Below are positions 1 to 64,000 of a stretch of 64,000 bases of DNA, piece after piece. A program made the position numbers and the translations under genes. Source of the DNA: Basidiobolus meristosporus CBS 931.73 (Eukaryota; Fungi; Basidiobolomycota); assembly GCA_002104905.1 (NCBI GenBank), contig MCFE01000273.1:41927-105926 (forward strand), read 5' to 3'. The notes beneath the pieces are model-generated. The model worked only from the letters and a program-made list of their open reading frames with translations. It did not search any database and was not told the DNA's origin. Position 1 is the stretch's first letter; each line of letters begins with the position of its first letter.

Positions 1-309
1 TAAGGAGGCTATATTGCTACAAAAACTATTCAAAGACTTAGGTTTTAATTCAGATGAACCAACATGTATTTACAAGCATAATCAATGTTGTATTTGATTA
101 GCTAGAAATCCTACTAATCATGCCAGAATTAAGCACATTGATATACAGCATCACTTTGTGAGGGAAGCTGTAGAAAATAACTTAGTAGAGTTAGTGTACT
201 GCCCAACTAACAAAATGGTGGCAGATATATTGACAAAACCACTAGCTGGGCCACAATTTGAGAATCTCAGGGAGGAATTAGGATTAAGAATTATTTAGTT
301 GAGAGGGAG
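1..309 (+). pseudogene. 3' end of Ty1/Copia (family A) pol, RNase H C-terminus, followed by the PPT
   Basis: Translates to ...ARNPTNHARIKHIDIQHHFVREAVENNLVELVYCPTNKMVADILTKPL. Near-copy of 11400-11711. Ends in purine tract GAGAGGGAG directly before the LTR TG. Confidence 0.92.
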
Positions 310-613
310 TGTTGAAATATTGGACCATTTGGTATCATTCTGCAGCTAAAAATTTACTTAACAATTCTGGACTAGTCTTGGTCACTGTGGGACTAGCTTA
401 CAGCTCTAACTTTGCCACTTTCTTCAGATCCATGATCTTATGATTATTCCCCTTTATTCAGGATCAAATTAGTACTAATACTAACTATCATGTACTAACC
501 CTAAAACTTTTACAGAATGCTCCTGAATATTGAGAAACCTTCCTTACTTAGTGTTACAGCTGTATTACTTCTACAAAGGTATAAACACTGAGCTTCTTTA
601 CTAATAAACAACA
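310..613 (+). repeat. Truncated 3' LTR of Copia family A
   Basis: Starts TGTTGAAATATTGG like 2711 and 11712. Homology stops after AAACAACAGCT, roughly 60-70 bp short of the normal ...GCAACA end. Confidence 0.88.
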
Positions 614-1752
614 GCTCCTTGACTGGGTGCTTCTTGGGTGGTACTATACTTTTTCTTTGAAAAATGTTGTGCTGGTGCATCTGTGTCTGCCTGCTTGTCC
701 CTAATTGGCACTCTTCCAGCTACCTGACATCTCTTCAAGGCTTGTCTGGAGATTTTGGCCCTGCTTGTAATGGGCTCTTGAGAAAGCTGCTGGTTTTTAG
801 TCATGGCACCCTTGTTCTTCTGCCATTGATAGTTTCTGCTATTCTTAAGATACTTTCTTAGCATACCAATACTGGCCCAATATCTGTTTGCCCATTTGAA
901 TCCAGAATAAAGCTCATGGAACAAGTCAAGCGCATGCTGCTTGGCCTTGAGTTCCTGATGGTCCCATGGTATGCCAGCCTTAAGGTGATGTTGTGCTAGA
1001 CTTCTGATGGCCTCTTGTATTTTGGCCCACTCTTCATTATTGCACCCAACAGCTTCACAGATCTTCAATGTCTTTTGATTTTTAGGCTTTGGTATAAACA
1101 CCACATTGTCTCCCTCCCATACTGTGATAGGTTTTTCTGTGGGCTTTATATGTGGTCACTGTTGTTTTGCTTCAAAGACTGTACGGTGTTTCTCTGCTGT
1201 TACATCAAGAAATGACTCATTTCTTGTCTGTGACATTGAGCAACTTGAGTTCCATCTTTGCAGCAAAGATACAGCTTTCTCTACCTGTGATATTGATTGC
1301 TATACACCTATTATCTGCTCATCCTGTTGCTGGACTATTTCCTCACTTCTCTGGTCCATTGCATCCATTGTATTAGCCACTGCACCTAAATGCTTTATTA
1401 ATGCTTTGGTATGAGCTGACAACATACTTGCTAATATGGGTGGTGGTGATGTTAACATGGCCACTTGCTGATCTTTAACTGAGGGTACTGTGTTTGCTAC
1501 ATTCTCATCTGCCTGAGCATAACAATCAGCTTGTGGCTCTGCAGAGGTTCTGAAATGTCTACTTGACTGAGAGCCTGAGGAGTATGCATTATTACCTTCA
1601 ATGAGCACACTATCCACAGGTACTTTTTTGTATGTAGCCCGGCTTGTTGCACTGAATGTCAAGGCAAGCTGTTATCCAACCATTCTTCTTTTGCCATCAG
1701 CAGTGGGGTTTGGTTGAGAACCAGACAACTTTGCTTTATTTTTTGGTGGCCT
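614..1752 (-). pseudogene. Accessory ORF (ORF-L, copy 1) of the CACTA/Tnp2 unit; uncharacterised protein with in-frame stops
   Basis: ORFs 1300-1662 and 601-1104 join in one frame through TAG/TGA stops. Clear paralog at 15444-17244, sharing e.g. IPKPKNQKTLKI.EA....EEWA.IQ.AIRSLA.HHL.AGIPWDHQ.LKAKQ. Confidence 0.7.
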
Positions 1753-1820
1753 ATATATGGAAGTGAGTCAAACCAAAGGGGAAATAGTGTTACATATACA
1801 TGTGTGTGTGGTGCCACAAC

Positions 1821-2349
1821 TGTCATGATCACATGACAACCATGAACACCCATGCCAAGCTTCAGCTTCCTAGCTCAATTTCTAAGAAATTCCTTCTGGA
1901 ACCTTCTACCACCTTCCAGAAAGTTCCTGACCATTCCAAACCATTGTTACACAATGGAACATTCCATGGAAGCTTTCCATCGTATTTTTCATAGTCCAGT
2001 ACCATATATGGAAATACCAGGTCACATGACTTAGTTACATGATCAGGTGACCCAATCCATCTCCCCATCCTGTCTCAGTGCCGTGTCATCTATGTCATTA
2101 TCCCCAGCACCATTGCTGTGCCTCACCCCACAACCCCATTAGTATTAGCTAATATCTCTCAGCATCAGTATAGCCAAAAAGTATATATAGTCCTATCCCC
2201 CCTTAAGTATTCCTCAGTCTGATAAACACAGGTCTTGAATAAACAGCCTTGCCTTGGAAATCTGCCTTGCCTTGTTGATCCACACCTAAGTCCTTTCCTG
2301 GTCCTGCCTTGCTTAGCTCTACTCTCCTGCCTTGTGTCTATTCATAACA
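1821..2349 (+). repeat. Solo LTR, family C (copy 1)
   Basis: TG...CA termini; 5-bp TSD ACAAC (1816-1820 and 2350-2354); internal TATATATAG and AATAAA. The empty site GGTGCCACAACTTTATTTATAATG is present near 17301-17325. Confidence 0.93.
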
Positions 2350-2710
2350 ACAACTTTATTTATAATGCTTACTATGGCAGGTCATCATTGAATCTTACAT
2401 TCATGTAGGTGCAATGTCTCAAATACAAGACTGTCTTAAATTCACATGAGTATTGACCAAAAAGTGATATAATAGCATTATGTTGTTGAAGGTGAAACTG
2501 TTTGCCTTATAGACAAGACTTCCTTGACTCAATGCCGTAAGAGAAGAGAAAAGTACCATGTGGCTATTGTGGCAAGTCTCTCAGCCATGAAGCACACAGA
2601 GAGCATAGGAAGTATTACAAGGATCATGGCCAGTGTTTTGCCACCCAAGTCATATTTGACCAATCATTGGTCATTACTGTACCAACATTATCTTGCTGGC
2701 CAGTTGATAC

Positions 2711-3080
2711 TGTTGAAATATTGGACTATTTGGTATCATTCAGCAGCTAAAAATTTACTTAACAATTCTAGACTAGTCTTGGTCACTGTAGGACTCATTT
2801 ACTGCCTTAATTTTGCCACTTTCTCCAGATATATGATCTTATGATTATTCCCCTATAGTCAGGATCAAATTAGCACTATTACCCAAACATTATGTACTAA
2901 CCCTGAAACTGTTACACAATGCTCCTGAATATTGAGAAACCCTCCCTACTTAGTGTTGCAGCTGTATTATTTCTACAAAGGTATAAATACTGAGCTTCTT
3001 TATGAGTAAACAACAGTTCAACTATTATCACTATTTCTTGATAAGTTCCTTAGATCCAAATCACTTCTTAAATTGCAACA
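2711..3080 (+). repeat. 5' LTR of Copia A
   Basis: TGTTG...CAACA; about 96% identical by eye to 11712-12080; followed immediately by the PBS. Confidence 0.95.
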
Positions 3081-3092
3081 GGTTATGAGCCC
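3081..3092 (+). promoter_or_regulatory. Primer binding site GGTTATGAGCCC (internal/half initiator tRNA-Met type)
   Basis: Abuts the LTR end. Same motif as the Ty5 / Drosophila copia (Hemivirus-type) PBS. Confidence 0.85.
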
Positions 3093-3694
3093 CAATTGCC
3101 TTAATCTATTCTAAAGATGACTTCTACCAGCAAACAAAGCAATACCAACATCTTCCCTGTAAAGGAGAGGTTTGATGGGAAGTACTACAGACTTTGGAGA
3201 ATCAAGATGCAGATTGACCTTGAGGAAAGAAAGCTTTGGAACATAGTAACAGGAAAGGAAGTTGAGCCCAAAGGAACAGCAGAAGATGTGGAGAAATTTC
3301 AAGAGAAGGAGAGAAAGGCCTTCAATGCAATATGCATCAATGTGCAAGACTCCTTCATTGGACAAATCCATGCCTCAAATACTGCCAAAGCAGCATGGGA
3401 ATCCTTAGAGAAGATCTTTAGAGCAAAGTCAGTATCAAGCAAGCTTTATTTGAAACAAAAGTTCTTCAACATGAGGAAGAAGCCAGATGATGACATGCTA
3501 CAACTCATTACCAGAATGGAGACACTTGCAGAAGAACTTTACAGTATTAATGCTGGTGTAGATGATGAAGAAAAGATACTCTGTCTGCTTTGCAGCCTAC
3601 CAGACAAGTATGAGCCACTCATACTTTCTTTTGAAAGCAGAGAAGACAACTTGACTTTAGACTATGTCAAAGGATGACTTCTCCATGAAGAACC

Positions 3695-6600
3695 TGTTGT
3701 AAGAGTCTTGGAGATATTGGAAGTGAGTTGGAGAACAAGTAGATTATGTGGTTTTCACTCAATGATTTATTGAATGTAAAAGTAGTATTTATACTTTTAC
3801 CTGGTCTTGGCATTACCAACACATAGAATAGGTTAAGGAAGGTCCCAAGAACATGTGTGCAAAGTTTGGGGCTGTTTGGACAACTTTGAGAATTATCATG
3901 TTCTGGGTACCTGGTATTTTGGTGAAAATATTCTAAGTAAATCCCAACAAGGAATTTGGTCAGTATTCTCTAGGATTTGAAGGTAATGATCTAAGTGACT
4001 AAGTTGGGTGAATATTTAGGTGGAAATACAAATTTTTACTGCACTCCCACTCAGCTAAATGTTCATACTGACTAGTCCTAATTTTGACCTAAGATATTCA
4101 AACTTGTCTATAGCTAATGGTTTGGTAAATATGTCTACAATCATTTCATCTGTAGGACAGTAAACTAAGCTAACTAAGTTATTCTCTATAGCTTCACATA
4201 TAAAATGATTTCTAATATCTATGTGCTTGGTTCTAGCATGAAAATTTGGATTTCTACCTAATTGTATACATCTTTGGTTATCTTGAAATAAAGTAATAGG
4301 CGTTTTTTGACATAGGCCTAAATCTGTAAACAGCTTTCTTAACCACATTGCTTCTTTTGTAGCTTCACAGGCTGCCATATACTCTGCCTCTGTAGTGGAA
4401 AGTGCTATGGTTGGTTGCTTTCTTGAGTTCCATGAAATTGCTCCTTTACAGTAAAGAAAAGTGTATCCTGTGGTGGATCTTCTGTCTTCCAAATTTTGTC
4501 CCCAATCAGCATCAGAGTATCCCACAAGATCCTGTTCTGAATTCTTATAAGTGTATCTTAAGCAGATATCAGCAGTTCCTTTTAGGTATCTAAAAATCCG
4601 CTTAACTGCTGCAATATGATCAGATCCATAGTTCTGATTATGTTGGCTTACAACTCCCACTGAATATGAGATATCTGGACGTGTTCCAAGCATGATATAC
4701 ATCAGACTGCCAATCATAGATTGATAAGGAAAGTGAGGGCTTTCAGATGGCACCAAGCTCTCTCGATTTGGTTGAGTTTTGACCAAGTGAAGGTTTGTCT
4801 CCATTGGGGTAGCTGCCGGTTTTCAGTCTTCCATTTTGTACTTCTTTAGTATATCTTGAATATACTTGGATTGGCTTAGGGTAATAGTCTGGGTACTTCT
4901 GTCTATGGAGAACTTAATCCCCAAGTAGTAACTAAGTTCTCCTAGATTGGACATCTTGAACTCCTTAGATAGGCTGGATTTAGTCTCTTTCAATGTTTCT
5001 AGGTTATTGGCGGCTATAATAAGATCATCCACATATAGAGCTAATAGAGCTGGAGTTGCTCTATCTGGCTTATAGTATATACTATAGTCAGCATTACTCC
5101 TTTTGAAACTCAAAGGTTCCAAATAAGAATCTATCTTGCAATTCCAGGCTCTTGGTGATTGTTTGAGACCATATAGTGACTTTTTAATCTTGCAGACCAA
5201 ATGGGGGTTATCTTAGTCAAAAAACCCATCAGGCTGGTCCATATACACGTCCTCATCAAGTTCTCCATTCAAAAATGCAGTTTTACATCCATTTGATGAA
5301 TAAAAAACTTATATTTGGCTGCAATAGCCAATATTAATCTGATGGAATTAAACTTGGCTACCGGTGCAAAGGTCTCAGTATAGTCAAGTCCTTTTGTTTG
5401 AGAGTATCCTTTGGCTACAAGTCTTGCTTTGTATCTTTCAATTGTACCATCAGCTTTGTATTTTGTCTTGAAGACCCATCTGCATCCAATTGATTTTTGC
5501 TTGATTAGTAATTTGATTAAGTCTCAAGTTTGATTTTCCATTAGGGCCTGATATTCCTCAGTCATTGCAGATCTCCAAAGCTTTGTCTGAGGGCTATTTA
5601 GGGCCTCTTTTACAGTCTGGGGCTCATCCATATGGACTGAATAGGCATAGGCTAAGTTTATATCCTCATTGATATAGTAATTTGGGCTATTTCTTGTCCA
5701 ATTGGATCTCCAGGCATTTGATACTGATGCTCACTTCTGGGATATTCCTGGACACTGATTCTGGCTGAGCCACAGTTGTAGAGTCCTCTGGAGTGAAAAA
5801 ATCTTCATTGTTTTGCTCTGATTCAATCCTGACAATTGGTGGACTTGAGATCAAATTTTTGTCATCATCTGATGTCTTTTTTTGTGAAAATTTTGAATTT
5901 TCATCAAACAACACATCCCTGGACTTGATAAGCTTCTTTGCTTTGGTATTGTAGAGTCTGTATGCCTTACTCTCATTGCAGTAGCCCAAAAATATGCATT
6001 TTACACTTTTTGGCTCAAATTTTGACTGATTTCCAGCCAGTTTTTTGGCATATGCTGTACACCCAAATATTCTTAGATGTTCTGCACTTGGTCTGTATCC
6101 ATACCATGCTTCATATGAAGCAGAATCACGAAGTATTCTGTTATAACTCCTATTTTTAAGGTATACTGCAGTGGCAACTGATTCCGCCCAAAAATCACAG
6201 GATGATTTTTGATCATGGATCATAGATCTTGCCATATCAGTTATTGATCTGTTAGCTTGTTCTGCCACTCCATTTTGCTGTGGGGAGTATGGTACAGTAG
6301 TCTCTTGCTTTATCCCATGAATTTTGCAGAAGTGGATGAAGAGTTTTGAGGTGTATTCTCCACCATTGTCAGAGCGTATTTTCTTGATTTTTTCACCAGT
6401 TTCTCTTTCCACCATGGCTTTAAACTCCCTGAGCCTAGACAGAGCTTCTTCCTTTCTCTCCATGAAGTAGACCCATGTGTTTCTTGTATAATCATCAATA
6501 AAAGTGATCAAATACTTCATCCCACCTAAGGATAAATTTTGCATAGGTCCACACAGATCTGAGTGAGTTAGATCTAATTTTTTCTTAGTTTTGATTAACC

Positions 6601-8375
6601 CAGAGCTCTTGAACAGTTGTCTGGCTTGTTTCCCATATATGCAGGCTTCACAGTGCTCCAAATTAGCTGGGGGATCAATTTTCACTCCAGAAATAAGTTG
6701 ATCTTTGATCATTTTGCACAAATAATCAAAATTGATGTGCCCAAATCTCCTGTGCCAAAGCATTGGTGTGTCTTCATTTAAGTTACTTATATTGGCTTCC
6801 AGATATGATGGAATATAAGTCATATTGTATAGATTCTGATCTCTGATGCCCAAAGCAATATGGGCACCATTTTGATCAGAGATCCTGCATCCAGAATTGT
6901 CAAAACTGAAACTGAGTCCTTCTGCTATGGCCTTGCTTACAGAAAGTAGGTTCTTGGCTATTTCTGCTACATAGAGTACTTCTTTAAAGGTCAGTGTGTG
7001 GCTTCCTTCACTGCTTCTAAGGTTTACTAGGATAGTTCCTTCTCCCACTGCATCAAGTGTTCTATTGTCACCCATGAAAACCTTCTTAATTGGAATTTCT
7101 TGATATTGGGTAAAAAGTTCTTTTTGGTGTGTAAAGTGTTGAGAAGCTCCAGAGTCAATATACCACGTCTGAGAATCCTTGTTTGTGGTCATATTTAGTG
7201 CAGATATGAATAGTTTATCTTCAGTTGTTGCAGCATTTCCATATTCAGGCTTCTTTTGCTGATTATCTTTCTTTTTGAGACACCAGTCTGATGTGTGTCC
7301 TTTCCTTTTGCAGTAGTTACAAAACAGGTTGCTGTTGCCTTTGTAGGGTCTTGGGTATCTCCTTTGTTGGCTATCATTGCTTATTAAAGCATTTTCTTCT
7401 TCTCTCTTATTGGCACTTGATTTTCTTGATTCTTCATCCAGGAGCCTTCCGTATATGAAATTTAAGGTCAAATCTTCAGTTCTGGACTCTAGGGCTGATA
7501 CAAGGCCCTGAAACTTGTCTGTCAGGCTATTCAGGATGGTAACTATCACATCCTCATCAGTAGTTGGTACACCCACCGATTCCATCTCATCTACCAGCAG
7601 GGTAATTCTATTAATTAGATTTTTCATTTCTTCTCCTGGCAGCATCTTTGTAGTAAAGAATTTTCGTCTCAGATACATTTTCTTGGCAGCTGAACATGAC
7701 TGGTAGGTGTCTTCCAATGCTTTTCAAGCATTCTTTACTGTTTTTGCTCTTGAGCATTGAATTAGCAATTTGTCCTTGACATTAAGGCAAATGCAGTTAA
7801 AGGCACTTTGTTCTTTCTTCTGGTACTTTAAGGCTTCCTCTCCCATGTTTTTAGGAGGGCATTCTTCTCCCATGACAATATCCCAAAGGCCTCTTTCTTG
7901 TAGCAGCATCTTCATCTTCACCTTCCACACTTGGTAGTTAGATCCATCCAACTTTTCAGCAGAGGGAAAAATTCCAGTAATAGCAGTAGTAGACATTGCA
8001 GAGAGTGACAGCTTGGGGCTCATAACCTGTTGTAAGAGTCTTGGAGATATTGGACATGATTTGGAGAACAAGTAGATTATGTGGTTTTCACTTAATGATT
8101 TATTGAATGTAAAAGTAGTATTTATACTTTTACCTGGTCTGGCATTACCAACACGTAGAATAGGTTAAGGAAGGTCCCAAGAACATGTGTGCAAAGTTTG
8201 GGGCTGTTTGGACAACTTTGAGAATTATCATGTTCTGGGTACCTGGTATTTTGGTGAAAATATTCTAAGTAAATCCCAACAAGGAATTTGGTCAGTATTC
8301 TCTAGGATTTGAAGGTAATGATCTAAGTGACTAAGTTAGGTGAATATTTAGGTGGAAATACAAATTTTTACAACA
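3695..8375 (-). mobile_element. Full-length (decayed) Ty1/Copia, family B (B1), nested in the gag of Copia A
   Basis: LTRs 3695-4043 and 8028-8375; TSD GAACC/GAACT; PBS at 8015-8027 (GGTTATGAGCCCC on minus); PPT GAGTGGGAG next to 4044. gag ATG near 7996 (CNYCKRKGHTSDWC), PR WYIDSGASQH, IN, RT (LYVDDL), RH (GYSDAD, CPTDEMIVDIFTK). Host gag re-joins across the insert as G*LLHEELRC. Confidence 0.96.
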
Positions 8376-11300
8376 GAACTCAGATGTAATGATCAAGCAG
8401 AGAAAATTCAAGATAATGCTTTATTCAGTTCCAAAAGGCATACAGAAAAGAAGGGAAAGCAACAAAACCAAAGAAAACCTGGCTGCTGTAACTACTGTAA
8501 GAAGCCAGGACACAGGGCAAGAGAATGCAAGAAGAAACAAGCAGACAAAAAACAGAAACTAGAGCAGGCAAACCATATAACTACTGATGAACAGTTATTT
8601 GTAACTGTGCAAGAGTGCGCAAGTAACCAAAGTAATGAATGGTATATTGACTCTGGAGCATCACAGCATATTTGTGGTATAAAGGATTGGTTCAGCAACT
8701 TAAAGACTATTCCCGTAAGAAATGTTTATCTGGGAGATAACTCTGCATTGGAAGCTACCGCCAGTGGGTCTATACAACTAAATATGAGTGATAACTCAGG
8801 GGAACAACAGCAAAACTGACTGACATACTCTATGTACCTGGAATAGCTAAGAATCTACTCTCAGTCAGTAAAGCAACTACTCAGGGACTGAAATTTGTTT
8901 TTACTAAGCTGAGCTGCTCAATATTGAGTGAAAATGGACAAAAATTAGCTTTGGGAATCAGAGATCACAATATATACAAGTTACATTGCAAGATCATTGT
9001 AGCTGAGTATGTCAACATTGCTGAAACTGATGAAACCTACTGGGAGACGTGGCATAGGAGGCTAGGGCACATAGGGGAACAGAAAACGAGCCAATTGGTG
9101 AAAAATCAGCTTGTTCTGGGCTTAAAATACTCAATTCCAATCATATTGAATGTTTGTAAGGGATGTTCATATGGCAAACAAGCTAGGCAATGTTTCAAGA
9201 GCTCAGAAGGCATCAATACCACCAAAATATTGGCTATTGTACACTCAGACATATGTGGCCCCTTGAGAACACTGCCCTTTGGAGCCAAGAGATACTCTAT
9301 GACGTTTATTGATAACAAGACAAGATATACGTGGGTGTACTTTCTCGAAACAAAGGATGAAGCTTTAGAGACGTTTAAGCACTTCAAGAACATGGCAGAA
9401 ACACAAACTGGGTGTAAATTGAAGGTACTACAAAGTGACAGTGGAGGAGAATACTGCTCAAAGGAGTTTGCAAAATACTGCTTGTCTACTGGTATACTTC
9501 AACAGACCACAGTTCCTCATACTCCACAGCAAAATGGAGTAGCAGAATGTGCAAATAGAACAATAGTAGAGATGGGAAGATCTATGCTACATGATAAGGG
9601 AATGGATTACAAGTTCTGGGCTGAATCTGTTGCTACCGCTGTATACATCAAGAACAGATGCCCAACAACAGCACTACGTGATTCTACACCCTTTGAAGCA
9701 TATACAGGCAAAAAACCAGATCTCCAGCACCTCAGGATCTTTGGCAGTGATGTTTTTTTAACACATCCCTGAAAAAAAATGCTCAAAGTTGGAACCAGAG
9801 TAGGAAAGGGATCTTTGTTGGGTATTGTGAAGATACTAAAGGGTATAGAGTGTATGATGGCAAAATTCAGAAGCTGATCAAGAGCAGGGACGTTGTATTT
9901 GAGGAGAATTCAGATCAGAAAGCCACGGAAATCTTTGGCCAGCTGCCTGATGATGCAATCAACACAAATGAAGAAGATACATACCAAATCCAGCCAGAGA
10001 TGGAAGATACTTCTACCAGTTCCAGATCAGAACAGATTATCCCAGTTAGGAGATCTACCAGAATAAGAAATGCCCCTGGATCCTGGTGGTGACATCCAAT
10101 GATCATGAAGAAGCTTATCTTGCCTTATGTGCCAAACCTCAGAATCTGGAACAGGCAATGCAAGGACCAGATGCTACTAAGTGGCAACAAGCCATGCAGG
10201 AGGAGTACCAATCACTGATCAAGGCAAAAACTTGGGAACTGGTAGATTTACCAAATGGGAGAGAGCCAATAGGATGTAGATGGGTCTAAAAGATCAAGAT
10301 AACCTCAAATGGTGCCGTTGATAAGTACAAGGCTAGATTGGTAGTTAAAGGCTATTCCCAGATCCAGGGACTAGACTTTAAGGAAACATTTGCTCTGGTT
10401 GCCAAGTTTAACTCTATTAGGACAGTTCTAGCCCTGGCGGCTGTACACAGTCTAGATCTACACCAAATGGATGTCAAAACAGCCTTTCTAAATGGGGATT
10501 TGCAAGAAACTATATATATAGAGCAACCAGAAGGATTTACCAATCCAAAAGGCCCCCATAAGGTGTGCAAGCTTAGAAAATTGTTGTATGGGCTTAAGCA
10601 GGCACCCAGAGCATGATATAACAAGATTGACACATATCTAGAGGAAATTGGGTTTACTTGTAGCACAGCATATCACAGTATATATGTGAAACAGCTCAAT
10701 AAGGGTGTGATCATCCTAGTTCTTTATGTGGACAACCTAATTATAGCTACAAGTGATCAAGAGGCACTTAAACAGACAAAATCAGATCTCTTCAGCAAGT
10801 TTGAGATGAAAGATCTTGGGAAATTGAGCTATTTTCTTTGAATTGAGGTCAAATTTAACATACCTACACAGAAAATTGTGCTGAATCAGTCTAAGTACAT
10901 CAGGGACATTCTTAGATGCTTCAAAATGGAAAATTGCAAACCTGCAGCAACCCCTATGGACAATAACCTGAAATTAAGCAAATCTCAGCCAATTATAGAT
11001 AAAAACGGCTCAAATATGGACCAAAACTTTCCCTATCAATCAATGGTTGGTAGCCTAATGTACCTGATGGTGTCTGCATGTCCAGATATTGCAGTAGCAG
11101 TTGGAATAGTCAGTCAATTCATGCAGAATTATGGATCAGATCAAATTGCAGCAGTTAAGCGGATTTGCAGACATCTACAAGGTACCATAATTATGGTACT
11201 GGAATACTCTGGAGCAGCTAATAGGAAAAAATTTGATGGTTATAGTGATTCAGATTGGGATAGGGATCTGATAGACAGATGCTCTACCACAGGCTATGTA

Positions 11301-11711
11301 TTTCTTTATGCTGGTGCAGCTATTACTTGGAATTGCAAGAAACAACCAACTGTGGCACTATCTACAACTGAAGCCAAATATATGGCTGCATGTCAAGCAA
11401 CTAAGGAGGCTATATGGCTACAAAAATTATTCAAAGACTTAGGTTTTAATTCAGGTGAACCAACATGTATTTACAAGGATAATCAAAGTTGTATTTCATT
11501 AGCTAGAAATCCTACTAATCATGCCAGAACCAAGCACATTAATATACAGCATCACTTTGTGAGGGAAGCTGTAGAAAATAACTCAGTGGAGCTGGTTTAC
11601 TGCCCAACTGACAAAATGGTGGCAGACATATTGACAAAACCACTAGCTAGGCCACAGTTTGAGATCCTTAGAGAGAAATTGGAATTAAGATATTATTTAG
11701 TTGAGGGGGAG

Positions 11712-12080
11712 TGTTGAAATATTGAACTATTTGGTATCATTCAGCAGCTAAAATTTTACTTAACAATTCTAGACTAGTCTTAGTCACTGTAGGACTCATT
11801 TACTGCCTTAACTTTGCCACTTTCTCCAGATATATGATCTTATGATTATTCCCCTATAGTCAGGATCAAATTAGCACTATTACCAAACATTATGTACTAA
11901 CCCTGAAACTGTTACACAATGCTCCTGAATATTGAGAAACCCTCCCCACTTAGTGTTGCAGCTGTATTACTTCTACAAAGGTATAAATACTGAGCTTCTT
12001 TATGAGTAAACAACAGCTTAACTATTATCACTATTTCTTGATAAGTTCTGTATATCCAAATCACTTCTTATATTGCAACA
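11712..12080 (+). repeat. 3' LTR of Copia A
   Basis: Preceded by the PPT, followed by TSD GATAC. Confidence 0.95.
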
Positions 12081-13084
12081 GATACTTCTATATTGGCACC
12101 TTGCTGTCTTTTTCACCTTGTGCAAGCTGAGTCAGGTGAGTTTGTGACACCTTTAGGCTCACCTTGGCCTTCTGAGTATGGCATGCAGAGTGAGCTCTCA
12201 CTAAGAAGGTTCACTGATGGATTTTAAGCCTATCTCCCCTAACAACAATACTATGTAGAAGCCCAGCCAAATCCCAATATGAAATGAGACAACACCCATT
12301 GAAACAAATGCCAAGGATACCTTATGGAGCCAAGTGAGCCAAGTAATCCATCTCCCGGTGAATGATGTAATGTTGTAGCTAGAGAAGTGGTGTGTTTCCA
12401 CAAATACCAGTAATGGGGGCTTTGTGGATTTATTACTACTTCTTGCCAAAATCATACCATGATACAACTTACCATTTACATGGTACAAGTGGACTACTGA
12501 AATGCGGCTGGCAGCATATGATCTAGAGACTGTCCTGATTCCAGCATGTGTTAACAGTTACATGGCATTCATAGCCAAAAATGCTACCATTGCAATGTGT
12601 TCAAATTGTCAGGAATCCACCACCATTGAGGGATAACATTGTTCACACTCCAGATATATTCTGGTAATACCCCATCTGAGGAAGCTAATGCAGTCCAACA
12701 AATATTGCAAAGCTTTACAGTACCACACCCAGTATCAATCAAGCGCAAATGTACCCAATACATTAGATGGCAAACATTGCTAACAGCTAAGAAGCAAGGG
12801 ATACTTTGAAGGTATGTGTGACCATGCCTTTGCCTTAGCACTTGATGGAGTCTCATCAGACAAGCACTCTACCAGTAAATCTTGCTGGCCACTGATTCTC
12901 ATCTATCTGGATCTGCCACCCATCTTATGGTATCAGATCAATAATCCAATGGTAGTATCACTTGTATCTGGGCTAAATCATAATCCAACCTAGATAGCTA
13001 CCTATATCCATTGCTGGATGAATTTTGTATGCTTTCCAGCGGGATAAGAGTTAATGGCCATCATATAAAGGTGCATATTATTAT

Positions 13085-13610
13085 TGCAATGATCACATGA
13101 TATCCCTGGTCTCCAATTATCTAGCCATATCAAGTTGGTGAAGAAATCCCAGTTCTGTCTAGAAATTTCTACTACATTCTAGCAGCTTCTTGAAAGCTCC
13201 AAGTCAATGTTACACAATGGAACATTCTATGGACGCTTCCCATTTGAGCTTATGTATTCCTAAGCCATTTATGGTACTACATGTCACATGACCTAGACAC
13301 ATGATCTGCTTATCCCTGACATATCTCCATGTGATATTCCAGTCTGTTCTTTAGTATATTCTATCTTGGCACACTTACTGTGCCTCACCCCAGTACCCCA
13401 TCAGTATTAGCCAATATCTCTTGTCATTCATATTGCCAAAAAGCATATATAGTCCTATCACCCCTTATGTATTCCTCAGTCTGATAAACACGGTCTTGAA
13501 TAAACAGCCTTGCCTTGGAAACATGCCTTGCCTTGTTGATCCACACCTGAGTCCTTTCCTGGTCCTGCCCTGCCTAGCCCTACTCTCCTGCCTTGTGTCT
13601 ATTCCTAACA
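13085..13610 (+). repeat. Solo LTR, family C (copy 2), inside Tnp2
   Basis: TG...CA; TSD ATTAT (13080-13084, 13611-13615); homologous to 1821-2349. Removing it restores the frame KVHIIICIGDTPP. Confidence 0.93.
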
Positions 13611-15443
13611 ATTATCTGCATTGGAGATACCCCACCCATTAGCAAGATAGCAGGTTTTTCCGGGCACAATGGATGGTATTGCTGTCAAATGTGTGAGATC
13701 CAGGGGATTTACTCCATAACTCACACACATTATTATTTCCCAAATGCCAGCACTAAGAACATCATCCTTCCACAGTGAAAACATACAGAAGTAAGCATGA
13801 AATTGTAGCAAAGTTGGCAAGCTATAAGCCATTGGCCAGAATATGGAATCAATCAGAAACTGGAGATATTTAGGATAGAGGGTATCAATTGGAGCTAAAG
13901 TTTTCCACTGGGAGCCATGCATTTGCTTTTCAACAAAACCCCTATACTGATGGACAAGTTGTACATGTGGTATCTCAAGCTAAATGAGCCCTTTGAGATA
14001 CTGGCAAAATATGAAAGAATTGGCAAGATATTACTGAGTATCTGCTACCCTAAGTACTTCTCACTAGATCCAATCAATATTCATATGCATATGCCACCAT
14101 ATAAATGGAAAGACTGGATGAACTTGATTTATTTTTATTTAAGTGGCATTCTGAAGCAATTCCTACCAAGAGTACATTGGGGGCATTGGGAGTCATATTT
14201 GGACATTGTAGGAACATTATCCAGAACTGGATCACCAATGCCAACTTGATGCATCTACAGCTGTTGTGTTATGAGTTTGTGATGGGATTTGAGTGGCTAT
14301 ACTACAAACATAAAGCTGAATACCTAGATCTCTGCCGCTACTGTATCCATTCACTACTCCATCTTCCATGGTGTTTGGAGAATATTGGGCCTTGCTTTGC
14401 CTTTTGGGGGTTTTCTATGCAGCAGATGTGTGGGGAGATAGGAAGACAAGTCAAGTTGCAGGTACAACCATATCCCAGTCTCATCAAGTATATTACCTTC
14501 AAGTCTGTCATGGATGTGATGAGTTGGCACATGGAGGACAGCCAGGATGAGTTGGGAAATACTGAGGACAAATGTGCACATGGAGACACCTATGCCTATG
14601 GCAGTAAGAAGCTAAGCAGCCCCAATGTGTGGGTAATCAGTTAAATAATGCAAAGCTGGGTTGGGTGCAACAAGCAACTAATCTTTATTAGGAAAGCTCT
14701 ACCAAGGTATGCTGGATTTCTCTTAGTCACAAGCCAACTTCTACACCATTCAATATGGAACTCACACAAACAAGAGCCAGAGGGCACCTATAAGGGGGAC
14801 TAGAATCCAGCAGGGAGAAGGAATATATTGGCTAAGTACCAAGAAGTTCTTTGCAAATATTGAGGAGGTATTCATGGTAGAAGTGGCGGCAACCAAGTAT
14901 ATGTTTGCAAGATGTGTATGTTACAAGCAGTACAAGGTATATGGCAACTTTGCAAGTATCACACTAAAAAGCTATAAAGTTGATGTAATAAAAGTATGTC
15001 AACTGCAGAAGGTGTGCACATTTGTAGAGGTTAGTAAGCAGGAGGCCATAGTTTTTTCTCATTCAAACTATATGTGGAATACCCAAGGTAGTAGTGGGTA
15101 AGCAAATAAAGAGGGGTGATTCTACAGTGGAATATATGATTTGCACAAAGGGAGGTAGAAAAAGGAAATACCATTTGGTAAATTGGTATGGTAGTATTTT
15201 ACAGAACCAGCTGTAGGCTGCCATACTTTAGATATGATGCCATCAGAGTTTTGCTGTGAGGCCATTGAAATACCATCAAGTTTCTTGCAATATAAGGCAA
15301 TTGGATGTTCTGGCTGGTTAGCTCCATTTAATATAGTTGTAGAGAGCAATAAGACCTCAACAATACCATGCAAATATTGTCACAGCACCAATAAAATATT
15401 GTCAAGTTTTATCCCTTTATTTGGTGGTTAAATTGGCAAAACA

Positions 15444-17244
15444 TTATTGTGATCCCATCATAAGATTGTTAAGAGGGTCACTAATTCCAAGCTGCTGGTA
15501 TTTCAACAGTCTTTCAACAGGATTCTGATGGCTGATCCGGATTGGATTCACCTGTGGGACCAAATTATTTTTTGTAGGGTATGTTGTAGCCTTGTCTGTC
15601 AGTGGGATCTCCACTCTGTCAGCAATGGAAGATATGGAGGTTGTGGTAGACAAATTGTCCTTTTCTGCAAACTCATCTACCATGCGTGAGTGTAGCTTAA
15701 CTGGCTATGCTTTCAGCTCTTGTGAAAACTGCTGTTTTCTTGTAGGTAATCCTTCTTGGCTTTGCAGGGATTCAGTTGTTCCAGGCTTGCAATATTAATT
15801 AGCAAGAACTGCAGTTTTTTTTGCATGCTTCCCTGTCTCAGGCTTAGGTAGACATTTTTCCCTTGATTTTTTCATTTATTGCTGCCAGGTCTTTCACTGC
15901 TACTTTGTCTGAGTGCTTCATGTAATGAACTACATTTTCCTGTTGATAAATTCTGCTCTAATGTATTTGATTTGGCCTGCTTGTCCCTTACTTGCACTCT
16001 ACTGACAAATTGATGGTTCTTTACCGCTTGTTTTGAGCTTTCAGCTGTAGTTGTGACAGGCTCCTGAGAAAGCTACTGGTTTTTATCACTGCCAGGTCCT
16101 TCACTACTACTTTGACTGAGTGCTTCTTGAGTGGTACTCTGCTGTTTCCTTGATGAATGTTGTGCTGGTGCATCTGTGTCTGCCTGTTTGTTTCTTATTG
16201 GCACTCTTCCAGCTACCTGACATCTTTTTGATGCTTGTGTGGGGCTTTTGCACCAGCTTGTAACAAGCTCTTGAGGAAGTTACTGATTTTTAGCCATGGC
16301 ACCCTTGTCCTTCTGCCTTTGACAGTTTCTGCTATTCTCATGATACTATCCTAGCATACCAATGCTGGCCCATAACTCATTTGCTTGCTTGAGTCCAGGA
16401 TAATGCTCATGGATCAAGTCAAGCACATTCTGCTTGGCCTTGAGTTGCTGATGGTCCCATGGTATGCCAGCCCTGAGGTGATGGTGTGCTAGACTTCTGA
16501 TGGCCTTTTGAATATTGGCCCACTCTTCATTTTCGAACTCAATGGCTTCACTGATCTTCAATGTCTTTTGATTTTTCAGCTTTGGTATAAGCGCCACATT
16601 GTCACCCTCCCATACGGTGATAGGTCTTTTGGTGGGCTTTATCTTTGGGCACTGTTGTTGTGCTTGAATGACTGTACAGTGTAATTCTGCTGTTACATTG
16701 GAAATGGCTCAATTCTTGGCAGTAACATTCAGCTACTTGAGTTCCTTCTTTGCAGCACAGATATTGCTTTCTCTACCTGGGATATTGATTCCTCTACACA
16801 TAGTATCTGCTCATCCAGTTTCTGGACTATTTACTGACTTCTCTGGGCCATTGCATCTATCCTATCAGCCACTGCACCTAATTGCCTCTTTGATGCTTTG
16901 GCTTGAGCTGACAACATACTTGCTAATATGGATGGTTATGATGTCATGACAGCCACTTGCTAGTCTTCAACATAAGGTACTGCATTTTCTACACCCTCAT
17001 CTGCCAGAGCATAACAGTCAGCTTGCAGCTCTGCAGAGGATCTCAATTGCCTACTTGACTGAGAGCCTGAGCAGTCTACATTAATCCCTTCAGTGGGCAC
17101 ACTGCCAACATGGCCTTTTTTGGATGTTGCCCTGCTTGTTGCACTGAATGTGCAAGCAAGCTGTTGTCCATCCATTCTTCTACTGCTGTAAGTTGTGAGG
17201 CTTTGTTGAGAACCAGATGGCTTTGCTTTATTTTTTGGCAGCAT
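15444..17244 (-). pseudogene. Accessory ORF (ORF-L, copy 2) of the CACTA/Tnp2 unit
   Basis: ATG at 17244 (MLPKNKAKPSGSQ). Collinear with 614-1752. Fragment ORFs 16960-17244, 16346-16597, 15444-15683. Ends 12 bp from the Tnp2 stop, convergent. Confidence 0.7.
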
Positions 17245-17485
17245 ATTTATGGAAGTGAGTCAAACCAAAGGAGAAATAGTGTCACATATACATGTGAATA
17301 TGGTGCCACAACTTTATTTATAATGCTTACTATTGCAGGTAATCATTGAATCTTACATTCATGATGGTGCAATGTCTCAAATACAAGACTGTCTTAAATT
17401 CAATGCAAGTATTGACCAAAAGGTGATGTAGTAGCTTTAGACTTGTTCCATTGGATAGTGCCACATAGTGCTTTCCTTGCTTTAT

Positions 17486-18370
17486 TTACTCTTCATAATG
17501 CTCCAGACACATTTCTCTCAGTGGATGTCTTCTTGTATGAACATACTGTGCATTAATAAGTATCTTAACTATTTTACCTATTCTGCTGTTTTCTCCTATA
17601 TATGACTTTCCTCTGTATTTACCTGCCAATATGCTGAATCTCTTCAGATATCCAAATGTGTGCTCTACCCTCACTCTGAAATGATTAAATATCTCATTGT
17701 AGAGCTTCTGCTTCCTGCTAAGCACACCATTCCTTGGCTTCCTATAAGCGGTAATACATCCTGATCTCTGACAATCCTCTCCTATATAGGCTAAGTCTGC
17801 CATACATTTCTCCCCTCTACTGAATTCAGGATGATTCTCTACCCAGAGTGCTTTGTCATGCCTACTTCCAGCAAATGGCCCACTAAACCAGATGAAGTTA
17901 CCCTCAATGTCAGACAGTGCTTGAAACTTCACACAGTGTGCCTTGTACTTGCCAGAATAAAAGTGCCTCTGCCCTCTAGAAGGTCTGTTAATCCTCACTG
18001 GGAAGGTATCCAAAATACTCCTGATATGGAACCTGTTGCTGAACACTCTGGGATATGGAAGTCTATTGGAGCTTCTGAACCTAGTATTCCAAGCTTGCTC
18101 TAAGTCATTCATACCCTCTGCAAGGTGGTTCTCCATTGCTGTCAGCTGGGAATGAAAGCTTCTAGGACTTTTGTTGCCATGGATGGTGGGATGAAACCTT
18201 GTAGGGCAATAGTTCTTGTAATAGCAGAAAAGCTTAACAAGGGATCTCCTTGAGTAGATTGGGGTTGATGGTCCACAGTACTTGGAATAGATCTCCTCTA
18301 GTGTGTCAAAAGGAAATCCAGTGGTAGTGATGGGATTGATGAGAAAAGACCATTCAAATGAGTAAGTCAT
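17486..18370 (-). CDS. Harbinger (DDE_Tnp_4-like) transposase, open 294-aa frame
   Basis: ILDTFPV (D), YSGKYKAHCVKFQ, GSRHD, MADLAYIG (D), YNEIFNHFRVRVEHTFGYLKRFSIL (E). Confidence 0.9.
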   Translation of the reverse strand: MTYSFEWSFLINPITTTGFPFDTLEEIYSKYCGPSTPIYSRRSLVKLFCYYKNYCPTRFHPTIHGNKSPRSFHSQLTAMENHLAEGMNDLEQAWNTRFRSSNRLPYPRVFSNRFHIRSILDTFPVRINRPSRGQRHFYSGKYKAHCVKFQALSDIEGNFIWFSGPFAGSRHDKALWVENHPEFSRGEKCMADLAYIGEDCQRSGCITAYRKPRNGVLSRKQKLYNEIFNHFRVRVEHTFGYLKRFSILAGKYRGKSYIGENSRIGKIVKILINAQYVHTRRHPLREMCLEHYEE

Positions 18371-18729
18371 ATTAATATTGATGGATGATTGTATGGAGGT
18401 GGTTTGAATTGATTCGGCGCAATCTGCGTTATTTATCTGATTTTTAATACATTATGGTTAAATCTCCATCAATTGCCATGTATCCCAGCATTATGTTGCA
18501 AAAATCATCCGCAAACAATGGCTTGCTACTTTTATTGATGCTTTAATCATAGGTCTATAATCAAATAGGAAATCTGCAATTAATGTGATCTGATCCATGT
18601 CAACACAATCCAAGATGCATCATGCATACTATATGGAAAATTCAACAATCACATTAGTTTTCATATATATTTCATATAAGACCAGGTTGATGCCAATATA
18701 CTGCTGTATAAGTATTCAAATCCGTTGCT

Positions 18730-19992
18730 ATGGTCCCCCTACCAAGCCTCAACTCATCTTTAGTACAACCCAGACAAAACCCATCCCCCAGCTCACAAGC
18801 ACGGTCTGGACTGGAAAAGTCAATGTTGGATCCGTTTGAGTTCTTGCCAAATGATTTTAGTATGGCCCATGTGTCTATGATGAGCCTTCATACAGATATT
18901 TGGGCACTACTGATTGGTCTAGCAGAACTAGATACCTCAGAGAGTTGACAAAGATGGCAGAATTTGAGTAGAAAGCTGTGGCATGAGTTCTACATCAAGA
19001 TGCCAGCCAATGTATGTAAAAAGAAATATAACAAGACAAGTATTGAAATCAAGAATGAGCTGTGAGTGAGGGGATTTGACAAAGAAGCCATGTGGGAACA
19101 ATTTTGCGTGCAATTTGCACAGTACGGGCCAGACGTGTCCATTTGTGCCTCAACTTTGGGAACCAAAGAGATTTTGAATGAGTTTTTGCCTCATATGACT
19201 AATGTACTACATGATATATTAGTAGAGCTAAGTGGCTTCCAAGAGCAATATTCACAGGACTCATCCAGGCAACAGCTCCAAAGTATCAGACAGAGGTTAA
19301 GTGAATACCTTCAGGAATCAGATGGTGAGCTTCAGGAGGAAGAATACAGACCGCAAGCAACATTGTCCAGATCACACCAGCACGCCTTGCTGGATTCCCT
19401 ACCATCTCTTGCAACCACAGCGCGCCGGTGCACGTCAGTCCAGACCACACCAACACCCTTTACCAGAGCGCCCCGCATTGAGTCAACGCGCATCAAGTCA
19501 ACGTGCATTGGGTCAATGCATGCGCTTCAGAGCAAAACTACAAGAACTTGCCAAACTGCTCATTCAGACACATGTCCATTGGAGCGGACCAGGTTGTGTC
19601 AACATGCAGCATCACATTGAACTCAGCCAAGGGCCATCTCAATGCGTCAAGGCGCGCCTGCGCGTGCTGTTTTGCCTGACCATCAGCGAGTTACTTCTGG
19701 TGAACTGACTGATGATGACCCACATGAAGTGCCTCAACCACCGGAGCCCTTGGCAAGTAAAAGAACGCATCAGCGCGTGGCACTACAGGCCGGTTCAGTT
19801 GGTTCAGTTGGAGCAATTCAGTGCAGCCAAGCTGCAGCATTGCACTCATCAACTAGGAGGCAAAATACTGACTACGAATACACAAGTAGCCAAGATGATA
19901 GTCAGCCAGGAAGTAGTATAGGTGTGCAAAGTGAGTCACTACCAAATGCTTCAGTAGTAATCCCTGTGAGAAAAAAACCCAGGAGAAGATGA
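18730..19992 (+). pseudogene. Harbinger accessory Myb/SANT-like DNA-binding protein (~420 codons) with three in-frame TGA stops
   Basis: ORFs 18730, 19066 and 19642 share one frame; stops are TGA at 18946, 19063 and 19618. Trihelix-like RWQNLSRKLWHEF..CKKKYN. Basic C-terminus RKKPRRR. Confidence 0.65.
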
Positions 19993-20722
19993 TGCAATTG
20001 CTTTGAATTGCTCACATTTGTAATGATCCCAACAACCCTTTTTTTTTGCGATCCAAATTGAGCCATTGCAAATCAGTGATCATCAAATTTTTGATATAAG
20101 TAATATCAAGGTTGTCTCACATTTGAGACAGAACCCCTATAAATAAACACCCTGCATATATATACATCATCTGTAATACCAGTGCAGCTATTGGATCTGT
20201 TTCACACCTACACAATTGCTTGCGTGCTGCTATGACACCTTGTCCAATCATTCGGATCAGGGATTTACTTGCTCAATGGGCAAAATGGGATATTTGATGG
20301 CAAATCAGGTAGCTTTTTCAGTAGTCAATGAGCCAATTGGGGGCTGCCAGCTTCAGGATACTTTTGGACCAATTAACCACTGAGATACCGTCCAATTGGA
20401 GTGAGGGTAACCAAAATGGTAAGTATCAGTGTAGTTTATATTGTGATACACATTTATTTCCATTTACATTAAAGAAACATATCTAAATACCGGATTTTAC
20501 CTGCCATAATAGCGGTATCCAATTGCGCACGTGATGCAAACATTACAAGTTGGCACAATCATCCATGCCAACCTCATTGTGTCAGATTGTGCCATAGTGT
20601 TCAAGATTGTCCCGCATAGTGCAAAATTGTCCAAGAACAATCCTGCCTTCTGGTAGCTATAATATTGCGCCAGATTGCTCTTTACACTGCGCACCCTGGC
20701 ACGGTACAATAGAAAAAGTCTA

Positions 20723-23178
20723 ATATCAATGTGATGTATTTAAACTTGGTTACAGGTGCAAAGGTCTCAGTACAGTCAAGTCCTTTTGTTTGACAGTATC
20801 TTATGGCCACAAGTCTTGCTTTGTATCTTTCAATTGAACCATCAGCCTTGTATTTTGTCTTCAAGACCCATCTGCATCCAATTGATTTTTGGTTGATTAG
20901 TAATTTGACTAAGTCACAAATTTGATTTTCCAGCAGGGCCTGATATTCATCAGTAATTGCAGATCTCCAAAACTTTGTCTGAAGGCTATTAAGGCCTCTT
21001 TGCAGTCTGGGGCTCATCAATATGGACTGAATAGGCAGAGTCTAAGTTTGTACCCCCATTGATATAGTAATTTGGGTTATTTCTTGTTCAATCAGATCTC
21101 CTGGCATTTGATACTAGAATGATCACATCTGGGATATTCCTGGCCACTGATTCTGGCTGAACCATGGTTGTAGAGTCCTCTGGCATGAAGAAACTCACAA
21201 TGTTTTGCTCTGATTCAATCCTGACAATTGGTGGACTTGAGATCAGATTTTTGTCATCATACAATGTCTTTTTTTGTGAAAATTTTGAATTTTCATCAAA
21301 CAACACATCCCTGGACTTGATTAGCTTCTTTGCTGTAGTATTGTAGAGTCTGTATGCTTTAATCTCATTGCAGTAGCCCAAAAATATGAATTTTACACTT
21401 TTTGGCTCAGATTTTGACTGATTTCTGGGCAGTTTCTTGGCATATGCTGTACACCCAAATATTCTTAGATGTTCTGCACTGGGTCTGTACCCATACCATG
21501 CTTCAAATGGAGTAGAAACACAAAGTATTCTGCTTTAACTCCTACTTTTAAGGTATACAGCATTGGCAAATGATTCTGCCCAAAAATCATAGGATAATTT
21601 TTGATCATGAATCATAGATCTTGGCATATCAATTAATGATCTATCAGCACATTCTGCTACTCTGTTTTGCTGTGTGGAGTGTGGTACAGTAGTCTCTTGC
21701 TTTATCCCATGAATTTTGCAGAAGTGGATGAAGAGTTTTGAGGTATGTTCTCCACCATTGTCAGAGTGTATTTTCTTGATTTTTTCACTGGTTTCTGCCT
21801 CCACCATAGCTTTAAGCTCCCTGAGCTTAGACAGAGCATCTTTCTTTCTCTCCATGAAGTAGACCCATGCATATTGTATGATCATCAATAAAGGTGATTA
21901 AATACTTCATCCTGCCTAACAATAAATTTTGTATAGGTCCACACAGATCTGGGTGAATAAGATCTAATTTTTTCTTGGTTTTGATTAGCCCAGAGCTCTT
22001 GAACGGTTGTCTGGCTTGTTTCCCATATATGCAGGCTTCACAGTGTTCCAAATTAGCTGAGAGATCAATTTTTACTCCAGAAATTAGCTGATCTTTTATC
22101 ATTTTGCGCAAACAATCAAAATTGATGTGCCCAAATTTCCTGTGCCAAAGCATTGGTATTTCTTCATTTAAGCTACTTATATTGGCTTCCAGATATGATG
22201 GAATATAAGTTGACTTGTATTGATTCTGATCTCTGATATTCAAAGCAATATGGGCACCATTTTGATCAGTGATGTTGCATCCAGAAATATCATAGCTGAA
22301 GCTGAGTCCTTCTGCTGTGGCCTTGCTTACAGAGAGTAGGTTCTTGGCTATTTCTGGTACATAGAGTACTTATTTAAAGGTCAGTGTATGGCTTCCTGCA
22401 CTGCTTCTAAGGCTTACTTGGATAGTTCCTTCTCCCACTGCATCAAGTGTTCTATTGTCACCCATGAAAACCTTCTTAATTGGAATTCCTTGATATTGGG
22501 TAAAAAGTTCTTTTTGGTGTGTAAAGTGCTGAGATGCTCCAGAGTCAATATACCATGTCTGAGAATCCTTGTTTGTGGTCATATTCAGAGCAGATATAAA
22601 TAGTCTAACTTCAGTTGTTGCAGCATTTCCATATTCAGGCTTCTTTCAGGCTTCTTCTCCTATATCTGTAGAAGAGCATTCCTCTCCCATTACAATATTG
22701 CAAAGGCCTCTTTCCTGTAGCAGCATCTTCATCTTCACCTTTCAGATTTGGTGTTTATATCCATATAACTTTGGAACAGTGGCAAAAATTCCAGTGATAG
22801 CTGTAGTGGCTATTGCAGAGAGTGACAGTTAGTGGCTCATAACCTGCTGTAGAAGTTGTGGGGATGTTGAAAATGCCTGAGGGAACAAGTAGACAATGTG
22901 ATTTCACTCAATGAATTACTGGGTATAAAAGTTGTATTTATGCTTGGCAAGACACACATGCAGTTATGTTTAGGAAGGCTTCAAGAACATGTGTGCAAAA
23001 CTTGGGCTGCTTGGACAACTTTGAGAATTCTTATGTTCTGAGTACCTGATGTTTTGGTGAAAATTTTCCAAGTGAATCCAAACAAGGAATTTGGTCAGTA
23101 TACTTTAGGATTTGTAGGTAATGACCTAAGCAACTAAATTGGGTGAGTATTTGGGTGGAATTATGTACCTTTACAGCA
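20723..23178 (-). mobile_element. 5' half of a Copia family B element (B2): LTR, PBS, deleted gag, PR, IN, start of RT
   Basis: LTR 22845-23178; PBS 22834-22844; collinear with B1 from ~5330 to 8375; ~0.6-kb internal gag deletion near 22650; truncated at the Harbinger end. Confidence 0.92.
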
Positions 23179-23184
23179 CTTTGT

Positions 23185-23532
23185 TCTTTTGAAAAGAGTT
23201 TGGAGAATCTAAATGTGATTGGAATTGCTAGTAACACACATGGTTATCCCTCACTGATGAGTTAAATGAAAAAGTAGTATTTTTTCTCTTGCACACTGTT
23301 GGCTTGACAAACATGTAAAATATGATCAGGAAGGTCCCATGAAAAGGTATGCAAAGCCTGGGGCAGATTGAACACCATTGAGACTTTTGCATATCCTCTA
23401 TGTCTGTTATCTTGGTAAAAAATTCCACATAATTTCTAGCAGGGAGTTTAGGCAGAATTCCCCAGGATTTGTAGATTGTAAGCAAAGTAACTTGGTAAGT
23501 AAATATCTTGGTGCAACTGTAAAATTTACATC
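23185..23532. repeat. Old, degenerate Copia-B-like LTR
   Basis: Retains LTR blocks GGAAGGTCCC..AAAG...GCAAAG, GGAATTT-like and AAATAT.T.GGTG..A....AAATTTACATCA. Confidence 0.65.
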
Positions 23533-24113
23533 ACTCACAGTTCAATATCTGATTGACACAATGAGATGTACAAAAGTGCAATAAAACTGGCCTGATTGAT
23601 AGGGTGGCATTACCTAGGTGTAGCAATTGGTCATAATACATTATGATAGATCCCAATGAAGAACCTCAAATTTGGAGTTCATTAGATTTTTAGCTGGTAT
23701 TCAGATGGTGTTTCTGCTTCAAACTTTGAGCTGCAGTATTTGATACATATAAAAGCTAATATTCAATTACATTTGTTTTCAAATGTATCCCATACAAGGC
23801 CAGGCTGATTTCAATACACCACTATATAAGCATAGAGTTCCATCAGCATGGTATATAACTTGTTGATCAGTAGAGAGCTCAATAGAGCCTAAGGGTATGC
23901 AACTGGTTTAGGTGTAAGCTGAGCATTTGCAACAACAACTTGGATGTTAAGCAAAAGACAACAACTGAGTGCCTAATTTTAATGAAGTTACTGAGAGAGT
24001 GTAGGGTTAAGACCAGTATTCATCAAGGGTGTAGGGGCTTGTAGAGGTCAGTAAAAAATGGCATTGGGAGGTTACAAGTTTCATCCAGATTGGAAATCAA
24101 CTCCCGTTAATGA

Positions 24114-24458
24114 TGTTGTAAGAGTTCTGGAGACATTGAAAGTGATTGGGAGAACAAGTAGAGTATCTTGTTATCATTTGGTGATTGATTGAATGTAAAG
24201 TGACATTGAGACTGTTACATAGTCTTGGCAAAATAAGCATGCACAATAGGTTTTGGAAGGTCCCAAGAACATGCGGCAAAACATGAGGGCCTTTAGACAA
24301 CCTACTGAACTTTCAAGTCCTGGGTACCTGATACCTGGGCAAAATATTCCGAGTAAATCCCGACAAAGAATTTAGGCAAGATATCCGAAGATTTATAGAC
24401 AATGATCTGAGTGACCAGGTTAATGAAATATTTAGGTGTAATTACGAAATTTACAACA
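24114..24458 (-). repeat. Solo LTR, Copia-B-like
   Basis: TGTTGTAAGAG...TTTACAACA with TSD AATGA on both sides. Confidence 0.92.
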
Positions 24459-25096
24459 AATGAGCTATAAATCCCAGTGATTTGTGGGGTATAAAAGCCA
24501 TCCTGACCCAGAAATTTCTACCAAGGACAGCATCCACTGGGTGTTCCAGACGTGAAAGTCTACCCCAACAGATCTCGCAAAAGCAGGTAATTGGCAGGAA
24601 GCAGATCCACTGCGCATGGGATCGGAGCGAACTTTTTGTTGGCTTGTATATGCAACTAGGTGAGATCATCTGGGAATGTTGAGTGACCATGGGCACCCAC
24701 CAAGAAAGTTCTCCAACTCCCTATCATCACATGCTGAAGGTCCGGATCCCTGTCACCGAACCAGAAAGATTCTCTGTTACATGAATTGCAGGTGCGCCAG
24801 TCAAAGCCACAAAGGAACGGGACCTCAACCGACCGCTACAACAGAAATTTACTGTTTACATATGGTGAGGGGAAAGGGATTCACATGGAAGCGCTAGCTA
24901 AGAACAGCCTAGTGTGGTGGTTCGGCATCGGTATTATGGCCCATTCACAGCGGCTTCACGACGATCCAAATGCACAAAAAGTTTCTAGGTGGATGGGGCG
25001 CGGGGTATGATGCGATAGACGGGATAGACTCATAAGCGGGGTGGATGGGGGACGGCGAATTGGGAAGTGAGGAGTTGGAGGTGGGAAAAGAATATG

Positions 25097-26557
25097 CTAG
25101 AGTGGGTGTAGCTCCAGTAGATGTTGGATGACCTTCGACCCGTCGGAATTTCTGGGCCACCTTCTGACAATAATATCGGTGTGCGCGGTAATCTTGTCCA
25201 TGTAGATGAGTACTTTGGTCCACTTCATTCCGGTCTGGAGGTGGTTGGCGATTCGGATGGCAAGCGCGGGTAACTGCTGGGTGTGAAGGTGATCCTCGGC
25301 TATGGGTTCGTCGAGTTCCACCTCTTCCACATGAACAATGGTCTCAATGGGTCGACGGCTGGAAAACATTCTACTGAGAAATCCGCCGCCAACGAGCTGA
25401 CTGACATCGAAGTTCGAGGCCAAGGAACTGGTTAGGAATCCTACTGAGATATCGTTGGTCGTGTTCGCGTAGGCGGTTCGATTCCGAAATTTGGTCAGCG
25501 CGTGATGGGACGGGGAGCCCGGGTAAGCCATGTTCACCAGGATACTCCTCGAGTCGGGGGCTACGTTGGTGAATCCGTCGATCTCTTCCGTACAGTCGAC
25601 CAACATCAGATCACGCCCACTCTGGCCCATCCCGCCAACCGCGCAGAACTGGTTGGCCACCCAGGGAAGCTCCACGGAGCCTAGAAGCGGCGAGGCAATC
25701 GTCACGAAATGGCATGGTTTGAAAACATCGAAGAAACGCCCACCAGTCCGTTGTTGTAACAGCCCTATGCTGCACAAGTTGTAAACTCCACCGAGAGAAT
25801 GACCGATGAACGAGATCTGGTAGGTGGGGGAAGAGTCGGAAGCGGTTGCGCTTGGTCCACCGAATCGCTCTTCCCATTCCACTTCCTTCAGTAACTTGCT
25901 CGTGATCCGGTCACCACCAGCATACACCCCATCCATGGTTAGGCGGTGATTGACCTCGTATGCAAGCACCACCACCTTCGTATTGGCCGAAGAGATGTTA
26001 GCTCTCTCTATCTCCTCCTTCAGGTGCAGTAGATCTAGTTGGGATCCCATCAGGCCGTGACTAAGGATAACGAGATGGAGCGCCTCCTTCACCTCTTCAT
26101 AGTTTAGTGCACCCCATATCTCCTTGGTCTCCACGGGGGTCAAAGTAGCCTCCATTGCGGCCGCCTCCGAAACATTTGCACCGCTCAGCGAGATACTCAC
26201 CTTGTAAGGGATGGTACTATCACTGCTGATCAGCTCGCTGGATAGATCCAGGATGAAGTGGGTCATGTTAGTAGGGAGCTTGATGCACCAAGTGGCGCCA
26301 CAGTTGACCGCGGGCGAAAACTGAAGCTCCGGGGACAGGTCAGTCAGCGGTAAAGTGGGCCGTACCGGGTCAGCCGGTGAACAATTAGCACTGAATCGAA
26401 AGCAGCCGTTGAACAAGTCCAGGCTCTTCACCACGGAGGCTTGGTTGGTCACTTTCAGCAGAACCCCAACACCCTGCGGCGGGATGGAGCTGAGGGTGAG
26501 CTGATATCGGTGGATCTCACCCACCGATAATTCCCCGGTAACCGAAGTGAGTTGCAT
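25097..26557 (-). CDS. DUF676 putative serine esterase/lipase (ROG1/LPL1-like alpha/beta hydrolase)
   Basis: HLVILSHGLMGS, ISFIGHSLGG nucleophile elbow, FVTIASPLLG, YANTTNDISV, AHTDIIVRR. Likely start MQLTSV at 26557; the ORF is open to 26680. Confidence 0.88.
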   Translation of the reverse strand: MQLTSVTGELSVGEIHRYQLTLSSIPPQGVGVLLKVTNQASVVKSLDLFNGCFRFSANCSPADPVRPTLPLTDLSPELQFSPAVNCGATWCIKLPTNMTHFILDLSSELISSDSTIPYKVSISLSGANVSEAAAMEATLTPVETKEIWGALNYEEVKEALHLVILSHGLMGSQLDLLHLKEEIERANISSANTKVVVLAYEVNHRLTMDGVYAGGDRITSKLLKEVEWEERFGGPSATASDSSPTYQISFIGHSLGGVYNLCSIGLLQQRTGGRFFDVFKPCHFVTIASPLLGSVELPWVANQFCAVGGMGQSGRDLMLVDCTEEIDGFTNVAPDSRSILVNMAYPGSPSHHALTKFRNRTAYANTTNDISVGFLTSSLASNFDVSQLVGGGFLSRMFSSRRPIETIVHVEEVELDEPIAEDHLHTQQLPALAIRIANHLQTGMKWTKVLIYMDKITAHTDIIVRRWPRNSDGSKVIQHLLELHPL

Positions 26558-27615
26558 CTTGTGGAAACTTGGTAAACCTTGAGGAATTACGATATCCACA
26601 AAGCGTGCGTGATTACGAGCCTCCTGATAAATCCATGATGACCAGATCACCCATCTTGATCCTCTGGCCAATCTGCACATTTAGGGTGCCCCCCCCCTAC
26701 TTTTCAGTGAGCTGAGTAACCACTAGGTCCATTTGGGTTTCCAGTCAGCCTCGCGCACGATACGGGGGTGAAAGGGCTGATCGTTCTGGGATTGGATCCA
26801 TGCTGTGGTGGTTTCATTACTTGTGAGATGTATTTGTGTGTGTGAACGGTGCCCATCCTGGAGTGTGTTGATGTAGATGCTGTCTTTCTACTTGATACCT
26901 AGGCTTTGTCTCATTGACCATGCATCCAAATTGTTTGTGTAGCGTGATCAATGAGATGTATGCATCTCTTGTGTGGACCCAATGTGTATGGAGATCCAAC
27001 ATATCTCTCCAAGGGTCTAGGTAACAGCTGGGATATTCCATTTTTGGCACGTGACAGGCCCTAAATCTATCTCGAATCTCAATCTCGGCGATCCTTTTGG
27101 GATTGAGGCGGGATCCTTGGTGGATGTGAAATGGCACATGAATACGAGGTTGAGGTGGACGTATTGTTTACTTGTCTAATGTGTGATTAGTCCGGTGTAT
27201 ACATTTACAAAAAGGGCTGGGTGTCGTTGCGAAACATGGTCACCCAATTTCTTGGCCTAGGTGCCGGCGGGGTCAGATAGTAGTAGTGGTAGTAGTAGTG
27301 TTGTTGATGCTTATGGAGGTGGAGGTAGGGATGGCGGTGAATGAAGACAAGTTACGCAGGCAGGGTTGTGCCGAGCAAATATAGATGGTAGACGGATACG
27401 GGAGTAGCCCTTTAGCAAGTCGGGTAAGCACAAAGGGTTCCTGTGCAGAGTTGAATCTCCAGAATGTAGGTGGCTGGAGAGGCCCCAACAAAATCTTCAA
27501 AACCTGTGAAGAATTCCATGCACAACCACCTTTCGGTGAAACTGAGTGTTCAGCAAGTGGTGGACGCTTCGATGCCCTAGATGTGTGACTGTTCTATGCT
27601 CACCCAATGTCATCC

Positions 27616-29687
27616 TTAAGAAGATACCCCATCCAAGCTTACTTTGTAGATCGCCAGAGGCAGTTCATCATTGTCGTCGTCAGTATTTTTCAGATCTCCA
27701 TTTTGGTTTTCGTTCTCTCCATCTTGCTTCATGGGTAGATTCATGTCGTTCGGGTGGGAGGTTGAATGCTGGCGAATGGCAGTCGGCGGAGTGGGCGGCA
27801 TAATGGCCATATTGCTATTGTAAATTCTTAGCTGCTGCCGGCTGTACTGCGGGCTCTTTACCAGGAACTCCGACCGCTTGCCGTTTGCATAACCCTCAGG
27901 GTGATTTGATATGTGACGCTTCCCTCTCCGACGCCCGCCTATAGGCTTGCCCTGGACTGCGATGGTAGATGGGTCCTCGACAAAAGTGGGATCAAAATTT
28001 TCCTGATTGATGACGGAGATATACCAATACAACATGTTGGAGATAAGGACTTGCTGGAGTAGAGGTCGGCGAGGGTTGGTCAACTTGATGTGGGAAAGTC
28101 GATATATCCCTCTCTCTATGTAGATTGGCAATCGACGAGGATCCGTCTGGTAGCTCGGTTTGCAAGGCTGGTCAGTGGTTTTGAGACTCCCGCCGCCGTC
28201 GTGCAAGGATGGGCCTTTTTTCTTCGACTTGGTGAACAGCGTAAGGAAGGAGGGTTTCTTGTTTTTGCTTGGACTGCGAGGGGGTACGAGTTCTTTCTTG
28301 AAAGTGGCCACCGTGGGCTTGGAGTCAGTCTTCTGCTTAGTGGCCTCAATCACTCTGGCGTCCCGATCCCCTTCAAAATTGAGGAAAGCGTCATCTAAGG
28401 AGGGTTTCTTCGTTCTTTTCGCCTTCGCTGGTTTGAAATTAGGCTCGGTGTTCCAAAACCGAGACCATGAATAGGACTTCTTCTTTCGATCCGTGGGAGC
28501 AGACTCCCCGTTGGCCTCCGACTCCATTGTGCTGGGAGCTTCTAAATGGGTTTCTATGCTCGGTCAGTCAAGGGGTCTTGGCGAAAGGGTGGACAAAGTT
28601 GGCCAACTTACCTGGGTTGATGTTGGTGGGCAAAGAGTCGCTCCTCGGTGGAGGAGCTTGGATGCTTATCGATGCGTCGGAAGTAGTTGATTTAGGATAC
28701 TCACAAAGAGAGCCGTGCATATGGTCATCGGAGTCATCATCGAGTGAGGTTGCTTCAGACAGACTACTCTCCTCAGAGGGACTCGTTTCCTCCACCTTAT
28801 CTTCTTCACCCTGCATACCATCCTCCTTCTCCTGGAGATCGCATGTGCTGCCACTCCATGTGGATTTGACCGAGTCGCGCCTGACTTTTGTTCTCGCGCT
28901 GCGTTTTAATGAGGTTCGAAGGTTTTTACTTTGGATCCGAAATGGGGTGTTGAACACGGACGACGCAGGTTCGCTCTCGTCTTTGTTGAATCGAAAGGAG
29001 AGAGAATAGACCGAGGGGTAAGAGGAATAATTAGACATTTCATGCAAGGCCATGTAAGATACAATCACTCTAACGTAGGATCACCCATCCTCGATTTTCC
29101 TCAGGGACTTGAGTGGAAACTCGAGCTAACCAAAGGATAACGAATAACTCTATGAAAAGCGACAAACCTTTGGTTCTTGGTATCTTCATCCCATCAGTCA
29201 CCGTAAGCTGTCGACGCAGTTTGGAGGGAGTCAACGGCGGCTTGCTAGTCTTGGTCTCGTCGGTGACGAATTTTTCCGTATAGTGGGTGCCATCATACGA
29301 ATGTAGGGACAGTATGGATTTACGGCGGGTTAGGGGGTTTTCGGAGGAATTAACTGCGCTGGAATGTTTCTGCAGCCAAGCGTGAAATTGATGAGGGTCT
29401 ATCTCCGGATGGAGGTGGGCTGGGACCCAGTAGAGGTGAGAGGGATCCTCCTCACGTAGCGCCCAGTCCATTAGTGTATTCTGCCCATTGCAATGGTTTT
29501 CCTCCAGCTCGTTGGTTAGGGCTGAGGTGGTTTCGGTCAGGGTCGCTTCGCTTTCGGTGGGCAAGAGGACGTAGGTCATCTTGGTGGTGGCATTCAGCCC
29601 CGATGGATTCGTGGACGAGCCAAACGCCTCCCTGTCGTCCAGTGGTATTTGCTTCTTGGTGAGATTAACAGTGGGGGAATTTACCAT
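27616..29687 (-). CDS. ZDS1: Zds1-like protein (PP2A-Cdc55 regulator), spliced; about 4 coding exons
   Basis: N-terminal YWVPAHLHPEI, central LKRSARTKVRR, C-terminal Zds_C motif RLPIYIERGIYRLSHIKLTNPRRPLLQQVLISNMLYWY. Clear intron 28554-28611 (GTAAGT..CTGAC..TAG). Further short introns near 29120-29165 and 28980-29075. Confidence 0.9.
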
Positions 29688-30417
29688 CTGTAGGAAGAAG
29701 AGGGGAATTGAGCCAACACATACTGGCGCAGAGTACTTGAAGCACCAACTTACCTTGGTAAGCCCTCAACAACAGGTAGTACAACACGAGTACTATCACT
29801 GGATCGGGAAGGATATTTAGACAGGGGAACTGGAAATAAAATAAACCTGCTTGGAGCAATTAAAACAATCCAAGGCTATTGTAAAAATAAATGAACTAGG
29901 CAAATTGTTTACAATACAATATAAAATTTTATCCCAAGACAGCAGATGTAATGTGGACGGCCAGATGGTACAAGAAATCACCCACTGCCGATCCGATGAT
30001 TCAGCTTGATATGGCATTCCTTAGTATGGGATTTCAAGGAGAAGCAATAAGTGACAGCATTTGAGCTGGGCAGATGGAACTGAATCATATTATGGCTCAC
30101 CTCCGGAAAATTGTGTACCATCCAGTGGGCGTCACAGCGGCATCAAGTATGTGGGGGTTGCCAACTCCGCACAAATTTATGCAACATTGTGGGATTGTGA
30201 GGCGCTGGTGATTAGCTATGCCTATTCGATCACTGGGCAATGGCCATGGCAATGGCAATAAGAATGGCAGTAGCAATGCCGATGTGCTGATCCTCCTGTG
30301 TCGAGTTGGCCGAAATCAAAATTTTTGTGCACCTACGCCGGGTCTCATTTATAAGTCCCTTTACACGGTTCACCGTCTTCCCTTTCACCTTGGTTTATCC
30401 TTGTCAACTAGACCACC

Positions 30418-31353
30418 ATGGTATGTGCTGTCTGCTCAATTGTTTTGTAGAATATCTGCTGCACTTGCCGAGCGACCATTGTCCATGCTTGGATCTACCT
30501 TAGATGTGTGTGCTAGATGGATGGATGCACAGTGTTGACTGATCCGATTTTTTATGTGTAGGCTCGCGGACCAAAAAAGCATCTCAAGCGTCTTAACGCA
30601 CCCAAGCACTGGATGCTCGACAAACTCACCGGCACTTACGCCCCCAGACCCTCTGCTGGTCCCCACAAGCTTCGTGAGTGCCTTCCCTTGGTTATCTTCT
30701 TGAGAAACCGTCTCAAGTATGCCCTTACCAAGAAGGAGGTCCAGAGCATCCTTATGCAGCGCTTGGTCAAGGTCGACGGTAAGGTCAGAACCGATACCAC
30801 CTATCCTTCCGGCTTCATGGATGTCATTTCGATCGAGCAGACCGGTGAGCATTTCCGTCTTGTTTACGACACCAAGGGTCGCTTTACCGTCCACAGAATC
30901 TCTGCCGAAGAGGCCGACTATAAGCTTTGCAAGGTCAAGAAGGTTCAGATCGGCGCCAAGGGAATTCCTTTCGTCATTACCCACGACGGCCGTACCCTCC
31001 GTTACCCTGATCCCCTCGTCAAGGCCAACGACACCGTCAAACTTGATCTCCAAACCGGCAAGATGACCGATTTCGTCAAATTCGATGTCGGAAATGTTGC
31101 CATGATCACTGGTGGTCGTAACATGGGTCGTGTCGGTGTCATCACCCATCGTGAGAAGCACCACGGTGGCTTCGACATCGTTCACGTGAAGGATGCCCTT
31201 GACCGTCAATTTGCCACTCGTTTGTCCAACGTCTTCGTCATTGGCGAAAGCAACAAGCCCTGGATTTCCTTGCCCAAGAACAAGGGTGTCAAACTCACCA
31301 TCACCGAAGAGCGTGATCGTAGAAGAGAAAGACAATTGGCTGGTTCTGCTTAA
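30418..31353 (+). CDS. RPS4: 40S ribosomal protein S4 (eS4); join(30418..30420,30562..31353), 264 aa
   Basis: ATG in CACCATGG, then intron GTATGT...TAG (30421-30561). Exon 2 reads [22 protein letters not shown]...LRECLPL...ITGGRNMGR...[12 protein letters not shown]. Confidence 0.98.
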
Positions 31354-34060
31354 GCCACCCGCTCGTTCGCTCGAAAACCATCAATAAAAGCGTCGCTCCT
31401 TCATTAGAGAAGTAATTACATTTGCAATAGAAATTTCACTGGCTTGTTCGCCGAATGGCTATTATTATTGGATAGAAGCACGCTGCCATGAGTCGGGAGC
31501 CGTATGCTACTTGTACAAAAGAATGGTGTGGGGGCTGTTTGTTCGACTTGATATACTCCGCTACTTGATGGACCTAGTATACTAAGCAAGAAACCATCGC
31601 CAGGCAGAATGTGGCATGGCCATTCATTTCTATTTTTTCTCTGGACTATATATAACTGGCATATAGTCTCTGCCCTTGCAGCACTATTGATTCCGCACCA
31701 CCACGAGTGTCTCCCACTTTCCCTACGGGATTGGAAATTTTGTCTGTCGGGTCGCGCTCTATGAACACTAGAACGATTGAAAGAGTTCCCTCAGTGCATC
31801 ACCTAGTTGGCTTGTACCGAAGCTGATCAGATAGGCTCGGATGAGGATGAATGCTGCGCCCGAGCCATATCCAGCATAACTGCCTTAAGGCTTCAATAAC
31901 TTGTATATGAGGATAATATGTTCGGCCAATGAAAAAGGTGGGCGAAGCGCAGCATGGGGGATGGAACCAGATTAATCTGTGTTGGTTGTTCAGAATGAGA
32001 TGAAGCACGGTGGCCGATAAGCAACCTTACTCGCTCTCCACTCCTATTGTAATCGATCAATGAGTGCTGAGTTTCGACCGCATTAAACGGAGTTGGGGGC
32101 TGTGCAGTTGGTTCAACCAGAATATGAAATCCTCAGGCACGTGTCTCGAAAGCAATTTAGCGAATTCGCTTTGTAGCTATTTGTGATCGAAATCACCAAT
32201 ATATCGGTATATAGAAGGATCAACAATTCCTAACAGGAAATAACAGGGCTTTACAATACGTCCATAGCAGCCAAGGCGCATTGGTTAAACAGGTGATATC
32301 TTGCTAGTTGGTATGACCTAGATATGGGAACTTTGTTCTTTGCATGAAGCGCCGGTGGCACTGGCTTCTACCAGGCACCTTCCATCAACGGGTTAGAATA
32401 CATGCTACCATACCCCCTATTGCTGACATCGATATGGAGCAGATGTGGAGGTATTCAGTATATATGGATCGATTCTGATCTTGATTTCCAGATTGTTAAT
32501 ATACGTGCACGTAGAACAAAGACTGATCAGGAGTCTATTGGCTCCAGGTGAAAGTAGTTCACATACGGTAAGATCTGAGCAATGATGGTTTACACTCGCC
32601 TATTGGGAAACAGTATTACAACGCCCTACTTCTGCGAGCAGTCCGGGATTGTAGCGTGGGTGGGGAAAGGGTTTGAAGATCAATGTTCGGGATAGTATTT
32701 TCACCGTATCGAAGTAGATGTCCCAACAGTAGCTTGATTAACAACCGTGCACTTCTGTGGGTACTCTACGCATCTCAGAACCTAGGCTCCCGTCAAGAGT
32801 ATAACGGGTGTGAATCTATCATGCTTATTTAATTTCATGCTATACTATTATTCATCACCAACGGAATACTCAGTCAGGTTACAGGTACTCAGGTTGAAAT
32901 TTATAGTGTATCTTCCAAACCACATCATATTCAACAAAAATCCAGCACAGATCTAACTTTTGACTCTAAATAGTGGTCTAGTTATTTTATTGAAATATGC
33001 TGATTGTAACTATCACAAAAATCAATGGCTATCAAACTAACTTTGCACATATAAACAGGGCGCCCATAGTAAATAGAATATCCACTTGTACATATTACTA
33101 TGTTAAGAGACTTTAATGCCATAAAGTGAGCATCAAGATAATAGGCTCTTTACAAATATATAGGAAAATAAATTGGGACCCTCCAGATGTCATCAATTTT
33201 TGCTAGATGAAGACCTATGAGGAAATCAAGAATCAATATTACAACAGCTTCCTAAACTCCCCACTGAAGTATGATTCATATCATATTGCTCATCTATAAG
33301 GCTGATTAGTGGTGGCTTAAGGTGCTACATTTTGGGCCAATGATCTGAATAGGCTGTAGGCATTTTTTGCTGTTTCACCAACAGATACATAAGGTTCATA
33401 AGCTTTAGTATCTTGCTATTAGCCTTCAGCATATTACCCTCAGTGCTTTTCCATTCAAAGATGCTATTTTTGGTTTTTGGTCATGTTGGTGAAAGTCTTG
33501 ACTATTGCACATTGAGTGGTATATTGATGGTCTTTGAATTTAAAGGTAGCTCAGTCTGCCTTGGAGAGTCCCTAAATGTTGTGGTGTCAAGAGATTACTC
33601 TTTGCAGCAAGACTAAGACTCATTCACTTGAGGTTAATATATGGAGCATATTTGCTGATTTTAATGCTATGACACATTTCTAGCTACTCCAAATATACTG
33701 GGCATTGACTCCACCAGGTATTTTCCTGTTTTTCTCTAGTGTACATTAGGATGGAAATATTCCTAGCCTTTGACACCACTGGCTAACCATGAACATTCAA
33801 TGTCAACACTATAGATATTGTAGCTCTCCCTTTAGGCCTTTGAATAACACAAGAGATAATTGACTGCACAGGTCAAGTACTAAGCATAGTTTATTTTAGT
33901 TATGATACCAACAACTGAGTTGCATATTCAACTTTGATTATTTTATTCAACACATACCTCTCACAGATGTTCCAGGCTCACCCAAGTACACAATTCCTCT
34001 TTGAGCCCAATATATGCTCATTGAATCTGATTCTTGGCCAATTGAGTCACTCTGAAAAAT

Positions 34061-34300
34061 CTCAAAGTTGGAATTCACTGGATTTTTAGCCAGTATTCAG
34101 CAGGTATTCTGATGGTATTCAGCTGGTGTTTCTGCCTCATATTTTCTGCTGTAATTACAATAGAAGTGATGAGCAGCTGATTTTTAAAATTGTGCCAAGT
34201 GCTAGTTAGCCTAATCTACCCTGTAAAGGATGTCTTATTGTCTACTGTGAAGCTAGTACCTGGGATACTGATAGATGCCACTTTTGGGAAAATTGGAATT
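34061..34300. repeat. Unclassified dispersed repeat (family X); other copies near 23665, 45138 and, inverted, ~41530-41695 and ~46390-46560
   Basis: Shared block CTCAAAGTTGGAATTCACTGGATTTTTAGC..GTATTC..C.GGT..TT, extending to GATGAGCAGCTGATT...GTGAAGCTAGTACCTG...CACTTTTGGGAAA in the 34-kb and 45-kb copies. Confidence 0.6.
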
Positions 34301-34470
34301 CAGATGATATTGTCACAGTATCTTGTTGGCCTTTCCTCTATTTTTTCTCTTAGGGAATACACTACAAATAATCTAGAACACATATGCTCAACTTGAAGTA
34401 TTTAGTAAGAAGGTATATAAGCTCTTGTATTACTCTGTGGCAAGGGATTTGCTGCTCTTATTGCTAATAT

Positions 34471-34818
34471 TATTGTAAGAGTCTTGGAAATATTGGAAGT
34501 GATTGGGAGAACAAGTAGATTATGTGGATTTCACTTAATGATTTATTGAATGTAAAAGTAGTATTTATACTTTTACCTGGTCTTGGCATTACAAACACGT
34601 AGAATAGGTTAAGGAAGGTCCCAAGAACATGTGTGCAAAGTTTGGGGCTGTTTGGACAACTTTGAGAATTTTCATGTTCTGGGTACCTGGCATTTTGGTG
34701 AAAATATTCTAAGTAAATCCCAACAAGGAATTTGGTCAGTATTCTCTAGGATTTGAGGTGATGATCTAAGTGACTAAGTTAGGTGAATATTTAGGTGGAA
34801 ATACCAATTTTTACAACA
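34471..34818 (-). repeat. Solo LTR, Copia family B
   Basis: Near-identical to the B1 LTRs; TSD AATAT on both sides. Confidence 0.94.
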
Positions 34819-35045
34819 AATATTACATGCAATGCAGGAACCAAATTTCTGAGAGGGGACAAGTGACTGCATTAAATCTCACTCAGGTTGTTTTACCATG
34901 CTAGGCAAGCACTGGAGGGTACTTTGGCAAATACCAACTATGTGCCCTCCTTGATTTCTAAGTTCCATTAAGTATCCACTTATGAATAAGCATAGTCCAA
35001 AACTCCACTTTGCAATCAATGAGGTATTCTTGAAAAATGTATTCC

Positions 35046-36028
35046 TGTTATAAGAGTCTTGAAGATGTTGGAAGTGATTAGGAGAACAAGTAGAGTATGT
35101 GGTTTTTGCTTAGCAATTTATTGTATGAAAAGCAGTTTTGTACTTTTACAACTCTCCCACTCAGCTAAATGTTCATACTGACTAGTCCTAATCTTGACCT
35201 AAGATATTCAAACTTGTCTCTAGCTAATGGTTTGGTAAATATATCAGCAATCATTTCATCTGTAGGACAGTAAACTAAGCTAACTAAGCTATTCTCTATA
35301 GCTTCACGTATGAAATGATGTCTAATATCTATGTGCTTGGTTCTAGCATGAAAAGTTGGACTTCTACCTAGTTGTATACATCCTTGGTTATCTTGAAATA
35401 AAGTAATAGGCGTTTTTTGACATAGGCCTAAATCTGTAAAAAGCTTTCTTGACCACATTGCTTCTTTTGTAGCTTCACAGGCTGCCATATACTCTGCCTC
35501 TGTGGTAGAAAGTGCTATGGTTGGTTGCTTTCTTGAGTTCCATGAAATTGCTCCCTTGCAGTAAAGAAAGGTGTATCCTGTGGTAGATCTTCTGTCTTCC
35601 AAATTTTGTCCCCAATCAGCATCAGAGTATCCCACAAGATTCTGTTCTGAATCCTTATAAGTGTATCTTAAGCAGATATCAGCAGTTCCTTTTAGGTATC
35701 TAAAAATCCGCTTAACTGCTGCAATATGATCAGATCCATAGTTCTGATTATGTTGGCTGACAACTCCCACTGAATATGAGATATCTGGATGTGTTCCAAG
35801 CATAATATACATCAGACTGCCAACCATAGATTGATAAGGAAAGTCAGGGCTTTCAGATGGCACCAAGCTTTCTTGATTTGGTTGAGTTTTGACCAAGCTA
35901 AGGTTTGTCTCCATTGGGGTAGCTGCTGGTTTACAGTCTTCCATTTGATACTTCTTTAGTGTATCTTAAATATACTTGGATTGGCTTAGGGTGATAGTCT
36001 GGGTACTTCTGTCTATGGAGAACTTAAT
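35046..36028 (-). mobile_element. 3' fragment of Copia B (B3): internally deleted LTR, PPT, RNase H and end of RT
   Basis: ORF 35165-35944 is nearly identical to 4055-4804; PPT CTCCCACTC on the + strand; homology ends at TTAAT 36024-36028. Confidence 0.92.
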
Positions 36029-36724
36029 GGCTGTCTGAGGTAGATGTATTGCACTGCCATTGATCTGACTTGGTTACCAGCATTATGATTTTGGTGAAGC
36101 ACAATAACCATGAAAATGGAATGTGTATGCTAGCCCTTAACGTAGGCTCGTAACTGCATTTTCAGGGTTGAATTTGGTGTTTCTTTGTAGTCACCACTAC
36201 AGCATACAAATACTATCAGAAGTGCTTGTTTATTGAGTAGATGACCTCCCGCATATTATCTTGGAGGCTTTTTTCGCGCGACGTTGGCATCTTGAGGGCA
36301 ACGAGCGCGCAAGGCCACGAACATACTGCAACCGGTTGTCAAGGGTTGAGTGGTACATCGAAATATTTACCAAACACAAACATCTCGAAAAGAATTTGCT
36401 TTTGATTGCAAAGAGTGCCTAGAAGTACAAACGCACCATATGAAACTGATAAAGCCACAGGTGGATATCTCACAATTCTAGCTCTGCAAATCACTTCTAC
36501 TACTCCCTGGGTCGTAGCAAACAAGCAGTAGTTCAAATATGGCAATCATAAACAGAACATACGGTTGCGATCTCATGGTTTAGCATCTCACCACTTAACA
36601 ATCAGACACCATTTTCTACAAAAAGCTGTAAATACCTGATCAAGAAGTGAGCGTGAGTGTCCATTTGACTCATTGATATTGGTGCGATGTTGTTATTCTT
36701 GGATCATGATGAGGGATATGATGT

Positions 36725-38494
36725 TTAATCGTAGTCTGAATCAAACAGTAAGCATTGATTCACTTCCCTTATAGCCAGTTCCACTGTTGAGATCATTAAA
36801 TTGGGGTACTTGGACCAATACAAATGCCATGTCTGCGCAGAGTTGAGATCCAGGTGACATGTCTTTGAAATTCTACAGGAGAATCCGTCATACAAGGAAA
36901 CGGAAACTGGACTGTCAGGATGGCTTTCACGAGAATAATGGTTCTTACGATAAGGAAGCATATCCGATGTTAGGTGCATAAACTCCATGAAGATTCTCTT
37001 TTCACTTTGATGCGCATGCTCACAACTTCTTCTGATGTTCAGCGAATAAAGCTCCAGCACATGAATCTGGGTTCCCCAGTCCCACTCCACCAAAGTATCG
37101 CTGCTGTCTTCTATCACTAATCCTCTCTCTACAAGGCTTTGGACGAATTTCAGATCAAACCGCTGTAACACTGAGTTAAGATCGACTGGTTGAGAAATTC
37201 CCAATTCGAAGAGATACTCCACTAGCTCCGGCCGTTCACTTTGATACACATACGGATATTCCGTTTCAAGCTCTCTATCTCTTCTTTCAAATTTTTTTTT
37301 CGCTCTTCTCTGGGTGATGTTTCGCAAGACGCTCTTCTTCACCAAAGGGACCAATTTTCTGAGAAGTCGCAGATGTCCGCACTCAATCCCATACAAGATG
37401 TATTTCTTAACCAGGTGAACACTCGAGGTTACTTCGGCCAGGTCCACCAGAAATAACAATACATCTTCGGATTGCTGTCCAGCCCAACAAGAATAATGTC
37501 GCCGGTTCAAGCCTTCGTCTGATTCGGTGAACGTCATCAATAGCTCGAGATAGCACACAGGTGTCTGGTAGGGGCCCAGACGGTTCTGGGCTGTCTGAAT
37601 CCAACCTTTGTCTAACAAAGAGGAAATGGTATTACGTTGAGAAGCATACTCGTGCAAGGTCTTCACTACTGCAAGGTTGGGAATGTCTACGAAGAAATCG
37701 TACTCCACGTGTACATTATATGGCTCATTGAACAAGATCTCAAGAGTGCTAACATATCCCAACCTTGCGCACGCTCTAGCAATCATTATCAACACATTCA
37801 TCTCTGAGGCATAATGAAGCATCAGCTCTCGATATGTGGCTTCTGATCCTAAAGGGACTGCTATTAAGACTCTCAATAGCCGTATGGGATTTTGGCCACC
37901 GACAAGCTCCAAGGCGTCTGGGACGTTGTCATTCTGGATGCAAGCCTTGATGCGGTCTTCTATGCTTATTGTTGGTAGAATGTGCTGATTTCTCATATAC
38001 CAAATGTACATCTCGCTTGACGTTGAGATTCCAACAAGTAAACAGGCATGGATACACTGAGCCCAATGCTTTCCCTCTGGCATGGTGGGGTTTTCTTCGA
38101 ACAGGAATTCCAGCATATTTAGCTTTCCTTTCAAGAGGCAAAGAAGCTTGGCCGGTGTGTCGTACTCCTTGTAGCCTTCTCCGATGAGACTAGTCAAGTA
38201 GGACAGTACATCTAGGTCCCCATAGCACGCTGCACTTGCGAGTATGTAGTCTATTGGACAGACTATAGCAGTCAGAAGCCATCGGACGAGTGGCTTGTGG
38301 CCACTTTTGATAGCTTCCTCGAGAGCAAACCCCGCGCCACCCTGCTGGGTTACTAGGTCTTCAATTCGATTGCCAGGCTTTCCAAAGAACGCGAAATACA
38401 GAACTACGTCGCCGACATAGAACAGTATAGTTTCCTGTAACTCCTTCGGCAATGCACTTCTTAAAGCCTCAACCAACTCCGGAAAGTCGGACAT
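36725..38494 (-). CDS. Array paralog P1: ~589-aa intronless protein with F-box-like N-terminus and degenerate ankyrin-like repeats
   Basis: Open ORF; probable start MSDFPEL by alignment with the paralogs; LPKELQETILFY; ankyrin-like ALEEAIKSGHKPLVRWLL, SAACYGDLDVLSYL, ARACARLGYVSTLEILF, YGIECGHLRLLRKL. CDS is certain; the domain call is by motif only. Confidence 0.8.
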   Translation of the reverse strand: MSDFPELVEALRSALPKELQETILFYVGDVVLYFAFFGKPGNRIEDLVTQQGGAGFALEEAIKSGHKPLVRWLLTAIVCPIDYILASAACYGDLDVLSYLTSLIGEGYKEYDTPAKLLCLLKGKLNMLEFLFEENPTMPEGKHWAQCIHACLLVGISTSSEMYIWYMRNQHILPTISIEDRIKACIQNDNVPDALELVGGQNPIRLLRVLIAVPLGSEATYRELMLHYASEMNVLIMIARACARLGYVSTLEILFNEPYNVHVEYDFFVDIPNLAVVKTLHEYASQRNTISSLLDKGWIQTAQNRLGPYQTPVCYLELLMTFTESDEGLNRRHYSCWAGQQSEDVLLFLVDLAEVTSSVHLVKKYILYGIECGHLRLLRKLVPLVKKSVLRNITQRRAKKKFERRDRELETEYPYVYQSERPELVEYLFELGISQPVDLNSVLQRFDLKFVQSLVERGLVIEDSSDTLVEWDWGTQIHVLELYSLNIRRSCEHAHQSEKRIFMEFMHLTSDMLPYRKNHYSRESHPDSPVSVSLYDGFSCRISKTCHLDLNSAQTWHLYWSKYPNLMISTVELAIREVNQCLLFDSDYD

Positions 38495-38749
38495 GACAAG
38501 GCTTCGTTGTCCGAATAGGCAGCAGATTGGGTTAAATTCCAACATATGTACTACGCGCAATCTCTTCAACCAATAGGGCGTTTAGGAAATTTAAGTGAAG
38601 CTATGCTTACCCCACATCTAGATTCATAAACCGGACTGGTAAATCTGGCTTTGGATTAGGATACCGGATTTGTTAATGCGATAAATAACAATCAACCACC
38701 TGAAACCCCTCGTATCAACAATAAGTATGGAGGGTAGGAATTGGCATTG

Positions 38750-39640
38750 AAGTAACCGAAAATGGAGATCCAGACTCTGCAGATGTCCGTAAGTAGTTTA
38801 CTAAATGAATCTTTGAGGAATTCAAGAATATGGCACAGCAGGATCATAGCGAATCCTGCTGGGAGCACGATATTATATTACATTACTATCGAGTATGTTT
38901 CATCTCATTTAGTTTGCTTCATCACCGGATCAGTGGCTTCCTGAGGTGGGCGTATTCCATTGCCATTGATTTGACTTGATTGCCAGTGTTTTCACTTTGG
39001 TGGAGCGCAATAACCCCGAAAATGGAATGTATTAGTTTGCCCTTGACCTCAGCTCTTTATTGTATTTCTTGAAGATCGAGAATCCTTGTATTGGGGTAAA
39101 AAGCGTCTAACGTATCATTTCCATCCAATGTTGACATTTGAGGGTTATGCCTACCTAAAGACGCAAAGATACCGCAAGGAGTTGTAGTGGTGCACATAGT
39201 ATATTGAAACATCTACAAAGTCCAAGATTGTCAATGAGTATCTTCACCAATGTGAAATAGCTATGTACAAGTGCAGCTTTCATTTCGACAGGAAAGAGGC
39301 TTGGCCGTTATGTCATACTCCTGGTATTCATCTCTTATGAGACTAAAGAAGTAAGACGGTGCGCCTTGATTCTCATAATATACTACACTAGTGAGCAGGT
39401 AAACTATCCAATAACTTGAAACAGTCAAAACCCATACGAGCTGTGGCTTGTGGCCACTTTCTTTTATTTCTTTGAAAACAAACTCCTGCCCAGCGTAGGG
39501 GTTAATAAGTTTAGAAAGCATCAAGTAGCCTTTTCATGGCTCTGCAAATCAAACAACAAACTGTTAAATATCTTGCAGTACCACCAATATACATCAAATA
39601 AATTGCTACAACTAACATACAAAAGAAATATCCAAAAATA
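38750..39640 (-). pseudogene. Decayed, diverged array paralog
   Basis: IYLMYIGGTARYL (~ILFYVGDVVLYF) and FVFKEIKESGHKPQLVWVLTVSSYWIVYLLTSVVYYENQGAPSYFFSLIRDEYQEYDITAK align to the family N-terminus; stops and frameshifts follow. Confidence 0.75.
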
Positions 39641-39779
39641 TGTTCATCAACGTGGCCAACTGAATTGCAAAATTGACTTGCAAAAAAGTTCCAACTCAAA
39701 TTCTTCAAGTCATTGATTGGGAATTCTACTACAGTTTGAACTCCTGGCCATTAAAATATAACTCTACTAAGGCTCTCTA

Positions 39780-40280
39780 CCAAGAAGGTCTAGTAAAGCA
39801 TGTCTATATCTGATGGAAAATCTCAAGTTTACACCTCTGCACTTTTTCCTATGGAATTCCTATTATTCAGTGTTATACCAACTCATATGGAGTAACTCTA
39901 ACTTAAAAGTATAGGGGAAACAATACAACTTATCTTTATGGTGTCTGAGCCTATTGATATGCAAAGTTATAGTTCTAAGCAAGCCACAAGTTTGGCTAGT
40001 ACTAAGCTGACCATAGCCAGATTCTAGTTGTAGTGTATTGCTTAAAGGGCTATTTATGGAGAATTTGTACTTCAGCATCTTTATACTTGTTGAGTAATAA
40101 TTAAGGACTAAGATAAGCCTTGATAGCACTATGGCTTTTTGTATAGCTTGCCAATAACAGCAACCACAGTTAGCAATGGGACAAGCATTATATACTTAGC
40201 TGATATAATGCCAGCTCAAGTGCAAATGTACAGTTGTACTAGTTATTGGAAATAAGATGAAAAAACACCAAGTTGCAAAG
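39780..40280 (-). mobile_element. Possible LINE (RTE/L1-like) RT C-terminal remnant
   Basis: QAIQKAIVLSRLIL and PLSNTLQLESGYGQL loosely resemble post-RT motifs of non-LTR elements. CpG-depleted. Weak. Confidence 0.3.
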
Positions 40281-40283
40281 TAT

Positions 40284-40745
40284 TGTTGTAAGAGTTTTGG
40301 AGATATTGGATGTGAGTGGGAGAACAAGTAAATTAATTCACTTGATGATTTATTGAATGTTGAAGTGGTACTTATACTTTCACACAGTTTTGGCAAAAAA
40401 ACATGCAGAGCATACTTAGGAAGGTCCCAAGCCCATGTGTGCAAGGTTTGGGGCTGCTTGGACCACTTTGGGAATTTGGAGCAAATTCCTTGTTGGGATT
40501 CACTCAGAAAATTTTCACCAAAGCATCAGATACTGACAAAATGTCAATCCTCAAAGTTGTCCAAGCAGCCCCAAACCTTGTACACATGCTCCTGAGACCT
40601 TCCTAAGCATATTCTACATGTTTGCTTTACCAAGACTGTGTAAAAGTATAAATATCACTTTTGCATTCAATAAATCATCAAGTGAAAACCATATAATATA
40701 CTTACTCTCTGAATCATTTCCAATATCTCCAAAATTCTTACATCC
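40284..40745. repeat. Fold-back pair of Copia-B-like LTR fragments in inverted orientation
   Basis: Left arm TGTTGTAAGAGTTTTGGAGATATTGG...; right end CCAATATCTCCAAAATTCTTACA is its reverse complement; ~190-bp arms. Confidence 0.85.
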
Positions 40746-41059
40746 CTATCAAGATGCACTCATATACAGAATCTGTACTAATGTAAGATTGGGAATATCC
40801 AGTGATAGCTCATACTTGATATATTTGCTACAAAACCTAGGAGTGAGCTGGATGAGACCTGGAGGTTCCAGCATGTACTTGCCGTAGTTAACACAAAACC
40901 TTGGTATTTTAGAACCAGCCATCTGTATTGTTTTGCAATAAATATACGGAAATCTCACAGATCTATGAGCTAACATAATCAACAACAGTAGTGTTACTGT
41001 AGACTGTTGTATGTTTTATGGTTACATCTATATATTCACTTAACATAGTCACTTGGATC

Positions 41060-41350
41060 ACTGCTTACAAATCTTAGAGTACTCAACCTAAACCTCTTAT
41101 TGTGATCTGCCTGGAATATTTACCAAAGTATCCAGTGCCCATAACATCAAATATTGATAAGTTGTCCAAATAGCATTAATCTTTGTCCACAGGTTCCTGG
41201 GGCCCTTCAGAATATATTCTACATGCTTGCTCTGCTGAGGCCATGTAAAAGTATAAATAGCACTTTTACATTCAATTAATCATCAAGTGAAGCCACACAA
41301 TTACCTGGGCTGCCTATCACCCCTCCCCAATATCTTCAAAAGCTTTTATA
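41060..41350 (+). repeat. Degenerate Copia-B-like LTR
   Basis: Blocks TATTTACCAAAGTATC, GATAAGTTGTCCAA, GTAAAAGTATAAATAGCACTTTTACATTCAA, CCAATATCTTCAAAAGC match the reverse complement of the B LTR. Confidence 0.65.
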
Positions 41351-41694
41351 ATACAGAAAAGTGTGACAAGAAAGTAACCAAGTAGTCATTATTACAAAAT
41401 TACCTGATACCAACAGTATGTCATTATATAACCAGTAGAATTCCAATTTCCTCAGAGTCCAAATTTCAATAAATACAGTTCTGACCTTTTTCAGGGCAAG
41501 TTGACATGTGTTCTAGAAGGTGTGATGCCAGAGTAATCCTCATGCCAAATGTGGTAACAATCAGTACACTAACTCCAGGAATATTTACACTTGAAAAATA
41601 GACTGAAGAACACCAGTGGAACACTAGCAGAATATCCGAGGAATAATGATGAAATACCAGTAGAACGCCATATGGAATCCATCCTTGATATTTT

Positions 41695-41985
41695 TCATAG
41701 AGTATATCAAGTTGTACACCAATGACTGTTTAGCGCAAGCCTGGAGGTTGTAGAGGTATCCTAAAAGTGTTCTTCACATGGGAATGGGTCACACTCCTTT
41801 TGGTTTCCAAGTTGCAGGAAATCCCCATCACTGTCATCACTCACCAATCCTGTCTCCACCAAGTTCTGAATAAATTTCAGGTTAAACCGCCGCAGCAGTG
41901 GTAATAAGTTGGGTTGGTTGGGAAATTCCCAATCTAAAGAGATACTCGACTAGCTGCGGCCGTTCACGTTGATATGTGCATTGGG
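41695..41985 (-). pseudogene. C-terminal fragment of an array paralog
   Basis: TYQRERPQLVEYLFRLGISQPTQL, then sequence homologous to RFDLKFIQNLVE.GLV.DD.DGD of P3/P4. Confidence 0.82.
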
Positions 41986-42271
41986 ATATTTGGATTCCTG
42001 ACCCTACTTTCGACCATTGGCCAATTGGCTGTATTAGTGAAGTCCTGGAAGTAGCCGAGCTTTCCAATGGAATTTATGCAACTCTGAGCCTTGAATTCAA
42101 CCTCGAGTATCTTTATCAGAGCTTAGGACAAATAATAGAGATATAACTGTCACAACTCGACGCACTATAATTCTCCGTATCTATACAATAAAGATACTCG
42201 GGAAGAAATTGAAGATGTCGAATTTGACAAGTATCGTTTTCCTCGAAAAATTATCATGGAAAAGAGCGCGT

Positions 42272-44041
42272 TTATTCGTGTTGTTGACGGAATAGTAATT
42301 GTTGATGTACTTCCCTAATAGACAAGTCAGCATTAGAATACAATATATTGGGGCATTTTGCCCAATATATATGACTTGTTTCTGCAGCGTGGGGAGTAAG
42401 TTTAAAGGCGGGTGCAAATCTAGTAGAGAATTCGGTACTAGTGGAAAAAGAAACTGAACTGGAACGGTGGCTCTCAAGGGGATAATAATTCTTTTCAAAT
42501 GGAAACACATCCCACGAAAAGCGGATCAGTTCCAAAAGATAGGCCTTTTCAGTTTGATGCGCGTGTTTAAAACTGCTAACAGTGTTCGCCAAATACGCTA
42601 ATCTCATATACTCCCTAGTTTCTGAGTTCCATCTCATCAACTCCAAACTCTCGTCTTCTATTACTAACCCTCTTTCTATAAGGACTTGAACGAACTTCAG
42701 ATCGAACCGCTGCATCAGTGGTCTGAGAAATGATGGCTGATATATTCCCATTTCGAAGAGATACTCTACGAGCTCCGGCCGTTCGCTTTGATATATATTA
42801 GGAAATTCCGTTTGAAGTTCCATTGCCAAATGGTTCATATCTTCTTCCACTATTCCTTGGCTGATGCTTCGCAAAACGCTCTTCTTGACCAAAGGGATCA
42901 ACACTCTAAGAAGTCGTAGATGCCCACATTCAATCCCATACAAGATGTATTTCTTTACTAAGCGAGCACTCGAGGTTACTTTGGCCAGGTCCACCAGAAA
43001 TAACAACACATCCTCGGATTGCTGTCCAGCCCAGCAACAATTACGTCGCTGTACTTTGCTTTCCTTGGATTTAGTGAAGACTTCTAATAGCTTCAGATAG
43101 CACTTGGGAGTCTGGTAGACACTCAGACGGTTCTTGACAATCTGGATCCAACCTTTGTTTAACAATGAGGAAATGGCATTCCGTTGAGATGCATACTTGT
43201 GCAAGATCTCCACTACTGCAAGGTTGGGAATGTCTACAAAGAAATCGTACTCCACGTGTACGTTATATGGCTCATTGAACAAGATCTCAAGAGTGTCAGC
43301 ATATCCCAACCTTGCACACGCACTAGCAATCAGTGTCAAAACATTCTCCTCTGAAGCATAATGATGCATCAATTCTCGATATGTGGCTTCTGATCCTAAA
43401 GGGATTGCAATTAAGACTCTCAATAGCCGTATGGGATTTTGGCCACCGATAAGCTCCAAGGCGTCTGGAACGTTGTCATTCTGGATGCAAGCCTTGATGC
43501 GGTCTTCTATGCTTATTGTTGGCAGAATGTGTTGATTTCTCATATACCAAATGTACATTTCGCTTGATGTTGAGATTCCAATATGTAAGCAGTTGTAACT
43601 ATACTCGGTTAAACCCTCCCCTTCACTAAAAGTGGGGTTTCTTTGGAACAAGTGCTCCAAAAAGTGCACTTTTCCCTTCAATAGGCAGAGTAGCTTGGCC
43701 GGTGTATCGTGCTCCTTGTAGTCTTCTCCGATGAGATTAATCAAGTAGAACAGTACATCTAGGTCTCCATAGCACACCGCACAGGTGAGCAGGTAGTCTA
43801 TTGGAAAGCTTACAGCAGTTAGGAGCCACAGCAGTAGCTTCTTGTGGCCACTTTTGATAGCTTCCTCCAGAGCAAACCCCGCCCCGCCCTGGTGAGTTAC
43901 TAGCAGCCCAAAGCGAGAGCTATGTTTTTCGAAGAAGTTGAAATATAGGACTACGTCGCCAACATAGAAAAGAATAGTTTCCTGTATTTCCTCCGCTAAT
44001 GTGTATCTTATGGCCTTCACCAAGTCCGGAAATTTGGTCAT
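42272..44041 (-). CDS. Array paralog P2 (589 aa)
   Basis: Open ORF, collinear with P1 over its full length. Confidence 0.82.
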   Translation of the reverse strand: MTKFPDLVKAIRYTLAEEIQETILFYVGDVVLYFNFFEKHSSRFGLLVTHQGGAGFALEEAIKSGHKKLLLWLLTAVSFPIDYLLTCAVCYGDLDVLFYLINLIGEDYKEHDTPAKLLCLLKGKVHFLEHLFQRNPTFSEGEGLTEYSYNCLHIGISTSSEMYIWYMRNQHILPTISIEDRIKACIQNDNVPDALELIGGQNPIRLLRVLIAIPLGSEATYRELMHHYASEENVLTLIASACARLGYADTLEILFNEPYNVHVEYDFFVDIPNLAVVEILHKYASQRNAISSLLNKGWIQIVKNRLSVYQTPKCYLKLLEVFTKSKESKVQRRNCCWAGQQSEDVLLFLVDLAKVTSSARLVKKYILYGIECGHLRLLRVLIPLVKKSVLRSISQGIVEEDMNHLAMELQTEFPNIYQSERPELVEYLFEMGIYQPSFLRPLMQRFDLKFVQVLIERGLVIEDESLELMRWNSETREYMRLAYLANTVSSFKHAHQTEKAYLLELIRFSWDVFPFEKNYYPLESHRSSSVSFSTSTEFSTRFAPAFKLTPHAAETSHIYWAKCPNILYSNADLSIREVHQQLLFRQQHE

Positions 44042-46912
44042 GATAAGCTAGTCCAGACTTCCTTGTCCGAATAGTCAGTAGCAGCAGCTATGAGGGTTAA
44101 ATACCAAGCTGTACCCCAAATGCAATCCTGTAGACCAATAGGGCATCACGGGAATTTAGATGAAACAATGCTTTCTTTACATCTAGATTAATAACTTGAC
44201 TGATCATTTGCCATCAGCTTATAATCCTGAATTTGACATTACAAAATCGTAAGGCAGCTGGTCACTTGTAACTTCTAATACCACTAGTACATATGGATGA
44301 TAGGAATAGCATAGTAGAAGCCGAAAATGTCGATCAAGATTTACAGATTTTATGTGATGTTTGCCGGGCAAATTGCTGCGGTAAGTAAGAATATAGCACT
44401 ATAGTAGCCTACCAATTCCTGTTGGGATCATGTGACTTTGTTACAATATATCAAGTGTATTTCATCTAATTTAGCTCACCTTATCTCCGGATTAATGGCT
44501 GCCTGCGACAGGTGAATTGTACTGCCATTGATCTGACTTGGTTACCAGCATTATGATTTTGGATGAGCACATAACCATAAAAATGCGACTCGTTTGTTGG
44601 CCCTTTACATAGGCTGGTAACTGCATTTTTAGTGCCAAACTGGGTGTTTCTGTGTGGCCACTACCGCAACATACCAATACTGTCACAATGTTTTGTATTT
44701 CAGGGGTGTACCATCCAGTGTACTCTCTGTAATTGAAGCTGTTTGAGAGCTATAAGAGCATAAGGTCAGCATACTACAAGCCTCAAGGAGCTGAAAGTCA
44801 CCTCAAATCCTATTCAGTACAAACTAACAAGATAATTTTCTTCAGATTTTAGCTTAGCCTGTTAGGATTTGCTCTGTGTCATGTTTCAGTATCTTTTGAT
44901 ATCCCTAAGGGATATGGATTTGTTTACAAATGAAATACTCCCAGATAGCTTAGAGTAGTTGCTCCAGGCTTCTAGAAATCTGATTCAACTCAGAATCCTC
45001 ATTACCCTTAGAGCCCAGTTAGGTCAGTCAGTAACTGGTACATATTAGCTTCATATTGTTAATTGCTTCTAAGCTGTGCTACCACCTTTGACAGGCAGAT
45101 GAAAGTTCAAACTTATAAAAAAAATCACCTGTGAAAGATCTTGAAGTTGGAATTCATTGGATTTTTAGCTGGAATTCTGCTGATGTCACTACTACAAATT
45201 TTCTGTTACAACAGATGTTATGAGCAGCTGATTACCAAACTTGCTACAAATGCTAGTTGGCCTAGTCCCCCCTGCAAAGGATGTCTGCTTGTCCTCTGTG
45301 AAGCTAGTACCTGACATAGAGAGCTGTCACTTTTGGGAAAGGTGGAACTTAGCTAGTATTTTGATAGTCTTATTCTGGCCTTTTCTTAATTTTTTTAGGG
45401 ATCCCAGGGCCCTCAAGGAGCAGCTTAAGACTTTGCAGCATTGGTCACAGTAGCTTAGCAAAACCAAGAGCAAAAGCAGATGGTGTAGGCTAGATAAACC
45501 AAGAAGCAAATATTATGTAGGTTTTCCAATACTGTAAGTGCCCTCTTTGGGTGCACTTATCTGTAGTAGTTATTTGGCTTAGATCTGGGACATTCAGATA
45601 ATGTAATGCTACATGTATTTTATTGACAAGTTGTGATTTATGTGTCTAAGATTCAGTTCATAGCATGCTAACTAATTGCTGGAATTAGTGAAGGTCTTGT
45701 GGTTATCACTTCTTTTGGACTTTTAATAAAGCCTCCAAGGATTGCATACTTCTTCCTGCAACCTTCTCAATAACAGCCTTATCATTGGTGTCCCAGAGTT
45801 TTCCTACAAGTATAAGCACTATGCTTGAGCTCAAGAGAGTAACCTTCAGAAATACCACCTCTATTCCCTGGTCTATCTGGCCATTTTTATTACATACCCA
45901 ATGTCAGGGTTTGCAGTCTCTTACTAAATTCCTGTGAGCCTGCTCTTCCTAGTTTTTACCACATCTTCTTACTTTTCTTTACCACTACATCCCAATTGCT
46001 GAGATTAGCATACTTTCTCTTGTACCTAATTCTTCTAACTGACTTCCAGTGCCTGCTAGAACTCTGCAAGGTTATCTTTAAGGATGCTACAATTGCAGCA
46101 GCTACGTATCTAACACATGCAGTTAAGGGTGAGGTCTCCTCACTTTTCCACACTTGGCTGAGTATTTGGTCACCATTTATCTACATACACTCACAACTCA
46201 ATCTGCAGATTGTGACATTCAGTACCCATACAGTAAAAAGATACTGAATCACTACTTGTTTGAAAAATTACTGAACTTCAGTAGAGTCTTGGAATATACA
46301 GTGAGAAGCTCAATATTTCTTACAATTCACCTTTTATCAATCATGGTTCTAGTCATTTTGAGGACAGGCTGCTGTATATCTCAGATAATGTTGTGCTGGA
46401 GTATTTCTCATGCCAAATGTGGAAGTAATCAGCACACTGATCCAAGGGATACTTACACATCTATTTCAATTAGGTAAATCAAGGAGATAAGTGGAAAACA
46501 AGCAGAGCACCAGCAGTATACTTACCAGATACAAGCAGAATTTTCATAAAATCTAAGCTTGATGTTCATTAAGTGCAATTGCTGTTCTCTGGTCACCAAC
46601 AATTATAGGGTTTGAATAACTTTTGAAGCAAACCATATGTGTTGATTCACCTCTTTTGTATCAAACTCCATATAGAGACCATCAACTAGGCCACCTTGAT
46701 CTATATCAGTGCCATGCTCACTTACAGTCAAGGTCTACAATGTATAAACCCTTAAAAAATGGGGGAAAGGCCAGCAGAATATCATCACAAAATCAGCTGA
46801 ATTCTAAGCTTCTCAAAGCTGATAACTTACAATATCTCAGATTCCAGCTGTTGAGCAGAGAAGCCAACATATTTTTCAGGCAGAGACTAGGCCAACTAGC
46901 TTTCACACATTT

Positions 46913-47261
46913 TATTGTAAAAACTTAGAATTCCACCTAATTATGCACCTATCTTAGTCACTTAGATCATTACCTTCAAATCCTAGAGAATACTGACCAA
47001 ATTCCTTGTTGGGATTTACTTAGAATATTTTCACCAAAATATCAGATACCTAGAACATGAAAATTAGATAAGTTGTCCAAGCAGCCCCAGACTTTGTACA
47101 CATGCTCTTGGGACCTTTCCAAGCCTATTCTACATGGTTTGTATGACAAGACCATGTAAAAGTATAAATGCTACTTTTACAGTCAATGAATCATTAAGTG
47201 ACAACCACATCATCTACTTGTTCTCACAATCATTTCCAATATCTCCAAGTCTCTTACAACA
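46913..47261 (+). repeat. Solo LTR, Copia family B-like, opposite orientation to B1
   Basis: TATTGTAAAAA...CTTACAACA with TSD CATTT on both sides. Confidence 0.92.
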
Positions 47262-47637
47262 CATTTTAGGTGGAGTTGCAAATTCTTACCACACCATCAA
47301 GGTGGAATATCTTTGGTTGGCCCAGGCCTCCTTATCCACAGAGTTGGTGGCAGCAGCAGCTCAGAGGGTAAAGTCCTCAAAGATATTCCAAATGCAACTT
47401 GGTGGACCTATAGGAGATTGAGGAGAATAGGCAAAACTATACTTGCCCCACATATACATTGATAACATGACTAATCATATGGCTTTAATGACTTCTGTTG
47501 CTAAGCTTGCTTCAAAGGTGGGAGCATTGCTGCTATTCTAGCTTTATTATTGCATGTTTTGGCTTAATCTGCACTGTATACACAGAGTGATAATATGTAT
47601 TGCTTAGAACATGTGCAAGCTTCATACAGAGGGTAAG

Positions 47638-49392
47638 TCAGATTTCATGCTCAGGTGAGGTATTTTCAAGGACTTTGGAAAGAAGCAAGTTCACACTGGC
47701 CATGCCAATGATAGAATTGACTGCTGTAATCAACAAATCAGGATTACAATGCGAATACCACCTGCATGTCCATGAAAGAGCACGAGTAAGCTGGTCACAT
47801 GTTGAATGAGAAACTGGACCAGCGTGAGTAACATCAAGGGAACAGAAATGCTTTCGATAAGGAATCACATCCGCTGTCAAGTGGATCAACTCCATCAGGT
47901 AGCCTTTTCCACTTCGATGCAAATGGTCAAGACTCTGGCCAATGAATTTCAAATGAGATTGGGTCACTGTCCTCTTGGTTTCCAAGTCCCATTTCAGGAA
48001 ATCCCCATCTCTGTCATCTCTCACCAAACCTCTCTCCACCAGGTACTGGATGAATTTTAGGTCAAACCGTTGCATCAGTTGGTTCAGGTGCACTGGTTGA
48101 TAAATTCCCAAACCAAAGAGATATTCGACTAGCTCCGGCCGTTCACTTTGATATACATTCGGATAATCCGTTCTTTGCCCCCTTGCCGTCCTGTGCAAAT
48201 CCTCACCGGCTATTCCTTGAGCAATGCTTTGCAATACTTTCTCCTCTAACAAGGGGACCAGCTTCCGGAGAAGTCGCAGGTGACCAGATTCAATCCCGTA
48301 AAAGATGTATTTCTGTAATAGCTGGCCATTGGAGGTCACTTCCGCCAAGTCTACCAGAAACAACAATACATCTTCGGATTTCTGTCCCGACCAGCATCGA
48401 TTGTATCGTTGACTCCTGGTATCGCGTGAATCAGCGAAGGTTGTTAGTAGCTTCTGATAGCACTCGGGGGTCTGGTAGACACTCGGAGTGGTTTTCAGTG
48501 TCCGAATGCAACCTTGAACCAACTGACTGGAAACAAGGTTCCGTTGAGATGCATATCTATGCAAGACCTTTACAACAGCAAGGCTGGGGATGCTCACAAA
48601 GAAATCGTACTCCACGAGTACTTTAAATGGCTTGTCGAGCAAAATCTCAAGAGTATCGACATATCCCAACCTCACACATGCTCTTGCAATCATTGTCAAG
48701 ACGTCTGCTTCAGAAACATATTGGGTAATTAACCTCCGATATGTTTTTTCTGACCCTAAAGGGGCTACTTTCAGGGCACCTACTAATAATTCTGTATTCT
48801 CATGGCCGACAAGCTCTGTGACCCCAGCGACGTGGTCATTCTGGATGCATGCCTTGATGCGGGCTTCCTTGAAAATCGGCGGTAAAATGTCAAGATTTCG
48901 CAGATACCAGGAGTATGTCTTGCTTGATTTCGAGATACCAGCAACTAGGCAGGCCTCCTTAACCTGCTTATTCCCTTCACAAAATGTAGGGTTTTCTTGA
49001 AACAAGTATTCGAACGAGTGTAGCTTTCCTTTCAATATGCAAAGAAGCTTGGCAGGTGTGTCGTACTCCTTGTAATCTTCCCCAATGAGGCTAATAAAGT
49101 AACTCAGTATGCCCAGGTTCCCATAGCACACCGCACTAGTGAGCAGGTAGTCTATTGGATACACTACAGAAGTCAGAAGCCATTGGAGGAGCGGCTTGTG
49201 GCCACTTTTAATAGCTTCCTCCAAAACAAACCCCGGCCCACCCTCGGAGTATACTAATTCTTCAAAGTGACAACCAGTCTGCCCAAAGAAATGGAAATAC
49301 AGAACTATGTCCCCAACATAGAAAAGAACAATTTCCTGCATCTCTGCAGACAGTGAACTTACAGTCTTCACCAACTCCTGAAGGTTGGACAT
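47638..49392 (-). CDS. Array paralog P3 (584 aa)
   Basis: Open ORF with the same conserved blocks. Confidence 0.82.
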   Translation of the reverse strand: MSNLQELVKTVSSLSAEMQEIVLFYVGDIVLYFHFFGQTGCHFEELVYSEGGPGFVLEEAIKSGHKPLLQWLLTSVVYPIDYLLTSAVCYGNLGILSYFISLIGEDYKEYDTPAKLLCILKGKLHSFEYLFQENPTFCEGNKQVKEACLVAGISKSSKTYSWYLRNLDILPPIFKEARIKACIQNDHVAGVTELVGHENTELLVGALKVAPLGSEKTYRRLITQYVSEADVLTMIARACVRLGYVDTLEILLDKPFKVLVEYDFFVSIPSLAVVKVLHRYASQRNLVSSQLVQGCIRTLKTTPSVYQTPECYQKLLTTFADSRDTRSQRYNRCWSGQKSEDVLLFLVDLAEVTSNGQLLQKYIFYGIESGHLRLLRKLVPLLEEKVLQSIAQGIAGEDLHRTARGQRTDYPNVYQSERPELVEYLFGLGIYQPVHLNQLMQRFDLKFIQYLVERGLVRDDRDGDFLKWDLETKRTVTQSHLKFIGQSLDHLHRSGKGYLMELIHLTADVIPYRKHFCSLDVTHAGPVSHSTCDQLTRALSWTCRWYSHCNPDLLITAVNSIIGMASVNLLLSKVLENTSPEHEI

Positions 49393-49833
49393 TATTAGCT
49401 AGGTTCGATTTCCTTGTCGGAGTAGCCAGAAGCAGTAGCAGTAGCAGGGAGGGAAAATTCCAAGTGAAATTCCGTGGACCAATAAGACATCAAGGCTATT
49501 TAAACCAAGTAATGTTTACTCCAACTAGGTTATAACGTGATTCATCACCTGGCTTTGGCTTACGAAATGGAAATGACATCAATCCGGTAAAAGGTAGTCG
49601 AGCGCTTGAAAACTGGGCATTGCGGAAGCTGAAATCTCGGAAGTATGTTGCAAATGAAGATTACTGAGATAATCGAGAACAATCGCTTCCGCAGTTAATC
49701 AAATACCTGGGAGCACGACTCTGTCTCACATTGCTATCAAGAAAGATTCATGCTATCTGGTTCCCTAAATAAGCCAACCATAGGCTGTTCACGATGAGCT
49801 AATAAATGGGTGGATAGTTCTGAGCAAAAGATT

Positions 49834-51624
49834 TCATATGGGGGAATGCTTGATATATTTTCGTTGCTGAGGAAGCAGCAGACGTAGATTTGCTGCCCTT
49901 ATGGCCGACTCTACATTTGAAACCATTACTTTTGGACACTTGGCCCAATTTAAAGGGCATATCCGCATAAAGGGGAGGAGAGGGTAGCATGACCATGCAA
50001 ACGTACTAGAGAATTTGTCACAAGCGGAAAAAGAAACTGGCCTGGAATGATGGCTTTCAAGGGAACAATATTGCTCTCGATAAGGAAACACATCCCATGT
50101 GGAGCGGATCAACGCCATCAGGTAACCCTTTTCACTTCGATACGTGTGATAGGGATTCTCGCTAATGTCCCGCAATATGAAATCTGTCAGCATTCTCTTG
50201 GTTTCTAAGTTCCATTCCACCAAATCACCATCGCTGTCATCTCTCACTAATCCTCTCTCTACAAGATTCCGAATGAATTTCAGATCAAAACGATGCATCA
50301 GTGGATTAAGATGGGTTGGTTGAGTAATTCCTAACTCGAAGAGATATTCCACTACCTCCGGCCGTTCGCCGTGATATATATTCGGATACTCCATTTCATA
50401 TCTCCGTGCATTTCTGTGTAAATCTTCTTCTGCTATCCCTTGGGTGATACTTCGCATTACTCTCTCCTTTAACAAAGGGACCAACTTCCTGAGGAGTTGC
50501 AGGTGCCCACATTCAATTCCATACAAGACATATTTCTTTACTAGGCGAGCACTCGAGGTCACTCCAGCCAAGTCTATCAGAAATAACAATACATCTTCGG
50601 ATTGTTGTCCAGCCCAACGAGGATTAAGTCGTTGGTTGATGCTTTCGTATGAATCGGTGTATGTTTTGAGCAGCTTGAGATGGCATTTGGAGGTCTGGTA
50701 GGTGCTCAGACGGGTCTTAACTCTCCGGATACGACCATAACTCAACAAACAGGAAATGATATTCCTTTGCGATGCATACTTGTGCAAGATCTCCACTACT
50801 GCAAGGTTGGGAATGTTCAAAAAGAAATCGTACTCCACATGTACATTGTATGGCTCGTTGAACAAAACCTCAAGAGTTTCAGTGTATCCCAGCCTTACAC
50901 ACGCTCTAGCAATCAATGCCAGGACATTTGCTTCTGAAGCATAACTGAGAATTAACTTTCGATATGTCTCTTCTGATCCTGAAGGGGCTACTCTTAAGGC
51001 CTTTACTAATAGTGTGGGTCTTCGATGGCTGGCAAGATCTATGGCTCCAGCGACGTTGTTATTCTGTAGACATGCCTTGATGCGGTCTTCCTTGCTTATT
51101 AGGGGCAGAATGCGATGATTTCTCAAATACCAAGTGTAGGTCTCGCTTGATTTCGAGATTCCGACAAGTAAACAGCTATGAATACATTCGTCCCAACACT
51201 GCCCTTCTTTTAAAGCGGGGTTTTCTTGAAACAAGTATTTTAACATGTGCAACTTTCCTTTCAATATGCAAAGAAGTTTGGCCGGTGTGTCGTGCTCCTT
51301 GTAGCCTTCTCCAATGAGACTAATAAAGTAGCTCAGTATGCCTAGGTTCCCATAACACACTGCACTCGTGAGGAGATAGTCTATTGGATAGCTTACAGTA
51401 GTCAGAAGCCATCGGAGGAGTGGTTGGTGGCCCCTTCGTATGGCTTCCTCCAAAACAAACCCTGGTCCGCCCTGAGAGATTACGAGGTCTCCAATGCGAC
51501 TACCAGGCTTTCCAAAAAAGTTGAAATATAGAACCACATCGCCAACATAGAAGAGGACAATTTCCTGTATCTCTGTTGAAAGGGAAACTCTTAAAGCCTT
51601 AACTATCTCCTGAAAGCTGGACAT
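49834..51624 (-). CDS. Array paralog P4 (~596 aa from MSSFQEI)
   Basis: Open ORF; start assigned by alignment to the paralogs; only ~440 bp from P3. Confidence 0.82.
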   Translation of the reverse strand: MSSFQEIVKALRVSLSTEIQEIVLFYVGDVVLYFNFFGKPGSRIGDLVISQGGPGFVLEEAIRRGHQPLLRWLLTTVSYPIDYLLTSAVCYGNLGILSYFISLIGEGYKEHDTPAKLLCILKGKLHMLKYLFQENPALKEGQCWDECIHSCLLVGISKSSETYTWYLRNHRILPLISKEDRIKACLQNNNVAGAIDLASHRRPTLLVKALRVAPSGSEETYRKLILSYASEANVLALIARACVRLGYTETLEVLFNEPYNVHVEYDFFLNIPNLAVVEILHKYASQRNIISCLLSYGRIRRVKTRLSTYQTSKCHLKLLKTYTDSYESINQRLNPRWAGQQSEDVLLFLIDLAGVTSSARLVKKYVLYGIECGHLQLLRKLVPLLKERVMRSITQGIAEEDLHRNARRYEMEYPNIYHGERPEVVEYLFELGITQPTHLNPLMHRFDLKFIRNLVERGLVRDDSDGDLVEWNLETKRMLTDFILRDISENPYHTYRSEKGYLMALIRSTWDVFPYREQYCSLESHHSRPVSFSACDKFSSTFAWSCYPLLPFMRICPLNWAKCPKVMVSNVESAIRAANLRLLLPQQRKYIKHSPI

Positions 51625-51844
51625 TACAAGCCAGACTAGGCTTCCTTGTCGGAGTGGTCGAAAATAGCAGCAGGGAGGGAAATTTCCAAATGAAATTCCG
51701 TGGACCGATAAGGTAAGGGAATTAGAACAAAACAATGATTGCCCCACCTGTAAATTTATATCCTAGCTGATTATGTAAGGGTCTTGGCTGACTTGAATAA
51801 TGCTATCCAGTTAGACTCAACCGATAATCCCTTGTTGCCCTTAT

Positions 51845-52030
51845 AATACTTGCGAAACCTTTAGCTATAGACCCTTCCAAAATTAAGAAAACATAACGAA
51901 GATCATTCCTTATATATGCTGGAGAGGCGTACATCTTGGCATTGGTTGTCAGAGCATGTGTGAGGTTGGAATATGTTGTCACTCTTGAGGTTCTATTCAA
52001 TGTTCCGTCCAACGTACAGGTGGCTCCTTG
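51845..52030 (+). pseudogene. Inverted internal fragment of an array paralog
   Basis: ILAKPLAIDPSKIKKT*RRSFLIYAGEAYILALVVRACVRLEYVVTLEVLFNVPSNVQV aligns with LLVKALRVAPSGSEETYRKLILSYASEANVLALIARACVRLGYTETLEVLFNEPYNVHV (P4). Confidence 0.8.
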
Positions 52031-52449
52031 GTAACCGTCTCCAGCCTTGATCCAATGATCAAGTACTCTATTAATTACTTGCCACACCCACTTTTCGAAA
52101 GCAGTCGCCTAAGGGTAAACGGTATCACACAACAATTTCTTGATCCAAATAGATCATTGCTCTGATGAGCTGTCGAAGTTTAAGCCTATCACCGATAATT
52201 ATTGTTGCACTCGCTGCCTTATGAATCATGAGTTCATGCTCAACTTGTTAGTCGATCCGTTACTGCGAATTCTGAAATCACGTACAAAATAGTCGTTTAT
52301 TGTGCGCACATTTCTATGGCGAGCACAAAGCAATTATCTGCTTGACATTTGATGAATTCATTAACAGCACATCAGGAAATTCCAAAAAACCGATGAACTC
52401 GAAATCAATTGACCGTTCATATAGGATTACTAGCCAATACTTTGGCATG

Positions 52450-53810
52450 AAAAATATCAATATAATATAAGTAGAGGTAACCATTAAATTATCATTCTAG
52501 GATTTGAGTATTGTATATTGCTCTGCTATTGATTTGACGATCAATATTTTTACTATGGTGGGACTTGAATCTAAAAATGGAATGTGTTGGTTAATTCTTC
52601 CATAAGCTTTCAATTGAATTCTCGGCACGTCGAGCTTTCCATCTTTTCCTTTTGCGACAGATGATTTGCTATTTTAAGGAGCTATTCCAAGCTATCGTGG
52701 TATATGTTTACGGGCTACGATTAGGTAGCGCCATGAAAATGCTACAAAGAAGGGTGTAGATAACTGAATAGTATATTGCAATTCCCACAAGTCAAAATCA
52801 TATAAAAGAAAATCGCAACTACCACAACAGTTCATTAATAACACAAACCAAGCGGCAGGCGCTGTTGGGTACTTTCGTTTTGGCGGGAGTACCAAGTCAA
52901 AATATACTAAAATGAAAGATATTCGATTTTCCTGAGTAGAAATCATAATACCTCAAACCCACTATGAAGTAATGCCGAGCTTCCCAGTCAACGATAAAGC
53001 ATAAGTGATCCCCAAGGTAATGCTTATTATCATCCCATCGAATTTGCTATATATATCAATTGTCAACATTTTACACTGAATTAGCTAAAGGTGGTTTATC
53101 AATTAACTACTGAGGCAGTAGTAACAGCCACAATCTTGGCTTTCGGGTAGCTTACCAAGGGTAACTGTTCTGAGCATAAAGTGGAATATAAAGGTGGAAG
53201 AAACAGATCTGGTATAGTGCACGGTTAATCTCGTGGTATGGAATTATGTAATGCTGAGGTGATTGAATCTTCCAGGTAGTGCTTTTCGCTCGGACAACAT
53301 CCGACGGTATTAGTTCCATTTCCCACAATATGGAATTAGTGCTTTCCAAGCCCTAGTCAAGCAAATCATTATTGCTGATAAATATTTTTTGGTGTAGTGT
53401 TCATTACATATTGGAGGAGAGAAATATAAAGAGCACATCGTAGTTAATTCCGACTGTCCAAGTAGTAGGTAGCAATGAACCCATTTTGGACAACGGGGCT
53501 TTTCCTAGAATCTAAGGATACGTTTTCCTGGCAAAATACAAAGGAGCTTTGTAGGCGTATACTATGTAGTGCTCTCTAAACTTACATCGGTCGGAAACCA
53601 CCTGAGAAGTAGCTGGCGACCACCTCTGGCAGCTACATCGAAATCAAGCTCTGGCCTAACCTGAGCGAACGCTAAGTTTTCATATTGCAAGGCAGACTAC
53701 TTGAAGAAGTCAAAGTGTAGAGACACCTCACCAGCAACAAGAAAGACAAATTCCTGCATCTCTTTCAATAAAGTGCAACTCATAACATACAGTATTTCTT
53801 GGAAGCTGAG
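52450..53810 (-). pseudogene. Long decayed, diverged array paralog
   Basis: LLSFQEILYVMSCTLLKEMQEFVFLVAGEVSLHFDFF...AARGGRQLLLRWF...TPTKLLCILPGK at 53400-53810; ALPWGSLMLYR*L (~AVPLGSEATYREL) near 53000; NCCGSCDFLLYDFDL near 52820. Confidence 0.65.
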
Positions 53811-55196
53811 CAGTATTTGTCAAGCTAAGATTTCTTGTGAAAAATCTCGAATCCATAGCTGGGATGGAATACTCAGGATGATGTTCTATGGACCAATACA
53901 GTATCAAGGGAGTACAGGTTACAATAATTACTGCACCTAATGTAATATATTAGGTATCTCTAGTGTCATTTCTGACTTATATTAGGTGATATATTGCCCA
54001 TCTCCTAAGCTCACGGTGCCTATTAATCCTTGTGAGTATCCAGTTCTTACAGCCTATCACCACATCAGTTTATCTATGACATAAACACGTTAATCTAGCA
54101 AACTAATGATATACTCAGCTTGTTTCAAACGCTGCTGATTGACTTGAATTTCGATACACAAAAATACATAATGGCAAAATATATCAAACTCCATGTTAGA
54201 TTGAAGATAGTGGCAATTGATGTCCACACTGCTATAGAATCTGTTAGGCACTTTCATCCCATCAAATACTACAAGATGTTGACTATATTCAGGCAGATGT
54301 TCCATACTTCACAGAATCACTTTTGAGAGCTTCTAACTGCACAACAGCCACAATAACACTTCTGAGAGTGACCCCAAACAATGGAAAAACACCTCAGTTG
54401 GTCAGTGAGCCCAATTGTATGAGAGCTGAATCACCAAGTCTTTTCCAGAGAAGTAGTATATAGTTGTGCATTCCTTTAACATAGCTTCTTACGGAAAAAA
54501 GGACTTGTTGTAGTAAGTACTTAGGTATATCCAAGGTTCTAAGAAATAAATAATAAATAATACACATAGCCCTACATTGGTCTAAAATGTCTATTTTTTA
54601 TAGGTGAACACATGCTCAAGATAGGAAAGCTACTCTGCCAATTTGCAAAAGAGTTTAACTGGTGCATGATTCTACTTGTGCAGCAGTTAAATGCTACTGG
54701 CTTGCCAGCATAGAAAAGGTTTATTTATGGTCTATGTAGAGAGTAGGATCTCAAAGATTTTGCCATGCCCTGACATCTGAACATCGTTGGCACCTCAGAT
54801 CAAAATTCCTCGGATTGATGAAATTTCATGGGGATTGAGGCCATACCTATAATTGCGCCTCATGTTTACTGAGGTACATAGCTGATTATCTAGATTTTTA
54901 GCTTTTACTATCGGGATTGGTTGGGGGATGAGTTGCAAGAAATAGGATCCCTTACATAGTTTCTGGATGGTGGTAAGTAGTGGAATTATAATGCCTTGGG
55001 CCAAAACATTAAGGAAAAGACATTAAAATGCATTGATAGCATTAATGCTGAATACTTCACTATGCTATCCGGCTAGATGCGGCGCAATCATCGGTTTGAT
55101 CATGATTCCCTTGATTTGCAGAATTCCAACTGATATAAACCCTCCGAGCAGCTTCTTCCAACTGTTCTGATTTAAGAAAGCCAAACATAGTAAGCA

Positions 55197-56969
55197 ATGC
55201 TCAGCCTTCAGCGGATATTGGGTACCATGAAGAATTCTCTCTCTGTGGAGACACAAGAAATCATCCTTTTCTATGTTGGTGACGTAGTCCTATATTTCGA
55301 CTACTTTGAAAAGCCTGGCTTTCACTTTGGTCACCTGGTAAACTCCCAAGGGGGACCGGGGTTTGCTTTGGAGGAAGCCATCAAAAGCGGCCACAAGCCA
55401 CTCCTCCAGTGGCTTCTGACTGCTGTAAGCTATCCAATAGACTACCTACTCACGAGTGCAGTGTGTTATGGGAGCCTAGGCGTACTGTCCTACTTTATCA
55501 GTCTCGTAGGAGAAGACTACAAGGAGCACGACACACCGGCCAAGCTTCTTTGCATATTGAAAGGAAAGGTGCACTTGTTGGAGTACTTGTTCAAAAAAAA
55601 TCCCACTTTTCGAAAAGAGCAAGGTTGGGCTAGACGTATTAAGGATTGTCTATTAGCTGGTATCTCATCATCAAGCGAGATACACTCTTGGTATTCGAGA
55701 AATCGTCTCCTGTTGCCCGAAATTAGCGGAAAGGACCGCATCAAAGCGTATCTCCAGAACGATAGCATCGCCGGGGTCAGAGAGCTTCTCCGCAATCATC
55801 CACCTATAACGCTAGTGAGCGCATTAAGAATGGTGCCTTCGGCATCAGAGGAAACATATCGAGTGTTAATTCGTAATCTAGCCGGTCTAGCATACGGCTT
55901 GACATTGATTACTAGAGCGTGTGCAAGGTTGGGGTATGTTGATACCCTTGAGATTCTGTTCAACGAGCCATACAATGTACACGTGGAGTACGATTTTTTT
56001 GTAGCCATTCCTACCCTGGCAGTAGTGGAGGTTCTGCATAAATATGCATCTCAACGGAACAGCATCTCTTGCTTGTGGAGAAATGGCTCTCCTAAGGAAG
56101 TTCAATCTCGATTCAAAACGTACCAAGATTCCGAATGCCATCTCAAGTTATTGAGAATCTTTACCGAATCAGAAGAAAGTCATATCCAAAGTCATAATTC
56201 TCACTGGACTGGTCAGCAGTCGGAAGAGGTATTGATGTTTCTGGTGGATTTAGCTGACGTAGCCTCGAGCGCTCATCTACTAAAGAAATATTTCTTGTAC
56301 GGAATCGATTGTGGGCACTTGGGGCTTTTAAGGAAGCTGGTTCCGTTCCTAAGTCAAGAAGATTTGGAATATATCACGCAGCAGATCACACAAAGTAATT
56401 CGACAATTAGAATACTTATGAGGAGGCGGGATTTGGATGACCTCCCACTGGAAAATGAAATGCGGTATCCTAATATGTATCGAAGTAAAATGCCGCAGGT
56501 GGTGGAATATCTCTTAGAAATGGGGATTACACAAATGGTATTCATCTCCGCACTTATTGGTTGGTTCGACTTAGAACTCATCCAAAACCTTGTAGAGAAA
56601 GAACTTGTGGCAGATCGCAAGTATGGTCGCTTGATGGAATGGAACTTGGAAACCAAGAGGAATCTGACAAATTCTATCTTGGAGACCATTCGGAATAACC
56701 ACGGCCATTCGTTTCGAAGTGAAAAACACTCCCTGATGCGTTTGATTCACTCAACAGGCGATGCAATACAATATCATGAGCAGTATCATACTTCTGAAAA
56801 CAACCAAGCCTTATCCATGTCTTTCTCTACATGTGACAAATTTTCCAATTCATTCATGAGCTCATGCCATTCGTTGATGGTTGATTACCCAGATGCACAG
56901 ATTGCAAAGATTGAATCGGCACTAAGGGCAACAAATGTGTGCTTACTACTTCCTCAACATGGTAACTAA
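55197..56969 (+). CDS. Array paralog P5 (590 aa), inverted relative to P1-P4
   Basis: Open ORF with the same conserved blocks and a short insertion before the YP..Y motif. Confidence 0.82.
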   Translation: MLSLQRILGTMKNSLSVETQEIILFYVGDVVLYFDYFEKPGFHFGHLVNSQGGPGFALEEAIKSGHKPLLQWLLTAVSYPIDYLLTSAVCYGSLGVLSYFISLVGEDYKEHDTPAKLLCILKGKVHLLEYLFKKNPTFRKEQGWARRIKDCLLAGISSSSEIHSWYSRNRLLLPEISGKDRIKAYLQNDSIAGVRELLRNHPPITLVSALRMVPSASEETYRVLIRNLAGLAYGLTLITRACARLGYVDTLEILFNEPYNVHVEYDFFVAIPTLAVVEVLHKYASQRNSISCLWRNGSPKEVQSRFKTYQDSECHLKLLRIFTESEESHIQSHNSHWTGQQSEEVLMFLVDLADVASSAHLLKKYFLYGIDCGHLGLLRKLVPFLSQEDLEYITQQITQSNSTIRILMRRRDLDDLPLENEMRYPNMYRSKMPQVVEYLLEMGITQMVFISALIGWFDLELIQNLVEKELVADRKYGRLMEWNLETKRNLTNSILETIRNNHGHSFRSEKHSLMRLIHSTGDAIQYHEQYHTSENNQALSMSFSTCDKFSNSFMSSCHSLMVDYPDAQIAKIESALRATNVCLLLPQHGN

Positions 56970-57195
56970 AAAAAGAATTTTCCATTATGATCCACCTGAA
57001 AAAGGCTGGCTATGCACTTTTGATAAAACATGACCAGTCTATTGTAGATATGTATAGTCATTATACCTGGAAAATATTGGGCTCTACTCTACAAGAACTC
57101 TCATTTAGCACCAAATTATTGCTGTTTGCTATGGTAGTTTACCATCTAGCTTATTGCCTTAGAAAGCTTATTATGATTTCTTATGGTATCTGCCC

Positions 57196-57452
57196 TGTTG
57201 TATCCAAGAGAAAAGTGTAATAAAACTCTTGAATGGTTTAACTGAACCAAAGGGACAATTAAGTGCAGGATCTTAGAATTGTCAGAGAGATTCTGGTCTT
57301 ATATTGGTGTTGTATATTGCTGGGTTTGGCTATAAGGGCAATGGAGTTTGTTTGCTATGCAGGCTAGGCCTGGTGTTCTTAGGAGTGCTAGATATGCTGG
57401 GCTTGGATAGAAACTACAACAGAATTATGGAATTCTTAATTTTGCTGAAGAC
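57196..57452 (-). repeat. Partial LTR of the Gypsy family found at 60273
   Basis: TGTTGTATCCAAGAGAAA(A)GTGTAATAAAACTCTTGAATGG... matches 60273 onward up to ATTTTGCTGA.GACA. Confidence 0.85.
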
Positions 57453-57536
57453 ATGTATGTAATACTCAATACCTGTGGCACTCTGAATCTAGCTGCAGAG
57501 GTTTGTAACATGTCACAAAAATGCATGGTATTATTT

Positions 57537-57647
57537 GTTGCAATATTCTGAGGAGTAATGGAAGTGATGTGGAGTGCTAATCAAAGAATAAGATCTATGT
57601 GACTAAGTTGGCATGAACATTTAGGTGACAACTTAAAAATTACAACA
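57537..57647 (-). repeat. Internally deleted, degenerate Copia-B-like LTR
   Basis: TGTTGCAATATTCTGAGGAG..GGAAGTGAT joined to GATCTATGTGACTAAGTT..TTTAGGTG..AAATTACAACA. Confidence 0.6.
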
Positions 57648-58067
57648 CTATCTTGGTCCACTGGAATTATCTGGCACTATAAGTGCATTATATAGGTTTT
57701 ACTTTAGGGATAATATTTAACTAGAGTGCCAGATAGTACCAGTGGACCAAGATAGTGCCATGCATTTTTGTGACAAGTTACAAGCCTCTGGAGCTAGATT
57801 CAGAGTGCCATGGGTATTGAGTACCAAATGCATCCCTTCAGTCCTTCTGTGCTCTTACACATCATGCACAACATTGATCCCAAAAACAAGGTCAAAAAAT
57901 GGTATTTCTCTAGCACAGAGGCTGAAACAAAGCAGCTGCTTTGCACAACAATGTAGAAATATGTCTGACACTATGTGGCCAAGTATAAGTTTACTTGGCC
58001 TTTCTGGCATACTATGGCACTAATTGGCACTCATGGCTCAATGTGGCACTATTTGACAGTACAAGTC
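57646..58067. mobile_element. Terminus with subterminal repeats of a Harbinger-family relative (non-autonomous or fragment)
   Basis: The end ATGTGGCACTATTTGACAGTACAAGTC(TA) is the reverse complement of a close variant of the 17438 terminus TAGACTTGTTCCATTGGATAGTGCCACAT. Multiple ATAGTGCCA/TGGCACTAT motifs. Confidence 0.6.
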
Positions 58068-58816
58068 TATTATACTTGATTCTTTCCCAACTGTGTTCCT
58101 GTAGAGGCATAAATACTTTTCTGACTATTTAACTGTTGACACAGCTTCATTCTTATCAAGTCCCTGCTGGTGAAGTTTACAGTTGTTTTGACTTTGGAAA
58201 CTTTAGTACATTGTCATCTTAAAGAATCCTAGCCCAGCTCGTACTTTTGTCAAAATGCCAACTAAGTTGGGGATTGTTTCTCAGTAGTTTTCCCTTGACA
58301 AGCTTGCAGCTCAGGGTTAGGGGAGGGAAAGTCACCAAGTTGGTGAAATCTTAGGGGGAGACAGTCACCAACAGTTGAAGTCTTTATTTCAGTTGAAACA
58401 AAGAAGCCAGCGCTACTATTGTAGCTTTGATACAAGAGTGTGTAGCTGAGGGGAATTTGTAGGTAAGTTAATAAGAAGTGATGATAGTTCTTCAGTGCTC
58501 AAGACACTGTTCAGTGGGATGGGGGGTAGCAAGAGAGGTAAGAATGACTTGTGAACAACATTAATGAGGGGATTGTGATAAGGATTGATATTCATTATAA
58601 AGGGTGTGTGCTGCTGCAGATATTGCTGCCAAAGGTCTGTCAAGTACTTCAGGTAGGCCAGCCTGGGTTTTTCTGACTGCAGAATATAGTGAGCAAACTT
58701 CTTGACTTCAGGATCTCCAAGTATAGTTCTCCAGCAGGAGCCAGGTGTAGTGTGGTGTGTTCTCTCCCATGCCTTAATTAGTGGGTTGTTGCAGTTGTGA
58801 AGTCTGAGGTATAATC

Positions 58817-60272
58817 TGTTGTAAGAGTCTTGGAGATATTGGAAGTGATTGGGAGAACAAGTAGATTATGAGGTTTTCACTTAATGATTTATTGAATGTA
58901 AAAGTAGTATTTATACTTTTACTTGGTCTTGGCATTACAAACATGTAGAATAGGTTAAGGAAGATCCCAAGAACATGTGTGCAAAGTTTGGGGCTGTTTG
59001 GACAACTTTGAGAATTTTCATGTTCTGGGTGCCTGGTATTTTGGTGAAAATATTCTAAGTAAATCCCAACAAGGAATTTGGTCAGTATTCTCTAGGATTT
59101 GAAGGTGATGATCTAAGTGACTAAGTTAGGTGAATATTTAGGTGGAAATACAAATTTTTTACAACACTCCCACTCAGCTAAATGCTCATACTGACTAGTC
59201 CTAATTTTGGACCTAAGATATTCAAACTTGTCTCTAGCTAATGGTTTGGTAGATATGTCTGCAATCATTTCATCTGTAGAACAGTAAACTAAGCTAACTA
59301 AGTTATTCTCTATAGCTTTATGTATGAAATGATGTCTAATATCTATGTGCTTGGTTCTAGCATGAAAAGTTGGAATTCTACCTAATTGTATACATCCTTG
59401 ATTATCTTGAAATAAAGTAATAGGCGTTCTTTGACATAGGCCTAAATCTGTAAAGAGCTTTCTTAACCACATTGCTTCTTTTGTAGCTTCACAGGCTGCC
59501 ATATACTCTGCCTCTGTAGTAGAAAGTGCTACGTTTGGTTGCTTTCTTGAGTTCCATGAAATTGCTCCTTTACAGTAAAGAAAGGTGTATCCTGTGGTGG
59601 ATCTTCTGTCTTCCAAATTTTGTCCCCAATCTGCATCAGAGTATCCCACAAGATCTTGTTCTGAGTCCTTATAAGTGTATCTTAAGCAAATATCAGCAGT
59701 TCCTTTTAGGTATCTAAAAATCCACTTAACTGCTGCAATATGATCAGATCCATAGTTCTGATTATGTTGGCTGACAACTCCCACTGAATATGAGATATCT
59801 GGACGTGTTCCAAGCATGATATACAGCAGACTGCCGACCATAGATTGATAAGGAAAGTCAGGGCTTTCATATGGCACCAAGCTCTCTTGATTTGGCTGAG
59901 TTTTGACCAAGTTAAGGTTTGTCTCCACTGGGGTAGCTGCTGGTTTACAGTTTCCATTTTGTACTTCTTTAGTATATCTTGAATATACTTGGATTGGCTT
60001 AGGGTAATAGTCTGGGTACTTCTGTCTATGGAGAACTTAATCCCTAAGTAGTAACTAAGTTCTCCTAGATCGGACATCTTGAACTCCTTAGATAGGCTGG
60101 ATTTAGTCTCTTTCAATGTTTCTAAGTTATTGGCGGCTATAATAAGATCATCCAGATATAGAGCTAATAGAACTGGATTTGCTCTATCTGGCTTATAGTA
60201 TATACTATAGTCAGCATTACTCCTTTTGAAACTCAAAGATTCCAAATAAGAATCTATCTTGCAATTCCAGGC
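58817..60272 (-). mobile_element. 3' part of Copia B (B4): LTR 58817-59166, PPT, RNase H and RT, interrupted by Gypsy
   Basis: Near-identical to B1 3695-5150; RT breaks exactly after AWNCKID coding sequence (GCAATTCCAGGC|TGTTG). Confidence 0.94.
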
Positions 60273-63200
60273 TGTTGTATCCAAGAGAAAGTGTAATAAA
60301 ACTCTTGAATGGTTTAACTGAACCAAAGGGACAATTAAGTGCAGAATCTTAGAATTGTCAGAGAGTGGCGGAAATATTAGCAGAAAGATTCTGATCTAAT
60401 ATTGGTCTTGGATATAGCTGGATTGGCTATAAATGATATTTGTTTGCTAGGCAGGCTAGGCTTGGTGTTCTTTGGAGTGCTAGATATACTAGGCTGGGAT
60501 AGAAACTAGAACGGAATTGTTGGATTCTTTATTTTTGCTGAGACAGAATCTTAATTTTGTTGAGACACACACTAAACCAAAGGTTCAGTAAACTTTATTT
60601 ATACTTTTCTGATCAAGTTGAATTAGTAAGCGCCAAGGGACTGGATTGATTGAAATCAATTTGGGTGTTCATAGGTGCATAAGATAAATGAAAATTACAT
60701 CATCAATCAACTGATGTCTTGGCAACTGCACCGTGGTTGGATAGATCTCAGATGACTAATCACCTGGGAAGGCTTGGCAGATATGTTGATAACGTAATGA
60801 CCATTTGAAAATAGATCAGGTGTGATAGCTAAAAGTAGATTCTGAGGTGGGATAAAATAAACTGTAACTGGGATTTGTTATGTTTGGGTTAGGGAAAATC
60901 AGTTAGGGTACTAGATTTTCAAACGGAGTAAAATTGGCTAAGTTTTAAATGTTGATGCACAACATCACTTCCTTCCGGAAGAGGAGTTTTTTGATACCTT
61001 CTGGGTTCCTCTGCAGCTCCATTACTGATCAATAATGGCAACATCATCAAAGTTGGTGTAAGGTTCCCAGGTGTTGTGTTTGGCATCATAGCCTTTCCAC
61101 TTGACTAAATACATGCAATTTGGTTCTTCTCCATCATGGTCCACAATAGCTTCAACTTCATAGGATTCCGAAGTTATTGGGTCTTGAGAAATAAGTTTGA
61201 GTGAAGAAGGTGGAAAGTTTTTGGGTAGCAGTGCTCCAGTGTTATCCTGAAGTACATAAGATCCTCCAGTAGTGCGTCTGACAACCTTGAATGGTCCTTC
61301 ATACTTGGGGTCAAGCTTAGATTGCCGGATTGGATCTAGTGTCATGACATATGACCCATCTGGGAAGCTGCTGTTCCTGTGTCTTGAGGCGTACATTGAA
61401 GTCATCTTTTGCTGAGAGGCCTTACTTCTGGCACTGATAGCAGGGTAGACAATGTTGGTAAGGTACTCAAGCCGGTTCTTTAGCTTATCTGTATTCAAAC
61501 TTGCTAACTCTGTATTCTGGTAGTCTCCAAAGTGGTTGTATCTTCTTCCAAACATCAAGAAAATGGTGTTGATCCATGTAGAGCGGCAATTTTGGTGTTG
61601 ATAGCATATTGTACAGTTGGAATGTACTTGTCCCAATTCTTCTTGATACCTTTGATAGATTTCCTGATGATGTTCACTGAGGTCTGAACATGTCTTTCAG
61701 CCAGTCCATTAGCTTTGGGATGATATGGAGTGATCAGATGGTGATCAATGGCGCTATTCTGGCAAAGGGCTTTGATCACGTGATTCACAAATTCTGTTCC
61801 ATTATCCGATTGAATGACCTTAGGGAATCCAAAAAGGCAGAAGAGCTTGAATAGTTCTTGTGCAATAGTGGCAGCATACTTGTCTGGTATAGCTTTGAGG
61901 AAGACAAAACGTGTGCAGACGTCCACAATTACAAAGAGGTAGTGATTACCATCATCACTAGTGGTGAAAGGTCCAGCTAGATCAATTGCAATATGATCCA
62001 TAGGAAGGCTTGCATGGATGGGGCTCAAAGGGTGAAATCCATGGAGGCTGATATTGTAAAGTTGACATTCTCTGCACAACTTGACAAATTCTAAGCAGTC
62101 AACTTTGATATTTGGCCAGTGATATCCATCAGAGTGTAGCTTCTTCATAAGTGTGTCAGCACCAAAGTGGCCAAGTAAATGACTCCTCTGTATCAATGTT
62201 TTCCTTTGTTCTTCAGGTGGGATTTTCCAAGTTGCTGAATCCAGTTGAGGAATTACTTTGGAAGTTGTAGAGAGTTTACTGATTACATCAGTAATCACAT
62301 GTCCCTCCCAAGGTGAAGTTGGAAAAAGTCTTGACAGGTGGTCAGGAAGGATGTTGAGAATTCCTGGGCGATGAATAACTGTATATTCATAATCAAGTAG
62401 AGTATCAAGCCAGTTGGTAAGCATTGGAGTCAGAGTCTTCTGAGTGTGGATATAGTCAAGGGCTCGGTGGTCAGTGTACAAGGTAAAAGGATTACCCCAT
62501 AGATACTGATGAAACTTCTTCAAGGCAAAGACTATGGCAAGTAGCTCCTTCTTGGTAGCAGAGTAGTTTCTCTCAGCAGGTTGTAGGGACCTGGCTTGGA
62601 AAGAGATCCAGTGAGGTGGATTTTGGTCTTCATCTTGATAGAGGACTGCCCCTAACCCAACATTAGATGCATCCGTAGCAACAACAAAGGGCTTAGTAAA
62701 GTCTGGGTAGGATAAGGTGGGTGCTTGTGGAAGCAGTTGGCAGAGTGACTCAAAGGCTTGGTCATGAGTCTTGTTCCAGGCTGAGGTGAGATCAGGGCTA
62801 TGGCTGTAATGCATCTAAAGGGGCACTCAATGAGGACATGAGTGGTATGTGTTCCCTGAAATAGTTGAATACTCCAAGATAATGTTGAAGTTGCTTGGCG
62901 CTAGTGGGTTTTGGCCATTCTGGGATATTGACCAGTTTGAAAGGATCTAATTGGTGGCCAGCTGGTGTGACTATAAATCCAAGTAGATTGATTTTGAGGC
63001 GTGCAAAACTGCACTTTTCAGCATTGAGAATCAGTCCAGCAGTTGTCAGTCTGTTGATTACATCAGTGACATGGGTTGCATGATCATCACGGTTAGTGGA
63101 AAATATGATGACATCATCAACAAATACCAATGCGTATGGTGCATTCTTGAGTATTATAGTCATGACTCTCTGAAACTTGCTGGTAAGTGTCTTTAGGCCA

Positions 63201-64000
63201 AAGGGAGCTCCCTGAAACATCCATTGCATATTATTCCAAGTGAAGGCAGTCTTATGCTGGTGATCAGGATGGATCTGGAATCGGTGATATGCATCCTTCA
63301 AGTCCAACTTGGAGAATACTTTTGCTCCTGATAGTGCGGAAAAGATATCTTGGATTCTTGGAATTGGAAACTTGTCATCTTGGAGAAGCTTGTTCAGAGG
63401 TCTGGGGTCCAAACAGGGTCTCTTCAAGGTTAGATTTCCATCAGCATCTTTCTTTGGTGCAAGCGTCAAAGGGCTGTTGAATGTTGTGTTGACAGGGGCT
63501 TGAGTGATAATTCCATTGTCAGCCCATTTTTGGACTATCTCATCAACTAAGTGTTGACATGAATGACGGAATTGGGTATTGCCTCCTCCATGTTGACTCA
63601 CCAGGTGGGGTCTCTAGTGTAACAATGGATTCTGGGATGGTGCAGAAGCTGTTCCTTGGAATGGCCTGATTTCTCTCTATGGCCGGCTGAATATCCAATT
63701 TGACTGATTGAGAATATTCTTGAAAAGTTGGGGTTAACTCTTCTTCTTCTGGTTGGGATGAGATAATCTCTGGGATTTGATCCATTATGAGTGGCTGAGA
63801 TTTAGTGATTCCTGGATAGGAAACTGGTAGTCCGCCTATGTGAAAGCCAAGTTTGCTGAAGGTGTCCAGACCAATGACTACCTGAGGTCCATCTGGTATG
63901 TCAATCACTTCCATCTGATGGATTATGGTTACTGAGCCACAATGTATGTTGATTGGGTTGGTAATGCCAATTCTTGGGGCTGAGAGATCCTTAGCGCAAG
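60273..64000 (-). mobile_element. Ty3/Gypsy chromovirus (3' LTR 60273-~60964; pol with frameshifts; continues beyond the window)
   Basis: RT (FSKLDLKDAYHR, PFGLK, FVDDV), RH (ATDASNVGLGAVL, YSATKKELLAI), IN (HLLGH..CREC, AIDLAG, QSDNGTEF, NGLAER), GPF/Y (KYEGPFKV), chromodomain (YEVEAIVDH...YLVKWKGYDAKHNTWEP). PPT-like TCACTTCCTTCC on + at ~60965. Confidence 0.95.

Follow-up and report, generated by a model that had tools for sequence, protein, structure and literature searches.

A tandem cluster of single-exon genes for a taxonomically restricted family of putative helical-repeat proteins at a transposon-dense scaffold end in Basidiobolus meristosporus

The window is a 64,000-nucleotide stretch of scaffold MCFE01000273.1 of B. 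meristosporus CBS 931.73. It ends where the scaffold ends, and the whole array lies in the last 27 kb of the scaffold. The array contains five intact genes (P1 to P5), four coding fragments and one upstream-only remnant, with copia LTR pieces interspersed. The features are as follows, in window positions:

34473..36028, minus strand: truncated copia-type fragment on the left flank of the array, LTR plus ~0.9 kb of 3' internal region
36024..36221, minus strand: upstream-block remnant of a further P1/P2-type unit, 80% identity to 44492-44688
36725..38494, minus strand: P1, intact, 589 aa, single exon, ATG start at 38494
38499..39067, minus strand: upstream block of P1, homologous to the P2 block at 44055-44688
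39063..39518, minus strand: decayed fragment, ~aa 45-197 of an intact copy, tblastn E down to 2e-15
40284-40477, 40479-40742 and 41022-41353, strand unassigned: three old copia-LTR copies or fragments in the P1-P2 interval, 72-82% identity to young LTRs
41607..42018, minus strand: decayed fragment, ~aa 405-518, tblastn E ~1e-10
42272..44041, minus strand: P2, intact, 589 aa, single exon
44055..44688, minus strand: upstream block of P2, partner of 38499-39067
46911..47269, strand unassigned: solo copia LTR in the P2-P3 interval, ~88% identity to young LTRs
47638..49392, minus strand: P3, intact, 584 aa, single exon
49834..51624, minus strand: P4, intact, 596 aa, single exon
51807..52022, plus strand: decayed fragment, ~aa 203-264, tblastn E down to 1e-12
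53397..53816, minus strand: decayed fragment, ~aa 1-172, tblastn E down to 3e-12
55197..56969, plus strand: P5, intact, 590 aa, single exon, inverted orientation
58813..60326, minus strand: truncated copia-type fragment on the right flank, LTR plus RVT_2-bearing 3' pol region
61022..63914, minus strand: gypsy/chromovirus-type pol with RVT_1, RNase H, integrase and chromodomain

The intact paralogs are 584-596 aa long and share pairwise identities of 52-67%. All five are single-exon genes in the public annotation (589, 589, 584, 596 and 590 aa, respectively), which together with the open reading frames bears out the five ~590-aa copies that an earlier note on this DNA had described. Longer ORFs with TTG or GTG starts arise because the ORF lister applies a bacterial start rule. 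P2 is the nearest relative of P1 (67% identity, bootstrap 100), and P3 and P4 are only 441 bp apart. The four coding fragments were recovered by tblastn (E 1e-9 to 1e-15) and, with the upstream-block remnant, agree with the previous count of at least four decayed copies. The fragment at 51807..52022 is inverted with respect to neighbouring P4. Additional tblastn matches at 34671-35044 (E 0.1-0.9) were dismissed as chance; those at 34671-34818 fall inside the copia LTR at 34473-34818, and the remainder lies just past it. Scans of the array region for tRNAs and tandem repeats returned nothing informative.

Given that the upstream blocks of P1 and P2 are homologous, the duplication unit consists of the gene and ~0.6 kb of 5' flank. 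The remnant at 36024..36221, which adjoins a copia fragment, has no detectable coding part. The cluster has grown through segmental duplication, both tandem and inverted, of units made up of a gene and its promoter, and copies have been lost to truncation. With copia LTRs between and around the copies, this is a birth-and-death pattern at a transposon-dense scaffold end. The array is indeed embedded in LTR debris, as had been reported, with copia copies and fragments both inside and around it. The left-flank copia fragment shares 95-97% identity with both 58819-60041 and 3697-4918. The pol region of the right-flank fragment is read in two overlapping ORFs, implying at least one frame break. 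Likewise, the gypsy pol, which runs to within 86 bases of the end of the scaffold, is broken into four successive ORFs and therefore carries at least three frame breaks or stops. Outside a gene island at 24-32 kb the window is filled with transposons (copia and gypsy pieces and a DDE_Tnp_4 transposase ORF). An exact gene-product look-up of a DUF676 ORF gave no match, so the annotated product differs from the plain ORF.

All 14 family gene models, from three genera, are single-exon, whereas 15 of 23 neighbouring gene models are spliced, a contrast that the earlier note had drawn from fewer genes. A profile search of 1.84 billion (1.84e9) representatives returned nine matches and no viral, bacterial or amoebal protein. 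All are from Basidiobolus except for relatives in Bifiguratus (E 2e-10) and Umbelopsis (E 3e-5). Eight were traced to fungal records, and the ninth (P0017) is a run-assembly protein with 89% identity to the Umbelopsis protein. No additional family members were recovered when the Umbelopsis relative or a mixed N-terminal alignment served as the query. Alignment of the family profile to the Bifiguratus protein with hhalign gave a probability of 98.7% (E 2e-16, columns 15-282). Both of these Mucoromycota relatives are single-copy, single-exon genes, and the one in Umbelopsis is flanked by genes for an SNF2 helicase and a proteasome alpha subunit.

Other family members occur outside this array. 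A B. meristosporus cluster on scaffold 330, internal on that scaffold, comprises an intact copy, a long copy and fragments; B. ranarum has three tandem copies. Another member, P0008, is the last called gene before a (TTAGGG)n telomere, 1.9 kb away. In a neighbour-joining tree, nine B. meristosporus proteins form one clade (bootstrap 98) and five B. ranarum proteins another (bootstrap 93); the family has expanded independently in the two species. Together with the intact copies and fragments, these clusters and species-specific clades support a repertoire that gains and loses copies, as had been proposed. Since the searches work with clustered proteins and the assemblies are fragmented, all counts for the family are minimum values. 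We found no description of the family in the Basidiobolus literature on ankyrin or F-box proteins. It is a family without a Pfam model or a characterised member, restricted to a few early-diverging fungi.

Pairwise dN/dS among the copies is 0.29-0.43 at dS 0.56-1.25. Segment values of pN/pS lie at 0.29-0.54 in codons 1-450 and at 0.63-0.70 in codons 451-600, and no 50-codon segment has a ratio above 1. The duplicates are therefore old and held by purifying selection that is looser towards the C-terminus, and the array is not demonstrably diversifying, the term used for it before.

The AlphaFold2 model is an all-alpha solenoid of 37 helices (mean pLDDT 72, pTM 0.52), with short loops and apparent repeat periods of ~27-32 aa. 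Pfam Ank matches occur at a constant place (aa ~59-135) in eight of ten members, but every one is below the gathering score. The best Ank_2 score is 19.8 bits against a cut-off of 27.3; for Ank_4, a Bifiguratus relative reaches 20.6 bits and the best window copy 19.1, with the cut-off at 22.7. When the model was compared with viral structures using Foldseek, nearly all of the top 50 matches listed were ankyrin-repeat proteins, at E 4e-3 to 4e-2 and TM 0.12-0.30. Against the PDB, Foldseek gave a mixture of DARPin, PPR and armadillo proteins (TM <= 0.25). Single-sequence and profile searches of the PDB returned either nothing or generic helical-repeat matches; the profile search matched designed helical repeats, with weak matches as well to the ANK domains of RNase L and p18INK4c. 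Thus the predicted solenoid and the co-located Ank matches speak for the ankyrin-like character assigned to the family earlier, whereas the sub-threshold scores and weak structural matches (E >= 4e-3, TM <= 0.30) leave it plausible but unproven. We consider a weakly ankyrin-like helical repeat a plausible description of these proteins, from sequence and model.

The six to eight repeat units per protein that had been counted were not recovered. The literal A-x-x-G-H/Y-L-x-x-L-x-(W/Y)-L motif has no match, and its G[HY] core occurs at two places (aa ~65 and ~373) in four paralogs and at one (aa 65) in P2. Comparisons of sequence blocks with each other by hhalign were marginal (best E 4e-4 to 2e-3 over 11-16 columns in 45 comparisons, the top match covering 13 columns at E 4e-4). 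No nucleotide-binding domain appeared in any Pfam scan, and we rejected an NLR-type protein.

The best-conserved part of the family is an N-terminal block of ~45 aa with the pattern L-x-x-E-x-x-E-x-I ... G-D-x-x-L-Y-F ... L-V ... G-P-G. The L(P/S)xE(I/L)QExILFY-type motif noted previously is real and strongly conserved: Leu15 and Glu18 are each present in 16/17 members and Glu21 in 17/17 to 17/18. Further along the block, L47, G53, G55 and L58 are found in 18/18 members and D29, L32 and Y33 in 17/18. Mean Kyte-Doolittle hydropathy over the first 20 aa, a crude test, ranges from -0.17 to +0.26 among the five copies of the window. None has a hydrophobic leader or signal-peptide-like N-terminus, and a secreted effector was rejected on this ground. 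The results give no indication of the part in defence, conflict or host manipulation that had been suggested.

The same block raises the question of whether these are true F-box proteins, in which a divergent Skp1-binding F-box would make them SCF substrate receptors and the ankyrin-like repeats would select targets. As in F-box proteins, the block is at the extreme N-terminus and repeats follow it, and its first residues fit L-(P/S/A)-x-E-(I/L/V)-x-E-x-I-(L/F); its conservation, the highest in the family, is what would be expected of a shared docking module; and the full-length model places three short helices in it (17-27, 30-37 and 42-52). Giant-virus proteins described as 'F-box domain and ankyrin repeat' are also among the viral Foldseek matches. 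The Leu-Pro pair of the F-box contacts Skp1. Its proline is found in 5/17 members, namely P1 (alone among the five window copies, as had been observed), two B. ranarum proteins and both Mucoromycota outgroups. Occurring in both outgroups and in 3/15 aligned Basidiobolus members, Leu-Pro looks ancestral. Against this, the proline is replaced by Ser, Ala or Cys in 12/17 members, including four of the five window copies, and no conserved Trp occupies the third-helix position. The helices are predicted at low confidence (local pLDDT 56-69), and the N-terminal 62 aa modelled alone have pLDDT 55 and a different secondary structure. No match to the Pfam models F-box (PF00646), F-box-like (PF12937) or PRANC (PF09372) was obtained for 15 family proteins scanned whole (E<=1 to 10 for ten members, E<=0.1 for five further relatives), nor any F-box-type match at E <= 10 when the first 60 aa of each of the five window copies were scanned, although HMMER filters can hide very weak matches. 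Sequence and profile searches of the PDB likewise yielded no F-box protein. We therefore regard the F-box assignment made earlier as unlikely. A broader version, which we judge quite improbable, is that the block is an unrecognised, highly divergent F-box-type or other E3-docking module, with an early origin in the part of the fungal tree that holds Mucoromycota and Zoopagomycota. Basidiobolus would then have expanded it into a partly subtelomeric, transposon-associated repertoire of substrate receptors whose variable C-terminal repeats track changing targets, a parallel to the expanded F-box families of plants and nematodes. Such targets might include non-self, mobile elements or gut-host factors. 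Basidiobolus species associate with the gut of amphibians and reptiles and occasionally act as opportunists.

Two further readings concern where the genes came from. If the ORFs belonged to, or rode on, a transposable element, the array would reflect transposition rather than duplication of a host gene. The transposons that fill the window outside the gene island, the LTR copies between paralogs and the near-identical copia fragments on both flanks could be counted for this. However, Pfam scans detected no transposon protein domain in the paralogs; a match to a known transposon ORF is what the earlier note had said would refute its own proposal. Shared flank between units is limited to the 0.6-kb upstream block, without terminal repeats. 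In B. ranarum the tandem copies adjoin an RGS gene and are spaced 0.3-0.8 kb apart, intervals in which no gene is called, and the Umbelopsis relative sits among housekeeping genes. Since the copies are only 52-67% identical (dS 0.56-1.25) and the flanking copia fragments 95-97%, the LTR insertions are later. With relatives among ordinary genes, a transposon ORF was rejected and the wider transposition reading is extremely improbable. Horizontal acquisition from a giant virus, bacterium or amoeba, with spread as foreign DNA, is also highly improbable. The intron-free genes among mostly spliced neighbours, the giant-virus ankyrin proteins among the structural matches, and a GC3 of 0.45-0.51 in the paralogs as against 0.60-0.64 in two nearby host genes can be cited in its favour. 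This GC3 is nevertheless intermediate rather than foreign-looking (copia ORFs have 0.33-0.44). The viral structural matches are weak (TM <= 0.3), and the many ankyrin proteins in the viral library may, we suspect, favour matches of this kind. The exhaustive profile search found no non-fungal homologue, which leaves a viral or horizontal origin unsupported. Single-copy relatives in two further early-diverging fungal genera, with the Umbelopsis copy in its housekeeping context, fit vertical descent. The viral or horizontal origin suggested before is thus largely refuted at the sequence level.

We conclude that the locus is probably a tandem cluster from a fungal host-gene family of narrow taxonomic range, whose single-exon genes encode ~590-aa intracellular all-alpha repeat proteins. 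Such a protein would have three parts: the conserved ~45-aa N-terminal block, a helical-hairpin solenoid and a more variable C-terminal third. The family proteins may act as intracellular protein-protein adaptors, in which the invariant block would dock each paralog to one common partner and the variable C-terminal repeats would give the paralogs differing targets. This division of labour is suggested by the conservation gradient, which could equally reflect a structurally less constrained C-terminal tail. Much of the earlier description therefore stands (the array, its copies, the LTRs and the motif), apart from the repeat-unit count and the word 'diversifying'. Of its interpretation we retain copy gain and loss and, weakly, the ankyrin-like fold, and set aside the F-box, the viral or horizontal origin and diversifying selection. 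Defining the family gives annotators a name for ~20 'hypothetical proteins', and the locus cleanly illustrates how genes are gained and lost in a transposon-rich or subtelomeric compartment, in a fungal lineage that has been little studied. Were the N-terminal block to prove an E3-docking module, such adaptors would be more diverse than is now known.

Among known systems, canonical ankyrin-repeat proteins (Pfam Ank, Ank_2, Ank_3 and Ank_4) resemble the family, as modelled, in their stacked helical hairpins forming an all-alpha solenoid, in the constant position of the Ank-profile matches in eight of ten members, and through the weak RNase L and p18INK4c matches. They differ in that the fungal proteins score below gathering thresholds, have a G-H core at most twice per protein, lack the literal motif, show periods of ~27-32 aa and draw a mixed DARPin, PPR and armadillo list from the PDB. 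F-box/ANK adaptors such as Legionella AnkB and giant-virus proteins share the arrangement of an L-P-x-E-type N-terminal motif followed by ankyrin-like repeats, and Pithovirus and Pandoravirus F-box/ANK proteins are among the weak Foldseek matches; AnkB is not among the matches and is likened by description only. Unlike these adaptors, the fungal family has no F-box profile match, has mostly lost the proline in Basidiobolus, and is not detectably homologous in sequence to any protein of viruses or bacteria. The ANK multigene families of large DNA viruses are clustered and turn over by duplication and loss. Those of Mimivirus, Pandoravirus and Pithovirus, and MGF 505 in the Foldseek list, likewise comprise many divergent ankyrin-like solenoid paralogs of ~400-700 aa. 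This likeness is generic, at the level of the fold, and comes from the Foldseek list alone (E 4e-3 to 4e-2, TM 0.12-0.30), whereas the fungal proteins carry a conserved N-terminal block of their own and have relatives in fungi only.

Copy gain and loss is also a feature of lineage-specific fungal gene families housed in subtelomeric or transposon-rich compartments. The family described here is like them in its tandem and inverted copies, fragments, interspersed LTRs and scaffold-end array, in the location of P0008 near a telomere, and in its species-specific expansions. It differs in that a single member is shown to be subtelomeric and the scaffold 330 cluster is internal; in a fragmented assembly, proximity to the end of a scaffold counts for little as evidence. 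On present evidence the family is an ordinary case of lineage-specific repeat-protein expansion rather than a new kind of system.

The final 64 kb of the 105,926-bp scaffold MCFE01000273.1 (assembly GCA_002104905.1) carries five intact genes, P1-P5 in coordinate order, whose products are 584-596 aa long and share 52-67% pairwise identity (51-67% to P2 in a separate alignment). The public annotation calls all five and no other gene in the array region, and each is single-exon, since its annotated span equals three times the product length plus the stop codon. Longer TTG/GTG ORFs of P1 and P4 are a product of the bacterial start-codon rule. The five intact single-exon paralogs of about 590 aa claimed in an earlier note on this region are thus confirmed, as are its "at least four" decayed copies: tblastn with the five proteins as queries recovered four coding fragments (E about 1e-9 to 2e-15), each covering part of the protein. 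P5 and one fragment are inverted within the array.

Intact genes and decayed copies of the array (window coordinates)
36725-38494, (-), P1 ORF, intact, single exon
39063-39518, (-), decayed coding fragment, tblastn
41607-42018, (-), decayed coding fragment, tblastn
42272-44041, (-), P2 ORF, intact, single exon
47638-49392, (-), P3 ORF, intact, single exon
49834-51624, (-), P4 ORF, intact, single exon
51807-52022, (+), decayed coding fragment, tblastn
53397-53816, (-), decayed coding fragment, tblastn
55197-56969, (+), P5 ORF, intact, single exon, inverted relative to P1-P4

About 0.6 kb of upstream sequence is common to P1 (38499-39067) and P2 (44055-44688), and a third, partial copy of this block (36024-36221) directly abuts a copia fragment; no coding sequence belonging to it can be detected. 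The duplication unit is therefore the gene together with its 5' flank. Judging from substitution estimates, the window paralogs are old duplicates held under purifying selection, which is more relaxed in their C-terminal third. Across the ten window pairs, dN/dS is 0.29-0.43 at dS 0.56-1.25 (Nei-Gojobori), and in 50-codon segments pN/pS is 0.29-0.54 over codons 1-450 versus 0.63-0.70 over codons 451-600, reaching 1 only in the final 11 gap-rich columns. The array had been described as diversifying, and neither the pairwise nor the segment estimates for the window copies show positive selection.

The proposed embedding in LTR debris is borne out by copia LTR copies inside the array, truncated copia fragments around it and a gypsy pol beyond. 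A copia LTR of about 345 nt is present repeatedly in the window, as young copies and as an older set. The array is flanked at 34473-36028 and at 58813-60326 by truncated copia fragments that are nearly identical to each other; the second of them carries RVT_2 over two overlapping ORFs and therefore has at least one frame break. The gypsy/chromodomain pol spans four ORFs and thus has at least three breaks.

Retroelement features (window coordinates)
3695-4039, young copia LTR, 95-97% alike among young copies
8028-8375, young copia LTR, 95-97% alike among young copies
34473-34818, young copia LTR, 95-97% alike among young copies
40284-40477, older copia LTR copy or fragment inside the array, 72-88% alike
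40479-40742, older copia LTR copy or fragment inside the array, 72-88% alike
41022-41353, older copia LTR copy or fragment inside the array, 72-88% alike
46911-47269, older copia LTR copy or fragment inside the array, 72-88% alike
58819-59166, young copia LTR, 95-97% alike among young copies
61022-63914, gypsy/chromodomain pol right of the array, ending within 86 bases of the scaffold end

A direct repeat (57195-57453 and 60272-60545, 81% identical, the pieces compared apart only) lies either side of the truncated copia fragment, adjoining the gypsy-type pol, and looks like a nested insertion. The initial 20 kb of the window consists of copia gag/pol ORFs and a DDE_Tnp_4 transposase ORF. These copia-type and Harbinger/PIF-type ORFs occupy 3117-11717 and 17486-18370 in the left third, and the copia-type ORFs there have Retrotran_gag_2, Pol_BBD, gag_pre-integrs, rve and SH3_retrovirus domains. 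Positions 24000-32000 form a GC-rich island (49-50% GC versus 37-44% elsewhere) with ordinary host genes, namely a Zds_C-domain gene and a DUF676 serine-esterase-type gene; the latter is probably spliced, since its plain ORF differs from the annotated product.

A second B. meristosporus cluster is on scaffold 330 (L003:7408-14458, MCFE01000330.1), where an annotated copy at 10001-11725 is accompanied by an unannotated long copy at 12878-14458 (54% identity over about 545 aa) and by two fragments upstream. B. ranarum has three tandem copies on the same strand adjoining an RGS gene, and the remaining members are single genes beside ordinary host genes. No called gene lies between that of one of these proteins, P0008 (L009:10001-13851, MCFE01000569.1), and a 264-bp (TTAGGG)n telomere array 1.9 kb away at the scaffold end; scaffolds also end within 2-8 kb of several other members. 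Another member, P0004, is encoded 3.5 kb from a called gene (520 aa; L008:7191-8811, (-), MCFE01001143.1) whose product has a Pfam match to Thiol_cytolysin, of the cholesterol-dependent-cytolysin type, which is unusual for a fungus. All 14 checkable family gene models are single-exon, whereas 15 of 23 neighbour models are spliced. In a neighbour-joining tree, built after removal of gap-rich columns, all five copies from the window fall within a nine-member clade of B. meristosporus proteins (bootstrap 98), where P0004, encoded on a different scaffold, groups with P1/P2 (bootstrap 95). A separate clade (bootstrap 93) unites five proteins of B. ranarum. The family has therefore expanded independently in the two species.

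The family is uncharacterised and taxonomically restricted. A word-indexed search, in which the closest named relatives were B. meristosporus CBS 931.73 proteins, returned only the window copies, four other proteins of that species and one from B. ranarum. HMMER, run exhaustively with the family profile over 1.84 billion representatives, matched nine proteins in all: seven from Basidiobolus and, confined to the N-terminal half, one each from the Mucoromycota Bifiguratus adelaidae (E 2e-10; confirmed by hhalign, probability 98.7%, E 2e-16) and Umbelopsis isabellina (E 3e-5). Both Mucoromycota genes are single-copy and single-exon, that of Umbelopsis being flanked by SNF2 helicase and proteasome alpha-subunit genes, and searches started from them found no further members. 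In Bifiguratus, a separate called ORF of 223 aa begins 31 bp beyond the 371-aa relative on the same strand (L005:7572-9389, MVBO01000052.1); together they approach the Basidiobolus length of about 590 aa, so the gene may be split or mis-modelled. The profile search gave no viral, bacterial or amoebal homologue, which argues against the viral or horizontal origin suggested earlier, and we rejected viral acquisition as the identity of the family on this ground. Also rejected as its identity was a transposon ORF, since the paralogs have no transposon protein domain.

The protein is probably a helical-hairpin solenoid, a far-diverged ankyrin relative whose membership of the Ank family is not demonstrable. 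Ten members were scanned against Pfam: the Ank profile test failed, with ankyrin matches only below threshold (aa ~59-135 in 8 of 10), and no non-ankyrin family was matched more than once. AlphaFold2 with a 10-sequence alignment gave an all-helical model (37 helices, mean pLDDT 72, pTM 0.52). Foldseek matched this to a mixture of DARPin, PPR and armadillo solenoids in the PDB (best E 9e-3, TM <= 0.25) and, among the viral-library matches listed, almost only to giant-virus ankyrin or F-box/ankyrin proteins, plus three weak entries for MGF 505 (TM 0.12-0.30 and E 4e-3 to 4e-2 across the list). The likeness to these three entries, which come from an animal virus, is probably generic to ankyrin solenoids. 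When the N-terminal half was used for a profile search of the PDB, designed helical repeats were matched (E 6.5e-5), and RNase L and p18INK4c gave very weak hits. Of the ankyrin-like repeats proposed in the earlier note, the ankyrin-like character is weakly supported by the model and the sub-threshold matches, but the literal repeat motif matches nowhere in the paralogs; the G-H core is confined to aa ~65 and ~373, and the internal repeat signal is marginal in block-against-block hhalign.

The best-conserved part of the family is a block at aa 15-61, and its reading as an F-box is a live minority hypothesis that we consider unlikely. The block starts with Leu-Pro in both Mucoromycota outgroups, in two B. 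ranarum proteins and, as had been noticed, in P1 alone among the window copies, which would suit an F-box, but the proline is replaced by Ser, Ala or Cys in 12 of 17 members. Moreover, F-box, F-box-like and PRANC profiles gave no match, not even when the first 60 residues were scanned separately at E <= 10, and PDB searches returned no F-box protein; a structure model of the N-terminus alone was of poor quality. Nor is there a signal-peptide-like leader, which makes a secreted effector of the classical kind unlikely.

Copies are gained through unequal crossing-over and lost through truncation in a transposon-rich, partly subtelomeric compartment, where copia LTRs have inserted between and beside them. 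The predicted fold class and the conservation gradient suggest that the proteins act as intracellular protein-protein adaptors, in which the invariant N-terminal block would dock all paralogs to a common partner and the variable C-terminal repeats would select different targets. The family differs from the Ank and F-box families in failing both profile tests; nearest to it in kind are ankyrin-repeat adaptor families and expanded multigene families shaped by the gain and loss of copies.
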